This document shows, one piece after another, positions 1 through 64,000 of a stretch of 64,000 nucleotides of DNA. Below the pieces are notes generated by a model. It ran no database searches. It was given only the letters and a program-made list of their open reading frames with translations, and was not told the origin of the DNA. Origin of the DNA: Solirubrobacterales bacterium (lineage in GTDB: Bacteria > Actinomycetota > Thermoleophilia > Solirubrobacterales > JBBDJG01); assembly GCA_038203635.1 (NCBI GenBank), contig JBBRDT010000001.1:22003-86002 (forward strand). Reading direction: 5' to 3'. The position numbers and the translations under genes are program-made. How positions within the stretch are numbered: the stretch's first letter is position 1; the number at the start of each line of letters is the position of its first letter.

Positions 1-1
1 C

Positions 2-478
2 GAGGCCCTCAATCCCTCTGACCCGGCACTGCTGCGCGTGGCCGCTCCGCCGGACCCGGAACAGCTGCGCGGCAACGTCCAGAACGATCTGAATGCACTT
101 TTCCTGCTCCTCGGGGGCGTGTCGCTGCTGGTGGGCGCGCTGGGGATCGCCAACGTCACCCTCGTCTCGGTGCTGGAGCGCGTGGGCGAGATCGGGCTGC
201 GCCGGGCGCTGGGGGCAGCGCGCCGCCACATCGCCGCGCAGTTCCTGATCGAGAGCACGGTGATGGGGCTGCTGGGCGGCATCATCGGCACCAGCCTGGG
301 GATCCTGGTGGTGGTGCTCGTCGCGGCCAGCCGTACGTGGACTCCGGTGCTCGATCCGCTGATTCCTCTGGCGGCGCCGCTCGTGGGAGCGCTGATCGGA
401 CTGCTGTCCGGGACATACCCGTCGTTGCGAGCCGCGGCCATGGAGCCGGTCGAAGCGTTGCGAGCGGGCACAACTTAA
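2..478 (+). CDS. ABC transporter permease, FtsX/MacB-type, C-terminal part (5' end outside window)
   Basis: The frame is open from the window edge. The tail ...LGIANVTLVSVLERVGEIGLRRALGA..QFLIESTVMGLLGG..TYPSLRAAAMEPVEALR matches the last TM helices and closing motif of FtsX-family permeases. Confidence 0.8.
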   Translation, partial: EALNPSDPALLRVAAPPDPEQLRGNVQNDLNALFLLLGGVSLLVGALGIANVTLVSVLERVGEIGLRRALGAARRHIAAQFLIESTVMGLLGGIIGTSLGILVVVLVAASRTWTPVLDPLIPLAAPLVGALIGLLSGTYPSLRAAAMEPVEALRAGTT

Positions 479-558
479 CGCGACAAGACCCCGGATCACT
501 CGATATCTTCAAGCGGACTCAAGCGTCGGCAAGCGAGAAGGCAAAGGGGAGGAACTGA

Positions 559-1473
559 ATGGGCGTGCTGCGTCACCGGCTGCTGGTCATGGCGCTCATG
601 ACGATCGCGGCAATCGCGATCGCGGGGTGTGGCGGCGACGACAAGTCCGCCGAGACACCGCAGGAGCTCGAGGACACGCTCGGGTTCGGCGGCGACAACG
701 CCAAGGAGATCCAGGCGCGCGTCGAGAACCGGATCGGGGAGTGCATGCGGGCACAGGGCTTCGAGTACCAGCCCGTGGACCCGTTCGCAGCGCAGCAGGC
801 CGTCACCGGCAAGGCGCGCATCAGCGACGAGGAGTTCACCAAGCAGTTCGGCTATGGCATCAGCACGCTGTTCGGCAAGGGCAACCAGCAGTCCGATCCC
901 AACGAGCGGATCCGGACCAGCCTGTCGGTGGCCGATCGCGCCGCGTACGACCGCGCGCTCGGGGGTGACAACCCCGGCGTGACCTTTGCGGAGGCCGTCG
1001 ACTCGGGCGACTTCAGCGAGCTCGGCGGTTGCACCAAGGAGGCCAGCGACGCCTCGTTCGGGGGCGCCGCGGTGCTGAACTCGCTGGTCGAGCGGCTGGA
1101 CGGGCTCGACGAGCGCATCATCCAGGACCAGCGGATGGTGAAGGCCAACGAGAAGTGGTCCGCGTGCCTTCAGGAGAAGGGCTACCGCTACGAGGAGCCC
1201 GACGCGATCGACGAGGACCTGACCGAGCGCTTCAAGGCGATCGTCGGCGCCGGCGTCCGGCCCGGGACCTCCACGGTCCCGCCGGGAGCGAGCTTCGACC
1301 GTGCCGCCCTCACCGCGCTTCAGGAAGAGGAGGTCAGGATCGCGAACGCCGACCTCGACTGCGAGAAGCAGGAGATCGAGCCGGTGGAGCGTGCGGTGCG
1401 ACCCCAGTACGAGGAGCAGTTCCGCAAGGAGAACCAGCGGCTGCTCGCACGGGTGCGCCCGGCGAACCAGTAG
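559..1473 (+). CDS. secreted lipoprotein, unknown function
   Basis: ATG is preceded by GGGGAGG. Signal peptide plus lipobox (AIAIAGC|GG). Internal duplication of a C(M/L)xxxG(F/Y)xYxxxD segment. High GC3. Confidence 0.7.
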   Translation: MGVLRHRLLVMALMTIAAIAIAGCGGDDKSAETPQELEDTLGFGGDNAKEIQARVENRIGECMRAQGFEYQPVDPFAAQQAVTGKARISDEEFTKQFGYGISTLFGKGNQQSDPNERIRTSLSVADRAAYDRALGGDNPGVTFAEAVDSGDFSELGGCTKEASDASFGGAAVLNSLVERLDGLDERIIQDQRMVKANEKWSACLQEKGYRYEEPDAIDEDLTERFKAIVGAGVRPGTSTVPPGASFDRAALTALQEEEVRIANADLDCEKQEIEPVERAVRPQYEEQFRKENQRLLARVRPANQ

Positions 1474-1500
1474 TAGAGAACCCGTAGGGAGGGATCGGAC

Positions 1501-2388
1501 GTGCTGCGTTACAGAGTGGCGGCCGTGTTTGCGGCCATGATCGTGATCGTCCTGCCGCTGGCGCTCGGCGCCTGCGGAGGTGACGACGAGGCCCAGGCCA
1601 AGCCGGCGGTGCACACCGACTTCAACGCCGACAGCTTTTCCGACTCGACCAACATAGACAACAGGTACTCGCCGCTCGAGCCCGGGATGCAGTTCATCTT
1701 CGAGGGCCGTTCGAACCGGGGACTCGGCCGCCTTCCGCATCAGGCGATCTTTACCGTCACGGACCTGACGAAGGAGATCAACGGTGTGCGTACGGTCGTG
1801 CTGTGGGATCGCGACGTCAACGCCGGCAAGCTGCTGGAAGGCGAGCTGGCGATGTGGGCGCAGGACGACGACGGGAACGTGTGGCTGCTGGGTGAGTATC
1901 CGGAGGAGTACGACGAGCGTGGGCGGTTCGAGCAGGCGCCAGACACGTGGCTCGCCGGCATCGATCGCTCGCAGGCGGGAATCATGATGCGGGCGGATCC
2001 CAAGGCGGGAACGTCGCGCTACCGCCAGGGACTCGCGCCGGCGATCGGTTTCGCCGACGTGGCGCGAGTCGAGCAGACCGGTCAGCGGAACTGCGTTCCC
2101 ACGGGTTGCTACAAGGACGTCGTGGTCACGAGGGAGACGAATCCCGACGAGCCGGACGACGGCTTTCAACTGAAGTACTACGCCCCGGGAGTGGGGAACA
2201 TCCGCGCCGCACCGCGAGGCGGCAAGGAGAAGGAGATCCTCGTGCTGATCAAGGCGAGGAAGCTGAGCTCGAAGCAGATGGACGAAGTGCGCCGCGAGGC
2301 GATGAAGCTCGACAAGCGCGCCTACCGTACCCGGCCGGCCGTGTGGGGCGATACCACGCCGGCCGAGCGCGCGCCCGACTCGCAGTAG
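1501..2388 (+). CDS. lipoprotein of unknown family (paralog of 27803..28606)
   Basis: GTG start after GGGAGGGA. Lipobox LALGAC|GG. Shares the D(D/K)DGNVW(L/Y)LGE, YRQ and YYAxGVG segments with the minus-strand lipoprotein at 27.8 kb. Confidence 0.7.
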   Translation: MLRYRVAAVFAAMIVIVLPLALGACGGDDEAQAKPAVHTDFNADSFSDSTNIDNRYSPLEPGMQFIFEGRSNRGLGRLPHQAIFTVTDLTKEINGVRTVVLWDRDVNAGKLLEGELAMWAQDDDGNVWLLGEYPEEYDERGRFEQAPDTWLAGIDRSQAGIMMRADPKAGTSRYRQGLAPAIGFADVARVEQTGQRNCVPTGCYKDVVVTRETNPDEPDDGFQLKYYAPGVGNIRAAPRGGKEKEILVLIKARKLSSKQMDEVRREAMKLDKRAYRTRPAVWGDTTPAERAPDSQ

Positions 2389-2496
2389 TTCTCTCGCTCA
2401 CGAGCAGGATGTAAGTCTCCTACCAAAGTAGGTTGCTTTCGCCTGCTGGTTCCCAATAGGATCGTCCCAGCCGAGTGGATTCGGGGCACAAGGACG

Positions 2497-2517
2497 CTCG
2501 CGACAGGCTGTCGCGAG
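2497..2517. promoter_or_regulatory. perfect 10+10 bp palindrome upstream of the giant gene (candidate operator or leader hairpin)
   Basis: ctcgcgacag-g-ctgtcgcgag lies 25-40 nt upstream of the candidate starts at 2542/2557. Function cannot be shown from sequence. Confidence 0.2.
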
Positions 2518-2541
2518 AGCCGTGGGGCAGGGAGCAGCCGT

Positions 2542-5500
2542 TTGAGGCGATGCAGGATGCAAGGCAGGGTGCTGGGGGTGGCTACGTTGGTAGCGGTGGC
2601 CGCGCTTGCCCTGCTGCCCTCCGGTGCATCGGGGGTCTATGACGCGAAGCTGAAGCGCTACCCGTACCTGACCGACCTGGTCGGGACGTCGGTGATGGTC
2701 AATTTCGGTACCGACATCTCCTCGACGAGCGCGCTCGTGAAGTACGGGCCGGTGGGGAACTGCACCGCGAACACCGTCACCGCGACGCGCACGTTCATCC
2801 TCGTCAACGGCGTCTCCGAGTATCAGTGGAAGGGTCAGATCAGCGGTCTCGCGGCGAACACGCAGTACTGCTACCGCATCTTCTTCGGCAGCGCCCAGCT
2901 CGACCTGCTCGGCACGGACGCGAGCCCGATCTTCACGACCCAGATTGCGGCCGGGTCGAACTCGCCGTTCAAGTTTGCGGTCTTCGGCGACTGGGGCAAG
3001 GTCGGCGCAACCGGTAACCCCGACCAGGCGAACGTGCTTGCGCAGATCGCAGCGAGCGGCTCGCGTTTCGCGGTCACGACCGGGGACAACGCGTACGAGA
3101 CGGGCAGCCAGAAGGACTACGGGGACCTCTACCAGACCGGTGCCAACACGAGCGCGGTCTTCGGACCGAGCTTCTGGAAGGTGGCGGGCGCGTCACTGCC
3201 ACTCTTCGCGGCACCCGGCAACCACGACTACAACAACTCCACGATCCTCACGAACTGGCCTCAGGACACGGCCGCCTCCACGTCCGGCGGCCGCTATCAG
3301 ACCGATACGTACTGCTGCCAGAACGGCACGACGTCGGCCGACTACCCCAGCACCTGGTACGCGTTCGACGCCGGACAGGCCCGCTTCTACGTGCTGAACA
3401 CTGCGTGGGACGACACCAACGCCGGCACGACCACCGCGTTCAAGAACGACTTCGACAACCACTGGGGCCCCAATTCGCCGCAGTACCAGTGGCTTGCCAA
3501 CGACCTCGCCACGCACCCGAAAGCGCTGCGATTCGCCTTCTGGCACTACCCACTCAACTCCGACAGCAGCGAGGGCGGGCCCGACACCTACCTGCAGGGT
3601 GCCAACTCGCTCGAGGGGCTGCTGAAGACCTACGACGTGACGGCCAGCTTCAACGGGCATTCCCACAACTACCAGCGCAACACCGCGCCGCCCGGGGGCA
3701 TTCCGGCGCATATCACCGGCGGCGGTGGCGCGAACCTCGAGTCCATCGGTTCCACCAACGGTTGCGGCGCGCAAGACGCGTACGGCATCGGCTGGTCCAA
3801 CACGGCCAACGTGGGCAGCAGGTGCGGCGCCGCACCGACTCCCGCCACCAAGGACCGGGTGCACCACTTCTTGCTCGTGAGCGTGAGCGGCACGTCGGTG
3901 ACGGTCACCCCCACCGACGAGCTCGGGAGGACGTTCGACCCGATCACCTACAACGCACCGGCGCTCAACGCCAACCTGTCGCTGACGAACACCGACGCAC
4001 CCGACCCGGTGCTGGTCGGCCAGCAGGTGACCTACACGCTGACGGTCGGGAACGCGGGCCCGCGGGCCGCGACCGGAACCGTCGTCACGGACACGTTGCC
4101 CGCCGGGATGATCTTCGATTCGGCGACGCCGTCGCAGGGCACCTGCTCCCAGTCGGGGGTCACCGTCACCTGTCAGCTCGGCACGGTCGGCAACGGCGCG
4201 ACCCCAACCATCCAGATCAAGGGGCGGCCGCAATCCACGGGGACCATCAACAACTCGGCCACAGTCGCCTCGAACGTCAACGACCCCACCACCAGCAACA
4301 ACAGCGCGAGCGCGTCGACCGTCGTCAACCCGGCCGCCGACCTGGCCGTGACCAAGACGGGCTCTCCCGACCCGATCGCGGTCGGCACCCAACTCACTTA
4401 CACGGTCGGCGTCAGCAATGCCGGCCCCTCGAGCGCCACCGGCATCACCCTGACCGACACGCTGCCCGCGGGGGTGACGTACAACTCGGCCACGCCCACA
4501 CAGGGCAGCTGCTCGCAGGCGTCGGGCACGGTCACGTGCTCGCTCGGGACGCTGGCAAACGCAGCCAGCGCGAGCGTCTCGATCAAGGTCACGCCTCAGG
4601 CTGAAGGCTCGATCACGAACCAGGCCAACGTGGTCTCGCTGACCGGCGACCCGAACACCGCCAACAACGGGGCGAGCGCCGTGACGACCGTGAACCCGGC
4701 CGCGGACCTGGCCCTGACCAAGACCGATTCGCCCGATCCGGTGCTGGTCGGCCAGCAGCTCACCTACACGCTCACCACTCAAAATGCCGGGCCGTCTGGC
4801 GCGGCAGCCGTGCAGCTGACCGACACGCTCCCGGCCGGTGTGACTTTCGTCTCGGCTGTCCCATCGCAGGGCACATGCTCGCAATCGGCCGGCGTTGTCA
4901 CATGCTCGCTGGGAACGATCGCGAACGCCGCCAACGCCAGCGTCTCGATCAAGGTCACGCCGCAGTCCACGGGCTCGATCACCAACCAGGCGAGCGTCAC
5001 CTCCTCGGTCACCGACCCGAATTCCGCCAACAACACCGCGAGCGCCGCGACGCTTGTGAACCCGGTCGCCGACATGGTGGTGACCAAGACCGACTCGCCC
5101 GACCCGGTGCTGGTCGGCCAACCACTCACCTACACGGTCGGCGTTCAGAATTCCGGTCCGTCGAGCGCCACCAGCGTGTCGATGACCGACACGCTGCCGG
5201 GCGGGGTGACGTTCAACTCGGCCGTTCCCTCGCAGGGCAGCTGCTCGCAGGCGGCGGGCGTTGTCACCTGCCCACTCGGAACGATCGCAAGCGGCGCCGG
5301 CGCCAGCATCCAGATCACGGTCACGCCGCAGTCCACGGGCTCGATCACCAACCAGGCGAGCGCCTCGTCGAGCGTCAGCGATCCGAACTCGGCGAACAAC
5401 ACCGCCAGCGCGGCAACGCTCGTGAACCCCGCCGCCAACCTGTCGCTGACCAAGACCGATTCGCCCGATCCGGTCCTGCAGCGCCAGGAGCTGACGTACT

Positions 5501-8500
5501 CGCTCGGCGTGAGCAACGCCGGCCCCTCGAGCGCCACCAGCGTGGTCGTGACCGACACGCTGCCCTCGGGGGTCACGTACAACTCCGCCACGCCCTCCCA
5601 GGGCAGCTGCGCCAATAGCTCAGGCACCGTCACGTGCTCGCTCGGGACCATCGCCAACGGTGCAAGCGCCACCATCCAGATCAAGATCACGCCGCCGTCC
5701 ACGGGGTCGATCACGAACTCCGCAAGTGCCACGTCCGGGGTCAGCGATCCGACCCCCGCCAACAACTCTGCAAGCGCAAGTACCCTCGTGAACCCGGTCG
5801 CCGACCTGTCGATCACCAAGTCGGACTCGCCCGACCCGGTTTCCTCCGGCCAGCAGCTGACCTACACCCTCGCGCTCCAAAACTCCGGGCCCTCGGGCGC
5901 GACCGGCGTTACCGTCACCGACACACTTCCCGGCGGCGTGACGTACAACTCCGCCACGCCATCGCAGGGCACCTGCTCACAGTCGAGCGGCACGGTCACC
6001 TGCAACCTCGGCGCCGTGGCAAACGGCGCAAATGCGAGCGTGAGCATCGTGGTGACGCCCACCGGGGGAACCACGATCACCAACCAGGCAAGCGTGTCGG
6101 CCGCCACCGCCGACCCGGCCCTTGTCAACAACGCGTCCAGCGCGTCCACCACGGTCGATCCGATCGCCGATCTGAGCCTGACCAACTCGGACGCACCGGA
6201 CCCGGTGCTGTCGGGCAACGAGCTCACCTACACGCTCGGTGTTCACAACTCGGGCCCCGCGAGCGCGCCGAGTGCGTCTCTGAGCGACACCTTCCCGGCC
6301 GGGGTGACATACGTGTCCGCCACCACCACGCAGGGCAGCTGCGCCCGCTCGGGCAACACCGTTATCTGCGCGCTCGGCACGCTCTCCAGCGGCGCCGACG
6401 TGACCGTCACGATCAAGGTCAACACCGGCGCACCGGGAACGATCACGAATGACGCCACCGTCTTGTCCACGGCCACCGACCCAAGCTCCGGCAACAACTC
6501 GGCAAGCGCCGTCACGACCGTCAAGCCGGTCGCCGACCTCGCCTTGACGAAGTCCGATGCGCCGGACCCGGTGCTAGCGGGCCAGCTTCTCACCTACACC
6601 CTCGGGGTCTCCAACGGCGGCCCGCAGGACGCGCCCGGCGTGACGGTGACCGACACCCTGCCGGCCGGGGTGACTTTCGAATCCGCCACGCCGACGCAGG
6701 GCAGCTGCACCCAGTTGGCGGGCACGGTCACCTGCGCGCTCGGCACCGTGGCCAACAGCGGCAGCGCAAGCGTCGACGTCAAGGTCCGGCCGCAGAGCGA
6801 GGGGAGCATCACGAACCAGGCGAGCGTCACCTCCGGCGCAGGGGACCTGAACCCGTCGAACGACTCGGCAAGCGCGCAGACGACTGTCGATCCCGCCGCC
6901 GACCTCGAGCTCACCAAGACCGACTCAGCCGACCCGGTGTACTCGGGCGACGAGCTCACCTACACGCTGGCGGTCCACAACGCCGGTCCGTCGGCCACGA
7001 GCGGGGTCGCGCTGAGCGACACCCTGCCCGCGGGTGCCACGTACGTGTCCTTCACCGCCAGCCAGGGCAGCTGCTTCAGATCCGGAAGCTCGGTGCTCTG
7101 CTCGCTGGGAACGCTCGCCAATCAGGCAAACGCGACCGTCACGATCAAGGTCATAGCCCAGGCCGTGGGCACGCTAACCAACACGGCCAACGTCTTCGGC
7201 ATGAACGCGGACACGGACACCGCTGACAACGCGGCATCGGCCGACACGACCGTCAACCCGTCGGCGAACCTCTCGCTCACCAAGTCCGACTCGCCCGACC
7301 CGGTGGCGGCAGGCGAGCTGCTGACCTATTCGCTTGGAGTCCAGAATGCAGGGCCGCAGGCCGCGACGGGCGTGACGGTGACCGACACGCTGCCCGCCGG
7401 AGTGCTGTTCGAGTCGGCGACAGCGTCCCAGGGCGACTGCACCGAGTCGAGCGGCACCGTGACCTGCGCGCTCGGCACAGTCGCGAACGCGGGGAGCGCA
7501 AGCGTCGAGATAAAGGTGCGCCCGCAGGAAGGCGGCCAGATCACCAATCAGGCGACCGTCGACTCCGATCTCGAAGACCAGGTGCCGGGCAACAATTCGG
7601 CAAGCGCAGTGACGACCGTGGACCCGGCCGCCGACCTCTCGCTGACGAAGACGGACTCCCCCGACCCGGTGCTGGCCGGCGAGCTGCTCACCTACACCCT
7701 CGCCGTCCACAGCGCCGGGCCCTCGAGCGCCACCGCCGTGCAGGTCACCGACAACCTGCCGGCCGGGGTCACCTTCGACTCCGCCGACCCCACCCAGGGC
7801 ACCTGCACCGAGTCGAGCGGCACCGTGACGTGCGCGCTCGGCACGCTGGCCGGCGGGGCCGACGCGGGCGTCGAGATCAAGGTTCGTCCGCAGCAGGGAG
7901 GCTCCATCACGAACGAGGCGAGCGTCAGCTCGGCCGTTCAGGATCCGACCTCCTCGAACAACTCCGCGAGCGCGGAGACGACGGTGGTTCCGGCGGCCGA
8001 CCTCTCGCTCACGAAGACAGATACTCCTGATCCGGCGCTCGAGGACGAGCAGCTCACATACTTGCTGACCGTCCAAAACGCCGGGCCGCAGAGCGCAACG
8101 GGCGTTGCGCTCACCGACAACCTGCCGGCCGGCGTGACATTCGACTCCGCGACCCCGTCACAGGGCACCTGCTCCGAGTCGAGCGGCACGGTCACGTGCG
8201 CGCTCGGGACGATCGCCGACGAGGGCAGCGCGAGCGTCGAGATCAAGGTCACTCCACCGGACCCGGCGACGCTCACCAACGAGGCCAGCGTGAGCTCCGA
8301 CCTGGCGGATCCGGATTCGGCCGACACCACCGCAAGCGCCGAGACCACGGTGCGACCCGTCGCCGACCTCGCACTGACGAAGTCCGACGCTCCGGACCCG
8401 ATCCTGGCGGGCGAGGAGCTCACCTACACCCTGACCGTGGACAACTCAGGGCCACGCAGCGCCACCAGCGTGCAGCTCACCGACACCCTGCCCGCCACGG

Positions 8501-10821
8501 CAACGTTCGTCTCCGCCACGCCCTCACAGGGCGGCTGCTCGGAGACGGCCGGCACGGTCACCTGCGCGCTCGACACGATCGCCGACCAAGGCAGCGCGAC
8601 GGTCGAGATCAAGGTCACGCCACGCGAGGGTGAAGTGATCACGAACGACGCGACCGTTTCCTCCGACGAGGGTGACCCGACCCCCTCGAACAACTCGGAC
8701 AGCGCCGACACGACCGTGAGCCCGGCCGCCGACCTCGAGCTGACCAAGACGGACTCGCCCGACCCGATTCCGGCGGGCGGACTGCTCACCTACACACTCG
8801 CCGTCCACAACGCCGGCCCTTCGAGCGCACCCGCCGTCCAGCTTTCCGACACCCTGCCGGCCGGCGTGACCTTCGTCTCCGCTGAGCCGACGCAGGGCAC
8901 CTGCAGCCAGGCAGCGGGCATCGTGGACTGCGCGCTCGGCACCATCGCCGACCAGGCAACAGCGAACGTCGCGATCAAGGTCAGGCCGCAGGCCCCCGGC
9001 ACGATCACGAACGTCGCCAGCGTCCTCTCCCTCGCGCTCGATGCCGACACGGCTGACAACAACGCGAGCGCCGAGACGACCGTCGGTCAGGCCGCCGACC
9101 TGTCGCTGACCAAGACCGGCTCGCCGGACCCGGTGCTGCCGGGAGCGCAGCTGACCTACATGCTCACGGTGCACAACGCCGGTCCCGAGACCGCCACGGT
9201 GGTGAGCTTGACCGACACCCTGCCGGGTGGCGTGACCTTCGACTCCGCGACCCCGTCGCAGGGCACCTGCTCCGAGTCGAGCGGCACAGTCACCTGCGCG
9301 CTCGGCACACTCGCCGACGAGGGCGGCGCAAGCGTCGAGATCGACGTCACCCCACAGAGCCCCGGGACGATCACGAACCAGGCGAGCGTGTCGTCGGAGG
9401 TGGACGATCCCGAGCCCGCCGACAACTCCGCAAGCGCGGTGACCACGGTGTCTCCGGTCGCAGACCTCTCGGTCTCGAAGTCCGATGCGCCCGACCCGAT
9501 CCTGGTCGAGGAGCTATTGACCTACTCCCTGTCGGTTGAGAACTCCGGGCCGTCCAGCGCCACCGGCACGAGCTTGACCGACACCCTGCCGGCCGGCGTG
9601 ACCTTCGAGTCGGCCACGTCGACGCAGGGCACCTGCTCGGAGTCGAGCGGCACGGTCACCTGCGCGCTCGGCTCTCTCGCCAACGGCGCAATTGTGGATG
9701 TCGAGATCAAGGTGAGGCCGCAGACAGCCGGCGACATCACCAACCAGGCGGACGTGACCTCGGACGAGCATGACCCGGCTTCGGGGAACAACTCCGCCAG
9801 CGCCACGACGACCGTGAACAGGATCGCCAACCTTTCGCTCACCAAGTCCGACTCGCCCGACCCGGCGGTGGTGAACGAGCAGGTCACGTACACGCTCTCG
9901 GTCCAGAACTCCGGTCCCTCGAACGCCACCGGCGTGAGCCTCACGGACACCTTGCCGGGTGGCGTCACGTTCGAGTCGGCCACCCCGACTCAGGGAAGCT
10001 GCACACAGGCCGCCGGCACCGTCAGCTGCGCCCTCGGCACCATCGCGAACGGCGCGGACGCGACCGTGACGGTCCGCATCAGGCCACAGAGCGCGGGCTC
10101 GATCACCAACAACGCACAAGTGAGCTCCGGCGCCACGGACCCGAGTACGGGTGACAACACTGCGAGCGCACAGACGACGGTCAACCCGGCCATCGGGTAC
10201 ACACGCCCGAAGACCGCCACGAAAGTGCGCGTTCCGCTCGTCCCGGCCTATGTGGCGTGCGCAGGGCCCAATGGCTTCCACGGTCCCCCGCTCGGCAGTG
10301 CTTCCTGCAAGCCTCCGACCAGAGTCTCGACATTCGTGACCATCGGGTCCCCGGACGCCAACGGGGCCACGGCGAATTCTTCGGGCTCGGCGCGATTCAA
10401 GGTGATGCTCAACGACCTGAGCATCACCGCAAACATCACGGACATCCGGTGCGGCAACGGGACCAGCGCCTGCGGCGCCGCCAACGCCCAGGACGGCCCC
10501 GACTACTCGGGCCAGCTCCAGCTCGCCCTGCCGCTGCGTATCACCGACAGGTTCAGCGGCTCGGCCGGCGGGGTGGCGGCGACCGTTTCGGACACGTCCT
10601 TCCCGGTGCCGATGGCCTGCTCCGAGGTCGCAAACCAAGCGATCGGCTCCACCTGCAGCGTCACCACCTCCGCCAATGCGGTGCTCCCGGGCGCGATCCA
10701 GACTGGCAGGCGCACCGTCTGGCAGATGGATCGGGTGCAGGTGTTCGACGGAGGCGCGGACGGCGTCGCCTCGACCGCCGGGAACGGGCTCTTCGCAGTG
10801 CAGGGCGTGTTCGTGCCGTAG
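2542..10821 (+). CDS. giant secreted protein: purple-acid-phosphatase-type metallophosphoesterase + 17 DUF11 repeats + ~205-aa Cys-containing C-terminal domain
   Basis: Signal peptide MQGRVLGVATLVAVAALALLPSGASG. PAP motif set GDWG / GDNAY / GNHDY / FWHYP / GHSHNY. Then 17 tandem ~121-aa repeats of the DUF11 type (ADLxLTKTDSPDPV..LTYTLxVxNxGPSxA..TDTLPxGVTFxSAxPxQGxC..VTCxLGT..ITNxAxV..NNxASAxTTVxP). Start is either TTG 2542 or ATG 2557 (GAGG 9 nt upstream). Confidence 0.9.
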   Translation: MRRCRMQGRVLGVATLVAVAALALLPSGASGVYDAKLKRYPYLTDLVGTSVMVNFGTDISSTSALVKYGPVGNCTANTVTATRTFILVNGVSEYQWKGQISGLAANTQYCYRIFFGSAQLDLLGTDASPIFTTQIAAGSNSPFKFAVFGDWGKVGATGNPDQANVLAQIAASGSRFAVTTGDNAYETGSQKDYGDLYQTGANTSAVFGPSFWKVAGASLPLFAAPGNHDYNNSTILTNWPQDTAASTSGGRYQTDTYCCQNGTTSADYPSTWYAFDAGQARFYVLNTAWDDTNAGTTTAFKNDFDNHWGPNSPQYQWLANDLATHPKALRFAFWHYPLNSDSSEGGPDTYLQGANSLEGLLKTYDVTASFNGHSHNYQRNTAPPGGIPAHITGGGGANLESIGSTNGCGAQDAYGIGWSNTANVGSRCGAAPTPATKDRVHHFLLVSVSGTSVTVTPTDELGRTFDPITYNAPALNANLSLTNTDAPDPVLVGQQVTYTLTVGNAGPRAATGTVVTDTLPAGMIFDSATPSQGTCSQSGVTVTCQLGTVGNGATPTIQIKGRPQSTGTINNSATVASNVNDPTTSNNSASASTVVNPAADLAVTKTGSPDPIAVGTQLTYTVGVSNAGPSSATGITLTDTLPAGVTYNSATPTQGSCSQASGTVTCSLGTLANAASASVSIKVTPQAEGSITNQANVVSLTGDPNTANNGASAVTTVNPAADLALTKTDSPDPVLVGQQLTYTLTTQNAGPSGAAAVQLTDTLPAGVTFVSAVPSQGTCSQSAGVVTCSLGTIANAANASVSIKVTPQSTGSITNQASVTSSVTDPNSANNTASAATLVNPVADMVVTKTDSPDPVLVGQPLTYTVGVQNSGPSSATSVSMTDTLPGGVTFNSAVPSQGSCSQAAGVVTCPLGTIASGAGASIQITVTPQSTGSITNQASASSSVSDPNSANNTASAATLVNPAANLSLTKTDSPDPVLQRQELTYSLGVSNAGPSSATSVVVTDTLPSGVTYNSATPSQGSCANSSGTVTCSLGTIANGASATIQIKITPPSTGSITNSASATSGVSDPTPANNSASASTLVNPVADLSITKSDSPDPVSSGQQLTYTLALQNSGPSGATGVTVTDTLPGGVTYNSATPSQGTCSQSSGTVTCNLGAVANGANASVSIVVTPTGGTTITNQASVSAATADPALVNNASSASTTVDPIADLSLTNSDAPDPVLSGNELTYTLGVHNSGPASAPSASLSDTFPAGVTYVSATTTQGSCARSGNTVICALGTLSSGADVTVTIKVNTGAPGTITNDATVLSTATDPSSGNNSASAVTTVKPVADLALTKSDAPDPVLAGQLLTYTLGVSNGGPQDAPGVTVTDTLPAGVTFESATPTQGSCTQLAGTVTCALGTVANSGSASVDVKVRPQSEGSITNQASVTSGAGDLNPSNDSASAQTTVDPAADLELTKTDSADPVYSGDELTYTLAVHNAGPSATSGVALSDTLPAGATYVSFTASQGSCFRSGSSVLCSLGTLANQANATVTIKVIAQAVGTLTNTANVFGMNADTDTADNAASADTTVNPSANLSLTKSDSPDPVAAGELLTYSLGVQNAGPQAATGVTVTDTLPAGVLFESATASQGDCTESSGTVTCALGTVANAGSASVEIKVRPQEGGQITNQATVDSDLEDQVPGNNSASAVTTVDPAADLSLTKTDSPDPVLAGELLTYTLAVHSAGPSSATAVQVTDNLPAGVTFDSADPTQGTCTESSGTVTCALGTLAGGADAGVEIKVRPQQGGSITNEASVSSAVQDPTSSNNSASAETTVVPAADLSLTKTDTPDPALEDEQLTYLLTVQNAGPQSATGVALTDNLPAGVTFDSATPSQGTCSESSGTVTCALGTIADEGSASVEIKVTPPDPATLTNEASVSSDLADPDSADTTASAETTVRPVADLALTKSDAPDPILAGEELTYTLTVDNSGPRSATSVQLTDTLPATATFVSATPSQGGCSETAGTVTCALDTIADQGSATVEIKVTPREGEVITNDATVSSDEGDPTPSNNSDSADTTVSPAADLELTKTDSPDPIPAGGLLTYTLAVHNAGPSSAPAVQLSDTLPAGVTFVSAEPTQGTCSQAAGIVDCALGTIADQATANVAIKVRPQAPGTITNVASVLSLALDADTADNNASAETTVGQAADLSLTKTGSPDPVLPGAQLTYMLTVHNAGPETATVVSLTDTLPGGVTFDSATPSQGTCSESSGTVTCALGTLADEGGASVEIDVTPQSPGTITNQASVSSEVDDPEPADNSASAVTTVSPVADLSVSKSDAPDPILVEELLTYSLSVENSGPSSATGTSLTDTLPAGVTFESATSTQGTCSESSGTVTCALGSLANGAIVDVEIKVRPQTAGDITNQADVTSDEHDPASGNNSASATTTVNRIANLSLTKSDSPDPAVVNEQVTYTLSVQNSGPSNATGVSLTDTLPGGVTFESATPTQGSCTQAAGTVSCALGTIANGADATVTVRIRPQSAGSITNNAQVSSGATDPSTGDNTASAQTTVNPAIGYTRPKTATKVRVPLVPAYVACAGPNGFHGPPLGSASCKPPTRVSTFVTIGSPDANGATANSSGSARFKVMLNDLSITANITDIRCGNGTSACGAANAQDGPDYSGQLQLALPLRITDRFSGSAGGVAATVSDTSFPVPMACSEVANQAIGSTCSVTTSANAVLPGAIQTGRRTVWQMDRVQVFDGGADGVASTAGNGLFAVQGVFVP
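3961..10189 (+). repeat. coding tandem array, 17 units of ~363-366 nt (DUF11 repeats)
   Basis: The ADL(S/A/E)LTK(T/S)D(S/A)PDP repeat-unit start motif recurs 17 times in the translation. Many units share long identical DNA strings such as tcgcccgacccggtgctggtcggccagcag. Confidence 0.9.
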
Positions 10822-10834
10822 ACCGGTAACGGCC

Positions 10835-10848
10835 GGAACGGCCGTTCC
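10835..10848 (+). terminator. GC-rich perfect palindrome 14 nt after the giant gene stop (possible terminator hairpin, no U-tract)
   Basis: ggaacgg|ccgttcc. There is no T-run, so this is weak. Confidence 0.2.
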
Positions 10849-10874
10849 CTCCGGGTGGCCACAGTGGTGCTAGG

Positions 10875-11915
10875 TTGGCACCGACCCGAGGGGGAAGGTG
10901 CGGAGCCGCACGTCGCACCGTGTCGATCGACGACTGGTCACCCGACGGAGCCAAGGTCGCCTTTTACGACACCTGCACGGTGGAGGGCACCTGCTACAGC
11001 GGGATCTCGACACAACCCGCTGACGGATCGTCCCCTCCCACGAAGCTCGAAGACGGCTACGGCACGCATCCGCATTGGTCCCCGGACGGCAAGAAGATCG
11101 TGTTTCGGAGCCCTCGCGAAAACGGCCCCTGCTGCGGCCGCCCCAACTTCCTTTACACCATCAACGCGGACGGAACAGGCCTGTTTCGGGTCACCACCCA
11201 CAACACGGTCGAGTCCTCCTGGCAGCCCATCCCGATCAACTCCTACCCCCGCCCCAAGAGCGCGACACCGTTCGACGTATCGCTGGTGCCCGCCTACACC
11301 CAGTGCACGGCGCCCAACCGCACGCATGGCCCGTCGCTCGGCTTCGGCTCCTGCAACCCGCCCACGACGGCCTCCGACGAGCTCACGCTCGGTGCCCCCG
11401 ACGTAAACGGCAAGCCCGTGCGCGCCACGGGCCTCGTGCAATACGCCGCGCTGGCCGGCGACGTGCGGATCACGGTGGCGCTCAAAGACGTCTACGACCA
11501 GCAGCCGCTGGGCGACTACAGCGGTGAGCTGCGCGTCCGCACCGGACTGCGGATCACCGACAAGCTGAACACACCGCACCCGGGCGGCCCGGGCGCGGCG
11601 ACCGTGTCCGACACCACACTCGGGGCGACCGTGACCTGCACCGTCACCGCCGATCCCGACACAGGTGCGGCGTGCAACCTGCTCACGAGCGCCAACACGC
11701 TCGTCCCCGGCACCGTCACCGCGGGCAAGCGCTCGGTATGGGGGCTGGGCCAGGTGCAGGTGGACGACGGCGGCGCCGACGGGGATGCCTACACGCCGGG
11801 CGACAACACCCTGTCATGGTGCAGGGCGTATTCGTACCGTAGTCGCGTAGACGGCTGTTCTAGTCAGGCGGCCGCGCGGACCGTCGACACTCTTTGTAGA
11901 GAGAGTGATATGTAG
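10875..11915 (+). CDS. PD40/TolB-like repeat fragment fused to the same C-terminal domain as the giant protein; probable 3' frameshift, no signal peptide
   Basis: PD40 signatures DDWSPDGAKVAF, HPHWSPDGKKIVF, YTINADGTGLFRVT. Residues from YPRPKSATPFDVSLVPAY onward align with YTRPKTATKVRVPLVPAY... of the upstream protein. Start is TTG 10875 or GTG 10920. A paralog-predicted stop lies at 11840-11842 in the +1 frame. Confidence 0.6.
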   Translation: MAPTRGGRCGAARRTVSIDDWSPDGAKVAFYDTCTVEGTCYSGISTQPADGSSPPTKLEDGYGTHPHWSPDGKKIVFRSPRENGPCCGRPNFLYTINADGTGLFRVTTHNTVESSWQPIPINSYPRPKSATPFDVSLVPAYTQCTAPNRTHGPSLGFGSCNPPTTASDELTLGAPDVNGKPVRATGLVQYAALAGDVRITVALKDVYDQQPLGDYSGELRVRTGLRITDKLNTPHPGGPGAATVSDTTLGATVTCTVTADPDTGAACNLLTSANTLVPGTVTAGKRSVWGLGQVQVDDGGADGDAYTPGDNTLSWCRAYSYRSRVDGCSSQAAARTVDTLCRESDM

Positions 11916-14045
11916 GTGCCCATCCTTGAAGCTGGACCGCAGCACCGCCCCCGTGCGGCCAGCCTCGCCAACAGCAATCTGACCGTCCACCAGCCGGAGA
12001 CGCTGCCGGCTGCAGTGCGGAACGACGTTCGCGTCGCTCCGCCTGTTGCACCCGTCCTGCAGCTCGCATTGTTCCTGCCGCTGGGGATCGTGGCGGTCGC
12101 AGTCATCGTCTACCTGCTCGGGGTCGGATTCGGGCCGCTCGACGGCTTCATGGGCCGCTGGGCGGTCCTGGTGCTCGAGGTCGGTGGCGCCGTCGCCTGC
12201 CTCTCACGTGCCGCCCTCGTGCGCGAGGAGCGCCGCGCCTGGACGATGATCGGCATCGGGGTGGGACTCTGGGCGGCGGGAGACGCCTACTACCGGACCG
12301 TGCTCTTCGACTCCGAGGTCCCGCCGGTCCCCTCCCCGGCGGATGCCCTCTGGCTCCTTTTCTACCCGTTCGCCTACACGGGCACCGCACTCCTCATCCG
12401 CGCCCGGGCGCGCGACGTGCGCGCGACGGTCTGGATCGACGGATTGATCGCTGCGCTCGCCGTGGCCGCGGTTGCGGCCACGGTCGTCTTCAATGTCGTC
12501 CTGGCCGGCATCGGCGGTACACCGCTCGAGACGGCCACCAACCTGGCTTACCCGCTGATGGACATGCTGCTGCTGGCGTTCGTCGTCGCAGCATTCGCGA
12601 TCACGGGGTGGCGGCTCGACCGCACCTGGATCTGGCTCGCAGTCGGCCTCGCCATCTTCGCGGTGACCGACAGCATCTACCTGTATCAAGTAGCGCGAGG
12701 TACCTACACCCCTGGCGGCGTGCTCGACGCCGGCTGGGGCGCCGCGCTCCTCGTGATGGGGCTCGCTGCCTGGCGCTTCGGGAAGGAGGCTCGACAGGCG
12801 CGAAGAGCCGAGACCTGGCGCTCGATCATCTTGCCGATCCTGTTCGGCGTCCTTGCAGTCGGGATCGAGACCTACGACCACTTCACGCGGGTGACGGTGC
12901 TGGCGCTTGGCTTGACAGGGGCATGCCTGCTGGCGGTCCTGGGCCGGCTGGCAATCACGTTCGCTCAGAACCTGCGTATGTTGCACGTAAGCCGGGAAGA
13001 GGCTGCGACCGACGCGCTGACCGGGCTCGCCAACCGCCGGCAACTCGCGATCGACCTGGACGAGGTGCACTCCAAGCCGGAAACCGAGGTTTGCTGCCTG
13101 CTCATACTGTTCGACCTCAACGGCTTCAAGCTCTACAACGACACCTTCGGCCACCCCGCCGGCGACGCGCTGCTGACGCGACTCGGAGCACGGCTGCAAA
13201 CCAGGGTCGAGGGGCAAGGCACCGCGTACCGGATGGGCGGAGACGAGTTCTGCGTGTTGGTTCCCCGTGACCAGGCGCCTGAGGTCGTGGTGCCTGCGAT
13301 CGCCGCGGCGCTCTGCGAGCGTGGCGAGGCCTTTTACATCGACTGCTCCTTTGGCTGGGCTGCATTGCCGGAGGAAGCACATGACGCCCAGGCCGCACTG
13401 CGGCTCGTCGATCAGCGCATGTATGCCCAGAAGCAGGATGGCCGGGCGAGCGCCAGCGCGCAGAGCAAGGACGTATTGCTCCAGGCGCTGGTCGAGCGCA
13501 GCCCGGCTCTCGGCCCCCACCTCACAGATGTCGCTGAACTGGCAGAGGCGACCGCGCGAGAGCTCGGGCTCACCGATTTGGAGCGCGAGCAAGTGCGTGT
13601 CGCGGGCGAGCTGCACGACATCGGCAAGGTCGCCATACCCGACGCCATCCTCGACAAGCCCGGCCCGCTCGACGACAGCGAGTGGGAGTACGTCAAGCGC
13701 CACTCCGCCGTGGGCGAAAGGATCATCGCCGCGGCCCCCGCGCTTGCCGAGGTCGCGAAGCTCGTGCGCTGCATCCACGAGCGGATCGACGGCACCGGCT
13801 ACCCGGACGGGCTGGCCGGTGACGAGATTCCCCTGGGCGCACGTCTGATCGCCGTTTGCGATGCGTACGCCGCGATGACGAACGAGCGTCCCTACCGTCT
13901 CACCATGGACACTTCCAGCGCGATCGCCGAGCTACGACGAAATGCCGGCACTCAGTTCGACCCCGAGATCGTGCGGGCCTTCTGCGTCGCGTGCGAGCGG
14001 AAGCTGGATGCCGTCCCGCTCAGCCTCGCCGCTGCCGGTGCGTAA
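11916..14045 (+). CDS. membrane-bound GGDEF + HD-GYP c-di-GMP turnover protein
   Basis: Multiple N-terminal TM helices. GGDEF domain (ATDALTGLANRRQL..GGDEFCVL). HD-GYP domain (HDIGKVAIPD..HERIDGTGYPDGL). GTG start abuts the previous ORF, and an internal start is possible. Confidence 0.85.
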   Translation: MPILEAGPQHRPRAASLANSNLTVHQPETLPAAVRNDVRVAPPVAPVLQLALFLPLGIVAVAVIVYLLGVGFGPLDGFMGRWAVLVLEVGGAVACLSRAALVREERRAWTMIGIGVGLWAAGDAYYRTVLFDSEVPPVPSPADALWLLFYPFAYTGTALLIRARARDVRATVWIDGLIAALAVAAVAATVVFNVVLAGIGGTPLETATNLAYPLMDMLLLAFVVAAFAITGWRLDRTWIWLAVGLAIFAVTDSIYLYQVARGTYTPGGVLDAGWGAALLVMGLAAWRFGKEARQARRAETWRSIILPILFGVLAVGIETYDHFTRVTVLALGLTGACLLAVLGRLAITFAQNLRMLHVSREEAATDALTGLANRRQLAIDLDEVHSKPETEVCCLLILFDLNGFKLYNDTFGHPAGDALLTRLGARLQTRVEGQGTAYRMGGDEFCVLVPRDQAPEVVVPAIAAALCERGEAFYIDCSFGWAALPEEAHDAQAALRLVDQRMYAQKQDGRASASAQSKDVLLQALVERSPALGPHLTDVAELAEATARELGLTDLEREQVRVAGELHDIGKVAIPDAILDKPGPLDDSEWEYVKRHSAVGERIIAAAPALAEVAKLVRCIHERIDGTGYPDGLAGDEIPLGARLIAVCDAYAAMTNERPYRLTMDTSSAIAELRRNAGTQFDPEIVRAFCVACERKLDAVPLSLAAAGA

Positions 14046-14103
14046 TGCGTTTGGCCCGGCTCTCATGCGGTTAACGCCTTCGTAACGGGCTCGTAACCGG
14101 GTA

Positions 14104-14466
14104 TTGACAGACCAGACCCCCGGCGGGGGTACCCTGTTCGTGCTAAAGCGAGTTTTCACCCCGCCGATGAGGATCGAGGAGGCGGTACGCCGGCAACCGG
14201 CCGGCAGGCAAGCTTTGTTCGACCACTTGCCCGACATATCTCGATGGCGACCCACCGGATCGCGGCGCTGGGCGCGACCGGAACGACCGTGCGCCACGTT
14301 CCGCAAGCCCTCCCGCACCGTCCGGGTGGAGCCGATCCGCCGCCCCGCCGAGCACGACCGCGCCGCGTCCGAGCCGGCAGAGAGGCCGGACACCGAGAAG
14401 CAACCGGAGCGCCCGCAGCGCTCTTCCCCCACTCCGAGAAAGTCGCCGAGCCGGGCTCGCCAATGA
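14104..14466 (+). CDS. possible small basic, disordered protein translationally coupled to the next gene
   Basis: Its 3' half has high GC3, and its stop overlaps the next start (caATGAtc). No recognisable domain, and the start is uncertain. It could equally be a long leader. Confidence 0.3.
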   Translation: MTDQTPGGGTLFVLKRVFTPPMRIEEAVRRQPAGRQALFDHLPDISRWRPTGSRRWARPERPCATFRKPSRTVRVEPIRRPAEHDRAASEPAERPDTEKQPERPQRSSPTPRKSPSRARQ

Positions 14467-15026
14467 TCGAGGAGATCTCACCTCCGCGCCCCGAGTCGGC
14501 GGACTTCCAGACGCCGGACCTGATCGAGCCGGTCGTGGCCTTTCGCAGCTGGCGATTGGTCGACGGCGCGCTGCGATCCGTCTATCTACCTGTCTTCTGG
14601 ACCGAGAGAGAGGTCGAGGCCACGTGCATGGGCTCCGAGGCACCCGGTACCCACTCCCCCCGGTCCGCTCCCCCCGGTCACGAGGCGCCGGACCGCGGAT
14701 GCACCTGCGGCATCTACGCGTACTACGAGCCCGACAGGAACTTTCCCACCGTCGACCACCGCGGCGTGATCGGGATCGTGAGCCTCTGGGGCACGATCGA
14801 GCTGCACGATGACGGCATGCGCGCACAGCACGCACGCGTCGAGGCGCTGGCGCTCTACTCGCGCTGGACCACGCGGCACATCGAGGCGGTGCGTGAGGTG
14901 GCACGCGAGCTGGGCGTCGACCTGGTCGACCTCGACGAGATCGAGGATGCGGCCCGCCGCTACGGACGGCACATCAGCCGCGAGCTCGTACCCGGCGCCG
15001 GGCGCGAGCCGCAGACGGCCCGCTAA
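14463..15026 (+). CDS. hypothetical protein with C..H..CxC (CTCGIYAYY) putative zinc site
   Basis: ATG 14463 (MIEEISPP...). Conserved-looking core SWRL..G.L.S..W..ATC..GHEAPDRGCTCGIYAYY..IVSLWGTIELHDDGMRAQHARV. High GC3. Confidence 0.55.
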   Translation: MIEEISPPRPESADFQTPDLIEPVVAFRSWRLVDGALRSVYLPVFWTEREVEATCMGSEAPGTHSPRSAPPGHEAPDRGCTCGIYAYYEPDRNFPTVDHRGVIGIVSLWGTIELHDDGMRAQHARVEALALYSRWTTRHIEAVREVARELGVDLVDLDEIEDAARRYGRHISRELVPGAGREPQTAR

Positions 15027-15149
15027 CTAACGGCGCTCGCCGGTAAACGGCGCGGACTGCGGGGCCGCCAGGCAAGGACGCAGGGAGACCGCGTACCGGT
15101 GGTACGTGGTCGACTGAGGACGCAGCATGGCGGTTCCGGAGTCCGCCGT

Positions 15150-17468
15150 TTAGCGGCGACGGACCTTGAAGGTCCTGGTGACGAGTCCGCGGCCGCTGCC
15201 CTTGGACGCATACACCGTGAGCTTGTAGAAGCCGGGCAGCTCGAGGGCGGCGACGTGCAGGTATGCCGTCCCGAGCGTGTTCGTCTTACGCTCCCGCCAC
15301 CGCACCGGCGTCTTGCCGTCTCGCGAGAAGATCTGGAAGAAGAGGTGGCTCTGCGCTGCCGGCGCCCCCGAGCGCTTGAGCTTCGCACGCACCTTGACCG
15401 GCAGCTCGGATCCCACCTGCACGGCCTTGGGCATGTCCAGCGTGACGGAAAGCGGGCCACGGTCCGCCACCGGCGCTGTGCGGCGGCGGCTCGGCTCCCT
15501 TCCCGCTCCCGCCCGGCGGCGGGCCCTCCTGTTGCGCAGGTTCGGCTCGAGGCCGACGGAGGACGCGTAGTTGCCGAAGTTGTCGGTCGCTACCAGCCAG
15601 TACCGGCGCTGAACGTAGTAGGGCGCCACGATCCGGGCGGTGAACGAGCCGTCCTTGTCAGCTTTGTACGTTCCCCGGCTTGCCTGGTGGTAGTACAGGG
15701 TCACGCGAGAGTTGAACCGGAACCCGCGGCCCTTCACGGTCATCCGGTGGGTGCCGCGCCTGAAGGTGATGTGAGGCCGCGCAAGCAGCTTCGTAACCTT
15801 GTAGATCCAGGCCCGTGCCTCGTGGTTGCGGTACACGACGTGCTCCAGGCGCCCGCCGTAGGCTTCGATGAAGCGCCTGAAACGCTCCTGGTGCGACGAG
15901 TCCACGAGGGGGTTCTCCGGTGGGTCGTCGCCCTCGTCGGTGTAATAGACGAGGTAGGAGACCTCGCGACTCCTGACCAGCCGCGGAGGCCAATAGTTGA
16001 CCCAGTCACGTGACGGGCCGTCGGCGGCGGGGTGCGGACTGCGAACGACGCCTCCCGGAAAGATCGTTGCGAGCCGGAACCGGCCGAAGGGATAGGCGTC
16101 ACGATGCGCATAGAACGAGATGGCGTACTGCGCGGAGCCCTTGGAGAGCGTCATCACGCCGTCTTCCGGCTTCGTGTTCGTCTTCAGCCACTTCGCCGCT
16201 TCACGCAGCCCGAAGTACGAGTCCGTGCGCGCCACGTCGACGACCGGTGATGCCATCACCACCGCCGAGCAGAGGCCGGCAAGCAATGCCACCGGCAGCG
16301 CGATCGGCTGTGAGGCGCGCGCCAGCCATCCGACCCTGGGCCGCTGCCCCATCCGCCTCCACCGGTGCGCGATCGCCAGCACGAGGTCGTGCACCGCGCG
16401 CCCCGCCAGGATCGACAGCGGGGGAATGATCGGCAGCAGGTAGTTGAACGCCTTCAGGGGATAGGCCTGGAAGAACAGGGCCACGACGAACACCCAGAAG
16501 AGGAGCAGCCGGTCGCCCGCGCTCCATCGGCGCAACGCGATCGCGATGCCGGCGAGCCAGATCACGGGTGTCACGTAGCCGTCGAAGGCGACGAGCTTTT
16601 CGAGGTAGTAGTACCAGGGGACCTGCGTGGCACGCTGGCCGCTGTCCCCGAGGAACTCGAGCAGCTGGTCCGACTTCAGCGCGATCTGCACCATGACCGG
16701 GATGAAGAACGCGACGAACGCTGCCGAGGCGAGCAGGAAACTGCGCAGGTTCAGGCGCCGCAGCTCTCTGGAGACCAGCAGGTAGTTCAGCGCGATCACC
16801 ACGATCAGCACGCCCGTGACCTTGGCCTGGATCGTCAGCGCCGTGCAGGCCGCGAACCCGTACAACCACGCGTCGCGGCTCGTCGTGATCCATTTCGCAA
16901 AGCAGAACAGGGCCAGCGAGAACAGGAACACGAGCGACGAGTCGAGCAGCGCCAGCCTGCCGAGCAGCACGGAGTAGCCGCTGAGCGCTACGAAGAGTGC
17001 GGCCAGCAGGCCCACGTTGCGCCCATACAGCGTCTTTCCGATGCCGAAGCAGACGAGCACCGTGCCGACGCTGAAGCTGATCGCGACCAGACGGGCAATG
17101 ACGTCGGAGACCCCGAACAGCAGATAGAAGAACGCGACGACCTGCTGGTAGAACAGGAAGTTCGAGTTCCCGCGCGATGCGAGCACGAAGTAGCGGTCGA
17201 GCTGATCGTCGCCGGAGAGCACGGCCGCCTGGCCTGCGTAGACCGCTTCGTCTCCCCGGAGCCCGACGTCTGTGATCGCCCACAGTCGCGGCAGAGCGGC
17301 GATCACGAGAATCGCCCCGAGCATCAGCCTGCCGCGATGACGCCAGAGGAAATGCGTGGTCCGAGCGGCCATGGATTCGAGGGGGCGCCGGCTGCGGCCA
17401 GCCCGGAACAGGGACTCCGCCTCGGAGTCTCGGAGCAGGTGGACGACCGGTCGGAAAGGCGCCTTCAA
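15150..17468 (-). CDS. GT-C glycosyltransferase (family 39 PMT/ArnT-like) with C-terminal extracytoplasmic beta-rich domains
   Basis: About 11 TM helices, with the first-loop DE motif (LRGDEAVYAGQA) typical of PMT_2/ArnT enzymes. About 330-aa soluble tail. Start is TTG 17468 or ATG 17372. Confidence 0.8.
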   Translation of the reverse strand: MKAPFRPVVHLLRDSEAESLFRAGRSRRPLESMAARTTHFLWRHRGRLMLGAILVIAALPRLWAITDVGLRGDEAVYAGQAAVLSGDDQLDRYFVLASRGNSNFLFYQQVVAFFYLLFGVSDVIARLVAISFSVGTVLVCFGIGKTLYGRNVGLLAALFVALSGYSVLLGRLALLDSSLVFLFSLALFCFAKWITTSRDAWLYGFAACTALTIQAKVTGVLIVVIALNYLLVSRELRRLNLRSFLLASAAFVAFFIPVMVQIALKSDQLLEFLGDSGQRATQVPWYYYLEKLVAFDGYVTPVIWLAGIAIALRRWSAGDRLLLFWVFVVALFFQAYPLKAFNYLLPIIPPLSILAGRAVHDLVLAIAHRWRRMGQRPRVGWLARASQPIALPVALLAGLCSAVVMASPVVDVARTDSYFGLREAAKWLKTNTKPEDGVMTLSKGSAQYAISFYAHRDAYPFGRFRLATIFPGGVVRSPHPAADGPSRDWVNYWPPRLVRSREVSYLVYYTDEGDDPPENPLVDSSHQERFRRFIEAYGGRLEHVVYRNHEARAWIYKVTKLLARPHITFRRGTHRMTVKGRGFRFNSRVTLYYHQASRGTYKADKDGSFTARIVAPYYVQRRYWLVATDNFGNYASSVGLEPNLRNRRARRRAGAGREPSRRRTAPVADRGPLSVTLDMPKAVQVGSELPVKVRAKLKRSGAPAAQSHLFFQIFSRDGKTPVRWRERKTNTLGTAYLHVAALELPGFYKLTVYASKGSGRGLVTRTFKVRRR

Positions 17469-17475
17469 CTCGCGG

Positions 17476-19863
17476 CTAGGAGACGGGGCTGCCCATGACC
17501 GCCGGCAATTTCTGCCACCAGTCCATGGTGCTGCTGGCGATCAGAGTCGCCGGGACGCTGCCAAAGGCGCGGGTCACGATGTCGCGCTCCGCGGCCTTCA
17601 GGTCGTGCCCGCTCATCCCCTGCAGGAACTCCTCGATCCTGGAGTAAGGCGGGAAGCCGAAGGCGTCCTCGCAGTTCTCCCTCAGGATCTCGAGCGCCTC
17701 CTCGGTATCCATCTGGATCTGGTAGTCGCCGTCGCGCTGGATGATCACCAGCCCGGCAATCTGAGCCTCGGGAGCGACCCGGGCAGTCGGGATCAGGCGG
17801 TCGATGTCGTACTTGGGCGGTGGAATCAGCCTCTGGACGACCGCGTTGAGCGTCGCCGCCGGGATCCGCATCGCGGCCAGCACCATCGCGAACCGGCGGC
17901 CCGACCGGGAATGAAGGCGGCTCTGTGGAACCAGCTTCACCCGCTCACGCCTCGACAGCAGCGGCGTCTTGACGGCATGCACCGTGTGCCGGCTGATCGT
18001 CAGCGGCTTCGGATACGCCAGCACGCGGCCGTCCGGGCACACGATCGTGAGGTCATCGGAAAGGAACGAGTACGGGAAGTGGTCGAGCAGCTTCAGTGTC
18101 GTGGTCGTCTTGCCGGTGTCGGTGCGGGCGGTGACCATGAACCCCTGATCGCCGTCGGCGAAGCACGCGGCGTGCACGAGCGCGTATCCCTTGCTGGCGA
18201 ACGTCCAGCGCAGGATCGGCTCGACGACGTTGGTGTACAGCACGTGCGGAGAGCGCTGCAAAAGCGGCGCCGCCAGCACCTCGATGCGCTCGCCCAGGTG
18301 AGAGATTTCGCACCCGAAGCCGAAGCCGCCGACACCCTCCGAGTAGCGGAGCGTACGCGGCTTGACGGGACCCAGCTCCGGGAATTCGGCCGTGATGTCC
18401 GAGTCGTGGTGCCCGTTGCCGTTTCCGTTGCCGTTGACGTGTCCGTTTCCGTTGACGTGTCCGTTGCCGTTCGCGTGTCCGTTGCCGTTGCCGTTGGGTG
18501 TCACGTTCCCGTTGCTCTCGGGGCGACCGCGCATGTGGCCGATCCGGACGCGGATCGTCGGGCGGCTGAGAGCCTCCGTCACGAGGAACCGGTGCAGCTC
18601 CGGCAGCCGCACCTCGGACGTGACCGTGACGATGCCGTGGATGTCGTAACTGAACGAGCCCACGTCCCGGCGCTGGGCCTTGGCCCAGATCCACGCATCG
18701 GCGACGCCGAACCGGATGATGGTGAGCGCGACCAGCGAAAGGATGTTCGACGCCAGGTAGTGCATCCCCAGACCGGTCGTCAGCACGAACAGCAGCGGCA
18801 CCCGCAGCACAAGCGCGGCGTTGTTCATGGCGAAGAACATCGCCGCACGACGCCCGCGTGTTCGCTCGTGCTCGCGACCGGCGAACACCCAGCCTTCCGT
18901 GAAGCAGAAGTTCCACAGGGTGGAGCCCTGGGTCGCGAGGATCGCGGCGGCCACGTAGTACAGCCCGGCCACGTCCGCGAACAGCGCCAGCAGCAGGGTG
19001 TTGACGGCCAGGCCCGTGGCCCCCACCACGGTGAAGCGGCCGAACCGCGCCGTCAGCTGACCCAGCTGCAACCGGCCCAGCTGGCCCACGTACCGCAGCG
19101 CCTCGCGCACGGACGCCTTGGTCTCGCCGGCGTGGCGCTCGCCGAACCCGAACGGCACCTCGGACACGGTCAATCCGGGTGTCCGGACGAGGATCTCGAG
19201 CAGGATCTTGAAACCCCGTGGCCGCAGCCGATCGAGGTCGACGGCCTCCCGCCGGACCACGAAGCAACCGCTCATCGGGTCGCTCACGTGCCACAGGCTC
19301 TTCGGGAAGAGCAGCATCGCCGCCCGCGTGGAGACGCTTGACAGGGCCGAGCGCAGCCGCCCGAACGCACCTTTGTCCCCTCCCGCGCAGAACCGGCTCG
19401 CGACCACCAGGTCCGACGCCGTTCCGAGCGCCTCCAGGTACATCTCCTCGAGTATCTCCGGGGGATGCTGCAGGTCGGCGTCCATGACGCACACGAACGG
19501 CGCCCGCGCCTGCCGCATCCCGGCGACCACGGCGCCTCCCAGCCCGCCCTGGCGATCGCCCAGCGGGCGATGGATGAGGTAGACGGCGCGCGAGGACTCG
19601 ATCGCCCGGATCGCGTCCGGGGTGTCGTCGTCGCTGTCGTCGACGAAGATGACCTCCACCGGCAGGTCCGGCAGCACGCGGTCGAGCCGCGAAACTAGCG
19701 GTCCCACGTTCCCTGCCTCGGCCCTGGTCGGGACGATCACCGAGACCGCCGGCGTGGTTCCGTTCAGGCTGCGGCCGGCCGCCAATACGGCGTCCGCAGC
19801 GCCCTTAGAGATGACTCCGTTCTCGCGCGACCGAGCGGCGCGCGACCTGAATGCAATGTTCAA
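17476..19863 (-). CDS. fusion protein: GT2 polyprenol-phosphate glycosyltransferase + GtrA-like TM domain + N/G/H repeat linker + HprK-like P-loop domain
   Basis: GT2 core VSVIVPTRAEAGNVGPL..VIFVDDSDDDTPD..VMDADLQHPP. GtrA-like region RFGRFTVVGATGLAVNTLLL..WNFCFTEGWVF. Linker NGNGNGHANGNGHVNGNGHVNGNGNGNGHH. C-terminal segment LVHAACFADGDQGFMVTARTDTGKTTTTLKLL..FLSDDL resembles HPr-kinase-C-type P-loop proteins. Confidence 0.8.
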   Translation of the reverse strand: MNIAFRSRAARSRENGVISKGAADAVLAAGRSLNGTTPAVSVIVPTRAEAGNVGPLVSRLDRVLPDLPVEVIFVDDSDDDTPDAIRAIESSRAVYLIHRPLGDRQGGLGGAVVAGMRQARAPFVCVMDADLQHPPEILEEMYLEALGTASDLVVASRFCAGGDKGAFGRLRSALSSVSTRAAMLLFPKSLWHVSDPMSGCFVVRREAVDLDRLRPRGFKILLEILVRTPGLTVSEVPFGFGERHAGETKASVREALRYVGQLGRLQLGQLTARFGRFTVVGATGLAVNTLLLALFADVAGLYYVAAAILATQGSTLWNFCFTEGWVFAGREHERTRGRRAAMFFAMNNAALVLRVPLLFVLTTGLGMHYLASNILSLVALTIIRFGVADAWIWAKAQRRDVGSFSYDIHGIVTVTSEVRLPELHRFLVTEALSRPTIRVRIGHMRGRPESNGNVTPNGNGNGHANGNGHVNGNGHVNGNGNGNGHHDSDITAEFPELGPVKPRTLRYSEGVGGFGFGCEISHLGERIEVLAAPLLQRSPHVLYTNVVEPILRWTFASKGYALVHAACFADGDQGFMVTARTDTGKTTTTLKLLDHFPYSFLSDDLTIVCPDGRVLAYPKPLTISRHTVHAVKTPLLSRRERVKLVPQSRLHSRSGRRFAMVLAAMRIPAATLNAVVQRLIPPPKYDIDRLIPTARVAPEAQIAGLVIIQRDGDYQIQMDTEEALEILRENCEDAFGFPPYSRIEEFLQGMSGHDLKAAERDIVTRAFGSVPATLIASSTMDWWQKLPAVMGSPVS
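18406..18516 (-). repeat. coding microsatellite-like repeat (GTT GCC/GTT GAC GTG TCC units) encoding (NG)n/(NGH) linker
   Basis: Plus strand reads ccgttgccgtttccgttgccgttgacgtgtccgtttccgttgacgtgtccgttgccgttcgcgtgtccgttgccgttgccgtt. Confidence 0.85.
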
Positions 19864-20172
19864 GGTCCGCTAACCCGCCGTATCGCCAGGCTCGACGGAG
19901 TGCCTCCCATGACGCTCCGCGCGGCCCGCCTTCCCTGCCGAATCCACCTGCATGTCCGTGCCTCCATCCGTAAAGCAGGCGCAACATAACGCACCTTGCT
20001 CCGGAAACACAAGGGGGTGCTGCAACTTTGTACCGGCGGTCCTACAACCAGCCGCGCTTGCTATCGGCCCCACCGGTGGGTTAGGTTTCACCACAACGGG
20101 ACGTTGCCGGGGCAGCCGGTGCAGTCGCCGCAGGAATGCTTGGAGTCAGGATGGCCGGAGGCGCGGCAAGGA

Positions 20173-23100
20173 ATGCATAAACGGAGGGGGATCGCGTGCG
20201 TCGCGATCGTTGGCGCGCTGTTCGCCCACTTCGGCGCAGCCGGTGCGTCTGCTGCCGACCCGGTGATCGCGGCGGCCGGCGACATCGCCTGCAGCTCCTC
20301 GAGCTCCAACTACAACGGCGGCAACGGGGTGTCCGACCGCTGCCGGCAGAAGTACACGTCCAACCTGATCTTCAACGCAGGCCTCTCGGCGGTCCTCGTG
20401 CTGGGCGACATGCAGTACGAGAGCGCCAGCCTGTCGGGCATCAATAGCTCCTACAACCCGACCTGGGGCCGGGTGAAGTCGATCACCCGCCCGGCGCTTG
20501 GGAACCACGAGTACAAGACGGCCAACGCGGCGGGCTACTTCGACTACTTCAACGGCAGCGGCGCCGCCACGGGCCCGGCCGGCGAGCGCGGCAAGGGCTA
20601 CTACAGCTTCGACGTCGGCACCTGGCATTTGATCGCGCTCAACTCGAGCGACCACTGCACGATCGTGTCGTGCGCGGCCGCCTCGGCACAGGAGGTCTGG
20701 CTGAAGGCCGACCTTGCGGCCAACTCGTCGAAGTACTGCACGCTCGCCTTTTGGCACGACCCGCGCTTCAACTCGGGCCACGACGGCAACGCCGACGAGA
20801 TGAAGCCGCTTTTCCAGGCTCTCTACGACGCGAACGCCGACCTCATGCTCGGCGGGCACGCACACAGCTACGAGCGCTTCGCGCCTCAGAATCCGGCCGG
20901 CGGGCTTGACAATGCGCGCGGCATCCGCCAGTTCGTGGTGGGCACGGGCGGCGCATTCTGGACGAGCATCGGCACGCCGAAGCCCAACAGCGAAGTGCGT
21001 CAAAACAGCACGTACGGCGTGCTGAAACTGACTCTCAGACCCACGGGCTACGACTATCAGTTCGCCCCCGAGGCGGGCAAGACGTTCACCGACTCCGGCA
21101 CGGGCACGTGCCATGGCGGCACGCCGCCCCCGACCGACACGATCAAGCCCTCGATCCCCGGCAACGTGCGCGCCACCGCGGGCACGGGTCAGGTCTCGCT
21201 GCTCTGGAACCAGTCCACGGACAACGTGGGCGTCACGGGGTACCAGGTGTTCCGGGGCGCGACGCAGGTCGCGACGCTCGGCTCGGTCACCTCGTACACC
21301 GACCCCAACCTCGCGCCGGGCACCTACAGCTACACGGTGCGCGCAGTGGACGGCGCGGGCAACGTCTCCGACGCCAGCGCTGCGGCAAGCGCGACGGTCG
21401 CGGACACCACCAAGCCGACGCCGCCGACGCTCACGGCCACGGCGAGCGCGGGACAGGTCGCCCTCAGCTGGCAGGGGGCCACCGACAACGTTGGAGTGAC
21501 CGGGTACCAGCTGTACCGGGGAGCCACGCAGATCGCCACTCTGGGAGGCGCCGTCACGTCGTACACCGACGCAAATCTCGCGGCAGGCGGCTACAGCTAC
21601 ACCGTGCGCGCCGTCGACGCCGCGGGCCTCTCCTCGGACGCCAGCAACACTGCCAGCGCGACCGTGCCCGACACGACCAAGCCGACGACCCCCACCCTGT
21701 CAGCGACCGGCAGCGCGGGGCAGGTCGCGCTGAGCTGGACGGTGTCCACCGACAACGTCGCAGTCACGGGATACGAGGTGTTCCGCGGCTCGGTGCGGAT
21801 CGCGGTCCTCGGCCCCTCCGCCAACTCCTATGCCGACACCGGCCTCTCGCCCGGCACCTACTTCTACGCCGTGCGGTCCTTCGACGCGGCCAACAACTTC
21901 TCGATTTCGAGCAACACCGCGAGCGGGACCGTGCCCGACGGGCTGAAGCCGAGCGCCCCGGGCAACCTGACCGCCTCCGCGCCGACGTCGGCCGCGGTCG
22001 ACCTGAGCTGGGTGGCTTCGACCGACAACGTGGGCGTGACCGGCTACAGGGTCTACCGCGACGGTGCACTGATCGCCAGCCCGGGGGCGGCGGCCACCTC
22101 CTACAGCGACTCGGCTGTCTCCGCGACCGTCACCTATCACTACGTCGTGCGCGCGATCGACGCCGCAGGCAACCTCTCCGACCCCAGCAGCGACGTGCCC
22201 GTGACGGTGCCCGACACCGTCAAGCCCAGCGCTCCGGGGAACCTCCACACGACCGCGGTGACCTCCAGCCAGGTGGACCTCGCCTGGAACGCGTCTACCG
22301 ACAACGTCGCCGTGACCGGCTACCGCGTGTTCCGCAATGACGTGCCGATCGCGGACGTGAGCGCCGCGACCCTGTCTTACTCGGACGGCCCGATCACCCC
22401 GGGCACCTACCGCTACACCGTGCGCGCGGTCGACGGTGCCGGGAACGTCTCGGACGCGAGCACCGAGGTGACGGCCACGGTGCCCGACACGGAGAAGCCC
22501 ACGACCCCCCAGAACCTCGACGCCACCGCCCGAGGCGCTTTCCAGGTCGACCTCACGTGGGACGCATCCACCGACAACGTCGGCGTGGCCAGCTACCTGA
22601 TCTACCGCAACGACGTGCACATCGACACGGTTAGCGGCACGGACACCTCGTACACGGACAACGTGCTCGCCCCGGACCTCTACACGTACTACGTGCGCGC
22701 GGTGGACGACGCGGGGAACCTCTCCGACCCCAGCAACACCGACTCCGCGACTGTCGTCCCGCCGGACGATGAGCTTCCAACGGTGCCGGGCAACCTGACG
22801 GCCGCCTTGAACGGGACGGACCGGGTCGACCTGAACTGGGAGGAGTCGAGCGACAACGTCCTCGTCACCGGGTACCGGATCTACCGCAACGACGAGCTGA
22901 TCAAGACGATCGGCCCGGGATCGTCTTGGTCCGACACCGGGGTCCCCGCGCGTGACCACGAATACCGCGTGCGGGCCGAGGACGCCGCCGGCAACCTTTC
23001 CGACCCGAGCAACCCGGCGGGCGTGATCGTGCCCGACACTGCGCCCCCGTCACCTCCGGGCAACCTCACCGCGAGCGCGCCGGACGGAGGCCCCGTGCTG

Positions 23101-25347
23101 CTCGAGTGGGAGGCCGCGGACGACAACGTCGGGGTCGCCGGATATGAGGTCTACAGGGACGGTGCGTTCATCGCCTCGATCGATCCGGGCACCTCCTACT
23201 CCGACCCGGTCGGCGCAGGGACCTACGCGTACCACCTCAAGGCGATGGATCCGACGGGGAACATGTCGCAGGCGAGCAACACCGCAAACGTGACCGAGCT
23301 CGCGCCGGACACGGAGGACCCCGGTCCGCCGGCAAACCTCCAGGCGCAGGTCGCGGCCGGAAAGGTCGACCTCCTTTGGGACGCCGCCACGGACAACAGG
23401 GCGGTGACGCAATACGAGATCCGCCGCGACGGCGCGGTCGTCGCAACGATCGGGGCCGCCTCGACGTCGTGGTCCGACAGCAACGTCACGGCGCCGGTCA
23501 CGTACGAGTACGACGTACGCGCGCTCGACGCGGCGGCGAACGTGTCGCTGCCCAGCAACACCGCGAGCGCGACGGTGCCCGACACGCAGAAGCCGACGCC
23601 GCCCACGAACCTGACCGCGAACGCCACCGCGAGCCAGGTCGACCTCACGTGGGGTGCGGCGGGCGACGACGTGGCGGTTACGCAATACAGGATCTATCGC
23701 GATGGTGCGGCGATCGCGACGATCGGCCCGGGAACCTCGTGGTCCGACAGCAGTGTCACGGCTCCCGGCTACGAGTATGAGGTGCGGGCGCTCGACGCGG
23801 CCGACAACCTCTCCGACCCCAGCAACAAGGTCACCGCCACCGTGCTCGATGCCCAGAAGCCCACTGCGCCCGGGACCCTGACGGCTACCGCCGCCGGGCC
23901 GAACCAGGTCAACCTCACCTGGACGGCATCAGGCGACAACATCGGCGTGACGGGCTACCGCGTCTACCGTGACACGGCGCCGATCGCGACCATCGGAGCG
24001 GTCACCACCTTCTCTGACACGGGCGTTGCCGGCAGCACCACCTATGCGTACGAGGTCCGCGCCCTGGATGCCGCCGGCAACGTCTCCGATCCGAGCAACA
24101 CCGCCCCGGCGACCACGCCGGCCGCCTCCGCCGTGTTCAACTTCTCACCGGAGGCCGATGCCCGTACCCAGGCCTCGGCGGCCACCACCAACTACGCAAC
24201 GAGCTTCCTGCGGGTCGACGGCGGTACCGACCCGGCCGTGGAGAGCCTGCTGCGGTTCACGGTCACCGGCGCGCCGGCAGGATCAATCCGAAGCGCCAAG
24301 CTGCGCGTGTACGCCTACAGTGGAACCGTGGACGGACCGGCAGTCTTCACCACCAATCCCGCCTGGAACGAGCAGGCGATCAACTGGAACAACCGCCCAC
24401 CGCGCACCAGCGCGACCACCGATGACAAGGGCGCGATCGCGACCAACAGCTGGGTCGAGTACGACGTCACCTCCTTCGTCACGAGCAACGGCACCTACAG
24501 CTTCGGGCTGGCCGGCACCTCCACCGACGGCGTCGACATCTACTCAAAGGAATCCGCGACCCTGCGACCGGAGCTCGTGGTGACGACCGGCGCCCCGGAC
24601 ACGCAGAAGCCCACGCCGCCACCCACCCTCGCCGCGACCGTCATGACCGCGTCGCGGGTCGATCTCTCCTGGCAGCCCGCGGGCGACAACGTCGGGGTGA
24701 CCGGCTACCAGGTCCTGCGCAACGGCAACCAGATCGCGAGCCTCGGGGTGACGACGGCGTACTCCGACACGTCCGTCGCGGCGAACACTTCCTACACCTA
24801 CCAGGTCCGCGCGGTGGACGCCGCCGGCAACGTCTCGGACCCCAGCAACTCCGCGCCGGCCGCGACACCGCCGGTGGCGACGGTGCTGACCCTCTCCCCC
24901 GAGGCGGACGCCCGTACCCAGGAGGCGAACCCGACCACCAACTACGGGACCGCCTACCTGCGCGTGAACGGCGGCTCCGAGCTGGACGTCGAGACCCTCG
25001 TGCGCTTCACCGTGACCGGAGCCCCGGCGGGAAGCGTGGCGAGCGCCAAGCTGCGCCTCTACAACTACAACGGCACCGCGGACGGCCCGGCTCTTTACCC
25101 GACCGTCACATCCTGGAACGAGACCGCGGTCAGCTGGAACACGCGACCGGCCCGCACGAGTGGTACCCCGACGGACGACAAGGGCGCGATCGCGAAAAAC
25201 ACCTGGGTCGAGTACAACGTGACGCCTCTCGTGACCGGGAACGGCACGTACAGCTTCGCCCTGGCCACGACCTCCAGCGACGGCATCGACTTCTACAACC
25301 GCGAGGCGGCAACGCTGCGCCCCGAGCTCGTGGTGACGCTGCGCTAG
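20173..25347 (+). CDS. giant secreted protein: PAP-type metallophosphoesterase + 12 FN3 repeats + 2 DNRLRE-like beta-sandwich modules
   Basis: ATG 20173 gives the signal peptide MHKRRGIACVAIVGALFAHFGAAGASA|ADP. Motifs GDIAC / GDMQY / GNHEY / FWHDP / GHAHSYE. FN3 units read KP(S/T)xPxNLTAxAxxxxxVDLSWxASTDNVGVTGYRVYRDG...YxYxVRAxDAAGNxSDPS. Two ~150-aa modules carry NY(A/G)T..LRV..LxRFTV..AKLR(V/L)Y..W(N)E..(I/V)xWN(N/T)RP..RPELVVT. Confidence 0.9.
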   Translation: MHKRRGIACVAIVGALFAHFGAAGASAADPVIAAAGDIACSSSSSNYNGGNGVSDRCRQKYTSNLIFNAGLSAVLVLGDMQYESASLSGINSSYNPTWGRVKSITRPALGNHEYKTANAAGYFDYFNGSGAATGPAGERGKGYYSFDVGTWHLIALNSSDHCTIVSCAAASAQEVWLKADLAANSSKYCTLAFWHDPRFNSGHDGNADEMKPLFQALYDANADLMLGGHAHSYERFAPQNPAGGLDNARGIRQFVVGTGGAFWTSIGTPKPNSEVRQNSTYGVLKLTLRPTGYDYQFAPEAGKTFTDSGTGTCHGGTPPPTDTIKPSIPGNVRATAGTGQVSLLWNQSTDNVGVTGYQVFRGATQVATLGSVTSYTDPNLAPGTYSYTVRAVDGAGNVSDASAAASATVADTTKPTPPTLTATASAGQVALSWQGATDNVGVTGYQLYRGATQIATLGGAVTSYTDANLAAGGYSYTVRAVDAAGLSSDASNTASATVPDTTKPTTPTLSATGSAGQVALSWTVSTDNVAVTGYEVFRGSVRIAVLGPSANSYADTGLSPGTYFYAVRSFDAANNFSISSNTASGTVPDGLKPSAPGNLTASAPTSAAVDLSWVASTDNVGVTGYRVYRDGALIASPGAAATSYSDSAVSATVTYHYVVRAIDAAGNLSDPSSDVPVTVPDTVKPSAPGNLHTTAVTSSQVDLAWNASTDNVAVTGYRVFRNDVPIADVSAATLSYSDGPITPGTYRYTVRAVDGAGNVSDASTEVTATVPDTEKPTTPQNLDATARGAFQVDLTWDASTDNVGVASYLIYRNDVHIDTVSGTDTSYTDNVLAPDLYTYYVRAVDDAGNLSDPSNTDSATVVPPDDELPTVPGNLTAALNGTDRVDLNWEESSDNVLVTGYRIYRNDELIKTIGPGSSWSDTGVPARDHEYRVRAEDAAGNLSDPSNPAGVIVPDTAPPSPPGNLTASAPDGGPVLLEWEAADDNVGVAGYEVYRDGAFIASIDPGTSYSDPVGAGTYAYHLKAMDPTGNMSQASNTANVTELAPDTEDPGPPANLQAQVAAGKVDLLWDAATDNRAVTQYEIRRDGAVVATIGAASTSWSDSNVTAPVTYEYDVRALDAAANVSLPSNTASATVPDTQKPTPPTNLTANATASQVDLTWGAAGDDVAVTQYRIYRDGAAIATIGPGTSWSDSSVTAPGYEYEVRALDAADNLSDPSNKVTATVLDAQKPTAPGTLTATAAGPNQVNLTWTASGDNIGVTGYRVYRDTAPIATIGAVTTFSDTGVAGSTTYAYEVRALDAAGNVSDPSNTAPATTPAASAVFNFSPEADARTQASAATTNYATSFLRVDGGTDPAVESLLRFTVTGAPAGSIRSAKLRVYAYSGTVDGPAVFTTNPAWNEQAINWNNRPPRTSATTDDKGAIATNSWVEYDVTSFVTSNGTYSFGLAGTSTDGVDIYSKESATLRPELVVTTGAPDTQKPTPPPTLAATVMTASRVDLSWQPAGDNVGVTGYQVLRNGNQIASLGVTTAYSDTSVAANTSYTYQVRAVDAAGNVSDPSNSAPAATPPVATVLTLSPEADARTQEANPTTNYGTAYLRVNGGSELDVETLVRFTVTGAPAGSVASAKLRLYNYNGTADGPALYPTVTSWNETAVSWNTRPARTSGTPTDDKGAIAKNTWVEYNVTPLVTGNGTYSFALATTSSDGIDFYNREAATLRPELVVTLR
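21142..24120 (+). repeat. coding tandem array of 11 FN3 units (~280 nt each); a 12th unit lies at ~24601..24870
   Basis: WxxSTDNVGVTGY(R/Q/E)V(Y/F)R recurs in each unit. Confidence 0.85.
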
Positions 25348-25349
25348 CC

Positions 25350-26300
25350 ATGCGCCTCCTCCCGAACAAGAGAAGGCTGCTGATCGGCGCCATCGCGGCC
25401 GCGATCGTCCTGTCATCCGTCGCTCTCGTGCTGGGCGTGGCCGACTCGGCGTCGCCGCCCGAGTCCGGCCCGAAGGTCGACACGCACGTCGACCACTCAT
25501 ACATCTACACGGTCGACGTTGCCAGCGGACAGCTCGCCCAGGAGACCAATATGCAGGGCGAGGGAGCGCTGGAGCCTTCCTGGTCCGCCCAGGGCGACAT
25601 CGTCTTCAGCACCATGGACTGCGACGAGTGCTCCTCGAGCCTCTCCGAGGTGGACCCCGATGCCCCCATCTCCGTCGAGGCACCGATCGACACGACCGTC
25701 GAGCACGTGTTCCAGCCGTCCTGGGCGCCCGACGGTAAGCAGGTCGCAACGGTGGCACTCGGCCGCGGCATCTACGTCGTCGACTCGCAGACCGGCACGG
25801 CGAAGCGGCTGACGTCCGGCCGGTCGGACGAGGCGCCGGACTGGGCCGCCAGCGGAGACTGGATCGCGTTCCACCGGCAGGTGAGCGGCAGCAACTACGA
25901 CATCTTCGCCGTCAACGCCACCACGAAGGCGGAGCGCAGGCTCACGAACGACAACCGGCAACAGACGAATCCCACCTGGTCGCCGGACGGCAGTCAGGTG
26001 GCTTACGCCGAGCAGCGCTCCAACGGGAAGTGGGCGATCGTCACGATGAACGCCGACGGCACGGGTCGCAAGCGCGTGACGACCGCGGGCATCAGCGCCC
26101 AGGAGCCCACCTGGTCGCCCGATGGCACGAGCATCGCATTCATCTTGCAGGAGCTGGACAAGGCTACGATCGCGGTGATTCCCGCGAGCGGGGGCTCGCC
26201 GAAGCGCCTGACGGACCAGAAGATATTTCCCGCAAAGCCGACCTGGTCGCCGGACAGCAAGACCATTGCGTTCGCCGCGACCGTGGTTCAAACGAATTGA
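25350..26300 (+). CDS. membrane-anchored PD40/TolB-like beta-propeller protein
   Basis: N-terminal anchor LLIGAIAAAIVLSSVALVLG. At least six PD40 signatures (PSWSAQGDIVF, PSWAPDGKQVA, APDWAASGDWIAF, NPTWSPDGSQVAY, EPTWSPDGTSIAF, KPTWSPDSKTIAF). Starts 2 nt after the upstream stop. Confidence 0.8.
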   Translation: MRLLPNKRRLLIGAIAAAIVLSSVALVLGVADSASPPESGPKVDTHVDHSYIYTVDVASGQLAQETNMQGEGALEPSWSAQGDIVFSTMDCDECSSSLSEVDPDAPISVEAPIDTTVEHVFQPSWAPDGKQVATVALGRGIYVVDSQTGTAKRLTSGRSDEAPDWAASGDWIAFHRQVSGSNYDIFAVNATTKAERRLTNDNRQQTNPTWSPDGSQVAYAEQRSNGKWAIVTMNADGTGRKRVTTAGISAQEPTWSPDGTSIAFILQELDKATIAVIPASGGSPKRLTDQKIFPAKPTWSPDSKTIAFAATVVQTN

Positions 26301-26304
26301 GGCA

Positions 26305-27789
26305 ATGACGCTGAGCACGTGGGCGAAGGAACGCCCGGCATCCACAGATCTCGTCGTACTGGTCTTACTCGCCGTCGCATTCGCGGTGGCGGTCCTGCCG
26401 TCACAGGCGCGCGCCGCGGACCCGGTGATCGCGGCGGCCGGCAACATCGCCTGCGACCCTGCCAGCCCGTACTTCGCAGCGGGCGCGGGGACCCCTACCC
26501 GGTGCCGTCAGGCCGAGACCGCGGCGTTGCTGCCGGCCGGCCTCGCGGGCGTGCTGACTCTCGGGGACGCCCAGTACTGCTGCGGCACCCTGTCCGCGTA
26601 CACGGCTTCCTACGAGCCGGCCTGGGGCCCGCTGAAGGCTGTCACGCATCCGGCGCTCGGCAATCGTGACTACACGACGCCGGGCGCAGCCGGGTACTTC
26701 GACTACTTCAACGGGCCGGGAATTGCGGATGGCGCGGCGGGCAACCGGGACCAGGGGTACTACAGCTTCGATCTCGGCGCATGGCATCTCATCGCGCTCA
26801 ACTCGAACTGCGCTCACGTCGCCTGCGCAGCCGGCTCTGCGCAGGAGCGCTGGCTGCGCGCAGACCTCGCTGCCCATCCCAACGCCTGCACGCTTGCATA
26901 CATGCACGCGGGGCGCTACAGCTCCGGACGACCGGGCGGCGCGATCTCGGTGGCGCCTTTCTACAGGGCTCTCTACGAGGCCGGGGCCGACGTGGCCCTG
27001 GCGGGCCACGCACGGCACTACGAGCGGTTCGCGCCCCAGACCTCGGTCGGGCGCAGCCCCGCGTTCGGCATCCGTGAGTTCGTGGTCGGCACGGGCGGGC
27101 ACTCCCTGGGCACGATCGGAGCGCCCAAGAAGTACAGCGAGGTACGCCAGGACTCGACGTTCGGAGCGCTGGAGCTCACGCTACGGGCGACCGGCTACTC
27201 CTGGCGATTCATCGCCCCCGGGGGCGCGAGCTTCTCCGACTCGGGATCGGGTGGGTGTCACGGCCCGCCGCCTCCGCGCAAGCCCAAGAAGAAGCCCAAG
27301 CCCAAGCCCAAGCCGGGGCCCGCAAAGAGCAAGACGAAGTGCACCGTGCTCGGGACCCCGCGCAACGACGTCCTGCGGGGCACCCGTGGCCGGGACGTGC
27401 TCTGCGGCATGGGGGGCAACGACCGCCTCCTGGGCGGCGGCGGCAATGACGTGCTGCGCGGTGGTGACGGCAACGACCGGCTCAGCGGCGGCGCCGGGCG
27501 CGATCGCATGGACGGCAACCGCGGGAACGACGTCCTGCGTGGGGGACGAGGCCGGGACCTGCTCAGCGGAGGCGCCGGCAACGACCTGCTGCGCGGGGGA
27601 GGCGGCGCGGACCGTCTCCGCGGCGACGGCGGGCGCAACCGCGTGTTCGGTGACGCGGGCAACGACTACATCGACGTGTCCCGAAACGGAGCCCGCGACA
27701 TCGTCAACGGCGGGCGCGGCCGGGACAGGGCGAAGGCCCAACGCCGCGACAAGGTGCGCAGCATCGAGCGGCTGATCCGCCGCAAGTAG
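26305..27789 (+). CDS. secreted PAP-type metallophosphoesterase paralog with substituted active-site residues + basic KP linker + RTX-type Ca-binding nonapeptide repeats
   Basis: Signal peptide ..AVLPSQARA|ADPVIAAAGNIAC, the same mature N-terminus as the 20173 protein. Motifs GNIAC / GDAQY / GNRDY / YMHAG / GHARHYE. KPKKKPKPKPKPGP linker. About 10 GGxGxDxLx repeats. Confidence 0.85.
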   Translation: MTLSTWAKERPASTDLVVLVLLAVAFAVAVLPSQARAADPVIAAAGNIACDPASPYFAAGAGTPTRCRQAETAALLPAGLAGVLTLGDAQYCCGTLSAYTASYEPAWGPLKAVTHPALGNRDYTTPGAAGYFDYFNGPGIADGAAGNRDQGYYSFDLGAWHLIALNSNCAHVACAAGSAQERWLRADLAAHPNACTLAYMHAGRYSSGRPGGAISVAPFYRALYEAGADVALAGHARHYERFAPQTSVGRSPAFGIREFVVGTGGHSLGTIGAPKKYSEVRQDSTFGALELTLRATGYSWRFIAPGGASFSDSGSGGCHGPPPPRKPKKKPKPKPKPGPAKSKTKCTVLGTPRNDVLRGTRGRDVLCGMGGNDRLLGGGGNDVLRGGDGNDRLSGGAGRDRMDGNRGNDVLRGGRGRDLLSGGAGNDLLRGGGGADRLRGDGGRNRVFGDAGNDYIDVSRNGARDIVNGGRGRDRAKAQRRDKVRSIERLIRRK

Positions 27790-27802
27790 GACCCGCAGCG
27801 CC

Positions 27803-28606
27803 CTACTTGCTGAAGCTCACCAGTTCTTCGCGCCCGCCGCCATCCTTGGTGGTCCGCAACACGTGCCCGACGCCCCGGGCGTAGTACTTGTATTCCAGGA
27901 CCCCCGGCTCGAGCCGGGTCGTGTCCGCTGTCTTCACGGAATTCTCGAAGGTGCCGAACGGCACGGTGACCTTCGCATCCACGCTCACCACCTTGGCGGC
28001 GTCCTCGGCCTGGCCCGCGTAGTACTCCTGCCGGTAGGACAGCCCGGACCGCGGCTTCGCCGGCATGATGACCCCGGCATAGGCGCCGTCCACGCCGTGC
28101 TCCCAGGACCCCTTGGTCGACGAGACCGTCCCGTCCTTGTACTCCTTGGTGTCCTCGCCCAGATACCAGACATTGCCGTCCTTGTCCTGGGCATACCAGT
28201 CATCCGTGACCTCCACGAAGCCGCCGCCGTCGCGCTGGGTGACGGTGTCGCGCAGGACGAGGGCCTCGACGCCCTTGATCCGCTTCTTGCGGTTCGTCAC
28301 CTCGACGACGATCCGCTCCGAATCCGACGTGTAGACCCACCTCGCGCCCCGCGGCATCGGCCAGTAGGGGTGCTCGATCTTCGTCGTGAAGTCCGCGGGG
28401 TCGAGCTCGACCGGCTCGCCGCCCTGCGGCAGGTCGGCAGTGCTGTCGGCGGAGGTCGTCTCGGTCGTGGCGGTCGGGGGCGCCGCGGTCGTGGTCTGAG
28501 CAGCATTGTCGTCGCTGTCAGACCCGCAGCCCGCGACGAGCAACCCCGCCGTGAGCGCCAGTGCGAGCGCTCCGCCGACGATCAAGAGCATCGGGCGTCT
28601 CGTCAC
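27803..28606 (-). CDS. lipoprotein of unknown family (paralog of 1501..2388)
   Basis: GTG 28606 (or ATG 28591) gives VTRRPMLLIVGGALALALTAGLLVAGC|GS. The upstream Arg-rich ORF extension was rejected. DDWYAQDKDGNVWYLGE and YYARGVGHV match the 1.5-kb paralog. Confidence 0.7.
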   Translation of the reverse strand: MTRRPMLLIVGGALALALTAGLLVAGCGSDSDDNAAQTTTAAPPTATTETTSADSTADLPQGGEPVELDPADFTTKIEHPYWPMPRGARWVYTSDSERIVVEVTNRKKRIKGVEALVLRDTVTQRDGGGFVEVTDDWYAQDKDGNVWYLGEDTKEYKDGTVSSTKGSWEHGVDGAYAGVIMPAKPRSGLSYRQEYYAGQAEDAAKVVSVDAKVTVPFGTFENSVKTADTTRLEPGVLEYKYYARGVGHVLRTTKDGGGREELVSFSK

Positions 28607-28613
28607 CTGCGTG

Positions 28614-28958
28614 TCACCGCTCCGGATCAGGACCGTAGCCCTCGACCCTGGCCTGCAGCCAGTGGAAGTCGCGGTCCAGGTACACCGCGATGATCGGGCC
28701 CTTGTCGGAGCCGTCCAGGGCCTGGGTCGGCTTGAAGACCCTGACCTTCCAGGCGGCCATGCCTGCGTTGTCGTGCGCGACCGATACGACCTTCCCGCGC
28801 TTGGTGACCTCGAGCGCGGCCCGCTCGGCCCGCTCGGTTTGGGCATCTGCGACCTTGGTGTCGGACTCGCCGTCCACGGCCTGTGCGATGCCGACTGCGC
28901 CCGCGCTCAGCGCGACGGCCAGCATTCCGGCAATCAATATTTTGTGAATTCGTGTCAT
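28614..28958 (-). CDS. PepSY domain secreted protein
   Basis: Signal peptide MTRIHKILIAGMLAVALSAGAVGIAQA. The size and the ..AALEVTKRGKVVSVAHDN..AWKVRV.. pattern are typical of PepSY. Sits downstream of a two-component system. Confidence 0.7.
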   Translation of the reverse strand: MTRIHKILIAGMLAVALSAGAVGIAQAVDGESDTKVADAQTERAERAALEVTKRGKVVSVAHDNAGMAAWKVRVFKPTQALDGSDKGPIIAVYLDRDFHWLQARVEGYGPDPER

Positions 28959-29005
28959 GTACTCAGTGTGCCCCGGACACTGAGATGGACATGAGAGCGG
29001 CGAAA

Positions 29006-30358
29006 TCAGTTCGCGGAGCGCGCCGCGATCGGCACGCGCAGCCGCACCGTAGCGCCGTTTGACGCGGTGTCGACGATTTCCGCGGTTCCTCCGTGAGCCT
29101 CGGCGATCACCCGCACGATCGCGAGCCCGATACCCGTTCCGCCGCGTGTGCGGGCGCCGTCGCCGCGTGAGAATCGCTCGAACGCGTGCGGCTCCAGCTC
29201 CGCGGGAAAACCGGCACCCTCGTCGCTGACGTCGATCTCGACCGCCTCTCCGTTGCCGCGGGCGGTGAGGCGGATCTCACCGGCGCCGTAGCGCAGGGCG
29301 TTGTCGACGAGGTTCCAGAGCGCCTGGCGACTGCGCAGCGGGTCCATCGCGACCCGCAGGTCATGCGGCGCGTCGACGTGGATCCGGCGGCCCTGCTCCC
29401 CGGCCCGGTCCGCGAAGCGCTGACCGGTGCGCTCGAGCAGGTCATGAAGCTGCACGTCTTCCGGACGGACGGGTAGCTGGCCGTCCGCAGAGCGCGCGAT
29501 CAGCAGCAGGTCCTCCGCCAGCTGGGCGAGATGGTCGGTCTCCTCGAGGGCGGCAACCAGCGACTCGCGCACGTTGCCGCCACTTCGCTCCGCCCGCATC
29601 GCCGCCTCGAGCTCGGCCTTCACGACCGCCAGCGGTGTGCGCATCTCGTGGCTTGCGTCCGCGACGAACCGCCGCTCCCGGACGAACGATGCCTGGAGCC
29701 GCGCGAGCATGTCATTGAGCGTCTCCCCGAGCCGCCGGATCTCGTCGTGCGCGTCAGGCAGCGGCAGCCGCTCGCCGTCACGCGTGAGCGAGATCCGCTT
29801 GGCCCGCTGGCGCATCGCCTCCACCGGCCGGAAGCCGATCGTCGCGAGCATGTAACCGATGCCCGAGGCGAGCAGCACCGCGATCGGCCCCCCGATGAGG
29901 AACGACTTCGACAGCGTCGTGAGCGTGTCGTCGCGGTCGGACAGCGAGGCGCCGGTGACGACCACCAGGGTTCTGCCCTGCGAGCTTGCCGGCCGCGCGA
30001 GGATCCGCGCCGGCCCATCGACACCTGCCACATGACGCCCGAGCATCAACGGGCTGCGCGCGGCCCTCCGCGCCTCGCCGGGACGGAGCGCCGGCACGCG
30101 ATTCTGGGTCGTGCCGTCCAGCAATCGCCCTCTGGGCGTGAGGATCTGGATGAACCCCTCGTCCGACTCGACCAGTCGAGGCCCGCCGACCACGGAGCGA
30201 GTCGTGTCGCTCGACCGCACGAGCGCGGCGACGTCGTCCGACCGCGAACGCAACGACGTCTCGACGATCTCGTCGAGCTGCGTTTCCTGCCGTTCGTACA
30301 CGAACACGCCCATCGCGGCGATCACCAGCGCCATCGCAAGCGCGAACGCGACCGTCAA
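29006..30358 (-). CDS. sensor histidine kinase (2 TM, HAMP, HisKA, HATPase_c)
   Basis: H-box FVADASHEMRTPLAV. N, G1 and G2 boxes (LWNLVDNALRYG, DEGAGFP, GGTGIGLAIV). Confidence 0.9.
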   Translation of the reverse strand: MTVAFALAMALVIAAMGVFVYERQETQLDEIVETSLRSRSDDVAALVRSSDTTRSVVGGPRLVESDEGFIQILTPRGRLLDGTTQNRVPALRPGEARRAARSPLMLGRHVAGVDGPARILARPASSQGRTLVVVTGASLSDRDDTLTTLSKSFLIGGPIAVLLASGIGYMLATIGFRPVEAMRQRAKRISLTRDGERLPLPDAHDEIRRLGETLNDMLARLQASFVRERRFVADASHEMRTPLAVVKAELEAAMRAERSGGNVRESLVAALEETDHLAQLAEDLLLIARSADGQLPVRPEDVQLHDLLERTGQRFADRAGEQGRRIHVDAPHDLRVAMDPLRSRQALWNLVDNALRYGAGEIRLTARGNGEAVEIDVSDEGAGFPAELEPHAFERFSRGDGARTRGGTGIGLAIVRVIAEAHGGTAEIVDTASNGATVRLRVPIAARSAN

Positions 30359-30381
30359 CCGGACCCGGATCGGCAGTCTTC

Positions 30382-31062
30382 CTAAGATCCTCCGTCCCTT
30401 CGCAGCCGGTAGCCGGCGCCTCGCACGGTCTCGAGCGACTTCACGCCGAACGGCCGGTCGATCTTCTCGCGCAGGTAGCGGACGTAGACCTCGACGACGT
30501 TTGATCGGTTCTCATAGTCGTAGTCCCATGCGTGCTCCAGGAGCTGATACCGGCTGAGGAGCTCCCCGGGCCGGCGCATGAACGTCTCCAGCAACGCGAA
30601 CTCTTTCGGGGAGAGCGCGATCTCCTCCTTCCCACGCCACGCCTGCTGCGTGGCAGGGTCCAGGCGCAGGTCGCCGACCTCGAGCACCGGCGGGCGCTCG
30701 ACGGGACCGCGGCGCGCGAGCGCGCGCAGTCGCGCGAGCAGCTCCGCCAGCGAGAAGGGCTTGGTCAGATAGTCGTCGGCGCCCTCGTCGAGCCCCAGGA
30801 CGCGATCGTCGACCGAGTCGCGCGCCGTCACCATGATGATCGGCGCCCAGATCCCGTCCTCACGGAGGCGCCGGCACGTCACGAAGCCGTCGATGCCGGG
30901 CAGCATCACGTCCAGCACGACCGCGTCGAACTCCGTCGCGGCGGCCATCCACAGTGCGTCCTCACCGTTCGAGGCGAGGTCGGCCACGATGCCCTCCGCC
31001 TGCAGGCCCCGTCTCACGGCCGCGGCCATCCGCTTGTCGTCCTCCACGATCAGAACGCGCAC
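30382..31062 (-). CDS. OmpR-family response regulator
   Basis: MRVLIVEDD..DAVVLDVMLPGIDGF receiver domain. Winged-helix C-terminus ..VEVYVRYLREKID..LETVRGAGYRL. Confidence 0.95.
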   Translation of the reverse strand: MRVLIVEDDKRMAAAVRRGLQAEGIVADLASNGEDALWMAAATEFDAVVLDVMLPGIDGFVTCRRLREDGIWAPIIMVTARDSVDDRVLGLDEGADDYLTKPFSLAELLARLRALARRGPVERPPVLEVGDLRLDPATQQAWRGKEEIALSPKEFALLETFMRRPGELLSRYQLLEHAWDYDYENRSNVVEVYVRYLREKIDRPFGVKSLETVRGAGYRLRRDGGS

Positions 31063-31151
31063 GTAGCGAATTTCACCGCCAGAAGATGAGAGGTGCCTGA
31101 GAAAAACGGCTTGATAATGGGGCGAATGACCGGGTTACTGCCTAACTTGTC

Positions 31152-31397
31152 GTGGGTAGTCGACCGTCTATGGAACGGATGCACTCCAACTCCGCGACCG
31201 CCTCTCCTCTCAAGGCGGTGTTCGAATCGGCCAAGCACTTTGGCCTGAGCGACGACGACGTTCTGCGTACGCTCGACGAGACGCTGTGGGCAGTTGGCGA
31301 GGACGCCACGATGTCCGAGTATCTCGACGAGTTGAACGGGACACTGGCACGATGCATCCTCGCCAGGGAGCGGGACCGCTCCCGGCGCGGCTGCTAG
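31152..31397 (+). CDS. possible small acidic hypothetical protein
   Basis: 81-codon ORF with moderate GC3 (internal ATG at 31170). It sits in the gap between the divergent RR and PPK2 genes. No recognisable domain. Confidence 0.35.
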   Translation: MGSRPSMERMHSNSATASPLKAVFESAKHFGLSDDDVLRTLDETLWAVGEDATMSEYLDELNGTLARCILARERDRSRRGC

Positions 31398-31423
31398 CCG
31401 AGTCCCACCCCCAGACCGCGCGC

Positions 31424-32209
31424 TCACCCCTCCGGCATGTCGACCGGTTCGATGCCGCGCTCGCGCATGCCCCGCTCCATCTGCGCGATCGCCGTCTCGA
31501 TCACCTTCACGCGCGCATAGCGCTTCGACTCCGCCTCGACGAGCTGCCAGTGCGCGAGCTCGTGGTCGGTGCGGGCGAGCACGTCCTCGACGGCGTCCTC
31601 GTATTGCGGCCGGAGCGCGCGATTGCGCCAGTCGTCATCGGTCAGCTTCCACCGCTTGAGCGGGTCCTGCGCGCGCTGCTCGAACCGCCTCCGCTGCTCC
31701 GCCGCGGAGATGTGCAGCCAGAACTTGACGATGATCACTCCCTCGCGCGCGAGCATCCGCTCGAACGCCACGATTTCGTCGTAGGCGCGGGACCACTGGT
31801 CCACGCTGACGAGGCCCTCGACTCGCTCCACGAGCACTCGCCCGTACCAGGAGCGGTCGAGCACCGACATGTCGCCCAAGCCTGGCAGCACCGGCTCGAA
31901 CCGCCACAGGAAGTGATGGCGGCGCTCTTCGTCGATGGGCGCCCCGAATGCCGCGACGCGCACGTGGCGCGGATCGAGCGGGGCGACCAGCCGCTTGATC
32001 GCGCCGCCCTTCCCGGCTGCGTCCCACCCCTCGAACAGCAGGCAGACCGCCGGGCCCAGCCGGCCGTCGCCGAGCTTGCCGCCGATCTGCAGCCGCAGCG
32101 CCAGCAGGCGCCGCTGAGCCGCCTCGAGCCGCTTGGCCTCCTCGGTCTTCGACAGCGCCAGCGTGAGGTCGAGGTCGTGCAGCGAGAGCGCGGCCATGGA
32201 AGCAGTCAT
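31424..32209 (-). CDS. ppk2: polyphosphate kinase 2 family protein
   Basis: VCLLFEGWDAAGKGGAIKRL (Walker A of PPK2). FLWRF..P..G....LDRSWYGRVLVERVEG. About 260 aa. Confidence 0.9.
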   Translation of the reverse strand: MTASMAALSLHDLDLTLALSKTEEAKRLEAAQRRLLALRLQIGGKLGDGRLGPAVCLLFEGWDAAGKGGAIKRLVAPLDPRHVRVAAFGAPIDEERRHHFLWRFEPVLPGLGDMSVLDRSWYGRVLVERVEGLVSVDQWSRAYDEIVAFERMLAREGVIIVKFWLHISAAEQRRRFEQRAQDPLKRWKLTDDDWRNRALRPQYEDAVEDVLARTDHELAHWQLVEAESKRYARVKVIETAIAQMERGMRERGIEPVDMPEG

Positions 32210-32212
32210 CTC

Positions 32213-33016
32213 CTAGTCGGCGAACTCGGCGGACCGCTTCTCGAGGTACGCGCCGATCGCCTCGGCGGGCGCCGCCCCGTGCAGCGCCATGATCTGCTGG
32301 CGGTCCTCGTACTCGACGGCCGTCTGCTGGGAGGGGATCTCGAGCGCCGCCCACATGCCCTGCTTGGTGAGCCGCGTGCCCCACGGTGCCCAGGCGGCCA
32401 CCTGCTCGGCTCCCTCGAGCGCGCGCGCGAGCAGCCGATCGTCGTCCACCACGTCCGCGACCAGGCCGATGCTCGCCGCCTCGTCAGCGTCGAGACGCCG
32501 GCCGGTGAGCATCAGCTCGTGGGCGCGGGAGGCGCCGACCAGCCGCGGCAGCAGCCAGCTCGTGGCCATGTCGCAGTTCGACAGGCCGATGTTGATGAAC
32601 GCGGCGCGGAACACGGCGCTGCGCGCCGCGTAGCGGATGTCGCTCGCGCACGCGAGCGCGATCCCGAAGCCCGCCGCTCCCCCGTTCACCGCGGCGATCA
32701 CCGGCTGCGGTGTCGCGCGTACCTGCAGGATCAGCCGCGACATGTGCTCCTGGTTGCCGAAGTGATCCCGCGCGGGGTCGCTGCCGTCGTTACCCGGCGC
32801 CTGGCCATAGCCGCGCAGATCGACACCGGCGCAGAACCCACGCCCCGCGCCGGTCAGGACGACCACCCTGCAGGAGCGGTCGGCCGCGATCGAGCGCAGC
32901 TCTTCGTGCAGGGCCGCGCACAGATCTGTGTTGATCGCGTTCAGCTGCTCGGGCCGGTTGAGCGTCACGAGCCTCACTTGCGGTGCGGGGCGCTCGCTCA
33001 GGACAACTTCACTCAT
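32213..33016 (-). CDS. enoyl-CoA hydratase/isomerase (crotonase) family protein
   Basis: VTLNRPEQLNA..VVVLTGAGRGFCAGVDL..PVIAAVNGGAAGFG. Its stop lies 3 nt before the ppk2 start. Confidence 0.9.
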   Translation of the reverse strand: MSEVVLSERPAPQVRLVTLNRPEQLNAINTDLCAALHEELRSIAADRSCRVVVLTGAGRGFCAGVDLRGYGQAPGNDGSDPARDHFGNQEHMSRLILQVRATPQPVIAAVNGGAAGFGIALACASDIRYAARSAVFRAAFINIGLSNCDMATSWLLPRLVGASRAHELMLTGRRLDADEAASIGLVADVVDDDRLLARALEGAEQVAAWAPWGTRLTKQGMWAALEIPSQQTAVEYEDRQQIMALHGAAPAEAIGAYLEKRSAEFAD

Positions 33017-33156
33017 CGGTGCTCCTCTCGTCGCTCGTCGGCGCGCGCGATCCTATGCGCTGAGCCGCCGCCGAAGAGCAATATGAGTACGCCATTCGTG
33101 CCGATATCGTGTTTGGAAGTTGGAAGGACGGCCTAAACTGCCGATAGGCCCAGGGG

Positions 33157-33987
33157 ATGGATCCCAATACTCACAAGTCCCGGCGGCGGCTCGTGCGAGC
33201 GGCCGTGTACGGGGTCGCGACGGTCGCGATCCTGGCCGTCGGCATCACACAGGTCCTGCTCGCCGACGGCGAGGCCCGGTGTGTCGGCGCCTGCAAGCCC
33301 CCGCCGTTCGAGGCCGCCTGGACCTACCAGCTCCAGGGCACGCCACAGATCACGCGGGCAGTCGTGTACGACGTGGACGGGTTCGACACTCCCGCGTCGT
33401 TCGTGTCGCGCCTGCACAAGTTCGGACGTTACGCCGTCTGTTACATCAGCGCGGGAACGTGGGAGGACTGGCGTCCCGACCGGAGCCGCTTCCCCGACTC
33501 CGTGCTGGGCCGCAGCAACGGCTGGCCCGGCGAGCGTTGGCTCGACATCCGGCGGATCGACGTGCTGACCCCGATCATGCGCGACCGCATCTCCATCTGC
33601 AAGAGCAAGGGATTCGATGCCGTGGAGCCGGACAACGTCGACGGCTTCACCAACGACACGGGCTTCCCGCTGACGGACAGACATCAGGTCCGCTACAACA
33701 AGCGCCTGGCCCTGCTTGCCCACAACGCCGGCATGGCGGTCGGGCTGAAGAACGATCTCGAGCAGGTCACCGCGCTGCGTAACGACTTCGACTTCGCGGT
33801 GGTCGAGCAGTGCTTCCAGTATCAGGCGTGCGGCAAGCTGGTGCCGTTCATCGACGCAGGCAAGCCGGTGTTCGAGGTGGAGTACGAGCTGCCCAGGTCC
33901 AGCTTCTGCGACCGTGCACGCAAGCTGCGCATCAACGCGCAGCGCACCAACGTCGACCTCTCGAAGGTCGGCGCTGTCTGCCGGTAG
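33157..33987 (+). CDS. glycoside hydrolase family 114-like (endo-alpha-1,4-polygalactosaminidase-like), membrane-anchored or secreted
   Basis: N-terminal anchor. YDVDGFD..AVCYISAGTWEDWRPD..GWPGERWLDIR..GFDAVEPDNVDGF..GLKND..DFAVVEQCFQY is the GH114 (Ega3-type) pattern. Confidence 0.8.
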   Translation: MDPNTHKSRRRLVRAAVYGVATVAILAVGITQVLLADGEARCVGACKPPPFEAAWTYQLQGTPQITRAVVYDVDGFDTPASFVSRLHKFGRYAVCYISAGTWEDWRPDRSRFPDSVLGRSNGWPGERWLDIRRIDVLTPIMRDRISICKSKGFDAVEPDNVDGFTNDTGFPLTDRHQVRYNKRLALLAHNAGMAVGLKNDLEQVTALRNDFDFAVVEQCFQYQACGKLVPFIDAGKPVFEVEYELPRSSFCDRARKLRINAQRTNVDLSKVGAVCR

Positions 33988-33999
33988 CCGCGGCCGGCG

Positions 34000-34368
34000 C
34001 TAACGCTCGCGGATCGTGATGCGCCAGCTGCTCGGCGCGCTCGCGCTCAGGCGCCGGTAGGTGCCGCGCCGGACCGTGATCTTGCCGCGCCGGGAACGCG
34101 TCTCGAGCAGGCGAAATCCACGCGTGCCGGTTATCCGGAGCGTGCCGCGGCCCTTCGTCCAGCGCAGCGTCGCCGTGTGGCGCAGCCGGACCGTGCCGAT
34201 GCGCTTCGTGCCGCGACCACTGAAGGTCCACGTCTTGGCGGCCCTCACCTGCAATGCATCTGCGGCCGTCGCGGTACCGGCGCTTGCAAGCGAGACCTGC
34301 GCCAGCAGCGCCGCCGCCAAGAGACAGCCGACGAGCACGAAGGTCCGCGTCGGGGTCAGCGTCCTCAT
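34000..34368 (-). CDS. small secreted, extremely Arg/Thr-rich beta-strand protein
   Basis: ATG 34368 overlaps the upstream stop (ATGA). Signal peptide MRTLTPTRTFVLVGCLLAAALLAQVSLASA. The longer 279-aa ORF version was rejected. Confidence 0.55.
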   Translation of the reverse strand: MRTLTPTRTFVLVGCLLAAALLAQVSLASAGTATAADALQVRAAKTWTFSGRGTKRIGTVRLRHTATLRWTKGRGTLRITGTRGFRLLETRSRRGKITVRRGTYRRLSASAPSSWRITIRER

Positions 34369-35672
34369 GCGATCCAGACCGCCGTCGCGAGCGCCCGGCC
34401 GGGACGCAGGAAGAGCTTTACCAGCGGCGGGATGGCGATGATCGACGCGATCACGCCGCCGGCGACCAGGCCGCTGCCCGGCTGCGCCAGCGCTGCCGGC
34501 AGCTCGACCCAGACCTCGACGAGCACCGCGGCCGAGACGGCGACCAGGGCCCACGTCATGCGCCCGAGCGACACCAGCAGGCTGACGAAAAGCGTTGCGA
34601 GCGCGAGGCAGCCGAATCCCACAAACAGACTTGTAGCGATCGTGCCCGACGTCCACGGGCTGACCAGCATGCAGAGGCCCGACAGGACGGCGGTTCCAAG
34701 GGTGAGTCGCAGGATGGCTCCCGCGAGGATCACCAGCCCCGGGCCGCCGAGGTCGACCTTGTCGGCACGTGCAACCGGCGTCTCTCGCAGCGCCCGCGGC
34801 AACTCCACGTGGACACTTGACAGGTAACGCCCGCCCCACAGGCCGCCCACGGCGGATGGGATCAGCGCGAGCGCGGGCAGCGCGCCGTAAAAGCCCCAGC
34901 CGATCGTGTGGTCCGTGACCAGCAGCGCGCCGAGCCCGGCACCGATCACTCCCACCACGAGCGCCTGCACCCAGCCGCCGGTCGACGACGCGGCCGGGCC
35001 GGAGGTCGCGACCGCCGCGCCCACCGCCGCGATCGAGAAAAGCGCCGCGCCGACCAGCAGGGCAAAGGGATCAAGCTCGAATCCGAGACCGAGCCCGACG
35101 GACGCCAGTACGAGCGCATACAGGAGACCCCAGCCGCGGCTCATCAGCACCGTGCCGCTGGTCCACGTGACCAGCAGCAACGCCGCGACCGCACCGGCGT
35201 CGCCGAGCGACACCAGCAGGGCGGCGATCGCGGCAAGGCCGACGATCCCCGCCGGCCCCTCGCGGCGGAGGGATCCCAGCCCCTCCCCCTTGCTCAAGTG
35301 CCTGCTCCAGAGGATCCACTGCAAAGCGAAGGTCAAGGGCAGGGCGATTCGCACCGCCGTGTCCCACACGGCCGCGCCCAGCATGGAGTTGAGAGGCGAC
35401 GCCCACATCGCCACGGCAAGAATCGCGAGCACCAGCGACATGCCCTCCGCCATCGCGCTGCGTCCCGAGGTCTCCTGCTCCTCGATGTGGCGACGGCGCG
35501 GGGCAGGAGCGCCGACGTGTCCGATCAGCTTGCGGCCGCGGTCGATCGCTTCGCGGGCCTGCAGCCCGCACCACGCTTCGAGCACCACGGCGGCCTCGAG
35601 ACTGTCCTGCACGGGCCGGCCGAGGCGGGCCTCGACGACGGCACATGCGCGGCGGGCGTCGAGCGCCTTCAT
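34365..35672 (-). CDS. polytopic (10-12 TM) membrane protein, candidate exopolysaccharide export/polymerisation component (PelG-position)
   Basis: ATG 35672 overlaps the pelF-like stop (ATGA). About 75-aa soluble head, then Ala/Gly/Leu-rich TM helices. No motif was recognised. The 801-aa ORF version was rejected because its N-terminus is out-of-frame read-through of pelF. Confidence 0.7.
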   Translation of the reverse strand: MKALDARRACAVVEARLGRPVQDSLEAAVVLEAWCGLQAREAIDRGRKLIGHVGAPAPRRRHIEEQETSGRSAMAEGMSLVLAILAVAMWASPLNSMLGAAVWDTAVRIALPLTFALQWILWSRHLSKGEGLGSLRREGPAGIVGLAAIAALLVSLGDAGAVAALLLVTWTSGTVLMSRGWGLLYALVLASVGLGLGFELDPFALLVGAALFSIAAVGAAVATSGPAASSTGGWVQALVVGVIGAGLGALLVTDHTIGWGFYGALPALALIPSAVGGLWGGRYLSSVHVELPRALRETPVARADKVDLGGPGLVILAGAILRLTLGTAVLSGLCMLVSPWTSGTIATSLFVGFGCLALATLFVSLLVSLGRMTWALVAVSAAVLVEVWVELPAALAQPGSGLVAGGVIASIIAIPPLVKLFLRPGRALATAVWIA

Positions 35673-37153
35673 GCCGCCACCAAGTGGGTCGTCATGTGGC
35701 CGAACAGCTCGCGGTAGCCGCCGAGGCAGGTTTCCTTGGTGAACCTGCGCGCAACCCGCTGGTGGCCGCGCTTGCCGAGACGGGAGGCCAGAGCAGGATC
35801 GCTCAGGATGGTCGTCGTCGCCACCGCGATGGCGTGCACGTCGCAGGGCGGCGCCACGATTCCGCAGCCGCGGAGCACCTCGGGCACTCCGCCGACCGAG
35901 GTCGCGACGACCGGGCGGCCCTGCGCCAGCGCCTCGAGGATGCCCATCGGCAGGCCTTCGGAGATGCTCGTCATCAAGAGCATGTCGGCCGCGTGCAGCG
36001 CACCCGTCACGTCCCGTGTGCTGCCCATGAACTTGAAGCGCTCGTCCAGCCCGAGCTGACGGTGCAGGTCCTCGCACGACTTGGCGTAGGCCTCCTGCTC
36101 GGGAGAGGAGGGCCCGTAGTAGAGGAACCGTGCGTGCGGCAACCTTTCGAGGACCTCGACCGCGACGCGCAGCATGGTGTGCACGTCCTTCAGCGGGTCG
36201 ATACGTCCGATCGCGACGACCGTCGCGGTGTCCGGGAGCGGCTGGGGCTGCTCGGGCTCGCCGATGCCGTTGTGGATCACCTTGACCTTGGCCGGGTCCA
36301 CGCCCATCGCCACGGCCCACTTCGCGTTGGCCTCGGACACGGGTGAGATCACGTCGGCCGCCGCGTAGGTGGCGAGGGCAAGCCCCCGCGCGAGTCGCGT
36401 CGACACGAAGCGCTGGCCAGGGGCAGACCGGCTGCGGGCGGCCGCGAGGTAGCTCTCGCGCACGTAGACGCCGTGCTCCGTGAGCAGGATCGGCGTGCCA
36501 TGGATTGCCTTGTGCACCAGCGCGGGGACCGCAGCCCAGCCCGCGCACGTGACGTGCAGCAGATCGGTCTCGGGCGTCGGGGTGCTCGCGGTGCGAGCTA
36601 CCCAGTAAAGGGTCTGATAGAGCGTTGCGGCCTCGACCGTGTCGAGCTCGGGAGCAGGGGCGGAGCCGTGGGTCTGCTCGGCGAGCACCTCCTGCAGCGC
36701 GCGCAGGAACTGCTCCCAGCCGCGCCGGCTGCGAAATGCCGACCGGACTCCGTCGGGGTGGCGCCGGCACCAGACCAGCGCGTCGATCAAAGCTTGGTGG
36801 TCACCGTCCCAGCCGATCAGGGTCCGCACGAGCGTGCTCGCAAGCGCGGCATTCGCCTTGCCCGGGCGGCGCTTGCGGGGAGGCGCGTCGCCCGACCAGA
36901 GGTCGATGCTCGGGAGGAGCTCGGCGTGCGCCGGCACCTCGAAGGAACGACGGTCGCGGTCAGAGGCCGCGACGATCGGGAGAACCTGCCAGTGGATCTC
37001 GGGGATCCCGTCGATCAGCAGGTCGCACCAGGAGCTCACCCCGCCGATCACGTGGGGGTACGTTCCCTCGGTGATCAGCAGGACGCGGGCACCCGGCCGG
37101 GCCGAACGGGACGGGGCACGCGGCGGCCGAATCGATGTGTCGATCGGCACCAC
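35669..37153 (-). CDS. pelF: PelF-like GT4 glycosyltransferase with N-terminal DUF3492 domain
   Basis: VLLITEGTYPHVIGGVSSWCDLLI is the DUF3492/PelF N-terminal signature. C-terminal GT4 motif SISEGLPMGILEALAQGRPVVATSVGGVPE. Confidence 0.8.
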   Translation of the reverse strand: MVPIDTSIRPPRAPSRSARPGARVLLITEGTYPHVIGGVSSWCDLLIDGIPEIHWQVLPIVAASDRDRRSFEVPAHAELLPSIDLWSGDAPPRKRRPGKANAALASTLVRTLIGWDGDHQALIDALVWCRRHPDGVRSAFRSRRGWEQFLRALQEVLAEQTHGSAPAPELDTVEAATLYQTLYWVARTASTPTPETDLLHVTCAGWAAVPALVHKAIHGTPILLTEHGVYVRESYLAAARSRSAPGQRFVSTRLARGLALATYAAADVISPVSEANAKWAVAMGVDPAKVKVIHNGIGEPEQPQPLPDTATVVAIGRIDPLKDVHTMLRVAVEVLERLPHARFLYYGPSSPEQEAYAKSCEDLHRQLGLDERFKFMGSTRDVTGALHAADMLLMTSISEGLPMGILEALAQGRPVVATSVGGVPEVLRGCGIVAPPCDVHAIAVATTTILSDPALASRLGKRGHQRVARRFTKETCLGGYRELFGHMTTHLVAA

Positions 37154-37188
37154 GTACCCCGTTCGCTCAGTCCGTTGCTACTCGACGC

Positions 37189-39006
37189 CTAGGGAAGGAG
37201 CTTGGCGTTGAGCTGCAGTGTCTTGCCCGGAGCAATCGACGCGTAACCGGACGTCGTGCCTCCGTACAGGGTGCCCAGGCCGGTTGCACCGGCGAGCGGG
37301 ACCTGCAGCGTGGAGGTTGCGTTGGACTTGACTGTGACCTTGCCGTTCTGCATGAACGCCTCGACCTGCGGTGAGAGGGACTCCCACTGGGTCTGGGTCG
37401 TGATCAGACCGGCGGCTTCCTTGTGAATCGGCTGAACCAGCTCCGGCTTGAAGTACGACCGGTAGCGCTTCAGGACCTCGTCCATCACGGAGTACATGAC
37501 TCCGTCCTTGGCCAGGTTGGCCTGGTGCATGTAGTGAGGCCGCGGGTCGTTGCCGAGCACGTGGCGCAGCACCTGCGAGGCCTCTCTGTCGATGTACTCG
37601 CTCCACGTGGCCGGCTTCGAGAAGCAGGTCGTCGTGGACGAGTTGACGCACGCGCCTCCGAGCTCCGGCGGCAAGTACAGGTAGTTGTACTCGTCGAGCT
37701 GCTCTTTGCGGGTTGCGGTGTTGTAGTACACGTTCGTCGGGTACCGCGGCAGGCTCATTGCGGGGCCGAGCTGCCACTGCGCCGGACGACGCGAGTTGTC
37801 GTCACCGAACGTCCTGATGCCGGTGTCGGTGAACACCTGAGCCATGTTCGGGTTGAACAGGCCGGAGTGCTCGCCGGTGACCAGCTCGGTCGGGTCGATC
37901 GGCAGGCCCTTGCTCTTCGCCCACGCGACGTTCTTCTGGATCTCGTCCTTGATCTGGGCGTACGTGAGGTCGTCCAGGTTCGGATGACTGTAGGTGTGGT
38001 TGATCCAGTAGAAGTACTTCTTGGCGCTCAGCAGTGCTGCAGTGAGCCGGTCTCTGCTTCCGGCTTCGACAGCGCCCTCACCGTTGAAGGCCATGTCGAT
38101 ACGGAAGTCGTGCACCTGTGACCAGACGACGGCCCGGAGGACGTCGAACTGAGTCATCCGGTTCGGCCTGACCTCGGTCTCGGCGTTCGCCACCGTGTCC
38201 CAGCGCGCGCTGCCCTGGAAGACGTCGTCCACCTGGACCGTGAGGTAGTTGCGCTCGGTACCGAGGTACACACCGCGCGTGACCCAGCTCAGCATCCCGT
38301 GACGCAGGAGCTGGTTCTGGAGCTGGTACTGGTTCGAGTCGAACGTCGAGACCATCTCCTCGCGACCGTCAGGGCGCGTGTTGATGCCGACCAGGGCGGA
38401 GTTGCCCGGGCCCGTGACGAGCGTCTTGAACTTCGAGCCAGTCGCAGGTGTGGCCTGGTAGCCCCACGTGTACTGGTCGATCGGCACGTTGCCCTTGAGG
38501 TAGGGGAACGTGGTCAGCCCCTGGGCCGTCAGCTTGCCGACGACGCCGCCGAGCTCGCCGCTGACCGTGGGGGTGTTGAGGCCGTACTCGGCCGACGGGT
38601 AGACGACCCCGGTGACCTGACGGATGCCGTACTTGACCTCGAAGTCGGCCAGCGCGGCCCACTCCTCGGTGCTGAGCGCCGACGGGTAGGTGCCGTTGCT
38701 CTCGTAGACGAGACCGCCGGTTGCGACGATCACGGCCTCGTACTTCGCACGCGGCGCGCCGTCCACCGTGTCGGCGAACGTGGAAGCCGTGTAAGGCTCG
38801 TCGTTGGTGGCGATCTTCTTCTCGTAGGGGACGCCTTCGCGCTTCATGGCTGCCTCCCAGGCGGAGGTTGAGGGCTCCGTCCCGTTCGCCGACAGCAGCA
38901 GGACCTTCAGGTCCGTGCGCTGGTTCGGCATCGCAGCCGAGGCCGCCGAAGGGACCATGAGGAAAATGGCGACGACCATCATCGCCAGGGGGGTGAGTCT
39001 TTTCAC
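37189..39006 (-). CDS. secreted 605-aa protein, candidate polysaccharide deacetylase (CE4-superfamily / Agd3-like)
   Basis: GTG start after AAGGAGG. Signal peptide MKRLTPLAMMVVAIFLMVPSAASA. VQVDDVF (DD) lies about 76 residues before INHTYSHPNL (H-x3-H), the CE4-type metal triad arrangement. The function call is tentative. Confidence 0.55.
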   Translation of the reverse strand: MKRLTPLAMMVVAIFLMVPSAASAAMPNQRTDLKVLLLSANGTEPSTSAWEAAMKREGVPYEKKIATNDEPYTASTFADTVDGAPRAKYEAVIVATGGLVYESNGTYPSALSTEEWAALADFEVKYGIRQVTGVVYPSAEYGLNTPTVSGELGGVVGKLTAQGLTTFPYLKGNVPIDQYTWGYQATPATGSKFKTLVTGPGNSALVGINTRPDGREEMVSTFDSNQYQLQNQLLRHGMLSWVTRGVYLGTERNYLTVQVDDVFQGSARWDTVANAETEVRPNRMTQFDVLRAVVWSQVHDFRIDMAFNGEGAVEAGSRDRLTAALLSAKKYFYWINHTYSHPNLDDLTYAQIKDEIQKNVAWAKSKGLPIDPTELVTGEHSGLFNPNMAQVFTDTGIRTFGDDNSRRPAQWQLGPAMSLPRYPTNVYYNTATRKEQLDEYNYLYLPPELGGACVNSSTTTCFSKPATWSEYIDREASQVLRHVLGNDPRPHYMHQANLAKDGVMYSVMDEVLKRYRSYFKPELVQPIHKEAAGLITTQTQWESLSPQVEAFMQNGKVTVKSNATSTLQVPLAGATGLGTLYGGTTSGYASIAPGKTLQLNAKLLP

Positions 39007-39665
39007 CGTCGTGCCTCCTTGAGGTGTCCGTGTGAGCGGGGTCCGTTGGGGGTTGGGTTGTCCATCAGTTGGCCTGACGGCGTGAGTCCTGCGAGCCGTG
39101 CTTCGAGGCCGGCCATCACCTGGCCGATCTCGCTGCAGACCTCCAGGAGTGCGTTGCGCATCACGATCGCCTCGGTGAGGACGTGCAGGGCTTCGTCGCC
39201 TTGCTCCGCGTGCTCAGCGTGCTCCTGGTTCGAAGGGCCGTGCTCCTCCTCGGGAGTCGAGGAAGGAGTGGGGAGCGCCCGCAGGCGCTCGATCACGTGC
39301 CCGACGTTCGGCGGCGCTTCGAGCTTGACCCGCAAGCGGGCGTTCTCTTCGCGCAGCAAAAGTGCGTCGGCCTCGAGCGCGTCGACAATCTCGCCGCTCC
39401 GGCCTTCGGTGCGCCGCGTCAGCCGGCGAAGCGAACGAAACGGGTCGCGCGGGGCGCGCTCCGTTGCAGCGTCAGCCGTGCCGGTCTGCGGCGCGTCAAA
39501 TATGGGGTTAGGGGTAGCTTGGGCCGGAGACGGGGCGCCCTTGGAGGAGGGCGGATTCCAGTCCACGTCCAGGCTTGGATTCCGTTCCAAGATCCTGCGA
39601 CTCCATCGTGCTCGGGGGAGAGCGGGGACGCACTCCAATGTATGGACGAATGGTCTACGGCGCAA
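39003..39665 (-). CDS. hypothetical protein with coiled-coil-like and acidic/His-rich segments; start uncertain
   Basis: Its stop overlaps the next start (GTGA), and the RBS of the next gene lies in its 3' end. ALEADALLLREENARLRVKLEA. The 5' third has low GC3, so the true start may be internal. Confidence 0.45.
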   Translation of the reverse strand: MRRRPFVHTLECVPALPRARWSRRILERNPSLDVDWNPPSSKGAPSPAQATPNPIFDAPQTGTADAATERAPRDPFRSLRRLTRRTEGRSGEIVDALEADALLLREENARLRVKLEAPPNVGHVIERLRALPTPSSTPEEEHGPSNQEHAEHAEQGDEALHVLTEAIVMRNALLEVCSEIGQVMAGLEARLAGLTPSGQLMDNPTPNGPRSHGHLKEARR

Positions 39666-39679
39666 ACGAAAGTTAAAGG

Positions 39680-39715
39680 GGCCGTCATTTGCTCAGCCGC
39701 AAATGACGGGTGCTC
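39680..39715. repeat. 36-nt hairpin element, copy 1 (11-bp stem ccgtcatttgc / gcaaatgacgg)
   Basis: ggccgtcatttgctcagccgcaaatgacgggtgctc. Its reverse complement matches copy 2 at 34/36 positions. Confidence 0.85.
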
Positions 39716-39755
39716 CGTGCTACGGCCGCGTGGTTGTCGGATAAGGTCGCCGCGA

Positions 39756-41237
39756 ATGGCCGCGAGCACCCAGAACGGGAGACCGTCCAGATCGCCCACG
39801 GTGGCCATCGTGGGAGCCGGCATGTCCGGCATCTGCATGGGCATCAAGCTCAAGCAGGCCGGCATCGAGTCCTTCACGATCTACGAGAAGGCCGCGCGGG
39901 TCGGCGGGACCTGGCGCGAGAACACCTACCCGGGGCTCGAATGCGACGTTCCGTCCCGCTTCTACTCGTACTCGTTCGAGCCGAATCCCGACTGGACCAA
40001 GTACTACTCACCCGGGAGCGAGATCCAGCGGTACTTCGAAGGAGTCGCCGACAGGTATGGCATGCACTCCCACACCCGCTTCGGCAAGGAGGTCGAGCGT
40101 GCGGAGTTCGAGGATGGATCCTGGCGGATCAGGATGCGCGACGGAGAGGAAACCGAGGCCGACTTCCTGATCTCCGCGTGCGGCGTCCTCCACCATCCGC
40201 GGTACCCGAGCATCCCCGGCCTGGAGAGCTTTGCCGGCGACGTCTTCCATTCCGCCCGGTGGGATCACGACGTGGCGCTCGAGGGGCGGCGCATCGGGAT
40301 GATCGGCACCGGCTCGACCGGCGTCCAGATCACGTGTGCGCTGTCGGAGGTCGCCGGCCGCCTCGAGATCTTCCAGCGCACGGCGCAGTGGGTGTTTCCC
40401 GGGCAGAACCCCAGCTATCGCGCGCTGACGCGGCGGATCATGCGCCGCTTTCCGATCCTGAACCGCCTCTCCTACCGGTTCTGGCAGAAGTACTTCGAGC
40501 ATCTGATCGGACGGGCCGTGGTTCAGCCTGGCTGGCAGCGGCGGTTCGTCGACACGCTGTGCCGGCTGAATCTCAGGAGGGTCCGCGACCCGCTGCTCCG
40601 CGCAAAGCTGACGCCCGACTACGACCCCATGTGCAAGCGGCTGGTGGTGTCGGCGAACTTCTACAAGGCCGTCCAGCAGCCGAACGTCGACGTGGTCACG
40701 AAGGCGATCGACCGCGTCGAGCCGGAGGGCATCGTGACCCGGGACGGCAAGCTCCATCCCCTCGACGTGCTCGTGCTCGCCACCGGCTTCGACGCCCACG
40801 CGTACCTGCGCCCGATCGCACTGACGGGACCGGACGGGAACACGCTCGACGACGCCTGGCGGGACGGCCCGCGCGCCTACCGCACGGTCGGGGTGCCGGG
40901 CTTTCCGAATTTCTTCATGCTGATGGGGCCCCACAGCCCGATCGGCAACCAGTCGCTCGTGATCGTCGCCGAGACGCAGGCCGACTACGTGATGCAGCTG
41001 ATCCAGATGTTCCGCGAGGGCCGCATCGACTCGGCGGCGCCGACCGCCGAGGCGACCGAGCGCTTCAACCGGCAGATGCGCGACGCGATGCCGGCGACGG
41101 CCTGGGTGACCGGCTGCAACAGCTGGTATCTCGGCAAGGACGGCCTGCCGGAGCTGTGGCCGTGGACGCCAGAACGCCACCGCGAGATGCTGCGGACCCC
41201 CGAGCTCGGGGAGTTCGAGCTCGACCCGGCTATATGA
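39756..41237 (+). CDS. class B flavin-containing (Baeyer-Villiger type) monooxygenase
   Basis: ATG 39756. VAIVGAGMSGICMGIKLKQAG (FAD GxGxxG), GGTWRENTYPGLECDVPS, GMIGTGSTGVQ (NADP GxGxxG). The 684-aa ORF extension was rejected. Confidence 0.9.
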   Translation: MAASTQNGRPSRSPTVAIVGAGMSGICMGIKLKQAGIESFTIYEKAARVGGTWRENTYPGLECDVPSRFYSYSFEPNPDWTKYYSPGSEIQRYFEGVADRYGMHSHTRFGKEVERAEFEDGSWRIRMRDGEETEADFLISACGVLHHPRYPSIPGLESFAGDVFHSARWDHDVALEGRRIGMIGTGSTGVQITCALSEVAGRLEIFQRTAQWVFPGQNPSYRALTRRIMRRFPILNRLSYRFWQKYFEHLIGRAVVQPGWQRRFVDTLCRLNLRRVRDPLLRAKLTPDYDPMCKRLVVSANFYKAVQQPNVDVVTKAIDRVEPEGIVTRDGKLHPLDVLVLATGFDAHAYLRPIALTGPDGNTLDDAWRDGPRAYRTVGVPGFPNFFMLMGPHSPIGNQSLVIVAETQADYVMQLIQMFREGRIDSAAPTAEATERFNRQMRDAMPATAWVTGCNSWYLGKDGLPELWPWTPERHREMLRTPELGEFELDPAI

Positions 41238-41248
41238 CGCGCACTACA

Positions 41249-41284
41249 GAGCTCCCGTCATTTGCGGCTAAGCAAATGACGGCC
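41249..41284. repeat. 36-nt hairpin element, copy 2 (inverted relative to copy 1)
   Basis: gagctcccgtcatttgcggctaagcaaatgacggcc, sitting between convergent gene ends. Confidence 0.85.
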
Positions 41285-41286
41285 TA

Positions 41287-43272
41287 TCAAGCCACTTCGC
41301 GCGCGGCCACGGCGACGGTGCCGCTGGAGGCAAGCCACGTCGTGAAGTCCTGCGGCGGCAGCGGGCGGCTCAGGTGGAACCCCTGGGCCACGTTGCAGCC
41401 AAGCCCCGCCAACTCGTCCATGGTCGCCTGGTCCTCCACGCCCTCGGCCACGACCTGCAGGCTGAGGTTGTGGGCCAGGTCGATGGTGGAGCGCACGATG
41501 AAGGCGTCGCCCCTGTTCGAGGTCATCGCCTCGACAAAGGTGCGGTCGATCTTCAGCTCGTTGACGGGCAGCTCCTTCAGGTACGAGAGCGACGAGTAGC
41601 CGGTGCCGAAGTCGTCGATCGAAAGCGCGATGCCCATGTTGTGGAGGCGCTTCAGCACCTCCAGCGAGCGCTGGGGATCGACCATCATGGTGCTCTCGGT
41701 GATCTCCAGCTCGACCGACGAGGCGGGCAGCCGCCACCGCGAAAGCAGTTGCGATACGTCCTGCGGAAGATGCGGGTCGAGCAGGTCGCGAGTGGAGAGG
41801 TTGACCGAGACCTTCAGATCCATGCCCTCGTCGCGCCACTCGCGGCACTGGGAAAGCGCCATGTTCAGGACGTAGCGGCTCAACGGCTTGATCAGCCCCG
41901 TGTGCTCGGCCATCGGGACGAACTCGGCAGGAGGCAGGAGACCCCGCGTGGGGTGCTGCCAGCGGACCAGCGCCTCGGCGCCGACGATCTTGCCTGTCTC
42001 GAGGTCGACCTTCGGCTGGTAGTGGAGCAGGACCTGGTTTTCCTGGAGGCCCTTCTTCAGCTCCCCGACCATCGCCAGCCGGACCGGGTTGTAGGGGTCG
42101 TGGTCGACGGAGTAGACCTCGTACCCGGTGTGCTTCTTCTTGGCCTCGTACATGGCGACGTCGGCGTGCTGCAGAAGCATGTCGACGTCCTCCCCGTGCT
42201 CCGGGTAAAGGGCGATGCCGACGCTCGCGTCGATGTGGACGGGAAGCTCGTCCACCACGAAGTCGTGATCGAGCGCGGAGCGGATCTTCTTCGCCGCGTC
42301 GGTCGCGCCGCCGGCGTGGCCGAGGCCGGGAAGCAGGACGCCGAACTCGTCGCCACCGAGGCGGGCGATCGTGTCGCTGTCACGCAGCGTTGCCCGCAGG
42401 CGCAGCCCGATCTCCTTGAGCAGGTGATCCCCTTTCTGATGGCCGAGGGTGTCGTTGACCTCCTTGAAGCGATCGAGGTCGATCAGCAGCACAGCGCCGA
42501 GCACGCGCTCCCGCCGTCCATGTCGCAGCGCCTGCTCGATGCGGTCATGGAACAGAGTCCGGTTCGGCAGGTCGGTGAGCGAATCGTGCAGCGCCTGGTG
42601 ACGGTTCTCGGCCGCGTGGCGCCGCAGGCGGCGGGATGCGGAGACGACGATGCGGAACAGCACTAGATACAGCAGCGCGAGGCCGCCAAAGAGGATCAGG
42701 TAGAGCTTCTTGGTATCGCGATTGATGGCGGCGGCGATGGGGTCGTAGGGCATGTAGATCTCGAACGCCCCGGCGGGAACGCCCGCCGCCCCGAACTCGA
42801 GCGGCACGTACACCTCGAGCAGCCGGCCGAATCCCCGCTCCTCCGCGTTCTCGACCTCGTCCGCGCCGGTGACCTCCGACGACACCTCCCCGTCGAGCGC
42901 CTCTTCGAGGTCCCCTCCCAGGGGGAACTTGCGATTCACGATCTTGGAGTCGTCCGAGTAGACGACCCGGCCGGAACGGTTCCACAGCTTGATGCGGGCG
43001 ATTCGCTCGGAGACCTGGCTGTTCCGCAGCTCGCCGTTGAGCACTCTCAGCTCCTCGCGGCTCAGCCCATCACGAACGTCGCCCGGTGTCAGGTGCTGCT
43101 GGACCGACGACTGCGAGATGAGCTGCGCGGTCTCCTCGGCATTCGCGAGGCTCCGGGATGTCACCTGGTCCTTCACGGTGCGGGCCAGCACAACCCCGAG
43201 CAGGACGATGGGAATCAGGCTCATCACGCTGAATCGCCCGACCAGGCCGAGTTTGGGCAGCCGCCGGCGCAT
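41287..43272 (-). CDS. membrane sensor GGDEF-EAL c-di-GMP turnover protein
   Basis: N-terminal TM, about 150-aa extracytoplasmic segment, second TM. HDSLTDLPNR..GGDEFGVLL. EALVRWQHP..EITES..DDFGTGYSSLSYL. Confidence 0.9.
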   Translation of the reverse strand: MRRRLPKLGLVGRFSVMSLIPIVLLGVVLARTVKDQVTSRSLANAEETAQLISQSSVQQHLTPGDVRDGLSREELRVLNGELRNSQVSERIARIKLWNRSGRVVYSDDSKIVNRKFPLGGDLEEALDGEVSSEVTGADEVENAEERGFGRLLEVYVPLEFGAAGVPAGAFEIYMPYDPIAAAINRDTKKLYLILFGGLALLYLVLFRIVVSASRRLRRHAAENRHQALHDSLTDLPNRTLFHDRIEQALRHGRRERVLGAVLLIDLDRFKEVNDTLGHQKGDHLLKEIGLRLRATLRDSDTIARLGGDEFGVLLPGLGHAGGATDAAKKIRSALDHDFVVDELPVHIDASVGIALYPEHGEDVDMLLQHADVAMYEAKKKHTGYEVYSVDHDPYNPVRLAMVGELKKGLQENQVLLHYQPKVDLETGKIVGAEALVRWQHPTRGLLPPAEFVPMAEHTGLIKPLSRYVLNMALSQCREWRDEGMDLKVSVNLSTRDLLDPHLPQDVSQLLSRWRLPASSVELEITESTMMVDPQRSLEVLKRLHNMGIALSIDDFGTGYSSLSYLKELPVNELKIDRTFVEAMTSNRGDAFIVRSTIDLAHNLSLQVVAEGVEDQATMDELAGLGCNVAQGFHLSRPLPPQDFTTWLASSGTVAVAAREVA

Positions 43273-43337
43273 TACGACCGTTATCGGACGATCGGCGGGG
43301 GGCCGTTAGCCGTTTCGGAGCGTTGCAGCAGCTCGAG

Positions 43338-44486
43338 CTAGACGCCGAGCGAGCGGCCGACGATCTCCTTCATGATCTCGGTCGTGCCGCCGTAGATGCG
43401 CGTGATGCGTGCGTCGTTGTAGTAGCGGGCGATCGGGTACTCGAGCATGTAGCCGTAGCCACCGTGCAGCTGCAGGCACTTGTCGACGACCCGGCCCTGG
43501 AGCTCGGTCGACCACCACTTGGCCATTGCGGCGTCCTCCGGGGAGAGCTCGCCGGCGTTGAGCGCCATCACCGCCTGGTCGACGAAAACCGTCGCCAGCT
43601 CGATCTCGGTCTTCATCTCGGCGAGCGCGAACCGCGACGCCTGGAACGAGCCGACGGGCTGGCCGAACGCGGTGCGTTCCTTCACGTACTCCAGCGTGAT
43701 GTCGAATGCGGCCTGGGCGGACGAGACGGCGGCGATCGCGATCGACATCCGCTCCTGCGCGAGGTTGGAGACCAGGTGCAGGAAGCCCTTGCCTTCCTCC
43801 CCCAGCAGGTTCTCGGCGGGTACGGGCACGTCGTTGAAGAACAGCTCGGCGGTGTCCTGCGCGTGCATCCCGATCTTCTCGAAATTCCGGCCCCGCTCAA
43901 AGCCGTCCATGCCTCGCTCAAGAACCACCAGGCTCATGCCGGCGTGGCGCTGAATGGGATCGGTCTTCACCGCCGTGATCACGAGGTCGGCGTTGATCCC
44001 GTTCGTGATGAAGGTCTTCGTGCCGTTGACGACGTAGTGCCCGTTGTCGCGCCGCGCGGTCGCGGACATCGATGCGAGGTCCGAGCCGATGCCGGGCTCG
44101 GTCATCGCGAGCGCCGTGATCAGCGACCCGTCGGCGATCCCCGGCAGCCAGCGCCGGCGCTGCTCGTCGGTGCAGTATTCGAGGAAGTAGGGCATGCAGA
44201 CGTCGTTGTGCAGCGTGATGCCGAGGCCCGATCCGGCGACGCCGGCATATCCGACCTCCTCGACGACGATCTGGTTGAAGCGGAAGTCGTCGATGCCGAG
44301 CCCGCCGAACGCCTCGGGCACGCCCATCGCAAGCATCCCCTTGTCCGCGGCCTTCGCGAACAGCTCGCGCGGCACGAGCCCTTCCGCTTCCCACTGCTCG
44401 TGGTTCGGGACGACCTCCTCGGCGAGGAATCGCCGCACGGACTCGCGGTAGTCCTTGTGCTCGGACTCGAAGATCGCGCGCTTCAC
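43338..44486 (-). CDS. acyl-CoA dehydrogenase
   Basis: Typical ACAD layout (..LAMTEPGIGSDL..TFITNG..HGGYGYMLEYPIARYYNDARITRIYGGTTEIMKEIVGR). Confidence 0.95.
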   Translation of the reverse strand: MKRAIFESEHKDYRESVRRFLAEEVVPNHEQWEAEGLVPRELFAKAADKGMLAMGVPEAFGGLGIDDFRFNQIVVEEVGYAGVAGSGLGITLHNDVCMPYFLEYCTDEQRRRWLPGIADGSLITALAMTEPGIGSDLASMSATARRDNGHYVVNGTKTFITNGINADLVITAVKTDPIQRHAGMSLVVLERGMDGFERGRNFEKIGMHAQDTAELFFNDVPVPAENLLGEEGKGFLHLVSNLAQERMSIAIAAVSSAQAAFDITLEYVKERTAFGQPVGSFQASRFALAEMKTEIELATVFVDQAVMALNAGELSPEDAAMAKWWSTELQGRVVDKCLQLHGGYGYMLEYPIARYYNDARITRIYGGTTEIMKEIVGRSLGV

Positions 44487-44511
44487 GATCGGCGCACGTT
44501 ATCCGACGGCG

Positions 44512-45915
44512 TCAGGCCGACGGGCTTATGTTCTGGTTCAGCCGGAACAGGTTGTCCGGGTCCCACTTGTCCTTCAGCTCGACGAGCCGGCCGTACTTGT
44601 CCTCACCGTAGGAGGCACGCAGCCGCGCGTTGCCCTCGTCCGGCTCGATGAAGTTCGGGAGAGCCTTGCCCACCCCGAACGCCTGCATCGCCTCGGCGAA
44701 ACCTCGCGCCCAGGCGGTGTTGCGCTCGTCCTCGGCCGGATCCATCCACATCGACAGGCAGAAGTAGCACCAGGGCGCGTCGGGAATCGTGAGCGCACGC
44801 GTGCTGCTGTCGGTGTGCCCGACAGCCCCTCCCATCCGCCCCAGGATCAGTTGTCCGAACGGTGCCGGCAACTGCTCCGCCTGCTCGACGATGATGTCGA
44901 TCGCCTCGTCCGGCAGCGAGCCGAGGTAGTCGACCTTGAAGTACTCGCGGATCCCGTGCGGGTTGCCCGCGTCGAGCATCTGCTGGAGCGCCGTGTACGG
45001 CATCGGCTGCACAATGTCGAGCACCGGGTCGGGCAGGGCATCGCGCAGCGGCTGCAGAGCCGCCGCGCCCTCCTCGGGCGGTCCGACGTAGCAGTAGACG
45101 ATGCCGACGGCCGGCTGTCCGCGCGCCGGTTCGGGAACAAAGTCCTCCGGCGGAGCGGTGATCAGCGCCAGGCCTCCGCACACCTCCTTCGGCGCCTGCT
45201 CCATGAAGTCGCGGTACGCGCGGATGATCTCACGCGCCTGGGGACGCGGGAATGCGAGCATTCCGCCCATCACAATGGGCCCGACCGGGTGCAGGTCGAA
45301 CTCGAACTCGGTGACGGCGCCGAAGTTCCCGCCGCCGCCTTTCAGTCCCCAGAAGAGGTCCGGGTTCTCGTCGGCGCTTGCGCGCACGACGCTGCCGTCG
45401 GCGGTCACGACCTCCGCGGAGCGCATGCTCTCGCAGGTCGCCCCGTACGGCCGCTCGAGCCAGCCGCTGCCGCTGCCGAGCGCCAGGCCACCGACGCCGG
45501 TGTCCGACACACGGCCGCCGGTGACGGCAAGGCCGTGCTCCTGGGTGGCGCCGTCGAGATCGGCCCACTTCGCACCGCCCTGGACGCGCGCCGTCGCTGC
45601 CGCGGGATCGACCTCGACGCCGTTCATCGGCTGCAGGTCGATCACGATTCCGCCCTCACAGGTGCTGTAGCCGGGGGTCGAGTGCGCCCCGCCCCGCACG
45701 GAGACGACCAGGTCGTGCTCGCGGCCGAAGTTGACCGCGGCCACCACGTCGTCGGTCGACTCGCACCGCACGATCAACGCCGGGTGGGCGTCGATCATGC
45801 CGTTCCAGACCTTGCGCAGCTCGTCATACGCCGCGTCCTCGGGGGCGACCACCTCACCGTCGACCGCGGACCGCAGCCCCTCGATCGTGGCGTCGTCAAT
45901 TGCCAGCTGACTCAT
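44512..45915 (-). CDS. FAD-linked oxidase (FAD_binding_4 + BBE-like C-terminus)
   Basis: LVVSVRGGAHS..GVGGLALGSGSGWL. C-terminal KDKWDPDNLFRLNQNI. Confidence 0.9.
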   Translation of the reverse strand: MSQLAIDDATIEGLRSAVDGEVVAPEDAAYDELRKVWNGMIDAHPALIVRCESTDDVVAAVNFGREHDLVVSVRGGAHSTPGYSTCEGGIVIDLQPMNGVEVDPAAATARVQGGAKWADLDGATQEHGLAVTGGRVSDTGVGGLALGSGSGWLERPYGATCESMRSAEVVTADGSVVRASADENPDLFWGLKGGGGNFGAVTEFEFDLHPVGPIVMGGMLAFPRPQAREIIRAYRDFMEQAPKEVCGGLALITAPPEDFVPEPARGQPAVGIVYCYVGPPEEGAAALQPLRDALPDPVLDIVQPMPYTALQQMLDAGNPHGIREYFKVDYLGSLPDEAIDIIVEQAEQLPAPFGQLILGRMGGAVGHTDSSTRALTIPDAPWCYFCLSMWMDPAEDERNTAWARGFAEAMQAFGVGKALPNFIEPDEGNARLRASYGEDKYGRLVELKDKWDPDNLFRLNQNISPSA

Positions 45916-46013
45916 GTTTTTCCCCTTTCTGTGCGAGCGGTCACAGTCACTCTGTGCACCCCTGACCCGCGGAATCTAGCGCGAAACGGGCGGGCGGAGT
46001 ACCCCTCCCTGCG

Positions 46014-46220
46014 TCAGGGAAAGATGGTCTCGCCCGTGTCGGCGTCGACGACGCTGATCGCCGACGAAGGGCATCCACGCGCGGCCTCGAGGATCAGGTC
46101 GGATGAGCCGTCGCCGATCACGACGGCGACGTCATCGAGCGCGAAGACGGCGGGCGCGATGTCGACGCAGTCGCCGTGGGCGGCGCACGCGCTCTCGTCG
46201 ATGATGGGAACCAGGGTCAT
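46014..46220 (-). CDS. small single-cluster ferredoxin
   Basis: 68 aa with IDESACAAHGDCVDIAPAVF...ARGCPSSAI (CxxHxxC...CP pattern). Its start overlaps the apbE stop by 4 nt. Confidence 0.85.
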   Translation of the reverse strand: MTLVPIIDESACAAHGDCVDIAPAVFALDDVAVVIGDGSSDLILEAARGCPSSAISVVDADTGETIFP

Positions 46221-47212
46221 GCCACGCGCGTTCGTGTGGGAAGCACGAAGCGCACCCGCTCGGGCGTGAGCTCACGCAGGCCCACCCGCTCGACCTTGCC
46301 GCTGTCGTGCACCAGGATCCCGCCGTGCTGCGCGAGCCACTCCCGCGCGGCCTCGGGGCCGGACAGCAGCGCCGCCTTGGCCAGAGTCTCCGCCTCCAGC
46401 GCCGTGGACGCAAGCGCGGTCACGCCGGCGAGCCCGGTCCAGGCCGGTTTGCCGGTCGCCGGGTCGAGCAGGTGGTGCGCGAAGCGACCGGCTTCCGTGC
46501 GCCACAGCCGGACGTTGATGCCGGAGGTAGCCACGCCGCCGGCCGCGACCCGCAGCACGAGCACGCGCTCGCGGGTCAGCGGATGCTCGACCTCGATCTC
46601 GTACCGGTCGTCCTCGGCGCCGGGGCCGCCGACCCGCAGGTCACCGCCGCAGTCGACGACGAAACGCGCGTACCCGCGTAGCAGCCGGGTCGCCATGTCG
46701 GCGGCCAGTCCCTTCCCTGCGCCGCCGCTGTCGAGCCGCACGCCGGGCGGGCGCACCACGGTGCCGGTCGCGTCGTTGACACAGATCTCGCGCCAGCGGC
46801 TGTGCGGGTTGGGCTGCGCCGGGCACCGGGGTGGCGCGGCGGCGATCGCCTCGGACACGGTTGCGGGCGCCATGCCGTCGCGCGAGTCCGCGTAGCCGAG
46901 CTGCTCGAGCTCACCCACGAGCGTGGGATCGACAAGCCCGCCGCTGCGCTCCGCGGCCCAGGATGCCGCCCGGGCGGCATTCCGGAGCAGCTCCGAGGCC
47001 GGCACCACGAACCGCGAATCGCGATTCAGCGCCGACAGCTCGCTGTCGAGCCGGAAGCGCGAGAGCCGCTGGTCGAAGTCCACGAGGAACGCGCGCACAG
47101 CCTCGGCCGCGGCAGCCGGTCCGGGCAGGGCCGGCTCCAGCGGCTCGCCGACCAGGACGCGCATGTCGCTACCCATGCAGCGAAAGCTCAGGTCGTGTTC
47201 GGCGCCGGTCAC
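46217..47212 (-). CDS. apbE: FAD:protein FMN transferase (ApbE family), no signal peptide or lipobox
   Basis: FRCMGSDMRVLV, RLDSGGAGKGLAADM, VATSGINVRLW, AHHLLDPATGKPA are the ApbE family motifs. GTG start overlaps the upstream stop (GTGA). Confidence 0.85.
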   Translation of the reverse strand: MTGAEHDLSFRCMGSDMRVLVGEPLEPALPGPAAAAEAVRAFLVDFDQRLSRFRLDSELSALNRDSRFVVPASELLRNAARAASWAAERSGGLVDPTLVGELEQLGYADSRDGMAPATVSEAIAAAPPRCPAQPNPHSRWREICVNDATGTVVRPPGVRLDSGGAGKGLAADMATRLLRGYARFVVDCGGDLRVGGPGAEDDRYEIEVEHPLTRERVLVLRVAAGGVATSGINVRLWRTEAGRFAHHLLDPATGKPAWTGLAGVTALASTALEAETLAKAALLSGPEAAREWLAQHGGILVHDSGKVERVGLRELTPERVRFVLPTRTRVA

Positions 47213-47547
47213 GACGACCTCGTGACCGGCGCCGCGGGCGCGGGCGCCGGCTGCACCGGCGCCGGGTTGACGGGGGCCGGAGTGGCAGGCGCCGGGTCGG
47301 CCGTCCGGGCCGGCGCCGGTCCCGCGGTGTCCGCAGGGGCATCGGTGACGATCACGCGGCGCACGACTACGCGGCGCTTGACGACCATGCGCGAAGTCTG
47401 CGCCGCGACCGTGGGCTTGACGACCGGATCCTTGCCGGCTCGCATCTGCAGGCCGAGGATCACCAGCACGATCAGGAAGCCGCCGAGCGCCGTCACGATC
47501 ACCGGCATCGCACCCGGCCCGTGTCCGGCCTGCGATTGCTCAGTCAT
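47209..47547 (-). CDS. small single-TM Pro/Ala-rich protein (B2; paralog of 49726..49938)
   Basis: ATG 47547 is nested in the last codons of B1 (GATGACTGA). TM helix MPVIVTALGGFLIVLVILGLQMRAGKDP shares the L(Q)xRAG(H/K)DP motif with A2. Confidence 0.5.
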   Translation of the reverse strand: MTEQSQAGHGPGAMPVIVTALGGFLIVLVILGLQMRAGKDPVVKPTVAAQTSRMVVKRRVVVRRVIVTDAPADTAGPAPARTADPAPATPAPVNPAPVQPAPAPAAPVTRSS

Positions 47548-47896
47548 CGCCGCCCTCGCCCTCGTGCTCGTGCTCGCCTCCGGCACCGCCACCGCCGCTC
47601 GTGCGAGTGCGCACGGGCGCGGATGCCGGTGCCGAAGTGGAAGGCTGCGCGATGAGCACAGCGCGGGCAGGCGGAGCGGAAGCGGGCGCTGCCGCGCGCG
47701 GCGGAGGCTTCGGCGCCTTCGGCTTGCGGTGGATCCTGACGGTGTGCCGGATCACCTCCGTGCGCACCTCGACCGGAGGCGGCGTCTGTTTGCTTGCCGT
47801 CGCGTCGCCGTGCGGCGCACCGAGGGCGAAGCCCGCCAGGCCGCCGAGCGCCACAAGCGCGAGGGCCGTGATGATTCTCATTGCGTGTTTGGTCAT
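47540..47896 (-). CDS. small N-terminally anchored Pro-rich protein with acidic His/Glu/Gly/Asp tail ending DD (B1; paralog of 49931..50152)
   Basis: ATG overlaps the FdR stop (ATGA). The anchor ITALALVALGGLAGFALG matches A1 (VGLTIVALGGLAGLALS). Tail GGGGAGGEHEHEGEGGDD. Confidence 0.5.
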   Translation of the reverse strand: MTKHAMRIITALALVALGGLAGFALGAPHGDATASKQTPPPVEVRTEVIRHTVRIHRKPKAPKPPPRAAAPASAPPARAVLIAQPSTSAPASAPVRTRTSGGGGAGGEHEHEGEGGDD

Positions 47897-49101
47897 GCCG
47901 TCTCCTTCAGGTATTCAGTGCCGGAAAAGATCTGTGAGCCCGACTCGATCGACCGCCGCACTTCGGGCAGCGCATGCGGCCGGCCCACCAGCAGCGCTGC
48001 GACGGGCCTGCCCGCCCGCCGGTAGACAGCCGTGAAGTCCCGCTCCGCGGGCACGCCGTCGATCTCGACCACGTCCCCGTCGCGCGCATGTCCCACGTAC
48101 TGGATGCGCAGCCCGTACTGGTCAGACCAGAAGCTGGACTGCGTGTGACGGCCCGGCTCTAGCCCGAGCATCGCCCTTGCCGCATCGGTGCCCGCGCGCG
48201 CGGCCGCCTCCCAATGCTCGCTGCGGACGTGGGCGCCGGCGTGCTCGTCGAACGGCGACGCCACGTCCCCCGCCGCATAGACATGCGGCAGGGCCGTGCG
48301 GCCGCCGGCGGCGACGGGGATGCCGCCCGCCGCGGGGAGCCCCGATCCCTGCAGCCACTCGGTGGCGGGCACGACGCCGATGCCCACGACGACCGCGTCG
48401 CAAGGCAGGCGCCGGCCGTCCGCCAGCTCGATCTCCTCGACCGCATCGCGGCCGTGGAACACCGAAACCGTGGTGGCGCACAGGACCCGCACGCCCTCGT
48501 CGCGATGAAGTTGGCTGAACCAGTGACCGAGGTCGCTGCCGAGCAGCGCATCCAGAGGAGCGGCCGCCGCCTCGACGATCGTGACCTCGGCTCCCAGCGA
48601 CCGCGCGGTCGCCGCGACCTCCTGCCCGATGAACCCCGCGCCGATCACGGCGAGGTGCGCACCCGGCCGTATGACCGCCCGCCGCAGCGCCCGGGCGTCC
48701 GCCAGGTCGCGCAGCATATGGACGTTCGCGAATCCCTCCGCGTCCGGCAGCCGGCGCGCGCGTGACCCGGTGGCAATCAGCAGGTCGTCATAGCGCAGCT
48801 CGCTTCCGCCGTCGACGTGCAGGCGGCGCCGCGCCGCGTCGAGTCCCACGGCCCGGCGGCCGAGCAGCAGCTCCACCTGCTGGTCGCGGTACCAGCCCAG
48901 GGGCCGGTACGCGAGGGAGGCCCCGTCGACCTCCCCCGCGAGCAGCTCCTTCGACAGCGGCGGGCGGTCATACGGCGCGACCGGCTCGGCGGCGGCGATG
49001 CGGATCCGCCCGCCGTAACCCTTCCGCCGCAACGTCTCGGCACAGCGCTGAGCCGCGAGGCCGCCGCCGGCGATCACCACACCGTCGCGCGCGGCTCGCA
49101 T
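47893..49101 (-). CDS. FAD/NAD(P)H ferredoxin reductase-type pyridine nucleotide-disulfide oxidoreductase
   Basis: VVIAGGGLAAQRCAETLR..YDRPPLSKE..LLIATGSRARRLP..LAVIGAGFIGQEVAA..YAAGDVA (putidaredoxin/rhodocoxin reductase-like layout). Confidence 0.9.
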   Translation of the reverse strand: MRAARDGVVIAGGGLAAQRCAETLRRKGYGGRIRIAAAEPVAPYDRPPLSKELLAGEVDGASLAYRPLGWYRDQQVELLLGRRAVGLDAARRRLHVDGGSELRYDDLLIATGSRARRLPDAEGFANVHMLRDLADARALRRAVIRPGAHLAVIGAGFIGQEVAATARSLGAEVTIVEAAAAPLDALLGSDLGHWFSQLHRDEGVRVLCATTVSVFHGRDAVEEIELADGRRLPCDAVVVGIGVVPATEWLQGSGLPAAGGIPVAAGGRTALPHVYAAGDVASPFDEHAGAHVRSEHWEAAARAGTDAARAMLGLEPGRHTQSSFWSDQYGLRIQYVGHARDGDVVEIDGVPAERDFTAVYRRAGRPVAALLVGRPHALPEVRRSIESGSQIFSGTEYLKETA

Positions 49102-49721
49102 CAGCCCTGCCCCTCTGCCATCGCGGACGCGGGAACCTGCGCCGGACGGTGACGCACCGGGCGGGCGCGTTCAGCCTCGCGCCTGCGGCGCGGCAGTATC
49201 CGCACGAGCAGCAGGAACACGATTGGCGCACCGGTCACCAGCAGGAACGCCCTCAGCCAGGTAGTCGAGGCGTCCGTCCCGGCGCCGAGCGCGTGCACGA
49301 CCCCGAGGACGTACACCGCAGACGTCGCGCGGTGCAGCTTGCGCCACAGGCGGGTCCCGATGCGACGGCGCGCGTAGAAGGACAGCCCGAGTAGCGCCGC
49401 GAGGTAGCCGGCGACGATGCCGAGCCCCGTGAACAGCGGGCGATAGGACATCGTGAACGGCACCAGCACGCCGCCGACACCCGGGTTCAGCCAGGAGTCC
49501 CCGAGCAGGGTGATGCCGTGCACCGCGATCGCCACGAGCCCCGTCAGCGCCAGGTGCTCGTGCAGCTTCACGAGCACGCGGTTGAGGCCGGGGCGGCGCA
49601 GTAGCTTCGTCGCCATCAGCAACCCGATGCCCACCGAGGCGGTCACCAGGCCGAGCGCGACGACGCCGGAGGCCCTGCTCGAGAGCCACCAGATGTAGTC
49701 GTACGGATTGGGGCCGGTCAT
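49101..49721 (-). CDS. stand-alone ferric-reductase-domain (MsrQ/NOX-type) di-heme b membrane protein
   Basis: Six predicted TM helices. His pairs spaced H-x13-H (LHEHLALTGLVAIAVHG) and H-x12-H (LHRATSAVYVLGVVHALG). Its stop overlaps the FdR start by 1 nt. Confidence 0.8.
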   Translation of the reverse strand: MTGPNPYDYIWWLSSRASGVVALGLVTASVGIGLLMATKLLRRPGLNRVLVKLHEHLALTGLVAIAVHGITLLGDSWLNPGVGGVLVPFTMSYRPLFTGLGIVAGYLAALLGLSFYARRRIGTRLWRKLHRATSAVYVLGVVHALGAGTDASTTWLRAFLLVTGAPIVFLLLVRILPRRRREAERARPVRHRPAQVPASAMAEGQG

Positions 49722-49725
49722 GCGC

Positions 49726-49938
49726 TCAGCCTCCGCCGGACGACTTGGTCACCAGTGGGGCGGCGCTGTCGTGGCCTTGAGCCGGGGCGGTCGCCTGCTT
49801 GGCGGCCACCGGAATGGCTGCCAGTCCCGGATCGTGTCCGGCGCGCAGCTGTGCCGCGAGGAATACGACGATCACCAGGAAGACACACGCGGCGGTGCTT
49901 GCGATCGTGGCTACGCTCGGCGTTGCGCGCCTAGTCAT
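49726..49938 (-). CDS. small single-TM protein (A2; paralog of B2)
   Basis: ATG 49938 is nested in the end of A1 (GATGACTAG). TM helix IASTAACVFLVIVVFLAAQLRAGHDP. Ends 4 nt before the FRD gene. Confidence 0.45.
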   Translation of the reverse strand: MTRRATPSVATIASTAACVFLVIVVFLAAQLRAGHDPGLAAIPVAAKQATAPAQGHDSAAPLVTKSSGGG

Positions 49939-50152
49939 CTGCCCCACCGCCATCGTCATCGGCGAAGGCTGCCTGCGGGGCGGCGGGGTTGACGGGCGCG
50001 GCCGCGCTGTGGACCTGCGTCGCGCGCGGCGGCGCCTGCGGGTGGCTGAGCGCGAGCCCGGCAAGGCCGCCGAGCGCCACGATCGTGAGCCCTACAGCGA
50101 TCTTGGGCCGCAACTGCGACATGGCGTTCTCCTTTCGGCGAATCTCGGTCAA
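49931..50152 (-). CDS. small N-terminally anchored protein with acidic tail ending DD (A1; paralog of B1)
   Basis: Start is 50152 or ATG 50122 (MSQLRPKIAVGLTIVALGGLAGLALS). Tail FADDDGGGADD. Confidence 0.45.
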   Translation of the reverse strand: MTEIRRKENAMSQLRPKIAVGLTIVALGGLAGLALSHPQAPPRATQVHSAAAPVNPAAPQAAFADDDGGGADD

Positions 50153-50258
50153 GACACCGTCAATGGTCGCGGGGCGATGTCCAAGGCCGGGGAAAAACCG
50201 AGCAAAGCATCGGTAAAACCCGGACGAGGAGACGGCGACTGCCTACTACGATCGGATC

Positions 50259-50978
<720 letters not shown>

Positions 50979-51019
50979 GCCTCCGGATCCGCCTACTGCT
51001 CGCGCTGGCCTATGTCCTG

Positions 51020-52366
51020 GTGCTGGCGATCGTCTCCCTGGAGGTACCGCTCGCACTGCAGCTCGGCCGGCGCGTCGACGCCGAGGTGCGCTCGCAGTCG
51101 ACCAACCAGGCCGACGTGATCGCGGCGACCGCCGCCGAGCCGCTGCGCACCGGCCGGTCTCGCGCGCTCGCCGAGCTGGCCCGCACCGCGGGGCGCTCGG
51201 CGCGCGGGCGCGTTGTGATCGTCGACCGGCGGGGGCGCCTGATCGCCGACAGCGCCGGCGCGGCGGCGCCCGGCTCGGACTACGGCAACCGGCCCGAGAT
51301 CGCCGCGGCGCTCGCGGGGCGGGGATTCCAGGACACGCGCCGCAGCCAGACTTTGCAAGCCGAGATCCTTGCAACCGCGGCCCCGGTCCTGCGGGGCAAA
51401 CGGATCGAGGGCGCGGTGCGCATCACCCAGAGCGTCGCCGCCGTGCACCACGCGGTGCGCCGCAACGTGCTCGGCCTGGCGCTGATCGGATTGCTCGTGC
51501 TCGCGATCGGGCTCGGGGTCGGCGCGCTGATCGCGGGCCAGTTCGCGCGGCCGGTGAGGCGACTTGACAGGGCCGCGCGACGTATCGCCGAGGGAGACCT
51601 CGACGTGCGCGCGCCGGTGGAAGGGAGCTCGGAGCAACGCTCGCTGTCGCACTCGTTCAACGAGATGACGGATCGGCTGAGCCGCGCGATCCGCGCTCAG
51701 CAGAGATTCGTGGCCGATGCGTCACATCAGCTGCGCACACCGCTTACCGGCCTGCGGCTACGCCTGGAGGAGGCCCGTGACGGTGGAGTCAGCGACGAGG
51801 CCGCGCGCGGGCTCGAGGCCGGCGACCGAGAGATCGAGCGTCTCGCACGCACCATCGACGAGCTGCTCGTGTTGAGCCGTGCCGGTGAGCACGATGCCCC
51901 CGGCGAGGTCGTAATTCTGGAGCGTGCCGCCGCGGATGCGATCGAACGGTGGAACACGTTTGCCGCGGAGCATGGGCAGCAACTCGAACTGCGCGATGGA
52001 GCGGCCGCGCGCACGTGGGCCGCGCGCACCGACGTCGACCGCGCGCTCGACGCGCTGATCGAGAACGCGGTCCTCTATTCCGCGCCGGGGACGCGCGTCG
52101 TCGTCAGGCTCGGCGAGGGCGTGATCGCTGTCGAGGACGAGGGCCCCGGTCTCTCGGAAGGAGAGGAAGACGAGGTGTTCGAGCGGTTCCATCGCGGGCG
52201 CGCGGGCGCCGAGGGCCCGCCGGGCACCGGCCTCGGCCTTCCGATCGCGCGCGAGCTCGCCCGTCGCTGGGGCGGCGAGGCGACGATCGAGAACCGCAAC
52301 GGCCGCGGTGCGCGGGCGATTCTCAGGTTCCCTGACTTTACGAGCCGTTCACCCGGAGGTGGCTAG
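51020..52366 (+). CDS. sensor histidine kinase (HAMP-HisKA-HATPase_c); true start probably upstream at a non-canonical codon
   Basis: H-box FVADASHQLRTPLTG. ATPase boxes LIENAVLYS, DEGPGL, GTGLGLPIA. The frame stays open back to ~50975 and encodes LRIRLLLALAYVLVLAIV (TM1), but there is no ATG/GTG/TTG before 51020. Confidence 0.85.
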   Translation: MLAIVSLEVPLALQLGRRVDAEVRSQSTNQADVIAATAAEPLRTGRSRALAELARTAGRSARGRVVIVDRRGRLIADSAGAAAPGSDYGNRPEIAAALAGRGFQDTRRSQTLQAEILATAAPVLRGKRIEGAVRITQSVAAVHHAVRRNVLGLALIGLLVLAIGLGVGALIAGQFARPVRRLDRAARRIAEGDLDVRAPVEGSSEQRSLSHSFNEMTDRLSRAIRAQQRFVADASHQLRTPLTGLRLRLEEARDGGVSDEAARGLEAGDREIERLARTIDELLVLSRAGEHDAPGEVVILERAAADAIERWNTFAAEHGQQLELRDGAAARTWAARTDVDRALDALIENAVLYSAPGTRVVVRLGEGVIAVEDEGPGLSEGEEDEVFERFHRGRAGAEGPPGTGLGLPIARELARRWGGEATIENRNGRGARAILRFPDFTSRSPGGG

Positions 52367-52367
52367 C

Positions 52368-52679
52368 GTGCAACGTGTGCGCCGCGAGACGCTTGCATGG
52401 ATCCTGGCCGCCCTGCTCGGACTGGCGGTCGCCGCCGGCGTGATGGCGGCCGCAAGTCACCTGTCGAGCCAGCGGGTCGGGCTGGCGTCGGAGCCGCCGT
52501 CCGCGGGGGCGCGGCTGGCACCGGCCGGCGAGCCGGCGCCGAGCCCGCCCACGCGCCGGCCGCGCCGGCCGGCCGGCAATGCCCCGCCAAAGAAGGTCAC
52601 GACGACCACGACGCCGAGCACGCCCGCACCGCCGCCCAATGAGGCAACCGGCGACGGCGATGGCGACGCCGACGACTGA
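52368..52679 (+). CDS. small N-terminally anchored Pro-rich protein with acidic tail ending DD (C1; same architecture as A1/B1)
   Basis: GTG 52368 follows GGAGGTGG, 1 nt after the kinase stop. Anchor LAWILAALLGLAVAAGVMAAA. Pro-rich middle. Tail EATGDGDGDADD. Confidence 0.45.
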   Translation: MQRVRRETLAWILAALLGLAVAAGVMAAASHLSSQRVGLASEPPSAGARLAPAGEPAPSPPTRRPRRPAGNAPPKKVTTTTTPSTPAPPPNEATGDGDGDADD

Positions 52680-52712
52680 ATGCGCACGCATTTCCACAGC
52701 GAAGGAGGACAC

Positions 52713-53621
52713 GTGAGCTACGAGACCCTGCTGTACGAGACACACGGGCCGATCGCGACGATCACGCTGAACCGGCCGGACACGCTGAACACGATCGTCC
52801 CGCCGATGCCCGACGAGGTGGAGTCGAGCGTCGAGGAGGCGGTGCGTGACGACGCCGTGAAGGTGATCGTGCTGCGCGGTGCCGGCCGTTCCTTCTGTGC
52901 CGGCTACGACTTCGGCGAGGGCTTCCATCACTGGGACGAAGCCATCAACACCAATGGGCGCTGGGATCCGGGCAAGGACTTCGTGATGGCCACGACGCCG
53001 TCCGCCTCCCCGACACAGAAGCTCTTCAGCATCTGGCGCTCGCCCAAGCCGGTGATCGCCCAGGTGCACGGCTGGTGCGTGGGCGGCGGCAGCGACTTCG
53101 CGCTGGGCGCAGACATCGTGATCGCGTCCGAGGACGCGCGCATCGGCACACCCTACGCGCGGATGTGGGGCGCATATCTGTCGGGCATGTGGATCTACCG
53201 CCTGGGCCTCGCGCGAGTGAAGTGGCACGGCCTCACCGGCCGGCCGCTGAGCGGGCGCGAGGCAGCGGACGTCGAGCTCATCAACTTCGCCGTGCCCTTC
53301 GAAGACCTCGAGGCCGAGGTCTGGAAGACCGCACGCGAGCTGGCCTCCGTACCGTCATCGCAGCTCGCGGCGATGAAGCTGGTGATCAACCACGCCTACG
53401 AGAACATGGGGTTGGCATCGACGCAGACGCTAGGCCCGATCCTCGACGGCCTGATGCGCAATACCCCGGATGCCGAGGGGTTCATCGGACTTGCGGAGCG
53501 CGACGGAGTGCGGGCGGCCGTGACGGAGAGAGACGGCCCGTTTGCCGACTACAGCCAGGGTGGCCCGGCGGACAAGCCCGACCCCACGAACGTCATCCAA
53601 GCCGAGAGCCGGCCTTCCTGA
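52713..53621 (+). CDS. enoyl-CoA hydratase/isomerase family protein
   Basis: GTG 52713 follows GAAGGAGGA (the ORF opens at 52680). ATITLNRPDTLN..VIVLRGAGRSFCAGYD..PVIAQVHGWCVGGG. Confidence 0.85.
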   Translation: MSYETLLYETHGPIATITLNRPDTLNTIVPPMPDEVESSVEEAVRDDAVKVIVLRGAGRSFCAGYDFGEGFHHWDEAINTNGRWDPGKDFVMATTPSASPTQKLFSIWRSPKPVIAQVHGWCVGGGSDFALGADIVIASEDARIGTPYARMWGAYLSGMWIYRLGLARVKWHGLTGRPLSGREAADVELINFAVPFEDLEAEVWKTARELASVPSSQLAAMKLVINHAYENMGLASTQTLGPILDGLMRNTPDAEGFIGLAERDGVRAAVTERDGPFADYSQGGPADKPDPTNVIQAESRPS

Positions 53622-53685
53622 AAACCCGCTGGCCGGATGTTCCGGGCCACTAACATCTCTCGCCCCGAGGCGCGGAGGCAATCGA

Positions 53686-54297
53686 ATGAGCGGCTTTATC
53701 TCGAGAGGCTTCAAGGGACTGCGGCGCACGCCCGAGGAACTGGCCGACCGTATTCCGCCCGGCCAATATTTCGAGCGCGGCTTCCCGGTCCTGACCGCGG
53801 GCCCCACGCCCGACGTGCCGCTCGGCAAGTGGAGCCTGCGGATCGACGGCATGGTCGCCGAGACCCGCGAATGGACGTGGGAGGAGTTCGGCGCGCTGCC
53901 CTTCGAAGCGGTCCCGTGCGACATCCACTGCGTCACCAAGTGGTCGAAGATCGGCACAAGCTTCGGCGGTGTGTCCGTGGACACCCTGCTGGAGGACGCC
54001 GAGCCCCTCGGCGCCTTCGTCATGGCCTACTCCCATGGCGGATACACGACCAACCTGCCGGTCGAGGACATCACCGACGGCAAGGCATGGGTCGTCACCG
54101 AGCACGAGGGCGAGCCACTCCCCCGGGAACATGGCGGTCCCGCGCGCCTGCTCGTTCCACATCTGTACTTCTGGAAGACCGCGAAGTGGATCGCCGGCCT
54201 GCGCGTGATGGATCACGACGAGCCGGGTTTCTGGGAGGCGAACGGCTACCACAACCGCGGCGACCCCTGGCGCGAGGAGCGCTATTGGAACGACTAG
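53686..54297 (+). CDS. sulfite-oxidase-family molybdopterin oxidoreductase (YedY/MsrP catalytic fold), no signal peptide
   Basis: ATG 53686 follows GGAGG. W.L.IDG.V....W.W.EF..LP......DIHCVTKWS....F.GV..DTLL...HGGP.RL..P.LY.WK..KW. The 251-aa ORF extension was rejected. Confidence 0.85.
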   Translation: MSGFISRGFKGLRRTPEELADRIPPGQYFERGFPVLTAGPTPDVPLGKWSLRIDGMVAETREWTWEEFGALPFEAVPCDIHCVTKWSKIGTSFGGVSVDTLLEDAEPLGAFVMAYSHGGYTTNLPVEDITDGKAWVVTEHEGEPLPREHGGPARLLVPHLYFWKTAKWIAGLRVMDHDEPGFWEANGYHNRGDPWREERYWND

Positions 54298-54299
54298 GA

Positions 54300-55013
54300 G
54301 TGACGCCGGTCGAGCAGCGGGCGCCCGGTCGCTGGCAGGTCGGCACCGTCGCGGCGGTCAAGCAGGAGACTCCGCGCGTCAAGTCGTTCCGGATCTCGCT
54401 GGCGATGTGGATGCCGCACCTGCCCGGCCAGCACTACGACGTGCGCCTCACCGCGCCGGACGGCTACAGCGCGCAGCGTTCGTACTCGATCGCCTCCTCG
54501 CCGCTTGACGAAGGAGAGATCGAGTTGACCATCGACCGGCTCGACGACGGCGAGGTGTCCCCGTACTTCCATGACGTCGTGGCCGTGGGTGACCAGGTCG
54601 AGGTCCGCGGGCCGTTTGCGTCCTACTTCGTGTGGCGGGGTGAGCAGCCGGTGCTCCTCGTGGGGGGAGGATCAGGCGTCGTTCCCCTGATGGCGATGCT
54701 GCGGCACCGCAGGCGCACGATGCCTGAGTTGGCGATGCGGCTCGTGTACTCCGTCCGGTCGGCCGAGGACGTGATCTACGCCGACGAGCTGTGGGACGAC
54801 GCGGTGCTCACCTACACGCGGCAGCCGCCCTCGGGTTGGACGGGCCACACGGGGCGCATCGACGCCGCGCTGATCGCTGCGGCGGACGCCGCCTCCGGGA
54901 CGGCTTTCGTTTGCGGGTCGAATGGGTTCGTCGAATCGGCCGCCGGCCTGCTCCTCGATGCGGGCATCGCGGCCGAGAGCATCCGTACCGAGCGCTTCGG
55001 GCCCACCGGCTAG
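54300..55013 (+). CDS. FNR-like FAD/NAD(P)-binding reductase
   Basis: GTG 54300 lies 2 nt after the upstream stop. RSYSIASSP (FAD RxYS motif), LVGGGSGVVPLMAML (NAD GGxGxxP), C-terminal FVCGSNGFVE..ERFGP. Confidence 0.85.
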   Translation: MTPVEQRAPGRWQVGTVAAVKQETPRVKSFRISLAMWMPHLPGQHYDVRLTAPDGYSAQRSYSIASSPLDEGEIELTIDRLDDGEVSPYFHDVVAVGDQVEVRGPFASYFVWRGEQPVLLVGGGSGVVPLMAMLRHRRRTMPELAMRLVYSVRSAEDVIYADELWDDAVLTYTRQPPSGWTGHTGRIDAALIAAADAASGTAFVCGSNGFVESAAGLLLDAGIAAESIRTERFGPTG

Positions 55014-55439
55014 ACCGGCCTGGCTGTCTAGCGCTGGAGTGGCGCCTCGAGGGGGCACGCGTACGCCGCGTAGCCTGCATTTTGCGACAGAGTCGATCTG
55101 ATCGGCCGGGACGAGCTGATGCGCGTGGGCACCGTAGCCCTGCTCGTCGTCCGGGAAGGGCAACGGCTGCGTGGTCGCGGCAACCACCTTTCCGTCCCCG
55201 TCGAGACACTCGAGCTTCACGTCCCGACCGTTCTTCGCGGTCTTCCGGTTGTTCAGCCGCTCCGCGATCGTCACGGTCAGCAGCGGATCCCCTCCCTTGG
55301 ACGGGTCCCACTCGACGGTCAGGTCAGGATTGCTGTCTGATCCGCTGCCGGAGGACGCAGACCAGATTGCCAGCGGAATCACCATGATCGCGAGGAGGGC
55401 CGCCGCCGGCCCGATCGTCTTGATGTCGAAACGCTGCAT
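54672..55439 (-). CDS. hypothetical N-terminally anchored protein; only the first ~135 codons look genuine, and the 3' part runs antisense through the FNR-like gene
   Basis: MQRFDIKTIGPAAALLAIMVIPLAIWSA anchor followed by a plausible domain up to ..SVAKCRLRG. Downstream residues are Arg/Gly/Pro-rich, typical of antisense translation. Confidence 0.4.
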   Translation of the reverse strand: MQRFDIKTIGPAAALLAIMVIPLAIWSASSGSGSDSNPDLTVEWDPSKGGDPLLTVTIAERLNNRKTAKNGRDVKLECLDGDGKVVAATTQPLPFPDDEQGYGAHAHQLVPADQIDSVAKCRLRGVRVPPRGATPALDSQAGLAGGPEALGTDALGRDARIEEQAGGRFDEPIRPANESRPGGGVRRSDQRGVDAPRVARPTRGRLPRVGEHRVVPQLVGVDHVLGRPDGVHEPHRQLRHRAPAVPQHRHQGNDA

Positions 55440-55545
55440 TCGCCGGATCTATCGGCACAGGGCACCCGGGCATCGAGCCCCATCGACCGACGCGCCCGAC
55501 GCGCCGTAGGCTAGGTTTCCAGGGTCGCGAGAAAGGAATGCACCG

Positions 55546-57870
55546 ATGAACCGGCGGGCGCTCTTGATCTCGAAAGGATGGGTGCAAGCCGTCCTGCTCG
55601 TGGTGCTGTTCGGTTTCTTCGTGCTCGGCCTGCTGGCCTATCGCACGTACCAGGCCAAGCCGCCGACGCCACTGCGTGTCGTCGACCCGCAGGGTCAGCT
55701 TCTCTACACGGCCTCCGACATCCGCAAGGGCCAGCAGGTCTTCCTCCACAACGGGCTGATGGAGTACGGCTCGGTCTTCGGCCATGGGGCCTACCTCGGG
55801 CCTGACTTCACCGCGGACTACCTGCGCCGCGCATCGGACCTCGTACGGCGCACCTACGGCGGAGCGGGCTCAGACGCAGCGGCCCGCCGGACGATCCATG
55901 ACTTCCGCACGAACCGCTACGACGAGGCGAGCGGAACCCTTACTCTGTCCGCGCCGCAGGCCGCGGCGCACCGCCGGCTCGTGGGCCACTACTCGCGCTT
56001 CTTCTCCGAGCCGACGTCCAAGCACGGGTTGCGGCCCAACGCGATCACGGATCGCACGGAGCTGCGCCAGCTCACCGCGTTCTTCGGATGGACCGCCTGG
56101 GCGGGCTCGACCAACCGCCCGGGCCACAACTACTCCTACACCAACAACTGGCCGCCCGAGCCACGAGTCGACAACCGGCCCACCGCCAACGTGATCGTCT
56201 GGAGCGTGCTCTCGCTGATCGCGCTGCTGGGTGGCATCGGGATCCTGTTCGGCGTCTTCGGGCGCTGGCGGTTCCTGGGCTGGCACGGTCGCGAGCAGGC
56301 GAGCCTGTCATTCCGCGCCCCCGGGGACGTGGCCCTGACGCCTGCTCAACGGGCGTGCGCGTGGTTCTTCTTCGTGATGGCCGCGCTGTTCCTGCTCCAG
56401 ACGGTCGTCGGCGCCGCCTCCCAGCACTACCGGGCCGAGATCGACAGCTTCTTCGGTATCGATCTCGCGCAAATCCTTCCGTACAACCTTTTGCGCACCT
56501 GGCATGTCCAGCTCGCCCTGTTCTGGGTCGCCACGTCGTTCGTAGCTGCGGGCATCTTCCTGGCGCCGATGATCGCCCGTCGCGAGCCCAAGCATCAGGG
56601 CAAGCTCGCCTTCGCGCTGCTCGGCGCCCTGGCGGTGGTCGTCTTCGGCACGCTGATCGGCTCGTACCTGGGAATCCACGGCACTCTCCAGGGCGCTGCC
56701 TCGAACTGGTTCGGGCTCCAAGGCTTCGAGTACCTCGACCTCGCCCGGATCTGGCAGGTGCTTCTAACCGTCGGGCTGATCGTGTGGGCTTTCATGCTCT
56801 TCCGGGTGCTGCGCGTACGGCTGCGCAGCGATCACCCCGGCAACATGCCGTGGCTGTTCTTCCTGGCTGCCTGCGCGATCCCCGCCTTCTACGCCGTCGG
56901 GCTGATCGCGCGCACCGGTGACCACTTCACGGTCGCCGAGTTCTGGCGCTTCTGGGTGGTGCACCTCTGGGTGGAGGACTTCCTCGAGCTGTTCACCACG
57001 GTGATGGTCGCCTACATGTTCGTGCTGCTCGGGGTGGTCCGCGAAAGGGTTGCGCTGACGGTCGTGTTCCTGGACATCATCCTGTACTCGTTCGGCGGAG
57101 TGATCGGCACGATGCACCACCTGTACTTCTCCGGGGAGCCGGCCGAGCACATGGCGCTCGGCGCCTTCTTCTCCGCCGCCGAGGTCATCCCCCTCACCTT
57201 CCTGACTGTCGAGGCCTGGTCGTTCCTCCAGCTCGGCGCGGCGCAGCAGTCGCGGGCCGGCACGCCGTTCCCGCACCGCTGGGCGGTGATGTTCCTCGTC
57301 GCCGTGGGGTTCTGGAACTTCCTCGGCGCCGGCATCTTCGGCTTCCTCATCAACCTGCCGGTCGTCTCCTACTACGAGATCGGGACCGCGCTGACGGCCA
57401 ATCACGGCCACGCGGCGATGATGGGCGTCTACGGGATGCTCGCCATCGGACTGGCGCTGTTCTGCCTGCGCTACCTGATCCCGGCCGAGCGCTGGCCGGA
57501 GAAGTGGGCGCGGATCAGCTTCTGGTCGACCAACATCGGCCTCGCCTGGATGTGCTTCGCGACGCTGCTGCCACTGGGCATCCTGCAGCTCTACGAGTCG
57601 GTGAACAACGGGTATTTCGAAGCGCGCGAGCCGAAGTTCCTGACCAACGACACGAACGCGTTGATCGAGTGGCTGCGCCTGCCCGGCGACATGATCTTCA
57701 TCGCGGGCGGTGCTCTGCCGACGCTCTACATCGCCTATGTGGGCATCCGCCACACGGTCAAACGCGTGACCCTCGATGAGCCGGAGGACATCCTCTTCAC
57801 CGAGGTGGTTGAACCCGAAGGTGTGCCGGCGATGGGTGACGATGAGGCCGCCGCCGCGAGGCTGACGTGA
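55546..57870 (+). CDS. norZ: quinol-dependent nitric oxide reductase large subunit (qNOR, NorZ/NorB type)
   Basis: 774 aa. The N-terminal extension with GQQVFLHNGLMEYGSVFGHGAYLGPDFTADYL is characteristic of qNOR. Heme-copper-oxidase-like 12-TM core with conserved His (HLWVEDF, HHLYF, GHAAMMG). Confidence 0.9.
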   Translation: MNRRALLISKGWVQAVLLVVLFGFFVLGLLAYRTYQAKPPTPLRVVDPQGQLLYTASDIRKGQQVFLHNGLMEYGSVFGHGAYLGPDFTADYLRRASDLVRRTYGGAGSDAAARRTIHDFRTNRYDEASGTLTLSAPQAAAHRRLVGHYSRFFSEPTSKHGLRPNAITDRTELRQLTAFFGWTAWAGSTNRPGHNYSYTNNWPPEPRVDNRPTANVIVWSVLSLIALLGGIGILFGVFGRWRFLGWHGREQASLSFRAPGDVALTPAQRACAWFFFVMAALFLLQTVVGAASQHYRAEIDSFFGIDLAQILPYNLLRTWHVQLALFWVATSFVAAGIFLAPMIARREPKHQGKLAFALLGALAVVVFGTLIGSYLGIHGTLQGAASNWFGLQGFEYLDLARIWQVLLTVGLIVWAFMLFRVLRVRLRSDHPGNMPWLFFLAACAIPAFYAVGLIARTGDHFTVAEFWRFWVVHLWVEDFLELFTTVMVAYMFVLLGVVRERVALTVVFLDIILYSFGGVIGTMHHLYFSGEPAEHMALGAFFSAAEVIPLTFLTVEAWSFLQLGAAQQSRAGTPFPHRWAVMFLVAVGFWNFLGAGIFGFLINLPVVSYYEIGTALTANHGHAAMMGVYGMLAIGLALFCLRYLIPAERWPEKWARISFWSTNIGLAWMCFATLLPLGILQLYESVNNGYFEAREPKFLTNDTNALIEWLRLPGDMIFIAGGALPTLYIAYVGIRHTVKRVTLDEPEDILFTEVVEPEGVPAMGDDEAAAARLT

Positions 57871-58466
57871 GCACCGAGGTCTTCCTCTTCGCCGGGTACG
57901 CGGTGCTCCTGCTGGCTGCCGCCGGGCTGCTGGAGTGGCTGTCGGCGCACACCCACCGCCGCTCTCTGCGCTACCGGACCGCGGGTTTCGACTACGACGC
58001 GGACCATGACCATTGGCGGTGCCCCGAGGGCCAGTATCTGTGGCCGCACGAGCTCGACCACGAGCGCCGCCTCGTCCGGTACCGGGCCCAGGCACGCGTC
58101 TGCAACGCCTGCCCGCGCAAGGAGGCGTGCACCGACTCGACCACCGGGCGCGAGGTTGTCCGGCCGCTCGATCCGTGGCCGCACTCGGAGGCCGGGCGCT
58201 TCCACCGAGGGCTGTCGCTCGTGCTCGTCGCCCTGTCGCTCCTCATGCTGGTCGCCGCCGGTGCGCGCAACCACGACCCGGGAGAGGCTGCGCTGTTGGG
58301 CGCCCTACTCATCGCGGCGCTCCTGGTCGGCCGAATGCTGGGGAACGACCTCCGCGCTCACCCGTCGAACTTCCCCGCGCCTGCTGCCGCGAAGAGAGTC
58401 CGAATGACGGTCACCGGCGCCGACGGGCGCGCCCAGGTAGGCGGGCGCACGCGCCGTACGCCATGA
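57867..58466 (+). CDS. small membrane protein with a Cys4 module resembling the FxYDxxxDxxxCPxG...CxxCPxKxxCT segment of IS1182/IS5-type transposases
   Basis: GTG overlaps the norZ stop (GTGA). One TM helix, then FDYDADHDHWRCPEGQYLW..YRAQARVCNACPRKEACTDSTTGREVVR, then two more TM helices. Confidence 0.5.
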   Translation: MSTEVFLFAGYAVLLLAAAGLLEWLSAHTHRRSLRYRTAGFDYDADHDHWRCPEGQYLWPHELDHERRLVRYRAQARVCNACPRKEACTDSTTGREVVRPLDPWPHSEAGRFHRGLSLVLVALSLLMLVAAGARNHDPGEAALLGALLIAALLVGRMLGNDLRAHPSNFPAPAAAKRVRMTVTGADGRAQVGGRTRRTP

Positions 58467-58474
58467 AACCGCGA

Positions 58475-58521
58475 AAGCGGACGACGGGCCTCGAACCCGC
58501 GACCTTCGGCTTGGGAAGCCG
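58475..58521 (-). repeat. 47-nt copy of the 3' half (anticodon stem to discriminator) of tRNA-Gly(CCC): att-type direct repeat
   Basis: aagcggacgacgggcctcgaacccgcgaccttcggcttgggaagccg matches 61159..61205 at 45/47 positions in the same orientation. Confidence 0.85.
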
Positions 58522-58809
58522 CGCCGACACTGACGACGCAAGACGACGAAGGACGACGACTCCCGCTTGTAGCCACGGGTTGCGGCCGATGCGGCGACGG
58601 TCAACCGCACGGCGATCCTGATCGTCTTGGCGGCGTTTGGGCCACTACCGGGCCACACGCGGTGGGCTCGCGGTGCGTCGACGCCCTGGTCCGCCACGAC
58701 GTGGCGAGGAACGGACCCGGTCGGAAACCCGGCGGCGCTGAAGTCTTTGCGCGGCGCGGCCCCAACTGAGCTATGCGCCCTCGAGCCGGCAATTCTAGGC
58801 GCTCTGCCC

Positions 58810-59751
58810 ATGCTCCCGATCTACCATGGCGCCATGAGCTCCGAGGTTGCGCTGTTCGACGGCCGCCGTGCGGCCGACGATGGAAAGGTGATGGAGGGCA
58901 GGGACGGCTGGCTGTTCCTGGACCACGACGCGGCCGAGTTCGTCAAGCAACTCACCGGCGAGATTCTGCTCACCCAGGACGAGCTGGAGAGCTGGCGCAC
59001 AACGCTCGAGCGACGCAGCGCCCGCCTTGCGGCGCTGGGCATCCCCTACTTCTTCCTGATCTCTCCGGAGGCGCACTCGGTCTATCCGGAGAAGCTGCCT
59101 GCCCACGTGCGCCCCGCGCCCCAGCGTCCCGTCACCCAGCTGCTCGCATATCTCGAGGCGAGCACATGTCCGCTGAAACCGCTCTACCCACTCACACAGC
59201 TGCTGGATGCGAAGCGCGAGCATCCCGTCTATTCGCAGACCGACACCCACTGGAACGCTCACGGCGCCTTCATCGGCTACCAAGTGCTTGCAGATCAGCT
59301 GGAGCGCTCGGTCCCGATCCGGCGCGTCGCGAAGGATTCACTCGGGCTGCGTGAGTTTTAGCAGGCCGGCGACCTCGGACTCAAGCTCACACCGGAGCGT
59401 GCTTCGCTGCAGGTCCGCTACGAGCTCGAGGACCGCCGCCGCCACTTCGTCGCCACCAACGGGCGCTTCGGGGTCGGGCGAATGATCGCGTTCGGTTGCG
59501 GGGAGGCGCCGGACACGCGGTGCGTCCTGTTCGGCGACTCCGCCGCCGCATGGACCTCGCCGCCGTTGAGCGCCAGCTTCCGCCGGCTGGTGATCGCCTA
59601 CGACGCCGGCGTGGACCTCGAGCTCGTGAAGCGCGAGCGCGCCGACGTCGTGATCTCACTTCAGACGGAGCGAAGGATGCGATTCGTGCCCGCCGACCCT
59701 CCGGACGGGGAGGAACGCTTCGCCTGGCCCGCCGAGACGGAGAAGGCGTAA
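58810..59751 (+). pseudogene. AlgJ/AlgX-like (DHHW/SGNH-like) O-acyltransferase family gene interrupted by an in-frame TAG
   Basis: ..GWLFL..PEAHSVYPEKLP..YSQTDTHWNAHGAF.. then TAG at 59359-59361. The same frame continues QAGDLGLKL..CVLFGDSAAAW.., so the Asp-His and the Ser of the triad are split. Confidence 0.6.
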
Positions 59752-59842
59752 CGCGCCTCGGCTTGTGCGAAGCGCTCGGCCAGAGCCCTGAGATCGGCCT
59801 CGCCGGGAGGCGGGGCCGGCACTTAGCTGGCTGCGTTGTCCG

Positions 59843-60202
59843 CAGCGCACTCAACTGGGTCCCGGAATACGGGCGCGGTTGCACTCGCGTCGATGAGCCA
59901 GCCGGTGGCCGGATTTCGCGCATGGCAAGCAGCGTTTCGGCGCTGATGAAACCTTGCCGGTAAAGCCAGGCGTAAAACGAGCGAGCGATCACTAGCCACT
60001 TGCGGACCGTGTTCGGATGGAAGCCGTCAGCGATGCTGCCATCGAGGAACGCCTGAATGTCATCGGCGGTCGCCTCTACGAGAGAGCGAGGCGAGAGGCT
60101 GCGCTCGAAGGCGGTGAGAAGGCGCGACTGCGCCGCGCGTCGTGCCGGGCCATTCCCTCGCGCGTCCAGAAACCGGCGCACCAGCAGGTTGCTCTCATCC
60201 AC
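59843..60202 (-). pseudogene. tyrosine recombinase/integrase, N-terminal SAM-like domain only (catalytic domain missing)
   Basis: ..LSPRSLVEATADDIQAFLDGSIADGFHPNTVRKWLVIARSFYAWLYRQGFISAETLL.. then the frame degenerates into Arg/Pro/Ser-rich read-through. Confidence 0.6.
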
Positions 60203-60293
60203 TCACGTCAGGTTGGCATGGAGCGCGGCGGACACCACCCGATGTCCCAACTCCCCTTCCCACCATCCCGACCTGCGGGATACTGCGCGGACG

Positions 60294-60713
60294 ATGTCGC
60301 GGGAGAACATGGAGATCGTGAAGCGCGCGGTTGCAGCGATCAACGAGCGGGATATCGACCGCTACCTCGACTGCTGCACTGAGGACATCGAGCTGACGAT
60401 CGTGGCCATGACCGCCGTTGGCGGGGTGTACTCGGGCCAAGACGCGATTCAAAGGTTCTGGACCGACATCGCTGACACTGCTCCCGACTTCCGAATCGAG
60501 CTTGAACGCTTGGACGCGATTGACGCGGGCCGAGTGCTCGCCTTTTTGCGAATTACCGCAACCGGACGAGCCAGCGGCCTCCCCGCCGCCAGCGATATGC
60601 CGACCGCGAACGTCTATGAACTCACCGAGGGCAAGATCAGGCGCGTCCGAATCTTCCTCGACCGCCAAGAGGCCCTCGAAGCCGTGGGGTTGTCGGAGCA
60701 GCCGTCCGACTGA
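60294..60713 (+). CDS. SnoaL/NTF2-like small protein
   Basis: MSRENMEIVKRAVAAINERDIDRYLDCCTEDIEL..GQDAIQRFW..ANVYELTEGKIRRVRIFLDRQEALEAVGL is the typical SnoaL-like layout. Confidence 0.7.
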   Translation: MSRENMEIVKRAVAAINERDIDRYLDCCTEDIELTIVAMTAVGGVYSGQDAIQRFWTDIADTAPDFRIELERLDAIDAGRVLAFLRITATGRASGLPAASDMPTANVYELTEGKIRRVRIFLDRQEALEAVGLSEQPSD

Positions 60714-60767
60714 CTTCTGAAGCTCGATGCGATGCCGCCCAACGGCAGTCGGAGATAACTTGGTCGC

Positions 60768-61079
60768 ATGGAACTATCGGACCTGTTGCGGCAGTTCGAT
60801 CCTCGCTCAGATGTCAGAGGGCGACAGTTCGAGTTGCTCTGCCGCTGGTACCTGCGAAACGCCCCCGAATACCGTGGGCGCTTCAAGGAGGTATGGCTCT
60901 GGAGGGACTGGCCGGAAGCCTGGGCAGCGGACGCCGGGATCGATCTTGTCGCGGAGGAACACGACGGATCGCTCTGGGCAGTTCAGGCAAAGGCTTACGG
61001 CGAGAACTACGCGATTAAGAAGGCAGACGTTGACTCGTTCCTGAGCGAGTCCAGCCGTCCCCACTTCTCGTACCCATGA
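60768..61079 (+). pseudogene. N-terminal Mrr/restriction-endonuclease-like domain, truncated (usually the head of a large helicase/restriction protein)
   Basis: ..FELLCRWYL..GIDLVAEEHDGSLWAVQAKAYGENYAIKKADVDSFLSES.. and the ORF stops after 103 codons, 80 nt from the tRNA. Confidence 0.45.
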
Positions 61080-61159
61080 GCGGTACCCGCGCGAGGAGAC
61101 GGGGTGTAGCGACGCTCTCTACAACTCAGAAAGCCCCATCGCAGCGCGGTTCCCTGGCA

Positions 61160-61232
61160 AGCGGACGACGGGGGTCGAACCCGCGACCTTCGGCTTGGGA
61201 AGCCGACGCTCTACCAACTGAGCTACGTCCGC
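61160..61232 (-). tRNA. tRNA-Gly(CCC): tRNA-Gly (anticodon CCC)
   Basis: The minus strand folds as a cloverleaf. Acceptor GCGGACG/CGTCCGC. D arm GCTC-AGTTGGTA-GAGC. Anticodon arm TCGGC-TTCCCAA-GCCGA. Variable AGGTC. T arm GCGGG-TTCGACC-CCCGT. Discriminator U. No encoded CCA. Confidence 0.9.
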
Positions 61233-61564
61233 GCGGGTCAGATTGTAGTCCCGGGCATGACCTGCCGATCAGGCGCCGGATCGGCTTCCCAAGCCAAAAA
61301 ACCGGCCACTCCGCAAGGATCTTCAAAAACGTCCGACGGTTCGCGCAAGTTTCTGGGTGGCACTACGTCTTAGAGGGTGTAGGCGGCAGAGCGCGCCGCC
61401 TCTTTAGGGACGCGGGGGCCACGGATGGCCCACGCGCCCGCTTCGGGAGACACTTTTCTCCCGTCGTCTGATGTGGATACGACCGCCCCCGGCGCGCCCC
61501 CGCCGGGGGTTGGTTCCTTTCTTGGCACGGTCATGGTGCTGCCCGGACTCCCCGCGGCGGTACC

Positions 61565-62035
61565 GTGTCCGTGATGAAACTGCTGCTCTTGACGGCGGCC
61601 GCGCTGGCGACCCTGGCTGTCCTCACCGTCGCGGCGGCCGGCGCCCCGCAGGCATCGCTACCCGACATCGAGGACGAGGTGATGTGCCCGACGTGCGGGC
61701 TACCGCTGAGCCATTCCTTCTCCCCGCAGGCGGAGCGGGAACGCGAGTTCATCCTCACGCAGATCGAGAGCGGGAAGGACAAGGACCAGATCAAGCAGGC
61801 CCTGGTCGCTGAGTTCGGATCCGAAATCCTCGCCGAGCCGGACGCCGGCGAGAGCGGGTTCGACGCCGCCGCGTTTCTCGTGCCCGCGGGCGTTGTGGGC
61901 GGCGGCATGGTGGCGATCTGGGTCGCCGTGGCGCGGTGGCGCCGGCGCGAGCGCGCCGACGGCGAGCCGGCGGTCGAGTTGAACGCGGCTGACTCCGCAC
62001 GCGTCGACCGAGACCTCTCGCGCTACGACCCGTAG
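61565..62035 (+). CDS. ccmH: CcmH/NrfF-like cytochrome c biogenesis (heme lyase accessory) protein
   Basis: Signal peptide, CPTC motif (EVMCPTCGLPLSHSFSPQAEREREFI..GKDKDQIKQALVAEFGSEILAEP), C-terminal TM helix. Start is GTG 61565 or ATG 61574. Confidence 0.75.
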   Translation: MSVMKLLLLTAAALATLAVLTVAAAGAPQASLPDIEDEVMCPTCGLPLSHSFSPQAEREREFILTQIESGKDKDQIKQALVAEFGSEILAEPDAGESGFDAAAFLVPAGVVGGGMVAIWVAVARWRRRERADGEPAVELNAADSARVDRDLSRYDP

Positions 62036-62044
62036 CGCCCAGCG

Positions 62045-62800
62045 GTGCTGGTGATCGCCGACAGCACGCCCAGCATCGGCCTCGCGTTCGCGGCGGGGCT
62101 GGCATCGTTCCTGTCCCCCTGCGTCCTGCCGCTCGTGCCCGGCTACCTGTCGACCGTCTGCGGGCTGACGCCCGGCGAGCTGCGCGCAACGCGCGGCGCG
62201 CAGTTGCGCGGGGTCGTGACCCGCTCCGGCCTGTTCATCCTGACCTTCAGCGCGATCTTCATCCTGCTCGGGATGACCGCGACCGGTCTCGGCAGCGCGC
62301 TGTCCGACAACCGGCAGACGCTCGAGAAGGTCTCGGGCGTCGCGATCATCGCGATGGGCGTCCTGTTCCTGCTGGCGCTGTTCGTGCCGATGTTGAATCG
62401 CGAGTGGCGGATCAATGCGCTCGCACAGCGCGCGGGGAGCGGCGGACCGCTGGTCGCCGGCGCCGCGTTCGCGATCGCGTGGACGCCGTGCGTCGGGCCG
62501 GCGCTGGCCTCGATCCTCGGGCTGGCTGCGACGCAGGACTCGGTCGCCGAGGGCGGAGGCCTGCTCGCCGTGTACTCGCTCGGGCTCGCCGTGCCCTTCC
62601 TCATCACCGCGGTCGCTTTCACGCGCGCGACGACCGCGTTCGGCTGGATCCGCCGCCACTACGCGCTGATCAACGGAGTCGCCGGCGCCCTCCTGATCGC
62701 GATCGGAGTGCTCGTGTTCACGGGAGAGCTCTTCCGCCTGAACATCGAAGCCCAGCAACTGCTCAACGACTGGGGCCTCAACTTCTGGCAGGACATCTGA
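62045..62800 (+). CDS. ccdA: cytochrome c biogenesis thiol-disulfide transporter CcdA (DsbD-beta family)
   Basis: FAAGLASFLSPCVLPLVPGYLS and AFAIAWTPCVGPALASILG are the two conserved Cys-containing helices. Six TM helices. Confidence 0.9.
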   Translation: MLVIADSTPSIGLAFAAGLASFLSPCVLPLVPGYLSTVCGLTPGELRATRGAQLRGVVTRSGLFILTFSAIFILLGMTATGLGSALSDNRQTLEKVSGVAIIAMGVLFLLALFVPMLNREWRINALAQRAGSGGPLVAGAAFAIAWTPCVGPALASILGLAATQDSVAEGGGLLAVYSLGLAVPFLITAVAFTRATTAFGWIRRHYALINGVAGALLIAIGVLVFTGELFRLNIEAQQLLNDWGLNFWQDI

Positions 62801-62801
62801 A

Positions 62802-63305
62802 TCAGCGCCGACCTCGGAACGGCCGTGGGGGTCTTTCCTTCTCGGCGTAGCGCACCACGCTGCGCGCCAGCAGGTCGTGCAGGCCACGGCGGTCGTCACG
62901 CAGGAGGATCAGCAGGTAGCCGGCGAACAACGGCAGGGCGGCGAGCGCCATGCCCACGACCCGCACGAGCGAGCGCCCCACGCGCAGCCGTTCACCTGCG
63001 CAGGTCGTTACCTCGATCCCCAGCGCTCGCATGCCGGGCGTCTGGCCGGTCAGCGACCAGAAAGCCGCGCAGTAGATCGTGAACGCGAGGATCCAAATGC
63101 TGGCCGCGCCAACGATCGTCTCCACGTCGCCATCCAGGTTGAAGTTGCTGAACGCTCCGATGATCAGCGCCACCACGACGCCGATCAGGAACAGGATCGC
63201 CTGCACGATCGCGACGTCGATCGCGAATGCGACGGCCCGCGTGACGAGTCCGGCATAGGCGGTCGCCGCGGCCGGATAGGTCCGTGCCTCGACTGCGACG
63301 TTCAC
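62802..63305 (-). CDS. RDD family membrane protein
   Basis: YAGLVTRAVAFAIDVAI.. and ..LLILLRDDRRGLHDLLARSVV (RDD motif). Three TM helices. Confidence 0.85.
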   Translation of the reverse strand: MNVAVEARTYPAAATAYAGLVTRAVAFAIDVAIVQAILFLIGVVVALIIGAFSNFNLDGDVETIVGAASIWILAFTIYCAAFWSLTGQTPGMRALGIEVTTCAGERLRVGRSLVRVVGMALAALPLFAGYLLILLRDDRRGLHDLLARSVVRYAEKERPPRPFRGRR

Positions 63306-63994
63306 GTGTCGCCGGGCGGCGGCAGCCCACCGTCCCCTCGCGGCAGCGCCGCCTGCTCCTTGCGCTGAGAGCGCCGCAGCACCTTACGTGTGATCCGTTC
63401 GGCCACGTCGTCGGCGACGATCGTCCGGCGGCGCACCTGATCGGCGACCTCGCCGGCGAGGCTCGCGCTGCCTGCGGTGATCGCCTCCATCACCTCGGGG
63501 CTGTGGGCGATCTCGTCCACGAGGCGCCACAGCTCCTGGCTCGCGAGCACCCGGTTGACGACGTCGTCGTACAGCGGTCCCTCGAACCAGCGCGTCAGGA
63601 GGCGTTCGACAGTTCGCTCGACCGAGTCGTCCGCGAGCGCCCGGGTCACGACCTCGTCGAGCAAACCCGCCTCGAGAACCTGCGTAACGAGGTGCGCGGG
63701 TACTTCTGCGGCGATCAACTCGGCGGTGGCGCGCTCGACCACCCGCGCCTCTATGAGCGCCACGACGATCCGGTCGACCGCGGGTCCGTCGAGCAGGCGC
63801 CGCAGCGCTGCGTCGGCCTGCGGGCTCATCAACAGCCGCTCGGTGAGCTCTCCCGCCCAGCGCGATGCGAGCGCACGGTGTAGCGCGGCGTCCAGTCCGA
63901 GCTCGGCGGTTTCGCGAACCCGCTGCTGCTCCCGCCGCCCGATCTCCTCCAGCAGGTCGAGCGACCGCGAGGCAAGCGGCAGGCGTGCCGCCAC
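63302..63994 (-). CDS. helical hypothetical protein upstream of the RDD gene (frame still open at window end; may be 5'-partial)
   Basis: Its stop overlaps the RDD start by 4 nt. High GC3. Leu/Ala/Glu/Arg-rich helical repeats. No motif was recognised. Confidence 0.5.
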   Translation of the reverse strand: MAARLPLASRSLDLLEEIGRREQQRVRETAELGLDAALHRALASRWAGELTERLLMSPQADAALRRLLDGPAVDRIVVALIEARVVERATAELIAAEVPAHLVTQVLEAGLLDEVVTRALADDSVERTVERLLTRWFEGPLYDDVVNRVLASQELWRLVDEIAHSPEVMEAITAGSASLAGEVADQVRRRTIVADDVAERITRKVLRRSQRKEQAALPRGDGGLPPPGDT

Positions 63995-64000
63995 GCGGGC

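Follow-up and report, generated by a model that had tools for sequence, protein, structure and literature searches.

A conserved five-gene surface module encoding stalked, purple-acid-phosphatase-like proteins in an uncultured Solirubrobacterales genome

The DNA analysed here (the window) is a stretch of 64,000 nt from a Solirubrobacterales bacterium, an uncultured soil actinobacterium of the order Solirubrobacterales (assembly GCA_038203635.1, contig JBBRDT010000001.1, positions 22,003-86,002, forward strand). Three of its genes, called P1, P2 and P3, encode proteins that begin with a signal peptide, recognised by eye in the sequence, and a head resembling the metallophosphoesterases (MPE) of the purple acid phosphatase (PAP) type. 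The genes and features between 2542 and 27789 are:

2542-10821, + strand: P1 gene, 2759 aa
2542..3969, +: P1 signal peptide and PAP-type head, Pur_ac_phosph_N and Metallophos (Pfam, motifs, PAPs closest in the PDB)
3970..10191, +: P1 stalk, 17 tandem 122-aa CLIPPER (DUF11) domains (Pfam, repeat alignment)
10192..10818, +: P1 C-terminal all-beta domain, ~209 aa, unnamed family (family search, AF2 model)
10875..11915, +: PD40#1, remnant of a gene for PD40 plus the same C-terminal domain (alignment to full-length homologs)
11916..14045, +: multi-TM GGDEF + HD-GYP protein (family and motif search)
14244..15026, +: 260-aa protein, no family match
15150..17468, -: GT-C glycosyltransferase, PMT/PMT_2 type (family search, conserved synteny)
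17476..19863, -: DPMS/Ppm1-like polyprenyl-phosphate hexose synthase, GT2 plus GtrA TM domain, extended at the C-terminus by ~400 aa (family search)
19933..20016, no strand: non-coding block between the divergent GT2 and P2 genes, conserved in an alignment of 7 genomes (A4)
20173-25347, +: P2 gene, MPE head, 12 FN3 and 2 CBM96
20173..21120, +: P2 signal peptide and active-looking PAP-like MPE head (motifs GDIAC, GDMQY, GNHE, WH, GHAH)
21121..25338, +: P2 stalk and binding end (11 FN3 at 21121-24135, CBM96 at 24136-24588, FN3 at 24616-24852, CBM96 at 24904-25338)
25350..26300, +: PD40#2, N-terminal TM anchor then PD40 beta-propeller (family search, synteny)
26305-27789, +: P3 gene, head and RTX repeats
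26305..27264, +: P3 signal peptide and predicted pseudo-phosphoesterase head (motifs GNIAC, GDAQY, GNRD, MH, GHAR)
27265..27789, +: P3 Pro/Lys-rich linker (27265-27333) and RTX Ca-binding beta-roll (HemolysinCabind)

The P1 head scores above the Pfam cutoffs for both Pur_ac_phosph_N (residues 44-117, 32.8 bits vs 30) and Metallophos (residues 143-377, 38.3 bits vs 21.5), and it is the only one of the three heads with the PAP N-domain. All five PAP motifs were found in it (GDWG at 149, GDNAY at 181, GNHD at 226, WH at 334-335 and GHSH at 372). The P2 head lies just above the Metallophos cutoff (23.5 bits vs 21.5). Both heads carry the motif set GDxG/GDxxY/GNH(D/E)/xxxH/GHxH with complete PAP metal-ligand sets, and PAPs are the only PDB structures that they match by sequence. 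An earlier note on this DNA had taken the three heads for PAP-type paralogs. The motifs and the closest solved structures bear out the PAP type, but the relationship is unequal: identity reaches 57% between the P2 and P3 heads (E = 1e-110) and 26% between P1 and P2 (E = 8e-8), and the P1 head is from a different subfamily.

The three proteins continue into the repeats that the earlier note had described. For P1, Pfam found DUF11 in 17 stretches (E = 0), and alignment resolved 17 gap-free units of exactly 122 aa. Within these units Lys7 is present in 15/17, while Asp41, Asn95 and the Cys59/Cys68 pair are invariant; the Lys/Asp/Asn triad falls on K/D/N of 9IFR, a CLIPPER domain of solved structure, in a weak match (E = 0.36). 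A motif scan counted 12 FN3 domains in P2, and its two DNRLRE-like modules are CBM96 domains (CBM96 being DNRLRE), a family whose founding member binds alginate, an acidic polysaccharide (PMC9971899). The RTX repeats of P3 matched HemolysinCabind with E = 9e-37. The positions of CBM96 in P2 and of RTX in P3 suggest anchoring roles.

The C-terminal domain of P1 had been thought novel. It indeed matched no Pfam or NCBIfam entry, and its AF2 model (pLDDT 89.6) has no structural relative among PDB folds. The domain is nevertheless shared with the PD40#1 remnant (41% identity), and its family comprises 2501 representative clusters, where it stands at the extreme C-terminus in 150/150 best hits and is joined to PD40, FG-GAP, DUF11, NHL or PKD. 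This position makes it a candidate wall-proximal anchor.

P3 departs from the original picture of three phosphoesterases. Its head gave no Metallophos match at E <= 0.01 in Pfam, an outcome that the earlier note had itself named as evidence against its reading, and three key PAP residues, comprising Fe-site ligands and the catalytic His, are missing (D->N, H->R, H->R). The same replacements run through the P3 clade (n=27), with motif I D->N in 25/27, motif III His->Arg in 24/27 and the second motif V His changed to Arg in 26/27, while active relatives keep the residues of motifs I, III and V (6/6). Because the metal ligands are replaced clade-wide, P3 is most likely non-catalytic. A fold search with the P3 model returned PAPs for all of the top 31 PDB matches (probability 1.00); confidence is low around motif III, so the model does not fix the geometry of the Arg residues. 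The dN/dS values of the P3 head (0.11-0.34) stand beside those of the P2 head (0.14-0.34). Since the ligands are replaced while a PAP-like fold and purifying selection persist, P3 is most likely a pseudoenzyme forming a conserved clade.

Upstream of P2, gene positions and strands confirm that a GT-C/GT2 glycosylation pair is divergent from the FN3 gene, as the earlier note had it. Residues 37-393 of the GT2 match the P. furiosus DPMS structure 5MLZ (E = 6e-50). Downstream, P2 and PD40#2 are separated by 2 nt in the window, and the two genes overlap in L004 and L005. Terminator-like sites are no more frequent in the region than in shuffled sequence.

We compared the locus with relatives, all of them uncultured MAGs or metagenome contigs. 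The order GT-C, GT2 / P2, PD40, P3 was found in 10/10 of the related contigs whose flanks were long enough, at identities reaching down to about 60%, with the full set in L003/L011, L004/L009, L005/L013, L010, L012, L087 and L088 and a partly visible one in L002/L014 and L089. Wherever the flank is long enough, PD40#2 separates the P2 ortholog from the P3 ortholog. The homologs are thus regular neighbours in related genomes, the opposite of what the earlier note said would refute it. Flanks of the module vary between lineages, and in L087 and L088 the five-gene order is retained even though both flanks are replaced relative to the window.

Such conservation might arise with no functional unit at all: the genes would encode independent secreted proteins, adjacent by descent in a narrow lineage, with P3 a diverged RTX surface protein. 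All syntenic genomes belong to one order, and synteny could partly reflect shared ancestry; moreover, members of the P2-head family are mostly solitary (about 58/72 distant loci; also L006), so neither PD40 nor the glycosyltransferase pair is a requirement for the head. We consider this account improbable. It sits poorly with a gene order that outlives the replacement of both flanks at protein identities of only 51-68%, and with the tight spacing or overlap of P2 and PD40#2. Furthermore, the partners recur beside distant MPE genes in other arrangements, far above background density: of 72 more distant MPE loci, 7 have a PD40 gene directly adjacent on the same strand (vs one non-adjacent match in ~1.2 Mb), and 7 have a GT2+GT-C pair <5 kb away.

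Taken together, the stretch 2542-27789 consists of three layers and is not a single 25-kb machine. The first is a conserved five-gene surface module, the PMT-like GT-C and DPMS/Ppm1-like GT2 opposite the divergent operon P2 -> PD40#2 -> P3. The second is the P1-type giant, which tends to sit within 5-25 kb of this module and does so in two different arrangements: upstream of it in six relatives, where the 260-aa protein also separates the P1 ortholog from the GT-C gene, and 4 kb from it in L087 (head, 10 CLIPPER and C-terminal domain). The third is an insertion peculiar to the window, the PD40#1 remnant with the GGDEF/HD-GYP gene.

The evidence for the third layer bears on the view, developed from the earlier note, that the whole block is one envelope apparatus of three active PAP-type phosphoesterases, a PD40 partner for each giant and control by c-di-GMP. 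Every named gene is present and adjacent, two arrangements bring the P1-type giant together with the P2 module, and some solitary family members adjoin GGDEF or HD-GYP genes (L006, L067). The reported gaps between giant and PD40 gene are also correct, at 53 nt for P1 and 2 nt for P2. However, PD40#1 covers only residues ~200-508 of the ~510-aa full-length homologs, has no signal peptide and carries the canonical family end '...QGVFVP*' in the +1 frame; judged from this alignment it is a 5'-truncated, 3'-frameshifted gene remnant, not a partner of P1. The embedded membrane protein is as described, its N-terminal region being multi-TM and its GGDEF, HD and GYP motifs intact, but neither it nor PD40#1 was found at the orthologous position in the six closest genomes. 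This absence, together with the decay of PD40#1, leaves a single 25-kb apparatus unsupported. With P3 lacking catalytic residues clade-wide and the P1 head from a different subfamily, we regard that view as very improbable.

The note had also found the arrangement unlike any described system, which does not hold: hundreds to thousands of metagenomic proteins carry a head of the P1 or the P2 type joined to FN3, DUF11, CBM96, SLH or RTX modules, and the CLIPPER (DUF11) domain is a known stalk of fibrillar adhesins (PMC12617251). Surface-displayed exoenzymes are already known, and the module adds a variant of them rather than a new type of machine. P1 shares with fibrillar adhesins a signal peptide, an N-terminal head, tandem CLIPPER domains with the Lys-Asp-Asn isopeptide triad and a C-terminal end domain; in contrast to them, its head is an enzyme fold, not a lectin or adhesin domain, and its C-terminal domain is none of the known sorting or anchor signals. 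By sequence and fold, the sole solved structures matched by the heads are kidney bean PAP, wheat PAP phytase and TRAP/ACP5. These plant and mammalian PAPs are 14-20% identical to the heads, which in the bacterium are carried on long repeat stalks, with Fe-site ligands replaced in P3.

Among surface enzymes of Firmicutes, the wall-anchored 5'-nucleotidases AdsA of S. aureus and YfkN of B. subtilis are calcineurin-like phosphoesterases displayed on the cell surface. They differ from P1-P3 in MPE subfamily (5'-nucleotidase with a C-terminal domain) and in LPXTG/sortase anchoring, and they are not known to have a long stalk, a pseudoenzyme partner or a PD40 partner.

A further relative is Rv2577 (MapH/MmpE) of Mycobacterium tuberculosis, an exported, cell-wall-located PAP-like metallophosphoesterase with phosphatase and phosphodiesterase activity (PMC7642983). 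Each of the seven residues predicted to be catalytic in it (D, D, Y, N, H, H, H) has been tested by exchange for alanine (PMC7642983). Like P1 it is actinobacterial and exported, with the Pur_ac_phosph_N + Metallophos architecture and an identical seven-residue ligand set. Unlike P1, it is a ~530-aa single-head pathogen enzyme without stalk or C-terminal binding domain; PD40, pseudo-paralog and glycosyltransferase partners are not described for it, and P2 and P3 lack its N-terminal PAP domain. The glycosyltransferase pair resembles the Ppm1/Pmt system of actinobacterial O-mannosylation, in which a DPMS-like polyprenyl-phosphate mannose synthase and a PMT-family GT-C modify secreted proteins on the extramembrane side (PMC5882110). 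In Streptomyces the Ppm1/Pmt genes are unlinked housekeeping genes, whereas the pair in the window is linked, dedicated to and divergent from a specific operon; its GT2 has the extra ~400-aa domain.

On these sequence comparisons, we read the locus as encoding glycosylated, tethered extracellular phosphoesterases with one non-catalytic P2-head paralog, a reading to which we give an even chance of being right. P1 and P2 would be exported binuclear-metal phosphoesterases of the PAP type, active as their ligand sets suggest, and built like a fibrillar adhesin, with an N-terminal catalytic head on a rigid stalk of 17 isopeptide-type CLIPPER (P1) or 12 FN3 (P2) domains. A C-terminal binding end, the unnamed domain in P1 and the two CBM96 of acidic-polysaccharide-binding kind in P2, would hold each protein. 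With the head N-terminal and the stalk held at its C-terminal end, the head would reach tens of nanometres outwards and act in the wall or matrix, where it may release phosphate from, or cut, phosphoester polymers near the cell. The substrates put forward in the earlier note (eDNA, teichoic-acid-like polymers, phospholipid) are candidates. P3 would be a maintained non-catalytic paralog of the P2 head with two Arg conserved where the active site used to be; its most likely role is to bind phosphate or phosphoester ligands or to act as a partner for the P2 head. The membrane-anchored PD40#2 propeller, probably coupled to P2 in translation, may serve as a docking or assembly partner. The GT2 is predicted to make a polyprenyl-phosphate-hexose with which the GT-C would glycosylate P1, P2 and P3 on the extramembrane side, possibly at the Pro/Thr-rich linkers between FN3 domains, cf. 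Ppm1/Pmt of other Actinomycetota.

Alternatively, this could be an adhesion or biofilm-matrix locus, in which the giants are mainly fibrillar adhesins or scaffolds whose heads bind or trim phosphorylated matrix polymers such as eDNA or phosphorylated glycans, acting with the nearby Pel/GAG-like exopolysaccharide genes and c-di-GMP and not in phosphate nutrition. We hold this to be unlikely, although it deserves some weight. The CLIPPER stalk is a fibrillar-adhesin hallmark, CBM96 binds acidic polysaccharide, and a binding-only P3 suits adhesin logic; the downstream DNA encodes, at 5-11 kb, a GH114, a PelF-like GT4 and an Agd3-like deacetylase, of which the GH114 is kept in that flank in close relatives, and the window holds a GGDEF/EAL gene besides the GGDEF/HD-GYP gene. 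However, in L087 and L088, from the more distant lineage, the module does not include the Pel-like genes or the c-di-GMP enzyme; sortase, LPXTG and other adhesin anchors are absent, and the complete, conserved catalytic sites of P1 and P2 argue for catalysis.

Beyond P3 the window continues with a flank of genes on the - strand (27803..32209):

~27803-28570, -: lipoprotein, lipobox LVAGC
28614-28958, -: PepSY protein
29006-30358, -: HAMP histidine kinase
30382-31062, -: OmpR-type regulator
31424-32209, -: PPK2

Neither this adjacent two-component system nor the gene content of the window tied the block to phosphate starvation, and pst and phoU genes were not found in the window. The best scores of the two-component system fell below cutoff and were for heavy-metal-type sensors rather than for PhoR/PhoB. 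The flank is conserved only in closer relatives.

The window has a G+C content of 65-73%, and the best matches for its proteins came from uncultured Solirubrobacterales metagenome-assembled genomes (MAGs; Actinomycetota, Thermoleophilia), the closest being MFD05747.bin.2.85, in which the head of P2 is 86-88% identical. GC3-guided ORF calling combined with Pfam and NCBIfam scans produced the following map, in which P1, P2 and P3 are signal-peptide proteins with heads of the purple acid phosphatase (PAP) type or derived from it.

2542-10821, plus strand: P1, head followed by a CLIPPER-repeat stalk
10875-11915, plus strand: PD40#1, the PD40 gene next to P1
11916-14045, plus strand: GGDEF/HD-GYP protein
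14244-15026, plus strand: 260-aa protein without a family match
15150-17468, minus strand: GT-C, a PMT-like glycosyltransferase
17476-19863, minus strand: GT2, a DPMS/Ppm1-like glycosyltransferase
20173-25347, plus strand: P2, head followed by FN3 and CBM96 domains
25350-26300, plus strand: PD40#2, a membrane-anchored propeller
26305-27789, plus strand: P3, head followed by RTX repeats
after P3, minus strand: lipoprotein, PepSY protein, histidine kinase, response regulator and PPK2

An earlier note on this DNA had proposed a single 25-kb apparatus built around three paralogous PAP-type phosphoesterases, a description that fits two of the three heads. P1 and P2 retain all seven PAP ligands (D; D..Y; N; H; H.H), found as GDWG, GDNAY, GNHD, WH and GHSH in P1 and as GDIAC, GDMQY, GNHE, WH and GHAH in P2. 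Both exceed the Metallophos cutoff (PF00149, 21.5 bits), P1 at 38.3 bits and P2 marginally at 23.5, and PAPs were the only solved structures that either head matched in sequence searches. The N-terminal PAP domain PF16656 is present in P1 (32.8 bits, cutoff 30) and absent from P2 and P3, where motif I lies about 10 residues past the predicted signal-peptide cleavage site. Low-molecular-weight PAPs likewise lack this domain, and high-molecular-weight PAPs have it. The heads are not equal paralogs as had been suggested: P2 and P3 are 57% identical whereas P1 and P2 share 26%, and the heads of P1 and P2 are members of two different large families. The nearest characterised enzyme bearing a P1-type head is Mycobacterium tuberculosis Rv2577, a cell-wall-located protein with phosphatase and phosphodiesterase activity in which each of the seven predicted catalytic residues was tested by alanine replacement (PMC7642983).

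The two active-looking heads are mounted on different stalks. In P1 a signal peptide, Pur_ac_phosph_N and Metallophos are followed by 17 gap-free DUF11 repeats of 122 aa (17 stretches by Pfam, E = 0) and a C-terminal domain of 209 aa. The DUF11 domain, now called CLIPPER, is CnaA-like and isopeptide-bonded and forms the stalks of fibrillar adhesins (PMC12617251). The Lys-Asp-Asn triad of these tandem stalks also occurs in P1 (Lys7 in 15/17 repeats, Asp41 and Asn95 invariant, with the Cys pair kept), and bond formation is predicted. A profile of the 17 repeats matched the solved domain 9IFR weakly (E = 0.36), with the register preserved, and a single repeat found no match in the PDB by sequence. 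Fibrillar adhesins would be expected to carry a recognised anchor; P1 instead ends in an unnamed domain without a fold match, and Pfam and NCBIfam scans of the protein detected no recognised surface anchor or sorting signal (LPXTG, OmpA-like, SLH etc.). A P1-type giant in a distant lineage (locus L087, 14842-20313) has 10 CLIPPER repeats compared with the 17 in the window (2542-10821), suggesting that stalk length changes in evolution.

P2 comprises a signal peptide, a metallophosphoesterase (MPE) head, 12 FN3 domains and two copies of CBM96 (PF24517, 176 bits, cutoff 26; NF033679, 149.9 bits, cutoff 34), the domain once called DNRLRE, with an alginate-binding founding member (PMC9971899). The repeat modules listed in the earlier note were all recovered, including the RTX repeats of P3; the C-terminal domain of P1, described there as novel, indeed lacks a library match but belongs to a large family.

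In P3 the signal peptide and head lead into a Pro/Lys-rich linker and RTX repeats, and for this protein the claim of a third phosphoesterase is not supported. Its motifs read GNIAC (D to N), GDAQY, GNRD (H to R), MH and GHAR (H to R), and the protein has no Pfam Metallophos match at E <= 0.01. By homology to kidney bean PAP, these changes remove an Asp and a His that bind Fe(III), together with the motif III histidine. A search with the P3 head retrieved a coherent clade of RTX proteins without a PF00149 match, at 56-95% identity. When 27 clade members were aligned with six active relatives, the D to N change was found in 25/27, the motif III His to Arg change in 24/27 and the motif V His to Arg change in 26/27, with further ligand losses in divergent members (GD to GS, GN to GT); all six active relatives retain every ligand residue. 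A medium-quality structural model of P3 (pLDDT 72.9) gave PAPs as its top 31 Foldseek PDB matches (E = 2e-7, probability 1.00, TM up to 0.58), followed by RTX beta-rolls. Pairwise dN/dS for the P3 head was 0.11-0.34, compared with 0.14-0.34 for the P2 head in the same genome pairs, indicating that P3 is maintained and not decaying. Taken together, these features identify P3 as a probable conserved pseudoenzyme; a literature search on MPE pseudoenzymes, or on PAPs in Solirubrobacter, returned nothing relevant. RTX repeats also raise the possibility of type I secretion, which we rejected because P3 has an N-terminal signal peptide, the host is an actinobacterium, and no type I secretion genes (ABC/MFP/TolC) occur among the neighbours scanned in the window or listed at orthologous loci.

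Gene linkage was assessed from the contexts of homologs and from 78 genome loci fetched with the heads alignment and screened with the window proteins by tblastn. Six Solirubrobacterales MAGs share one order: a CLIPPER-repeat giant with the C-terminal domain, a homolog of the 260-aa gene, GT-C and GT2, then divergently P2, PD40#2 and P3, then the lipoprotein. In the five loci whose fetched flank is long enough (L003, L004, L005, L011 and L013), it continues in the same order with the kinase, the regulator, PPK2, enoyl-CoA hydratase and the glycoside hydrolase GH114. A more distant lineage (L087, L088 and L089) retains GT-C and GT2 divergent from P2, a PD40 gene and P3, at 60-64% identity for P3, 51-52% for PD40#2 and 53-54% for GT-C, with a DtxR-type regulator, a Macro-domain protein and glycerate kinase downstream instead. 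Because these five genes persist with everything downstream replaced, we define them as the conserved unit. P1 is a frequent but movable neighbour: the P1-type giant of L087 (head 68% and C-terminal domain 54% identical) is encoded on the opposite strand, 4 kb from the unit.

The expectation that homologs of these genes would be neighbours in related genomes was thus borne out for the module, and the pairing of a giant with a PD40 gene holds for P2 and PD40#2, which are syntenic, separated by 2 nt in the window and overlapping in L004 and L005. In 72 more distant loci the heads are mostly solitary. In 7/72 of these the head has a PD40 gene as its direct neighbour on the same strand, compared with one non-adjacent match in ~1.2 Mb, and the GT2 and GT-C pair lies within 5 kb of a head in 7/72, two of which (L058 and L067) also have a P1-type head.

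The site between the P1 ortholog and the 260-aa gene is variable. PD40#1 and the GGDEF/HD-GYP gene are absent from it in 6/6 relatives, and in L013 it holds two extra genes encoding only the C-terminal domain. The c-di-GMP enzyme has intact motifs (MGGDEFCV, ELHDIGK, GTGYPDG) and Pfam matches, but its gene lies outside the conserved module, and its inclusion in one apparatus was not upheld. The 260-aa protein itself is 61-78% identical in the six relatives, where it sits between the P1 ortholog and GT-C.

PD40#1 appears to be a gene remnant. It aligns to residues ~200-508 of homologs of ~510 aa, lacks a signal peptide and roughly the first 190 residues, and has the family end (...QGVFVP*) in the +1 frame near position 11840, so that either a pseudogene or an assembly indel would account for it. 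Being truncated, frameshifted and not syntenic, it was rejected as a true partner of P1. Neither PD40 protein qualifies as the TolB of a Tol-Pal system: PD40#2 and PD40#1 scored 137.5 and 30.5 bits against TIGR02800 (cutoff 343), with only the propeller part matched, and no tol or pal genes were found among the scanned neighbours.

The C-terminal part of PD40#1 (11244-11816) is 41% identical to the C-terminal domain of P1 (10192-10818). This domain of ~209 aa defines an unnamed family of 2501 representative clusters and occupies the extreme C-terminus in 150/150 best matches, preceded by PD40 (22/65 sampled), FG-GAP, DUF11, NHL, SpaA or PKD modules. No Pfam or NCBIfam model matches it, and a look-up of cluster members yielded no informative name. 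An AF2 model is all-beta (pLDDT 89.6, pTM 0.86), with no Foldseek PDB match at E < 0.001.

The glycosyltransferase pair is of the Ppm1/Pmt type, with a DPMS-like GT2 bearing a GtrA transmembrane domain and a PMT-family GT-C. Residues 37-393 of GT2 align with the whole of Pyrococcus dolichol-phosphate mannose synthase (5MLZ, E = 6e-50), and GT-C passes the PMT and PMT_2 profiles PF02366 (45.9 bits, cutoff 22.7) and PF13231 (47.7 bits, cutoff 26.1), with no homolog among solved structures by sequence. In Actinomycetota, Ppm1 and Pmt O-mannosylate secreted proteins such as PstS (PMC5882110). The window likewise combines a GT2 with a GT-C; here the two genes form a pair transcribed away from the P2 operon, and the Pro/Thr-rich linkers between the FN3 domains of P2 are plausible acceptor sites. 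The C-terminal extension of GT2 (~400 aa; residues 394-795; 17476-18680) has weak matches only (TrAA12-like, HprK-related kinase A; ScmC in orthologs).

Both head families are large. A search with the P2 head gave 7995 of 8000 scored candidates at E <= 1e-5; the best 120 were mostly the head alone (~330 aa) or head plus RTX (~500 aa), with FN3 and CBM96 fusions in a few. The P1 head returned 1037 matches at E <= 1e-5, alone or fused to DUF11 and CBM96, FN3 and CBM96, or SLH. Such fusions recur across both families, and soil members of the Actinomycetota, Chloroflexota and Gemmatimonadota thus commonly have these heads on display or binding modules. The best-scoring family members listed are mostly < 850 aa, and their stalks fall far short of the 17 and 12 domains of P1 and P2. 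Source names in both families were uninformative ("hypothetical", "acid phosphatase type 7"). The locus varies a known theme, that of metallophosphoesterases displayed at the surface and of proteins built like fibrillar adhesins, and is not a categorically new system; the observation in the earlier note was largely real, and its interpretation partly right. One distant contig (L007, JGI 3300079162, 700-9431) clusters a PAP2 phosphatase, a PD40 gene, an MPE-FN3-CBM96 protein (556 aa), an MPE (309 aa) and an MPE-RTX protein, the same theme with shorter stalks and the genes in another order.

The analysis shows the domain architectures, the sets of ligands, the signature of a pseudoenzyme together with the selection acting on it, and the linkage of the genes. 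Beyond this we infer that P1 and P2 would be exported phosphoesterases on rigid stalks, held in place through the unnamed domain or CBM96 as C-terminal binding end, and that close to the cell they may cleave extracellular phosphoester polymers or liberate phosphate from them. P3 would bind a ligand or partner P2, PD40#2 could serve as a membrane dock, and the glycosyltransferase pair may glycosylate the proteins. A link to the Pho regulon was not supported: the adjacent kinase and regulator matched CztS/CztR-type models best, below cutoff, with PhoR/PhoB scoring lower, and PPK2 is conserved in the closer relatives only. The two-component system resembles heavy-metal-type sensors, again below cutoff.

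A matrix or adhesion role is a serious rival to this reading. A Pel/galactosaminogalactan-like cluster (33157-39006) lies nearby:

33157-33987, plus strand: GH114, conserved in the flank of close relatives
~34365-35700, minus strand: multi-TM protein
35669-37153, minus strand: PelF-like protein (DUF3492 and GT4)
37189-39006, minus strand: Agd3-like protein (CBM87 and deacetylase)

The GGDEF/HD-GYP protein and a second c-di-GMP protein (GGDEF and EAL; 41287-43272, minus strand) are nearby as well. In the distant lineage, however, neither the cluster nor the c-di-GMP enzymes accompany the module.

P2, PD40#2 and P3 might form a tripartite extracellular complex in which the dead P3 is a metal-free phosphate or phosphoester receptor, with conserved arginines (R121 and R237 are the two conserved Arg of P3) in place of Fe-site ligands, although we consider this unlikely. 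P3 would then capture substrate or product, or gate the active head, docked through the membrane-anchored propeller. If correct, this would constitute a pairing of enzyme and pseudoenzyme that serves to acquire phosphorus outside the cell. A separate novelty would lie in the 209-aa domain, if it acts as a new surface-anchoring module of Thermoleophilia.

Soils harbour many Solirubrobacterales and related bacteria, most of them uncultured and little understood. Tethered extracellular phosphoesterases, if that is what P1 and P2 are, would add to the turnover of organic phosphorus there in a way not counted so far. Of most interest are two elements that the earlier note did not see, the conserved dead paralog and the large C-terminal domain family. 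The locus offers three testable handles: a PAP-fold enzyme conserved together with its pseudoenzyme, a putative mannosylation gene pair dedicated to particular secreted proteins, and an unnamed domain family with a confident model and no solved match in the Foldseek search.

Scans for regulatory elements found one tRNA and no riboswitch, for c-di-GMP or otherwise, upstream of the giants (Rfam, gathering thresholds), no sigma-70 promoter sites in 19800-28000, and terminator-like sites at chance level, not above shuffled expectation. Between the divergent GT2 and P2 genes, a non-coding block of 84 nt (19933-20016) is near-invariant in seven genomes, with variable flanking sequence; it may represent a 5' leader or a site for a regulator. 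At 20150-20175, an ATG conserved across relatives (the start of the L009 ortholog) is out of frame in the window, where it opens a 9-codon ORF closed by TAA, and P2 uses the next ATG (20173). The lipoprotein adjoining P3 (within 27803-28958, minus strand) is conserved and without a family match, with a probable start at MLLIVGG...LVAGC containing a lipobox; the PepSY-domain protein (28614-28958, minus strand) lies between it and the kinase/regulator pair. Further along are a redox cluster (46217-49721: ApbE, a pyridine-nucleotide-disulphide reductase and a ferric-reductase-like membrane protein), a second pair of HAMP kinase and OmpR-type regulator (50259-52366) and a NorB-type nitric oxide reductase with a fused cytochrome c-like domain (55546-57870).

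Follow-up and report, generated by a model that had tools for sequence, protein, structure and literature searches.

An uncatalogued C-terminal domain family in exported proteins of Solirubrobacterales: a possible module for retention at the cell envelope

When the same domain stands at the end of two neighbouring genes, what is it, and what does it do for the proteins that carry it? The question was raised by a 64,000-nt stretch of DNA from a Solirubrobacterales bacterium (here called the window), in which the first-pass annotation had pointed to a C-terminal domain shared by two adjacent open reading frames and had likened it to a sorting, anchoring or secretion tag. The features of the locus are collected in Table 1. 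The first gene was rightly described as coding for a DUF11 exoprotein, since Pfam places a metallophosphoesterase and 17 tandem DUF11 repeats (PF01345, TIGR01451; 1519 bits) behind its signal peptide; its C-terminal domain (copy 1) does not belong to DUF11. Residues 2552-2759 of this giant protein align by BLASTP with residues 124-314 of the second ORF (copy 2) over 202 columns, with 41% identity, 57% positives and an E value of 3e-47, and the domain is thus indeed common to the two adjacent ORFs. No further copies were found in the window by tblastn. Recent duplication was ruled out as the origin of the pair: the identity between them is only 41%, and copies of the same architecture from other genomes are closer to each. 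The cysteines of copy 1 probably pair as C22/C38, C86/C93 and C142/C154, to judge from their conservation and position; C86 and C93 sit in a variable loop which is missing from copy 2.

Table 1. Coordinates of the features discussed (nucleotide positions in the window; aa, residues of the encoded protein)
Feature	Position	Strand	Basis
Giant exoprotein gene, 2759 aa	2542..10821	+	ORF list and translation; Pfam matches to DUF11 (x17), Metallophos and Pur_ac_phosph_N
Giant protein, signal peptide	aa ~1-31	+	translation
Giant protein, purple-acid-phosphatase-like metallophosphoesterase	aa 44-377, nt ~2671-3672	+	Pfam
Giant protein, 17 DUF11 repeats	aa ~479-2550, nt ~3976-10194	+	Pfam
Giant protein, uncatalogued C-terminal domain (copy 1), 208 aa, GYTRPKTATKVRVPLVPAY...LFAVQGVFVP	aa 2552-2759, nt 10195..10818	+	BLASTP against copy 2; homologues; AlphaFold2
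Terminal motif LFAVQGVFVP and stop codon	10789..10821	+	position counts across cluster representatives
Stop codon of giant gene	10819-10821	+	translation
Second ORF, 346 aa as read	10875..11915	+	translation
PD40/TolB-like beta-propeller remnant, short	~10920-11240	+	PD40 match at aa 61-82 (Pfam)
Domain copy 2, in-frame part, SYPRPKSATPFDVSLVPAY...GDNTL	11241..11813	+	BLASTP/tblastn; without the Cys-loop insertion of copy 1
Frameshift site, TC against the TTC (Phe) codon of homologues	11814..11815	+	direct sequence reading; tblastn frame switch at ~11813
Copy 2, out-of-frame tail MVQGVFVP and TAG	11816..11842	+	56-aa ORF 11672-11842; tblastn match 11819-11839

The second ORF starts 53 nt after the giant gene. 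It covers only residues ~216-510 of the 513-518-residue homologues that combine PD40 and the domain (L059, L074), so that an N-terminal part of about 200 residues is missing relative to them. Towards its end it reads ...ACC CTG TCA TGG TGC... and then runs through 33 unrelated residues up to position 11915. One nucleotide is missing at 11814-11815, because the homologues read ...T-L-F-x-x-Q-G... here. The MVQGVFVP ending which had been given to the second protein is indeed encoded, from the ATG at 11816 to the TAG at 11840-11842, but this 1-nt deletion puts it out of frame with the domain. The description of the pair as two exoproteins also stands only in part: the giant protein has a signal peptide, but the second ORF, truncated at its 5' end, has none as encoded. 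It is probably a pseudogene remnant, 5'-truncated and frameshifted, or the result of a sequencing error, and not a demonstrable exoprotein.

The position of the domain in its proteins is almost absolute. Of 106 complete genomic copies, 105 run exactly up to the stop codon, and 269 of the 270 occurrences in retrieved proteins are likewise terminal; the sole internal copy, in protein P0265, has lost the F-V-P. At this end the family consensus reads L-F-x-x-Q-G-[VIL]-F-[VI]-P-COOH; among 150 cluster representatives F(-9) was found in 146, G(-5) in 149, and F(-3) and P(-1) in 144 each. With these counts, the earlier claim that the domain occupies the extreme C-terminus of otherwise unrelated exported proteins, and closes them with a conserved peptide, can be made for the family as a whole. 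About 14 invariant and 34 nearly invariant residues are distributed over the entire domain, the invariant polar set being N26, H29, D54, D83, R85, D103, Y104, R115, D118, R173 and the D185-G-G-x-D-G motif. The tail of copy 1, ...NGLFAVQGVFVP, lacks a hydrophobic helix. LPXTG-type tails were sought with a regular expression in the window and among 2518 ORFs from related loci, and none was found. Nothing relevant to the terminal motif or to surface anchoring in Thermoleophilia was found in the literature.

The domain could not be assigned to a known family, as the first-pass annotation had said. The window domain gave no match to Pfam-A or NCBIfam at E <= 1, no family recurred among 8 homologues and 107 domain-only sequences searched at E values up to 10, and sequence-profile searches of the PDB with two alignments returned nothing. 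The AlphaFold2 model (pLDDT 90.2, pTM 0.87) is an all-beta sandwich. In Foldseek searches with two models against the PDB, and against BFVD, no match reached E < 0.01 and no TM-score exceeded 0.31. Weak matches to CBM9 were obtained with the first, lower-confidence model (probability ~0.5, E 0.03-0.05, TM 0.25-0.27), and this likeness was dropped because they vanish with the better model. A lead to Cu/Zn-SOD was rejected as well, the hhalign probability against SOD1 being 0.1% and the SOD metal ligands being missing. Both CBM9 and the Cu/Zn-SOD-like Greek-key sandwiches are all-beta and of comparable size; they differ from the domain, with E >= 0.01, query-normalised TM <= 0.31 and rmsd > 9 Å.

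There were 464 homologues of copy 1, and in public data the family forms 3160 clusters at 50% identity. Matches in named genomes came almost entirely from uncultured Solirubrobacterales MAGs (Actinomycetota, Thermoleophilia). Further proteins with the domain at their terminus, for which the first-pass annotation had proposed a search, do exist: single MAGs contain at least 17, 14, 13 and 12 paralogues, all of these figures being lower bounds. Of the two findings that the first-pass annotation had named as telling against it, a known family not restricted to C-termini and a lack of other terminal carriers in the genome, neither was made. The paralogues are old, with 80 of 106 copies having their nearest relative in a different genome, and about 50% identity is retained among all of them. 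The domain is a large, previously uncatalogued family of extracytoplasmic beta-sandwiches from soil Solirubrobacterales.

Its passengers are periplasm-type or surface proteins. The enzymes include glucose/sorbosone dehydrogenase, S9 and S15 peptidases, penicillin amidase, multicopper oxidase, PLC/acid phosphatase and metallophosphoesterase; the others are PD40/TolB-like and DPPIV propellers, plastocyanin-like cupredoxins, DUF11, SpaA-like and FG-GAP repeats. Among 200 homologues beginning with Met, 158 had a signal-peptide-like N-terminus. About a quarter of the genomic copies (26/110) have only a signal peptide in front of the domain, and these stand-alone copies, with a mean identity of 63% among themselves, are the best-conserved subgroup. 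They are often arranged in tandem, and they also predominate in metagenome matches. The idea of an LPMO-type N-terminal histidine brace in the stand-alone proteins was discarded: their predicted mature N-terminus is T/S-H-, and fused copies have Y for H. Since the domain exists on its own, it would be expected to have an activity of its own.

What that activity might be can be put only tentatively. We propose, as a reading that is plausible if somewhat short of an even chance, that the domain is a non-covalent, probably Ca2+-dependent module for retention at the cell envelope, analogous to SLH and CWB2. Passengers would be exported via Sec or Tat, and the domain would fold outside the membrane, held by two or three disulfides and probably Ca2+, although the role of Ca2+ is a guess. 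The invariant polar constellation may then bind a conserved component of the cell wall or envelope non-covalently, and in this way periplasm-type enzymes, electron carriers and long adhesin-like stalk proteins would be retained on a cell without an outer membrane. In the giant protein, the phosphoesterase would form the head and the 17 DUF11 repeats the stalk, with the domain as anchoring foot. The free carboxylate of the terminal proline is presumed, also as a guess, to be part of the fold or of the binding site because the chain never extends past that residue.

Several observations are consistent with retention. The identity of about 50% and the invariant polar residues that old paralogues have kept fit one shared, conserved partner, and cupredoxins and soluble dehydrogenases are proteins that need to remain close to the membrane. 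In Gram-positive bacteria, proteins with DUF11 or SpaA-like repeats usually carry an LPXTG anchor at their end, and here the domain takes that place. The SLH, CWB2 and LPXTG sets of surface proteins have many paralogues per genome, a pattern which is matched here. In the SLH and CWB2 systems, one module of ~170-270 residues is carried by ~20-30 unrelated exported enzymes and adhesins per genome and keeps them on a Gram-positive-type wall. The likeness to SLH (Bacillus, Clostridia) and to CWB2 (the Cwp proteins of Clostridioides difficile), a functional analogy only, lies in one module serving many exported proteins, at least 17 in one MAG here, and in members that are little more than the module, as with the stand-alone copies. 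SLH and CWB2 differ in being made of three repeats and in being able to stand at one terminus or the other, whereas the present domain, a single predicted beta-sandwich, is limited to the very C-terminal end and closes with an invariant proline, and no HMM match to SLH (PF00395), CWB2 (PF04122), LysM, GW/SH3 or choline-binding modules was found in the window domain or in 107 family members. Against retention, the Pfam, NCBIfam and Foldseek searches gave no likeness in sequence or structure to any known wall-binding module or lectin. Moreover, SLH, LysM and CWB2 modules are not confined to the extreme C-terminus, and the absolute terminal constraint therefore fits a recognised terminus, as in sorting, at least as well.

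The strict C-terminal position thus leads to the alternative that the domain is a sorting or attachment signal, in which a processing enzyme would read the folded domain together with QG[VIL]F[VI]P-COOH and either remove the domain or couple the passenger covalently, in the manner of PorU and the T9SS CTD, or of sortase. The unextended end, the diversity of the exported passengers, the many copies per genome and the loss of F-V-P in the one internal copy all agree with this. We nevertheless consider it unlikely: a quarter of the genomic copies have no passenger, which disfavours a pure export or sorting signal, and these are the best conserved; conservation extends over the full 208 residues and is not a local motif; there is neither a transmembrane segment nor a basic tail; and in Actinomycetota of Gram-positive type, export by Sec or Tat suffices. 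No recurrent peptidase, transpeptidase or other processing enzyme, and no conserved ligand-synthesis gene, emerged from an all-against-all search of 79 loci, which was noisy: opposite-strand artefacts, arising from the high GC content of these genomes, and the synteny of related MAGs made up most of its signal. Three neighbourhoods with precomputed Pfam annotation had nothing in common; one stand-alone subfamily has a polytopic membrane protein of roughly 800 aa beside it. The T9SS CTD resembles the domain in that it folds as a beta-sandwich, stands at the very end of diverse cargo with signal peptides and has tens of copies per genome. It differs in its length of ~70-100 residues, in belonging to diderm Bacteroidota with PorU/PorV, in being cleaved off and in having no stand-alone form, whereas the present hosts are almost all Solirubrobacterales MAGs; Por_Secre_tail (TIGR04183) had no match in the window domain at E <= 1 and was not recurrent in 107 members at E <= 10. 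The LPXTG/sortase and PEP-CTERM/exosortase signals share the C-terminal position, but in them ~30-40 residues hold a short motif followed by a transmembrane helix and then a basic tail, where the domain has no hydrophobic helix and ends in ...QGVFVP. The comparison with T9SS CTDs and PEP-CTERM made in the first-pass annotation thus finds no support: a disulfide-containing (predicted) beta-sandwich of 208 residues, conserved throughout and without a transmembrane segment or short motif, does not look like a tag in that sense. To judge from the sequences, a role in anchoring or binding suits the domain better than one in sorting or secretion, and a cleaved sorting tag is less likely. There is a rather slim chance that Thermoleophilia have an undescribed sorting or attachment pathway of their own, in which a dedicated enzyme or receptor would read the 208-residue signal with its free G-[VIL]-F-[VI]-P-COOH and dock dozens of exported proteins; the stand-alone paralogues could then be matrix or competitors.

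Other explanations start from the fold or from the stand-alone copies. A module of CBM or lectin type, aiming secreted enzymes at a soil polymer or at other organisms, would suit a predicted beta-sandwich rich in invariant Asp, Asn, Arg and Tyr; CBMs also often occur as stand-alone modules, and the first model did give the weak CBM9 matches (probability ~0.5, TM 0.26). This is improbable, given that those matches are gone with the better model, that CBMs are not limited to the exact C-terminus, and that peptidases, dehydrogenases, cupredoxins, phosphatases and propellers make up most of the listed passengers, which include no glycoside hydrolase or polysaccharide lyase; nor would a 17-repeat stalk between a catalytic head and a substrate-binding module make sense. 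The numerous, often tandem and highly conserved stand-alone copies, dominant in metagenomes, could instead polymerise into an S-layer-like lattice or sheath, with which the fused paralogues would co-assemble and so be displayed. The conserved N- and C-terminal segments might be contacts between such subunits, but Foldseek gave no structural likeness to S-layer or pilin proteins, and we doubt that self-assembly is the explanation. A C-terminal pro-domain or intramolecular chaperone, which would aid export or folding of the passenger and then be degraded (as with PPC and phage tailspikes), would account for the strictly C-terminal position on secreted enzymes, many of them peptidases. It is very unlikely in view of the 26 of 110 copies that have no passenger, the extreme variety of passenger folds, the lack of any Pfam match to PPC (PF04151) or Peptidase_S74, and the purifying selection on polar residues of surface type.

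The Solirubrobacterales count among the most common Actinomycetota of soil; to our knowledge, very little is known of their cell surface. One uncatalogued domain labels a large share of their exported proteome, at least 10-17 proteins per genome. Once it is defined as a family, thousands of hypothetical proteins could be annotated, and there would be a sequence handle for predicting which enzymes are displayed on the surface of these bacteria. The strictly free terminal proline and the lack of a PDB neighbour make the domain a worthwhile target for structure determination. If the sorting pathway specific to Thermoleophilia were real, it would stand beside T9SS CTD sorting as its Gram-positive equivalent, and its signal would have a fold new to the PDB. 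As a retention module, the domain is a candidate answer to the question of how a monoderm actinobacterium keeps periplasm-type proteins without LPXTG or lipid anchors.

In the giant DUF11 exoprotein, a signal peptide and a purple-acid-phosphatase-like metallophosphoesterase precede 17 DUF11 repeats, and a 208-residue segment forms the end (copy 1). The first-pass annotation held that this segment recurs in the next gene (ORF2, copy 2), and the similarity is real and placed as claimed, with 41% identity over 202 columns (BLASTP, E 3e-47); tblastn with either copy as query found only these two in the window. The terminal peptide ascribed to both proteins is in frame in copy 1; in copy 2, MVQGVFVP is out of frame by one missing nucleotide. 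The sequence there is ACC CTG TC ATG GTG CAG..., where homologues have T-L-F-x-x-Q-G, and ORF2 continues in its own frame for 33 unrelated residues. The description of both products as exoproteins likewise holds for the giant protein only, as ORF2 has no signal peptide. Moreover, it matches only residues ~216-510 of the 513-518-aa proteins of related genomes that join PD40 to the domain. Given the frame break, the missing signal peptide and this partial alignment, ORF2 looks from its sequence like a 5'-truncated, frameshifted remnant; sequencing error could also have produced its defects. Family genes often decay and recombine; among the examples are genes with an internal stop or a shifted frame in the tail, copies in fragments, and one tandem-gene fusion (loci L069, L072, L076 and L054, proteins P0006 and P0265), and the truncation and frameshift of copy 2 fit that pattern. 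The GC content of the window is 68%. Its own proteins are not among the collections searched, the top match being 62-69% identical, and the window probably derives from a related organism.

Coordinates of features in the window and in related loci (L numbers)
Feature	Location	Strand	Remark
295-aa protein, lipoprotein-type leader (LALGAC)	window 1501-2388	+	no Pfam match; just upstream of giant gene
Giant ORF, 2759 aa	window 2542-10821	+	translation, Pfam
Copy 1, last 208 residues of giant protein	window 10195-10818	+	no Pfam family matched
ORF2, carries copy 2	window 10875-11915	+	translation; begins 53 nt past giant gene end
Frameshift site in copy 2, one Phe-codon nucleotide absent	window 11814-11815	+	comparison with homologues
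Out-of-frame copy 2 tail, MVQGVFVP-stop	window 11816-11842	+	sequence reading
Membrane-bound GGDEF plus HD-GYP (HD_5) protein, 709 aa	window 11916-14045	+	
PMT-like / GT2-GtrA/DPMS gene pair	window 15150-17468 and 17476-19863	both -	~3.2 kb downstream of domain genes
Second giant exoprotein, 1783 aa	window 19996-25347	+	
PD40/DPPIV-like propeller protein, 316 aa	window 25350-26300	+	after second giant gene
RTX Ca2+-binding repeat protein, 507 aa	window 26266-27789	+	after second giant gene
~800-aa polytopic membrane protein	L027 2684-5059	-	
~800-aa polytopic membrane protein	L081 6734-9157	-	
Decayed family gene, frameshifted tail	L054 6001-6612		
Decayed family gene, internal stop	L069 1791-2447		
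Decayed family gene, frameshift or fragment	L072 10239-10875		
Decayed family gene, frameshift or fragment	L076 7631-8254	-	

The domain had been called unassignable, and it is indeed a new family: Pfam-A (2025 copy), NCBIfam 20.0 and the PDB all lack it. A word-indexed search gave 464 homologues; none of the 120 matches listed had Pfam annotation over the new domain, and names at source are 'hypothetical protein' or follow the domain of the passenger (the part N-terminal to the new domain). When 1.84 billion cluster representatives were searched exhaustively with a HMMER profile, 3160 clusters matched at E <= 1e-3 and 1534 at E <= 1e-30. In the literature that could be searched, the terminal motif goes unmentioned. 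A scan in which each GTDB species was represented by one genome yielded 227 confirmed stretches, and almost all of the best 80 lie in uncultured Solirubrobacterales MAGs; the few others among these sit in other bins, where the contigs are 1.8-3.6 kb long, and we take them to be binning noise. The expectation that further proteins of one genome end in the domain was borne out in other carriers: single MAGs hold at least 17, 14, 13, 12, 11, 10 and 10 copies, frequently in tandem, these being lower bounds from the loci returned.

Restriction to the C-terminus, also proposed earlier, proved almost exact. Across 79 loci, 105 of 106 complete, uninterrupted plus-strand copies have 0 residues between domain end and stop codon, the sole exception being the frameshifted tail in L054. 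Among 270 domain occurrences in 270 retrieved proteins, 269 extend to the last residue or the one before it, or show an obvious truncation or frameshift; the only internal copy, the first domain of P0265 (a fusion of two tandem family genes), has lost its F-V-P end (...LFEQQGV, then RVGDG...). Of 150 cluster representatives, 149 have G(-5), 146 have F(-9), and F(-3) and P(-1) are each kept in 144, in the tail L-F-x-x-Q-G-[VIL]-F-[VI]-P. Ragged tails are the norm for ordinary terminal domains, so this exactness is unusual.

Conservation was assessed on alignments of 40, 107 and 150 sequences. Mean column identity is 49% in the 107 genomic copies, in which 14 columns are invariant (C22, H29, C38, T49, D83, Y104, G106, C142, G151, C154, R173, D185, G187 and P208) and ~34 more nearly so, including R4, P5, D54, N56, R85, D103, R115, D118, D189 and F206. 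All copies share the cysteine pairs C22/C38 and C142/C154; a third pair lies in a loop missing from copy 2 and the cupredoxin fusions. Many invariant acidic residues in the SPDANG and DGGxDG loops suggest putative Ca2+ sites there. AlphaFold2 predicts an all-beta sandwich whose long N-terminal loop region is conserved (pLDDT 81.7 with 40 sequences; pLDDT 90.2, pTM 0.87 with 150). Of 106 genomic copies, 80 have their closest relative in another genome, and in 96 the closest relative shares the architecture class; copy 1 is nearest to DUF11-linked copies (L001 and L002, 62-64%) and copy 2 to PD40-linked ones. The paralogues are therefore old and vertically inherited, without homogenisation. That all copies nonetheless keep ~50% identity, and the stand-alone ones 63% to one another, points to strong purifying selection, which a single common partner would be expected to impose.

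From 28 to more than 1970 residues precede the domain. In 26 of 110 genomic copies this is a signal peptide alone, giving abundant ~242-aa stand-alone proteins (for example MTIKRKMVLPLALAVGALGLMAVSQLASA followed by SHVRPKGATP...). The 78 genomic passengers scanned contained GSDH (14), PD40 (10), Peptidase_S15 (7), Peptidase_S9 (7), DUF11, Penicillin amidase, CBM96 and PKD (6 each), SpaA-like (4) and FG-GAP (3); 91 passengers of metagenome representatives contained PD40 (32), DPPIV_N (20), FG-GAP (10), SGL (5), NHL (4), Vgb lyase (3) and Multicopper oxidase (1). Neither list of families includes a glycoside hydrolase. Other fusions join the domain to plastocyanin-like cupredoxins, to a PLC/acid-phosphatase domain or to an amidase-like fragment. 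A signal-peptide-like N-terminus is present in 158 of 200 homologues starting with Met, ~17 being Tat-like; most of the others are fragments whose assigned start is an internal Met.

Several neighbouring genes deserve mention. A membrane protein of 772 aa that is similar to PMT-family protein mannosyltransferases adjoins a GT2 plus GtrA/DPMS protein (795 aa) resembling polyprenol-phosphate-mannose synthase. Together they have the look of an actinobacterial pair for protein O-mannosylation, and any connection with the Ser/Thr-rich giant exoprotein is speculative. The second giant exoprotein has a metallophosphoesterase head, an FN3-like repeat run and two CBM96, and ends ...LRPELVVTLR without the new domain; the window thus has two phosphoesterase-headed stalk proteins with differing C-terminal ends. 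By tblastn the domain is also absent from the propeller and RTX proteins in the window. The GGDEF/HD-GYP gene begins one base past the ORF2 read-through stop codon (11913-11915), and another GGDEF plus HD protein lies near a stand-alone gene in L082, a proximity that is probably coincidental. In at least 6-7 loci one stand-alone subfamily has as divergent neighbour a ~800-aa polytopic membrane protein (55% identity between L027 and L081) with no Pfam match, ...YIKLDD... in its first loop and a ~330-aa C-terminal extracytoplasmic part. This protein may be a GT-C-like glycosyltransferase, a candidate for synthesising the ligand, or its association with the subfamily may be no more than conserved synteny. 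An 831-aa product with Sortase and amino-acid-permease Pfam matches (L081 1-747) lies 10 kb from a stand-alone gene, and these organisms therefore encode a sortase-like protein.

The best-supported reading, held tentatively, is that the domain is a cell-envelope retention module. One module is carried by many unrelated exported proteins per genome, as in SLH and CWB2 sets. Its passengers, enzymes and electron carriers of the periplasmic type, must be kept close to the membrane in cells that lack an outer one. DUF11 and SpaA-like repeat proteins have the domain where LPXTG would usually be, and no LPXTG-type tails were found in the window and related loci. The giant protein is laid out as head, stalk and foot, and invariant polar residues extend all across the fold. 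The stand-alone copies further indicate an activity of the domain's own; they contradict a pro-domain, which we regard as most improbable. They also count, together with conservation spanning the whole domain and the lack of an associated processing gene in the searches, against the main rival, a genuine signal for sorting or attachment. Such a signal is favoured by the strictly terminal position, yet we judge it unlikely; that it serves a new sorting pathway is distinctly unlikely. Binding to something in the environment is weakened by the passenger spectrum and seems doubtful, and a self-assembling lattice unit is hypothetical and of low probability.

The domain failed the defining tests of T9SS CTDs, tripartite sorting signals, known wall-binding modules, CBMs and PPC domains; with the first three it shares a logic. 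By analogy we would place it among C-terminal surface-retention or sorting modules, where its obligatory free terminal proline and the lack of any structural neighbour in Foldseek make it unusual. As a retention module, it would bind an envelope ligand and hold its passenger at the cell non-covalently, and Ca2+ and the terminal carboxylate may both have roles in that retention.

Follow-up and report, generated by a model that had tools for sequence, protein, structure and literature searches.

In the window, the 64-kb stretch of Solirubrobacterales DNA that was analysed as a whole, two neighbouring minus-strand genes encode: (i) a fusion protein composed of a GT2 glycosyltransferase domain like that of dolichyl-phosphate-mannose synthase (DPMS), a four-helix transmembrane (TM) GtrA/DPMS domain, and an HprK/PEPCK-fold module; and (ii) a GT-C glycosyltransferase of the PMT_2/PMT type (Table 1). 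Both ORFs use upstream TTG starts (the GT-C start codon is ATG in locus L006), and since close relatives conserve the N-termini from codon 1, the 7-nt gap between the genes, as originally predicted, is real. A Pfam search matched GT2, GtrA_DPMS_TM and PMT_2 in the pair. Together with the match to the archaeal synthase PfDPMS and the adjacency of the genes, these domains support the proposed operon of a polyprenyl-phosphate-sugar synthase and a GT-C transferase. An exact database look-up of the fusion protein returned no record, and no description of a GT2-GtrA-HprK-like fusion was found in the literature, in line with the original remark that no such fusion was known to have been described. 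The divergent region, predicted at ~310 bp, measures 309 bp, and the giant beyond it starts at the ATG at 20173, followed by a signal peptide. The pair had also been described as flanked on both sides by secreted repeat proteins, which holds for this giant, whereas PD40, GGDEF-HD and one unannotated gene lie between the pair and the DUF11 giant beyond its other end.

Table 1. Features of the gene pair and its divergent neighbours (positions within the window).
Feature	Position	Strand	Description and basis
Fusion gene: GT2 (DPMS-like), four-TM GtrA/DPMS domain, HprK/PEPCK-fold module	17476..19863	-	795 aa; ORF, Pfam
Type-III DPMS-like region, aa 37-393	18685..19755	-	GT2 with VMDADLQHPPE, plus four TM helices; phmmer against PDB, Pfam
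HprK/PEPCK-fold P-loop module, aa ~403-795	17479..18657	-	predicted cytoplasmic; AF2, Foldseek, hhalign, family alignments
N/G/H-rich low-complexity loop, aa ~449-493	18385..18519	-	between N-terminal beta sub-domain and module core
Variant Walker A P-loop TARTDTGKTT, aa 578-587	18103..18132	-	aligned to HprK GDSGVGKSE
DD pair D603, D604	18052..18057	-	counterpart of HprK ADD; hhalign, FLSDD with LIADD
GT-C glycosyltransferase, PMT_2/PMT type	15150..17468	-	772 aa, ~11 TM helices; Pfam, hydropathy profile
GT-C DE motif D73, E74	17247..17252	-	first extracytoplasmic loop, within [NR][SG]DEAVYAGQA
GT-C C-terminal extension	15153..16058	-	~300 aa, specific to the window's clade; no family match
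Divergent control region	19864..20172	.	309 bp; long invariant blocks common to relatives (alignment A4)
Secreted giant, the conserved MPE partner	20173..25347	+	signal peptide, Metallophos, ~12 fn3 repeats, two CBM96/DNRLRE; Pfam, NCBIfam
RTX-repeat protein with Metallophos-type N-terminal domain	26266..27789	+	paralogue of the giant's catalytic domain; HemolysinCabind

Pfam places the GT2 domain of the fusion protein at aa 41-208 (E 3e-21) and GtrA_DPMS_TM at aa 276-393 (E 3e-17). In a phmmer search of the PDB, PfDPMS (5mlz) matched the fusion protein with an E-value of 1.9e-50 over residues 22-372 of its 374, and the stretch VMDADLQHPPE, which contains the DAD motif, is identical in the two proteins. 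Judged by this alignment, the synthase is a full-length homologue of the archaeal dolichyl-phosphate-mannose synthase. The GtrA-like part had been read as a flippase domain added onto a GT2 enzyme; it is instead the synthase's own TM domain, as GT2 with four TM helices is the usual type-III DPMS layout. In PfDPMS, the TM domain forms a polar pocket with Asn248, Arg341 and the gate Phe338 (PMC12992685). On our reading of the 5mlz alignment, the full motif definition of that paper aside, the pocket Asn and Arg are retained and Phe338 is replaced by Thr. Strict type III DPMS was found only in archaea (PMC12992685); the family described here shows PfDPMS-type synthases in bacteria. To go only by the family names DPMS, PMT and GH99, the sugar is most likely a hexose, probably mannose.

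The GT-C partner scores with PMT_2 (E 2.6e-12, 47.7 bits) and with PMT (E 6.9e-12, 45.9 bits, cut-off 22.7), and because PMT_2 scores equally well, its membership of GT39 is not established. It has no sequence relative in the PDB. Its DE motif is invariant (75/75 orthologues), in favour of a competent GT-C. The C-terminal extension, which has no match in Pfam, is present only in loci L001-L006, L010 and L020. As a stand-in for U650, a protein of the larger cluster discussed below, it was ruled out, the two being without similarity.

An additional C-terminal domain had been predicted at ~330 aa. The domain exists, but it starts at about aa 403, some 10 residues past the last TM helix of the synthase, and is ~390 aa long. 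The N/G/H-rich stretch, taken earlier for an inter-domain linker, is a variable disordered loop inside the module: in alignment A3 it separates the conserved blocks IRVRIG and IRYxEG, where most homologues show 10-20 aa and some carry similar NGH inserts, and its pLDDT is below 50. The HprK N-terminal domain is absent, and a ~45-aa beta sub-domain on the TM domain precedes the core. The module is predicted to be cytoplasmic because an even number of TM helices precedes it and because in Acidimicrobiia it directly follows the GT2 domain, with no TM helix between.

Searches of the PDB with the module, by single sequence and by profile, gave nothing significant; only fold comparison and profile-profile comparison linked it to HprK. 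For two AF2 models (pLDDT 90.3 and 84.9), the top 32 and top 28 Foldseek matches in the PDB, respectively, were all HprK/P or ATP-PEPCK, followed by noise (best match E 3.5e-4, probability 1.0). TM-scores were low (0.2-0.5) because only the ~160-aa core superposes. Alignment with Lactobacillus casei HprK by hhalign (E 1.7e-4) puts the H, GK[ST] and DD elements in register. The NCBIfam model HprK_rel_A (TIGR04352, HprK-related kinase A) matches the window's module weakly and over aa 551-631 only (E 6.6e-4), at 18.9 bits against an equivalog cut-off of 200, and Pfam gave no match at E<=1, Hpr_kinase_C (PF07475) included. Five of 50 family representatives match Hpr_kinase_C weakly; for P0190, the only one with a bit score shown, this score is 23.5, under the 33.3-bit cut-off. 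The HprK-like P-loop domain of the original prediction is thus borne out along four independent lines: NCBIfam, Pfam on relatives, hhalign and AF2/Foldseek. Pfam PF27840.1 is precomputed on many homologues, and a literature search for this entry returned nothing. NTP_transf_3, matched in 8/50 relatives, was considered as a separate domain; in P0130, for which alone the position was seen, the match lies inside GT2, and these hits were treated as GT-A-fold cross-matches.

The hhalign comparison pairs VH564AAC with MHGVL, TARTDTGKTT with TGDSGVGKSE, and FLSDD with LIADD. Within the P-loop, AxTDTGKT, an Ala and an invariant Asp replace the first Gly positions of HprK, and the nucleotide chemistry could differ from that of HprK because of this variant loop. 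Among 50 diverse relatives, D582 and G584 are each retained in 48, K585 in 45 and T586 in 44, and the residues of the DD pair in 49 and 48; the whole set of H564, D582, G584, K585, T586, D603, D604 and K619 is kept in 44-50 of them, at 31-56% overall identity. In HprK, the second Asp of the DD pair is the catalytic base. Such conservation argues for catalysis over a relic domain, and we take the module for a working phosphotransferase that depends on ATP or PPi and that a synthase/GT-C complex requires as a subunit. No literature on the substrate of the kinase-like module was found.

The same fusion architecture was found in other genomes. The HprK-like module occurs in 395 species genomes of Thermoleophilia, Acidimicrobiia and Chloroflexota, and its family, large and unannotated, comprises 982 clusters at 50% identity, with current database labels of 'hypothetical', 'DPM synthase' or 'GtrA flippase'. 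Among the carriers, Thermalbibacter longus (L068) is culturable. In all 57 loci with enough flank, a GT-C gene lies directly downstream of or adjoins the fusion. The parts are joined further as GT2-GtrA-HprKL-GT-C (L070, P0169) and GtrA-HprKL-GT-C (P0170, P0193, P0163), and split and permuted arrangements also occur. The constant adjacency of the GT-C gene and these Rosetta-stone fusions suggest that synthase, module and GT-C form one complex.

In most loci, a single cluster encodes LuxR, the synthase-kinase, the GT-C, a PLC/AcpA-type phosphoesterase, U650, a GH99-like protein and a Metallophos exoprotein (MPE). Among the 57 loci with enough flank, PLC is present in 48, U650 in 49, the GH99-like protein in 47 and an MPE adjoining the pair in 50. 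The window's clade retains the Metallophos exoprotein only, and no PLC, U650 or GH99-like gene lies elsewhere in the 64-kb window. The locus in the window represents a cut-down version of a conserved cluster that is far larger elsewhere, a point overlooked in the original prediction. Since the clade lacks PLC, U650 and the GH99-like protein, models that depend on them are not essential to the core pair. The MPE gene is divergent in 8/8 loci of this clade and co-directional elsewhere. Reverse sampling of metagenomes from U650, with a pattern built on a three-sequence alignment (a broader one was too diverse for a pattern scan), recovered the HprK-like module in 7/7 informative loci. In L045, the one locus inspected, PLC, U650 and the GH99-like protein each have a signal peptide and a C-terminal TM anchor, and in Thermoleophilaceae the three are a single ORF. 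This synteny fits clients of the pathway and enzymes of the pathway alike.

The N-terminal Metallophos domain of the giant matches the L045 cluster MPE (E 7e-55) and a purple acid phosphatase in the PDB (E 4.8e-6). Of the functional link proposed between the pair and the giant, the part that stands is founded on conserved synteny and this purple-acid-phosphatase-like domain. The argument from Thr/Pro linkers falls away: the PDTxKPTxP motifs, claimed to be O-glycosylation linkers, are generic fn3 boundary motifs of 8-10 aa, not long PT linkers.

From the observed architecture, fold, motif conservation, synteny and fusions we infer a scheme for sugar, catalytic activity, substrate and acceptor, in which the pair is a lipid-linked-sugar machine with a kinase-like module, at the core of a conserved exoenzyme cluster; as an overall explanation, we hold this to be moderately probable. 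The two genes would supply the cytoplasmic and extracytoplasmic halves of the machine. At the inner membrane face, the synthase would charge polyprenyl phosphate with a hexose, probably mannose; the four-TM domain would probably present or flip the product, and outside the cell the GT-C would pass the sugar on to an acceptor, for which protein, lipid and polymer are alike compatible with the computed data. The kinase-like module would phosphorylate a hydroxyl at the cytoplasmic membrane face, controlling or feeding the flow of lipid-linked sugar. Its target could be a Ser/Thr within the complex, which would make the step a switch responding to Pi, PPi or ATP, or else the lipid carrier or the lipid-linked sugar; the 'kinase- or NTP-gated' role first suggested for the module is one of several live options. 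For the other members of the cluster, phosphate esters and glycans outside the cell would be the substrates, and the co-encoded phosphoesterases may either be clients that become glycosylated or process the same glycoconjugate.

A narrower reading, tentative in our view, is dedicated protein O-glycosylation, in which the GT-C would O-mannosylate the co-encoded exoproteins (the fn3/Metallophos giant here; PLC, U650, GH99-like protein and MPE elsewhere) and the module would only gate the synthase, for instance by sensing ATP, Pi or PPi, so that sugar supply would track phosphate status during phosphatase export. The Metallophos exoprotein stays adjacent through gene rearrangements, both Pfam PMT and PMT_2 match the GT-C, and the mature N-termini of L045 PLC and U650 are S/T-rich; moreover, actinobacterial Ppm1/Pmt glycosylate secreted proteins, and the P-loop of HprK/P binds Pi and PPi. 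Yet PMT_2-type GT-Cs also modify lipids and polymers, the supposed target motifs are the short fn3 boundaries described above, and four different enzymes as clients are hard to explain, with three of them forming one polypeptide in some lineages. The conserved catalytic DD pair further suggests chemistry beyond sensing. That same conservation bears on whether the module has degenerated into a scaffold or oligomerisation domain without catalysis, one which merely holds synthase and GT-C together. The P-loop deviates from GxxGxGK, the window's protein misses all curated HprK thresholds, and HprK/P is oligomeric; however, exactly such residues as the eight from H564 to K619 are usually lost in relic domains, and their retention despite low overall identity makes a mere scaffold improbable.

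If the module is catalytic, its substrate could lie in the lipid itself: it would re-phosphorylate free polyprenol or phosphorylate the sugar of Pren-P-hexose, and both kinds of phosphoesterase (PLC-type and Metallophos), together with the GH99-like protein, would cleave, transfer or trim the product at the outer membrane face. Tethered ~10 aa from where the DPMS TM domain ends on the cytoplasmic side, the module lies at the lipid head-groups, and its DD/His set suits transfer of a phosphoryl group to any hydroxyl. Extracytoplasmic phosphoesterases of two classes co-occur with the pair (PLC 48/57, MPE 50/57), with the L045 PLC anchored in the membrane C-terminally. On the other hand, we know of no lipid kinase with a PEPCK fold, the giant MPE with its ~12 fn3 repeats and CBM96 looks built for reach away from the membrane, and the PLC-type enzyme is gone from the window's clade. 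Glycans linked to a carrier lipid can serve as substrates for metallophosphoesterases (UpsH, PMC11898649), whereas characterised HprK-type enzymes all phosphorylate Ser of proteins or peptides (PMC8498205), and we regard such a pathway as doubtful. Still more doubtful is its boldest form, in which the module would be the first lipid-face kinase of HprK fold, acting on polyprenol or the sugar of polyprenyl-P-mannose, while GT-C, phosphoesterases and GH99-like protein would assemble or reshape a surface glycoconjugate with phosphodiester (phospho-mannosyl) links. Finally, the pair might decorate the cell's own phosphate-containing envelope polymer or membrane lipid against the scavenging phosphodiesterases and glycosidase of the cluster. 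The pair is strictly co-encoded with secreted hydrolases, and Bacillus teichoic-acid phosphodiesterases are blocked by sugar substituents; but this is analogy and nothing more, the cluster showed no genes for polymer synthesis, and the kinase module would be left without a role, so that self-protection seems very improbable.

With its three parts co-encoded and an acidic motif in the first outer loop of the GT-C, the pair is a variant of the GT2/GtrA/GT-C glycosylation systems, new by its kinase-like module. GtrB/GtrA/GtrC and CsbB/GtcA/YfhO likewise co-encode a GT2 Pren-P-sugar synthase, a GtrA-type TM module and a GT-C, and add the sugar outside the membrane (PMC5836110; PMC8035078). Here, in contrast, GtrA is fused to the synthase, the kinase-like module is added, and the cluster also holds phosphoesterases, U650 and a GH99-like protein. 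The single-chain arrangement of GT2 and a C-terminal four-TM GtrA-like domain is shared with type-III DPMS (PfDPMS, 5mlz; PMC5526996; PMC12992685). However, PfDPMS is archaeal, has the gating Phe where, on our reading of the alignment, Thr is found here, and lacks the ~390-aa HprK-like module, and the lipid of the bacterial synthase would be bacterial polyprenyl phosphate. The module shares its fold core, and the order and spacing of His, GK[ST] and DD, with HprK/P (PF07475) and with the HprK homologues of lasso-peptide clusters (PMC8498205). It differs in lacking the HprK N-terminal domain, in its AxTDTGKT P-loop, extra beta sub-domain and helical insert, in scoring below all curated thresholds, and in being membrane-tethered and fused to glycosyltransferases. 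In the pseudomycoidin pathway, an HprK homologue phosphorylates a peptide Ser, and the Ser phosphate is then glycosylated (PMC8498205).

Actinobacterial Ppm1 and Pmt (GT39) similarly pair a polyprenyl-P-mannose synthase with a PMT-family GT-C bearing a DE motif in loop 1, and have secreted proteins as plausible targets. On the other hand, Ppm1 differs in type from PfDPMS and lacks a kinase domain, the GT-C here scores equally on PMT_2 and has the 300-aa C-terminal extension in the window's clade, and Ppm1/Pmt is a general system whereas the present pair is clustered with specific exoenzymes. By way of analogy only, POMT/POMK of alpha-dystroglycan couples Dol-P-Man-dependent GT-C mannosylation to a dedicated kinase and to phosphodiester glycan chemistry; POMK, however, has a protein-kinase fold and acts in the ER lumen on protein-bound mannose, whereas the module here has an HprK fold and is predicted to be cytoplasmic.

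Known lipid-linked-sugar systems (GtrABC, CsbB/GtcA/YfhO, Ppm1/Pmt, DPMS/PMT) have been considered not to need an energy-coupled or phosphotransfer step beyond lipid-P-sugar synthesis. Here an apparently active kinase-fold module belongs obligatorily to such a machine, fused to it in various ways. It occurs in hundreds of soil and thermophilic species that have been little studied, and its cluster, conserved in two soil phyla, ties it to extracytoplasmic phosphoesterases. Its substrate would reveal a new point at which the supply of carrier lipid or sugar is controlled, a new chemistry of phospho-glycans, or a coupling of phosphate status to glycosylation of envelope or exoproteins, and would give a function to the family of 982 clusters. 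Were the lipid-face kinase reading true, bacteria would have their own version of O-mannose kinase/matriglycan logic, and it would be common among soil Thermoleophilia, Acidimicrobiia and Chloroflexota.

The conserved blocks of the divergent region have no Rfam family and no covariation, and the coding evidence for a candidate uORF there is weak. A sigma-70 promoter scan, with a tool that does not cover organisms with other promoter types, found nothing. The HK/RR pair of the window was rejected as a Chloroflexota-like regulator of the system, its RR being OmpR-type rather than LuxR-type and the similarity of its HK generic. Further along the plus strand, the RTX-repeat protein matches the N-terminus of the giant with an E-value of 3e-104.

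The interval 15150–19863 is filled by two minus-strand ORFs, encoding a synthase-HprKL fusion protein (a GT2-GtrA synthase followed by an HprK-like module) and, downstream of it, a GT-C transferase. Both proteins keep their N-termini from codon 1 in their closest relatives; this conservation supports both the upstream TTG codons as true starts and a real gap of 7 nt between the genes, which form an operon. The GT-C gene starts with ATG in one close relative (locus L006) and with GTG or TTG in the rest. G+C content is 66–73%. The C-terminal module shares 93% identity with its counterpart in L010, a locus from an uncultured MAG of the Solirubrobacterales, and this order (Thermoleophilia, Actinomycetota) is the probable source of the window.

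Features of the locus and its surroundings, with window coordinates
Feature	Position	Strand	Basis or remark
DUF11-repeat giant, 2759 aa, N-terminal Metallophos	2542-10821	+	
PD40 beta-propeller gene	10875-11915		directly after DUF11 giant
GGDEF + HD-GYP-type (HD_5) protein	11916-14045	+	between PD40 gene of DUF11 giant and the pair
ORF of unknown function, convergent to GT-C	14244-15026	+	
GT-C ORF, 772 aa	15150-17468	-	ORF call
GT-C C-terminal extension, ~300 aa, presumably extracytoplasmic	15153-16058	-	no family match
Synthase-HprKL fusion ORF, 795 aa	17476-19863	-	ORF call
N/G/H-rich loop, aa 449-493	18385-18519	-	alignment, pLDDT <50
PfDPMS-like region, aa 37-393	18685-19755	-	full-length alignment to 5mlz
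Divergent intergenic region with invariant blocks, especially ~19905-19990 and ~20140-20172	19864-20172		
Candidate upstream ORF, 27 codons	19870-19953	-	
fn3/CBM96 giant ORF, N-terminal Metallophos	19996-25347	+	start ATG 20173
PD40 beta-propeller gene	25350-26300		directly after fn3 giant
RTX-repeat protein, N-terminal Metallophos	26266-27789	+	

The fusion protein matches two Pfam domains ahead of the module: Glycos_transf_2 (aa 41–208, E 3e-21) and GtrA_DPMS_TM (aa 276–393, E 3e-17). What the original prediction described as a GT2 enzyme fused to a GtrA flippase is the ordinary type-III dolichyl-phosphate mannose synthase (DPMS) architecture, a single chain of GT2 plus TM domain (PMC5526996), since residues 37–393 align over nearly the full length of Pyrococcus furiosus DPMS (PfDPMS, 5mlz; E 1.9e-50, residues 22–372 of 374). 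The catalytic VMDADLQHPPE is identical in both. The DPMS TM domain is reported to bind Dol-P-Man head-down in a polar pocket, and has been proposed to flip the product (2026 paper, PMC12992685). In the alignment with 5mlz, the polar-pocket Asn and Arg appear to be retained and the gating Phe to be replaced by Thr. Type-III DPMS, strictly defined, is reported to be confined to hyperthermophilic archaea (PMC12992685), which makes close bacterial homologues of PfDPMS worth noting; the bacterial family found here has hundreds of members.

The module begins ~10 residues past the last TM helix and spans ~390 aa, a size that the original prediction had underestimated. A conserved block, YDIHGI..V.S..RLPELERFRV...IRVRIG (aa 405–445), precedes the N/G/H-rich stretch in the alignment, and another, IRYxEG.G..GFG, follows it. 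AF2 pLDDT is 96–98 for the N-terminal strands and above 90 for most of the core (90.3 in a core-only model), and falls below 50 at residues 449–493. Because conserved blocks flank the stretch and its pLDDT is this low, the supposed linker between domains is a disordered loop within a single module. The loop measures 10–20 aa in most homologues, and a few carry similar inserts at the same place. Such Asn/Gly/His-rich low-complexity inserts occupy the same surface loop in different lineages (homologous proteins P0004, P0014, P0016, P0021, P0065, and P0070), and their origin in the HprK-like module is a repeated one.

The proposed resemblance to HprK is borne out by four kinds of search. NCBIfam HprK-related kinase A matches weakly, at E 6.6e-4 and with 18.9 bits where the cut-off is 200. 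Pfam Hpr_kinase_C, with no match to the window module itself, recognizes 5 of the 50 diverse relatives (E 2.7e-6 at best). Using hhalign, the family alignment matches Lactobacillus casei HprK/P (sequence taken from the PDB alignment) with an E-value of 1.7e-4, pairing VH564AAC with MH140GVL, TARTDTGKTT with TGDSGVGKSE, and FLSDD with LIADD. For both AF2 models, the top 28–32 Foldseek places are all held by HprK/P (1jb1, 1kkl, 1kkm, 2qmh, 1knx, 1ko7, 3tqf) or ATP-dependent PEPCK (2pc9, 6com, 1xkv, 2py7), with E-values down to 3.5e-4 and probabilities of 0.9–1.0, against less than 0.2 for the next matches. TM-scores are low (0.2–0.5), as superposition is limited to a core of ~160 residues. Unlike HprK/P, the module has a variant P-loop (AxTDTGKT), lacks the HprK N-terminal domain and falls below every curated HprK threshold. 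The module is predicted to be an HprK-fold protein, kinase-like in action, that lies outside HprK/P proper.

Among 50 representatives of 31–56% identity, the key residues are retained almost throughout: H564 in 46, D582 and G584 in 48 each, K585 in 45, T586 in 44, D603 in 49, D604 in 48, and K619 in all 50. Such retention across distant relatives argues for a module that would be an active phosphotransferase and not a relic.

The module has 1254 matches in a 90%-identity database and 982 representative clusters at 50% identity, and occurs in 395 species-level genomes among those scanned; it is carried by Solirubrobacterales, Thermoleophilaceae, Gaiellales, Acidimicrobiia, Thermomicrobiales, Chloroflexia, and Dehalococcoidia. 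Homologues are named "hypothetical protein," "dolichol-phosphate mannosyltransferase," or "putative flippase GtrA" in databases. Many matches bear the precomputed accession PF27840.1, and the domain may therefore already have been catalogued by Pfam curators; a literature search found no paper on it. GT2-GtrA-HprKL is the commonest arrangement among 80 fetched loci. In Thermomicrobiales and Chloroflexia the module is its own gene between synthase and GT-C, and in Acidimicrobiia it follows straight after GT2, with the GtrA domain separate or fused to GT-C. Proteins P0170, P0193, and P0163 read GtrA-HprKL-GT-C, and single chains of 1310–1412 aa carry all four modules (L070, P0169). From these permutations the module is predicted to be cytoplasmic, and they also serve as Rosetta-stone evidence for a single machine built of the four modules.

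The GT-C protein has ~11 hydrophobic segments and matches PMT_2 (E 2.6e-12) and PMT (E 6.9e-12) of Pfam at residues 106–263; no solved structure was found for it by sequence search. A DE pair just past the first TM helix is the expected GT-C catalytic motif, and here D73/E74 is conserved in all 75 orthologues.

Elsewhere the pair commonly belongs to a co-directional cluster, which runs from a LuxR-type regulator through synthase-HprKL, GT-C, a PLC/AcpA-type phosphoesterase (PLC; PF04185, E 2e-77 in L068, the locus of the culturable Thermalbibacter longus CFH 74404), U650 (a conserved core of ~290 aa with no family) and a GH99/GH71-like protein to a Metallophos exoprotein (MPE) with Ig/fn3 domains. 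Among the 57 loci whose downstream flank reaches at least 7.5 kb, GT-C is always present, PLC occurs in 48, U650 in 49, the GH99-like gene in 47, and MPE in 50. Conversely, a metagenome scan anchored on U650 recovered the module in 7 of 7 loci with enough upstream DNA. In the one locus inspected (L045), the PLC, U650, and GH99-like proteins all carry both a signal peptide and a TM anchor at the C-terminus, and would therefore act at the outer membrane face. The three are separate genes in Chloroflexota and a single ORF of ~1070–1140 aa in Thermoleophilaceae (L022:10513, 1074 aa; single-ORF loci L007, L008, L012, L014–L017, L019, L022–L024, L026, L033, and L038). The nine PLC-less loci are L074 and the window's clade (L001–L006, L010, L020), and none of the PLC, U650, or GH99-like genes was found anywhere in the window. 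This clade instead has the GT-C extension, which is limited to it and may functionally replace the lost genes, and a large MPE divergently upstream (8/8 loci). GT2/GtrA/GT-C systems are already known as a kind (PMC5836110; PMC8035078); the kinase-fold module and its surrounding, conserved phosphoesterase/GH99 cluster are, as far as found, undescribed. The module family is large and clearly under selection, and what the window carries is only the system in reduced form.

Translational linkage joins a DPMS-type synthase to a GT-C that looks competent, the cytoplasmic HprK-fold module with its intact catalytic residues is an obligatory part of the complex, and phosphoesterases acting outside the cytoplasm and a GH99-like enzyme are associated with the system. 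Mannose is the probable sugar, judging by the family names DPMS, PMT, and GH99 only. On balance we lean toward a machine for lipid-linked-sugar glycosylation that is functionally tied to the Metallophos exoprotein and has the module as its active phosphotransferase subunit; a non-catalytic scaffold is disfavored by the conservation of the catalytic motifs.

Such a phosphotransferase would pass phosphate to a hydroxyl, and two acceptors are roughly equally plausible. If Ser/Thr residues of the complex are phosphorylated, the module would be a switch that senses Pi, PPi, or ATP; a response to Pi and PPi is established for HprK/P itself. Characterized HprK-type enzymes all phosphorylate protein or peptide Ser (PMC8498205), and phosphorylation-based control of carrier-lipid use has been explicitly anticipated (Roney and Rudner, PMC11898649). 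Phosphorylation of polyprenol or a lipid-linked sugar, on the other hand, would most directly account for the phosphoesterases always co-encoded outside the membrane.

The divergent fn3 giant is the MPE of the system; its residues ~128–446 match the MPE of the L045 cluster (E 7e-55) and, more remotely, purple acid phosphatases (E 4.8e-6). The original prediction had joined the pair to this giant through O-glycosylation of its PDT(T/Q)KPT(T/P)P linkers. The link itself holds, with synteny kept across gene rearrangement and across two phyla, but its basis does not: these motifs are the usual 8–10-residue starts of bacterial fn3 repeats, the same motif also opens the fn3 of the L045 MPE, and the conserved feature of the association is the phosphoesterase domain. 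Three secreted proteins in the window begin with a purple-acid-phosphatase-like Metallophos domain.

The start of the giant at ATG 20173, which opens a typical signal peptide (MHKRRGIACVAIVGALFAHFGAAGASA), sets the divergent region at 309 bp. Long blocks within it (for example, GCAAGnTGCGTTATGTTGCGnCTGCTTTACGGATGGAGGCACGGA in GT2 sense) are invariant in L001, L003, and L010, though module identity there is only 82–93%, and they recur nearly unchanged upstream in L006. They gave no Rfam match and no covariation, and could be an operator or leader element. The candidate upstream ORF (MQVDSAGKAGRAERHGRHSVEPGDTAG*) is preceded by GGAGG and ends 6 nt ahead of the synthase TTG start. An ORF of the same length with conserved N- and C-terminal ends is present in L001, L003, L006, and L010, and none was seen outside the window's clade; coding support is limited to three third-position-only changes.

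Beyond the GT-C gene, the convergent ORF has no significant family match; crude clustering groups it with ORFs of 11 other loci (family f6), and that of L001 likewise lies on the opposite strand just downstream of GT-C. The neighboring GGDEF/HD_5 protein suggests possible c-di-GMP control over the surface-protein region.
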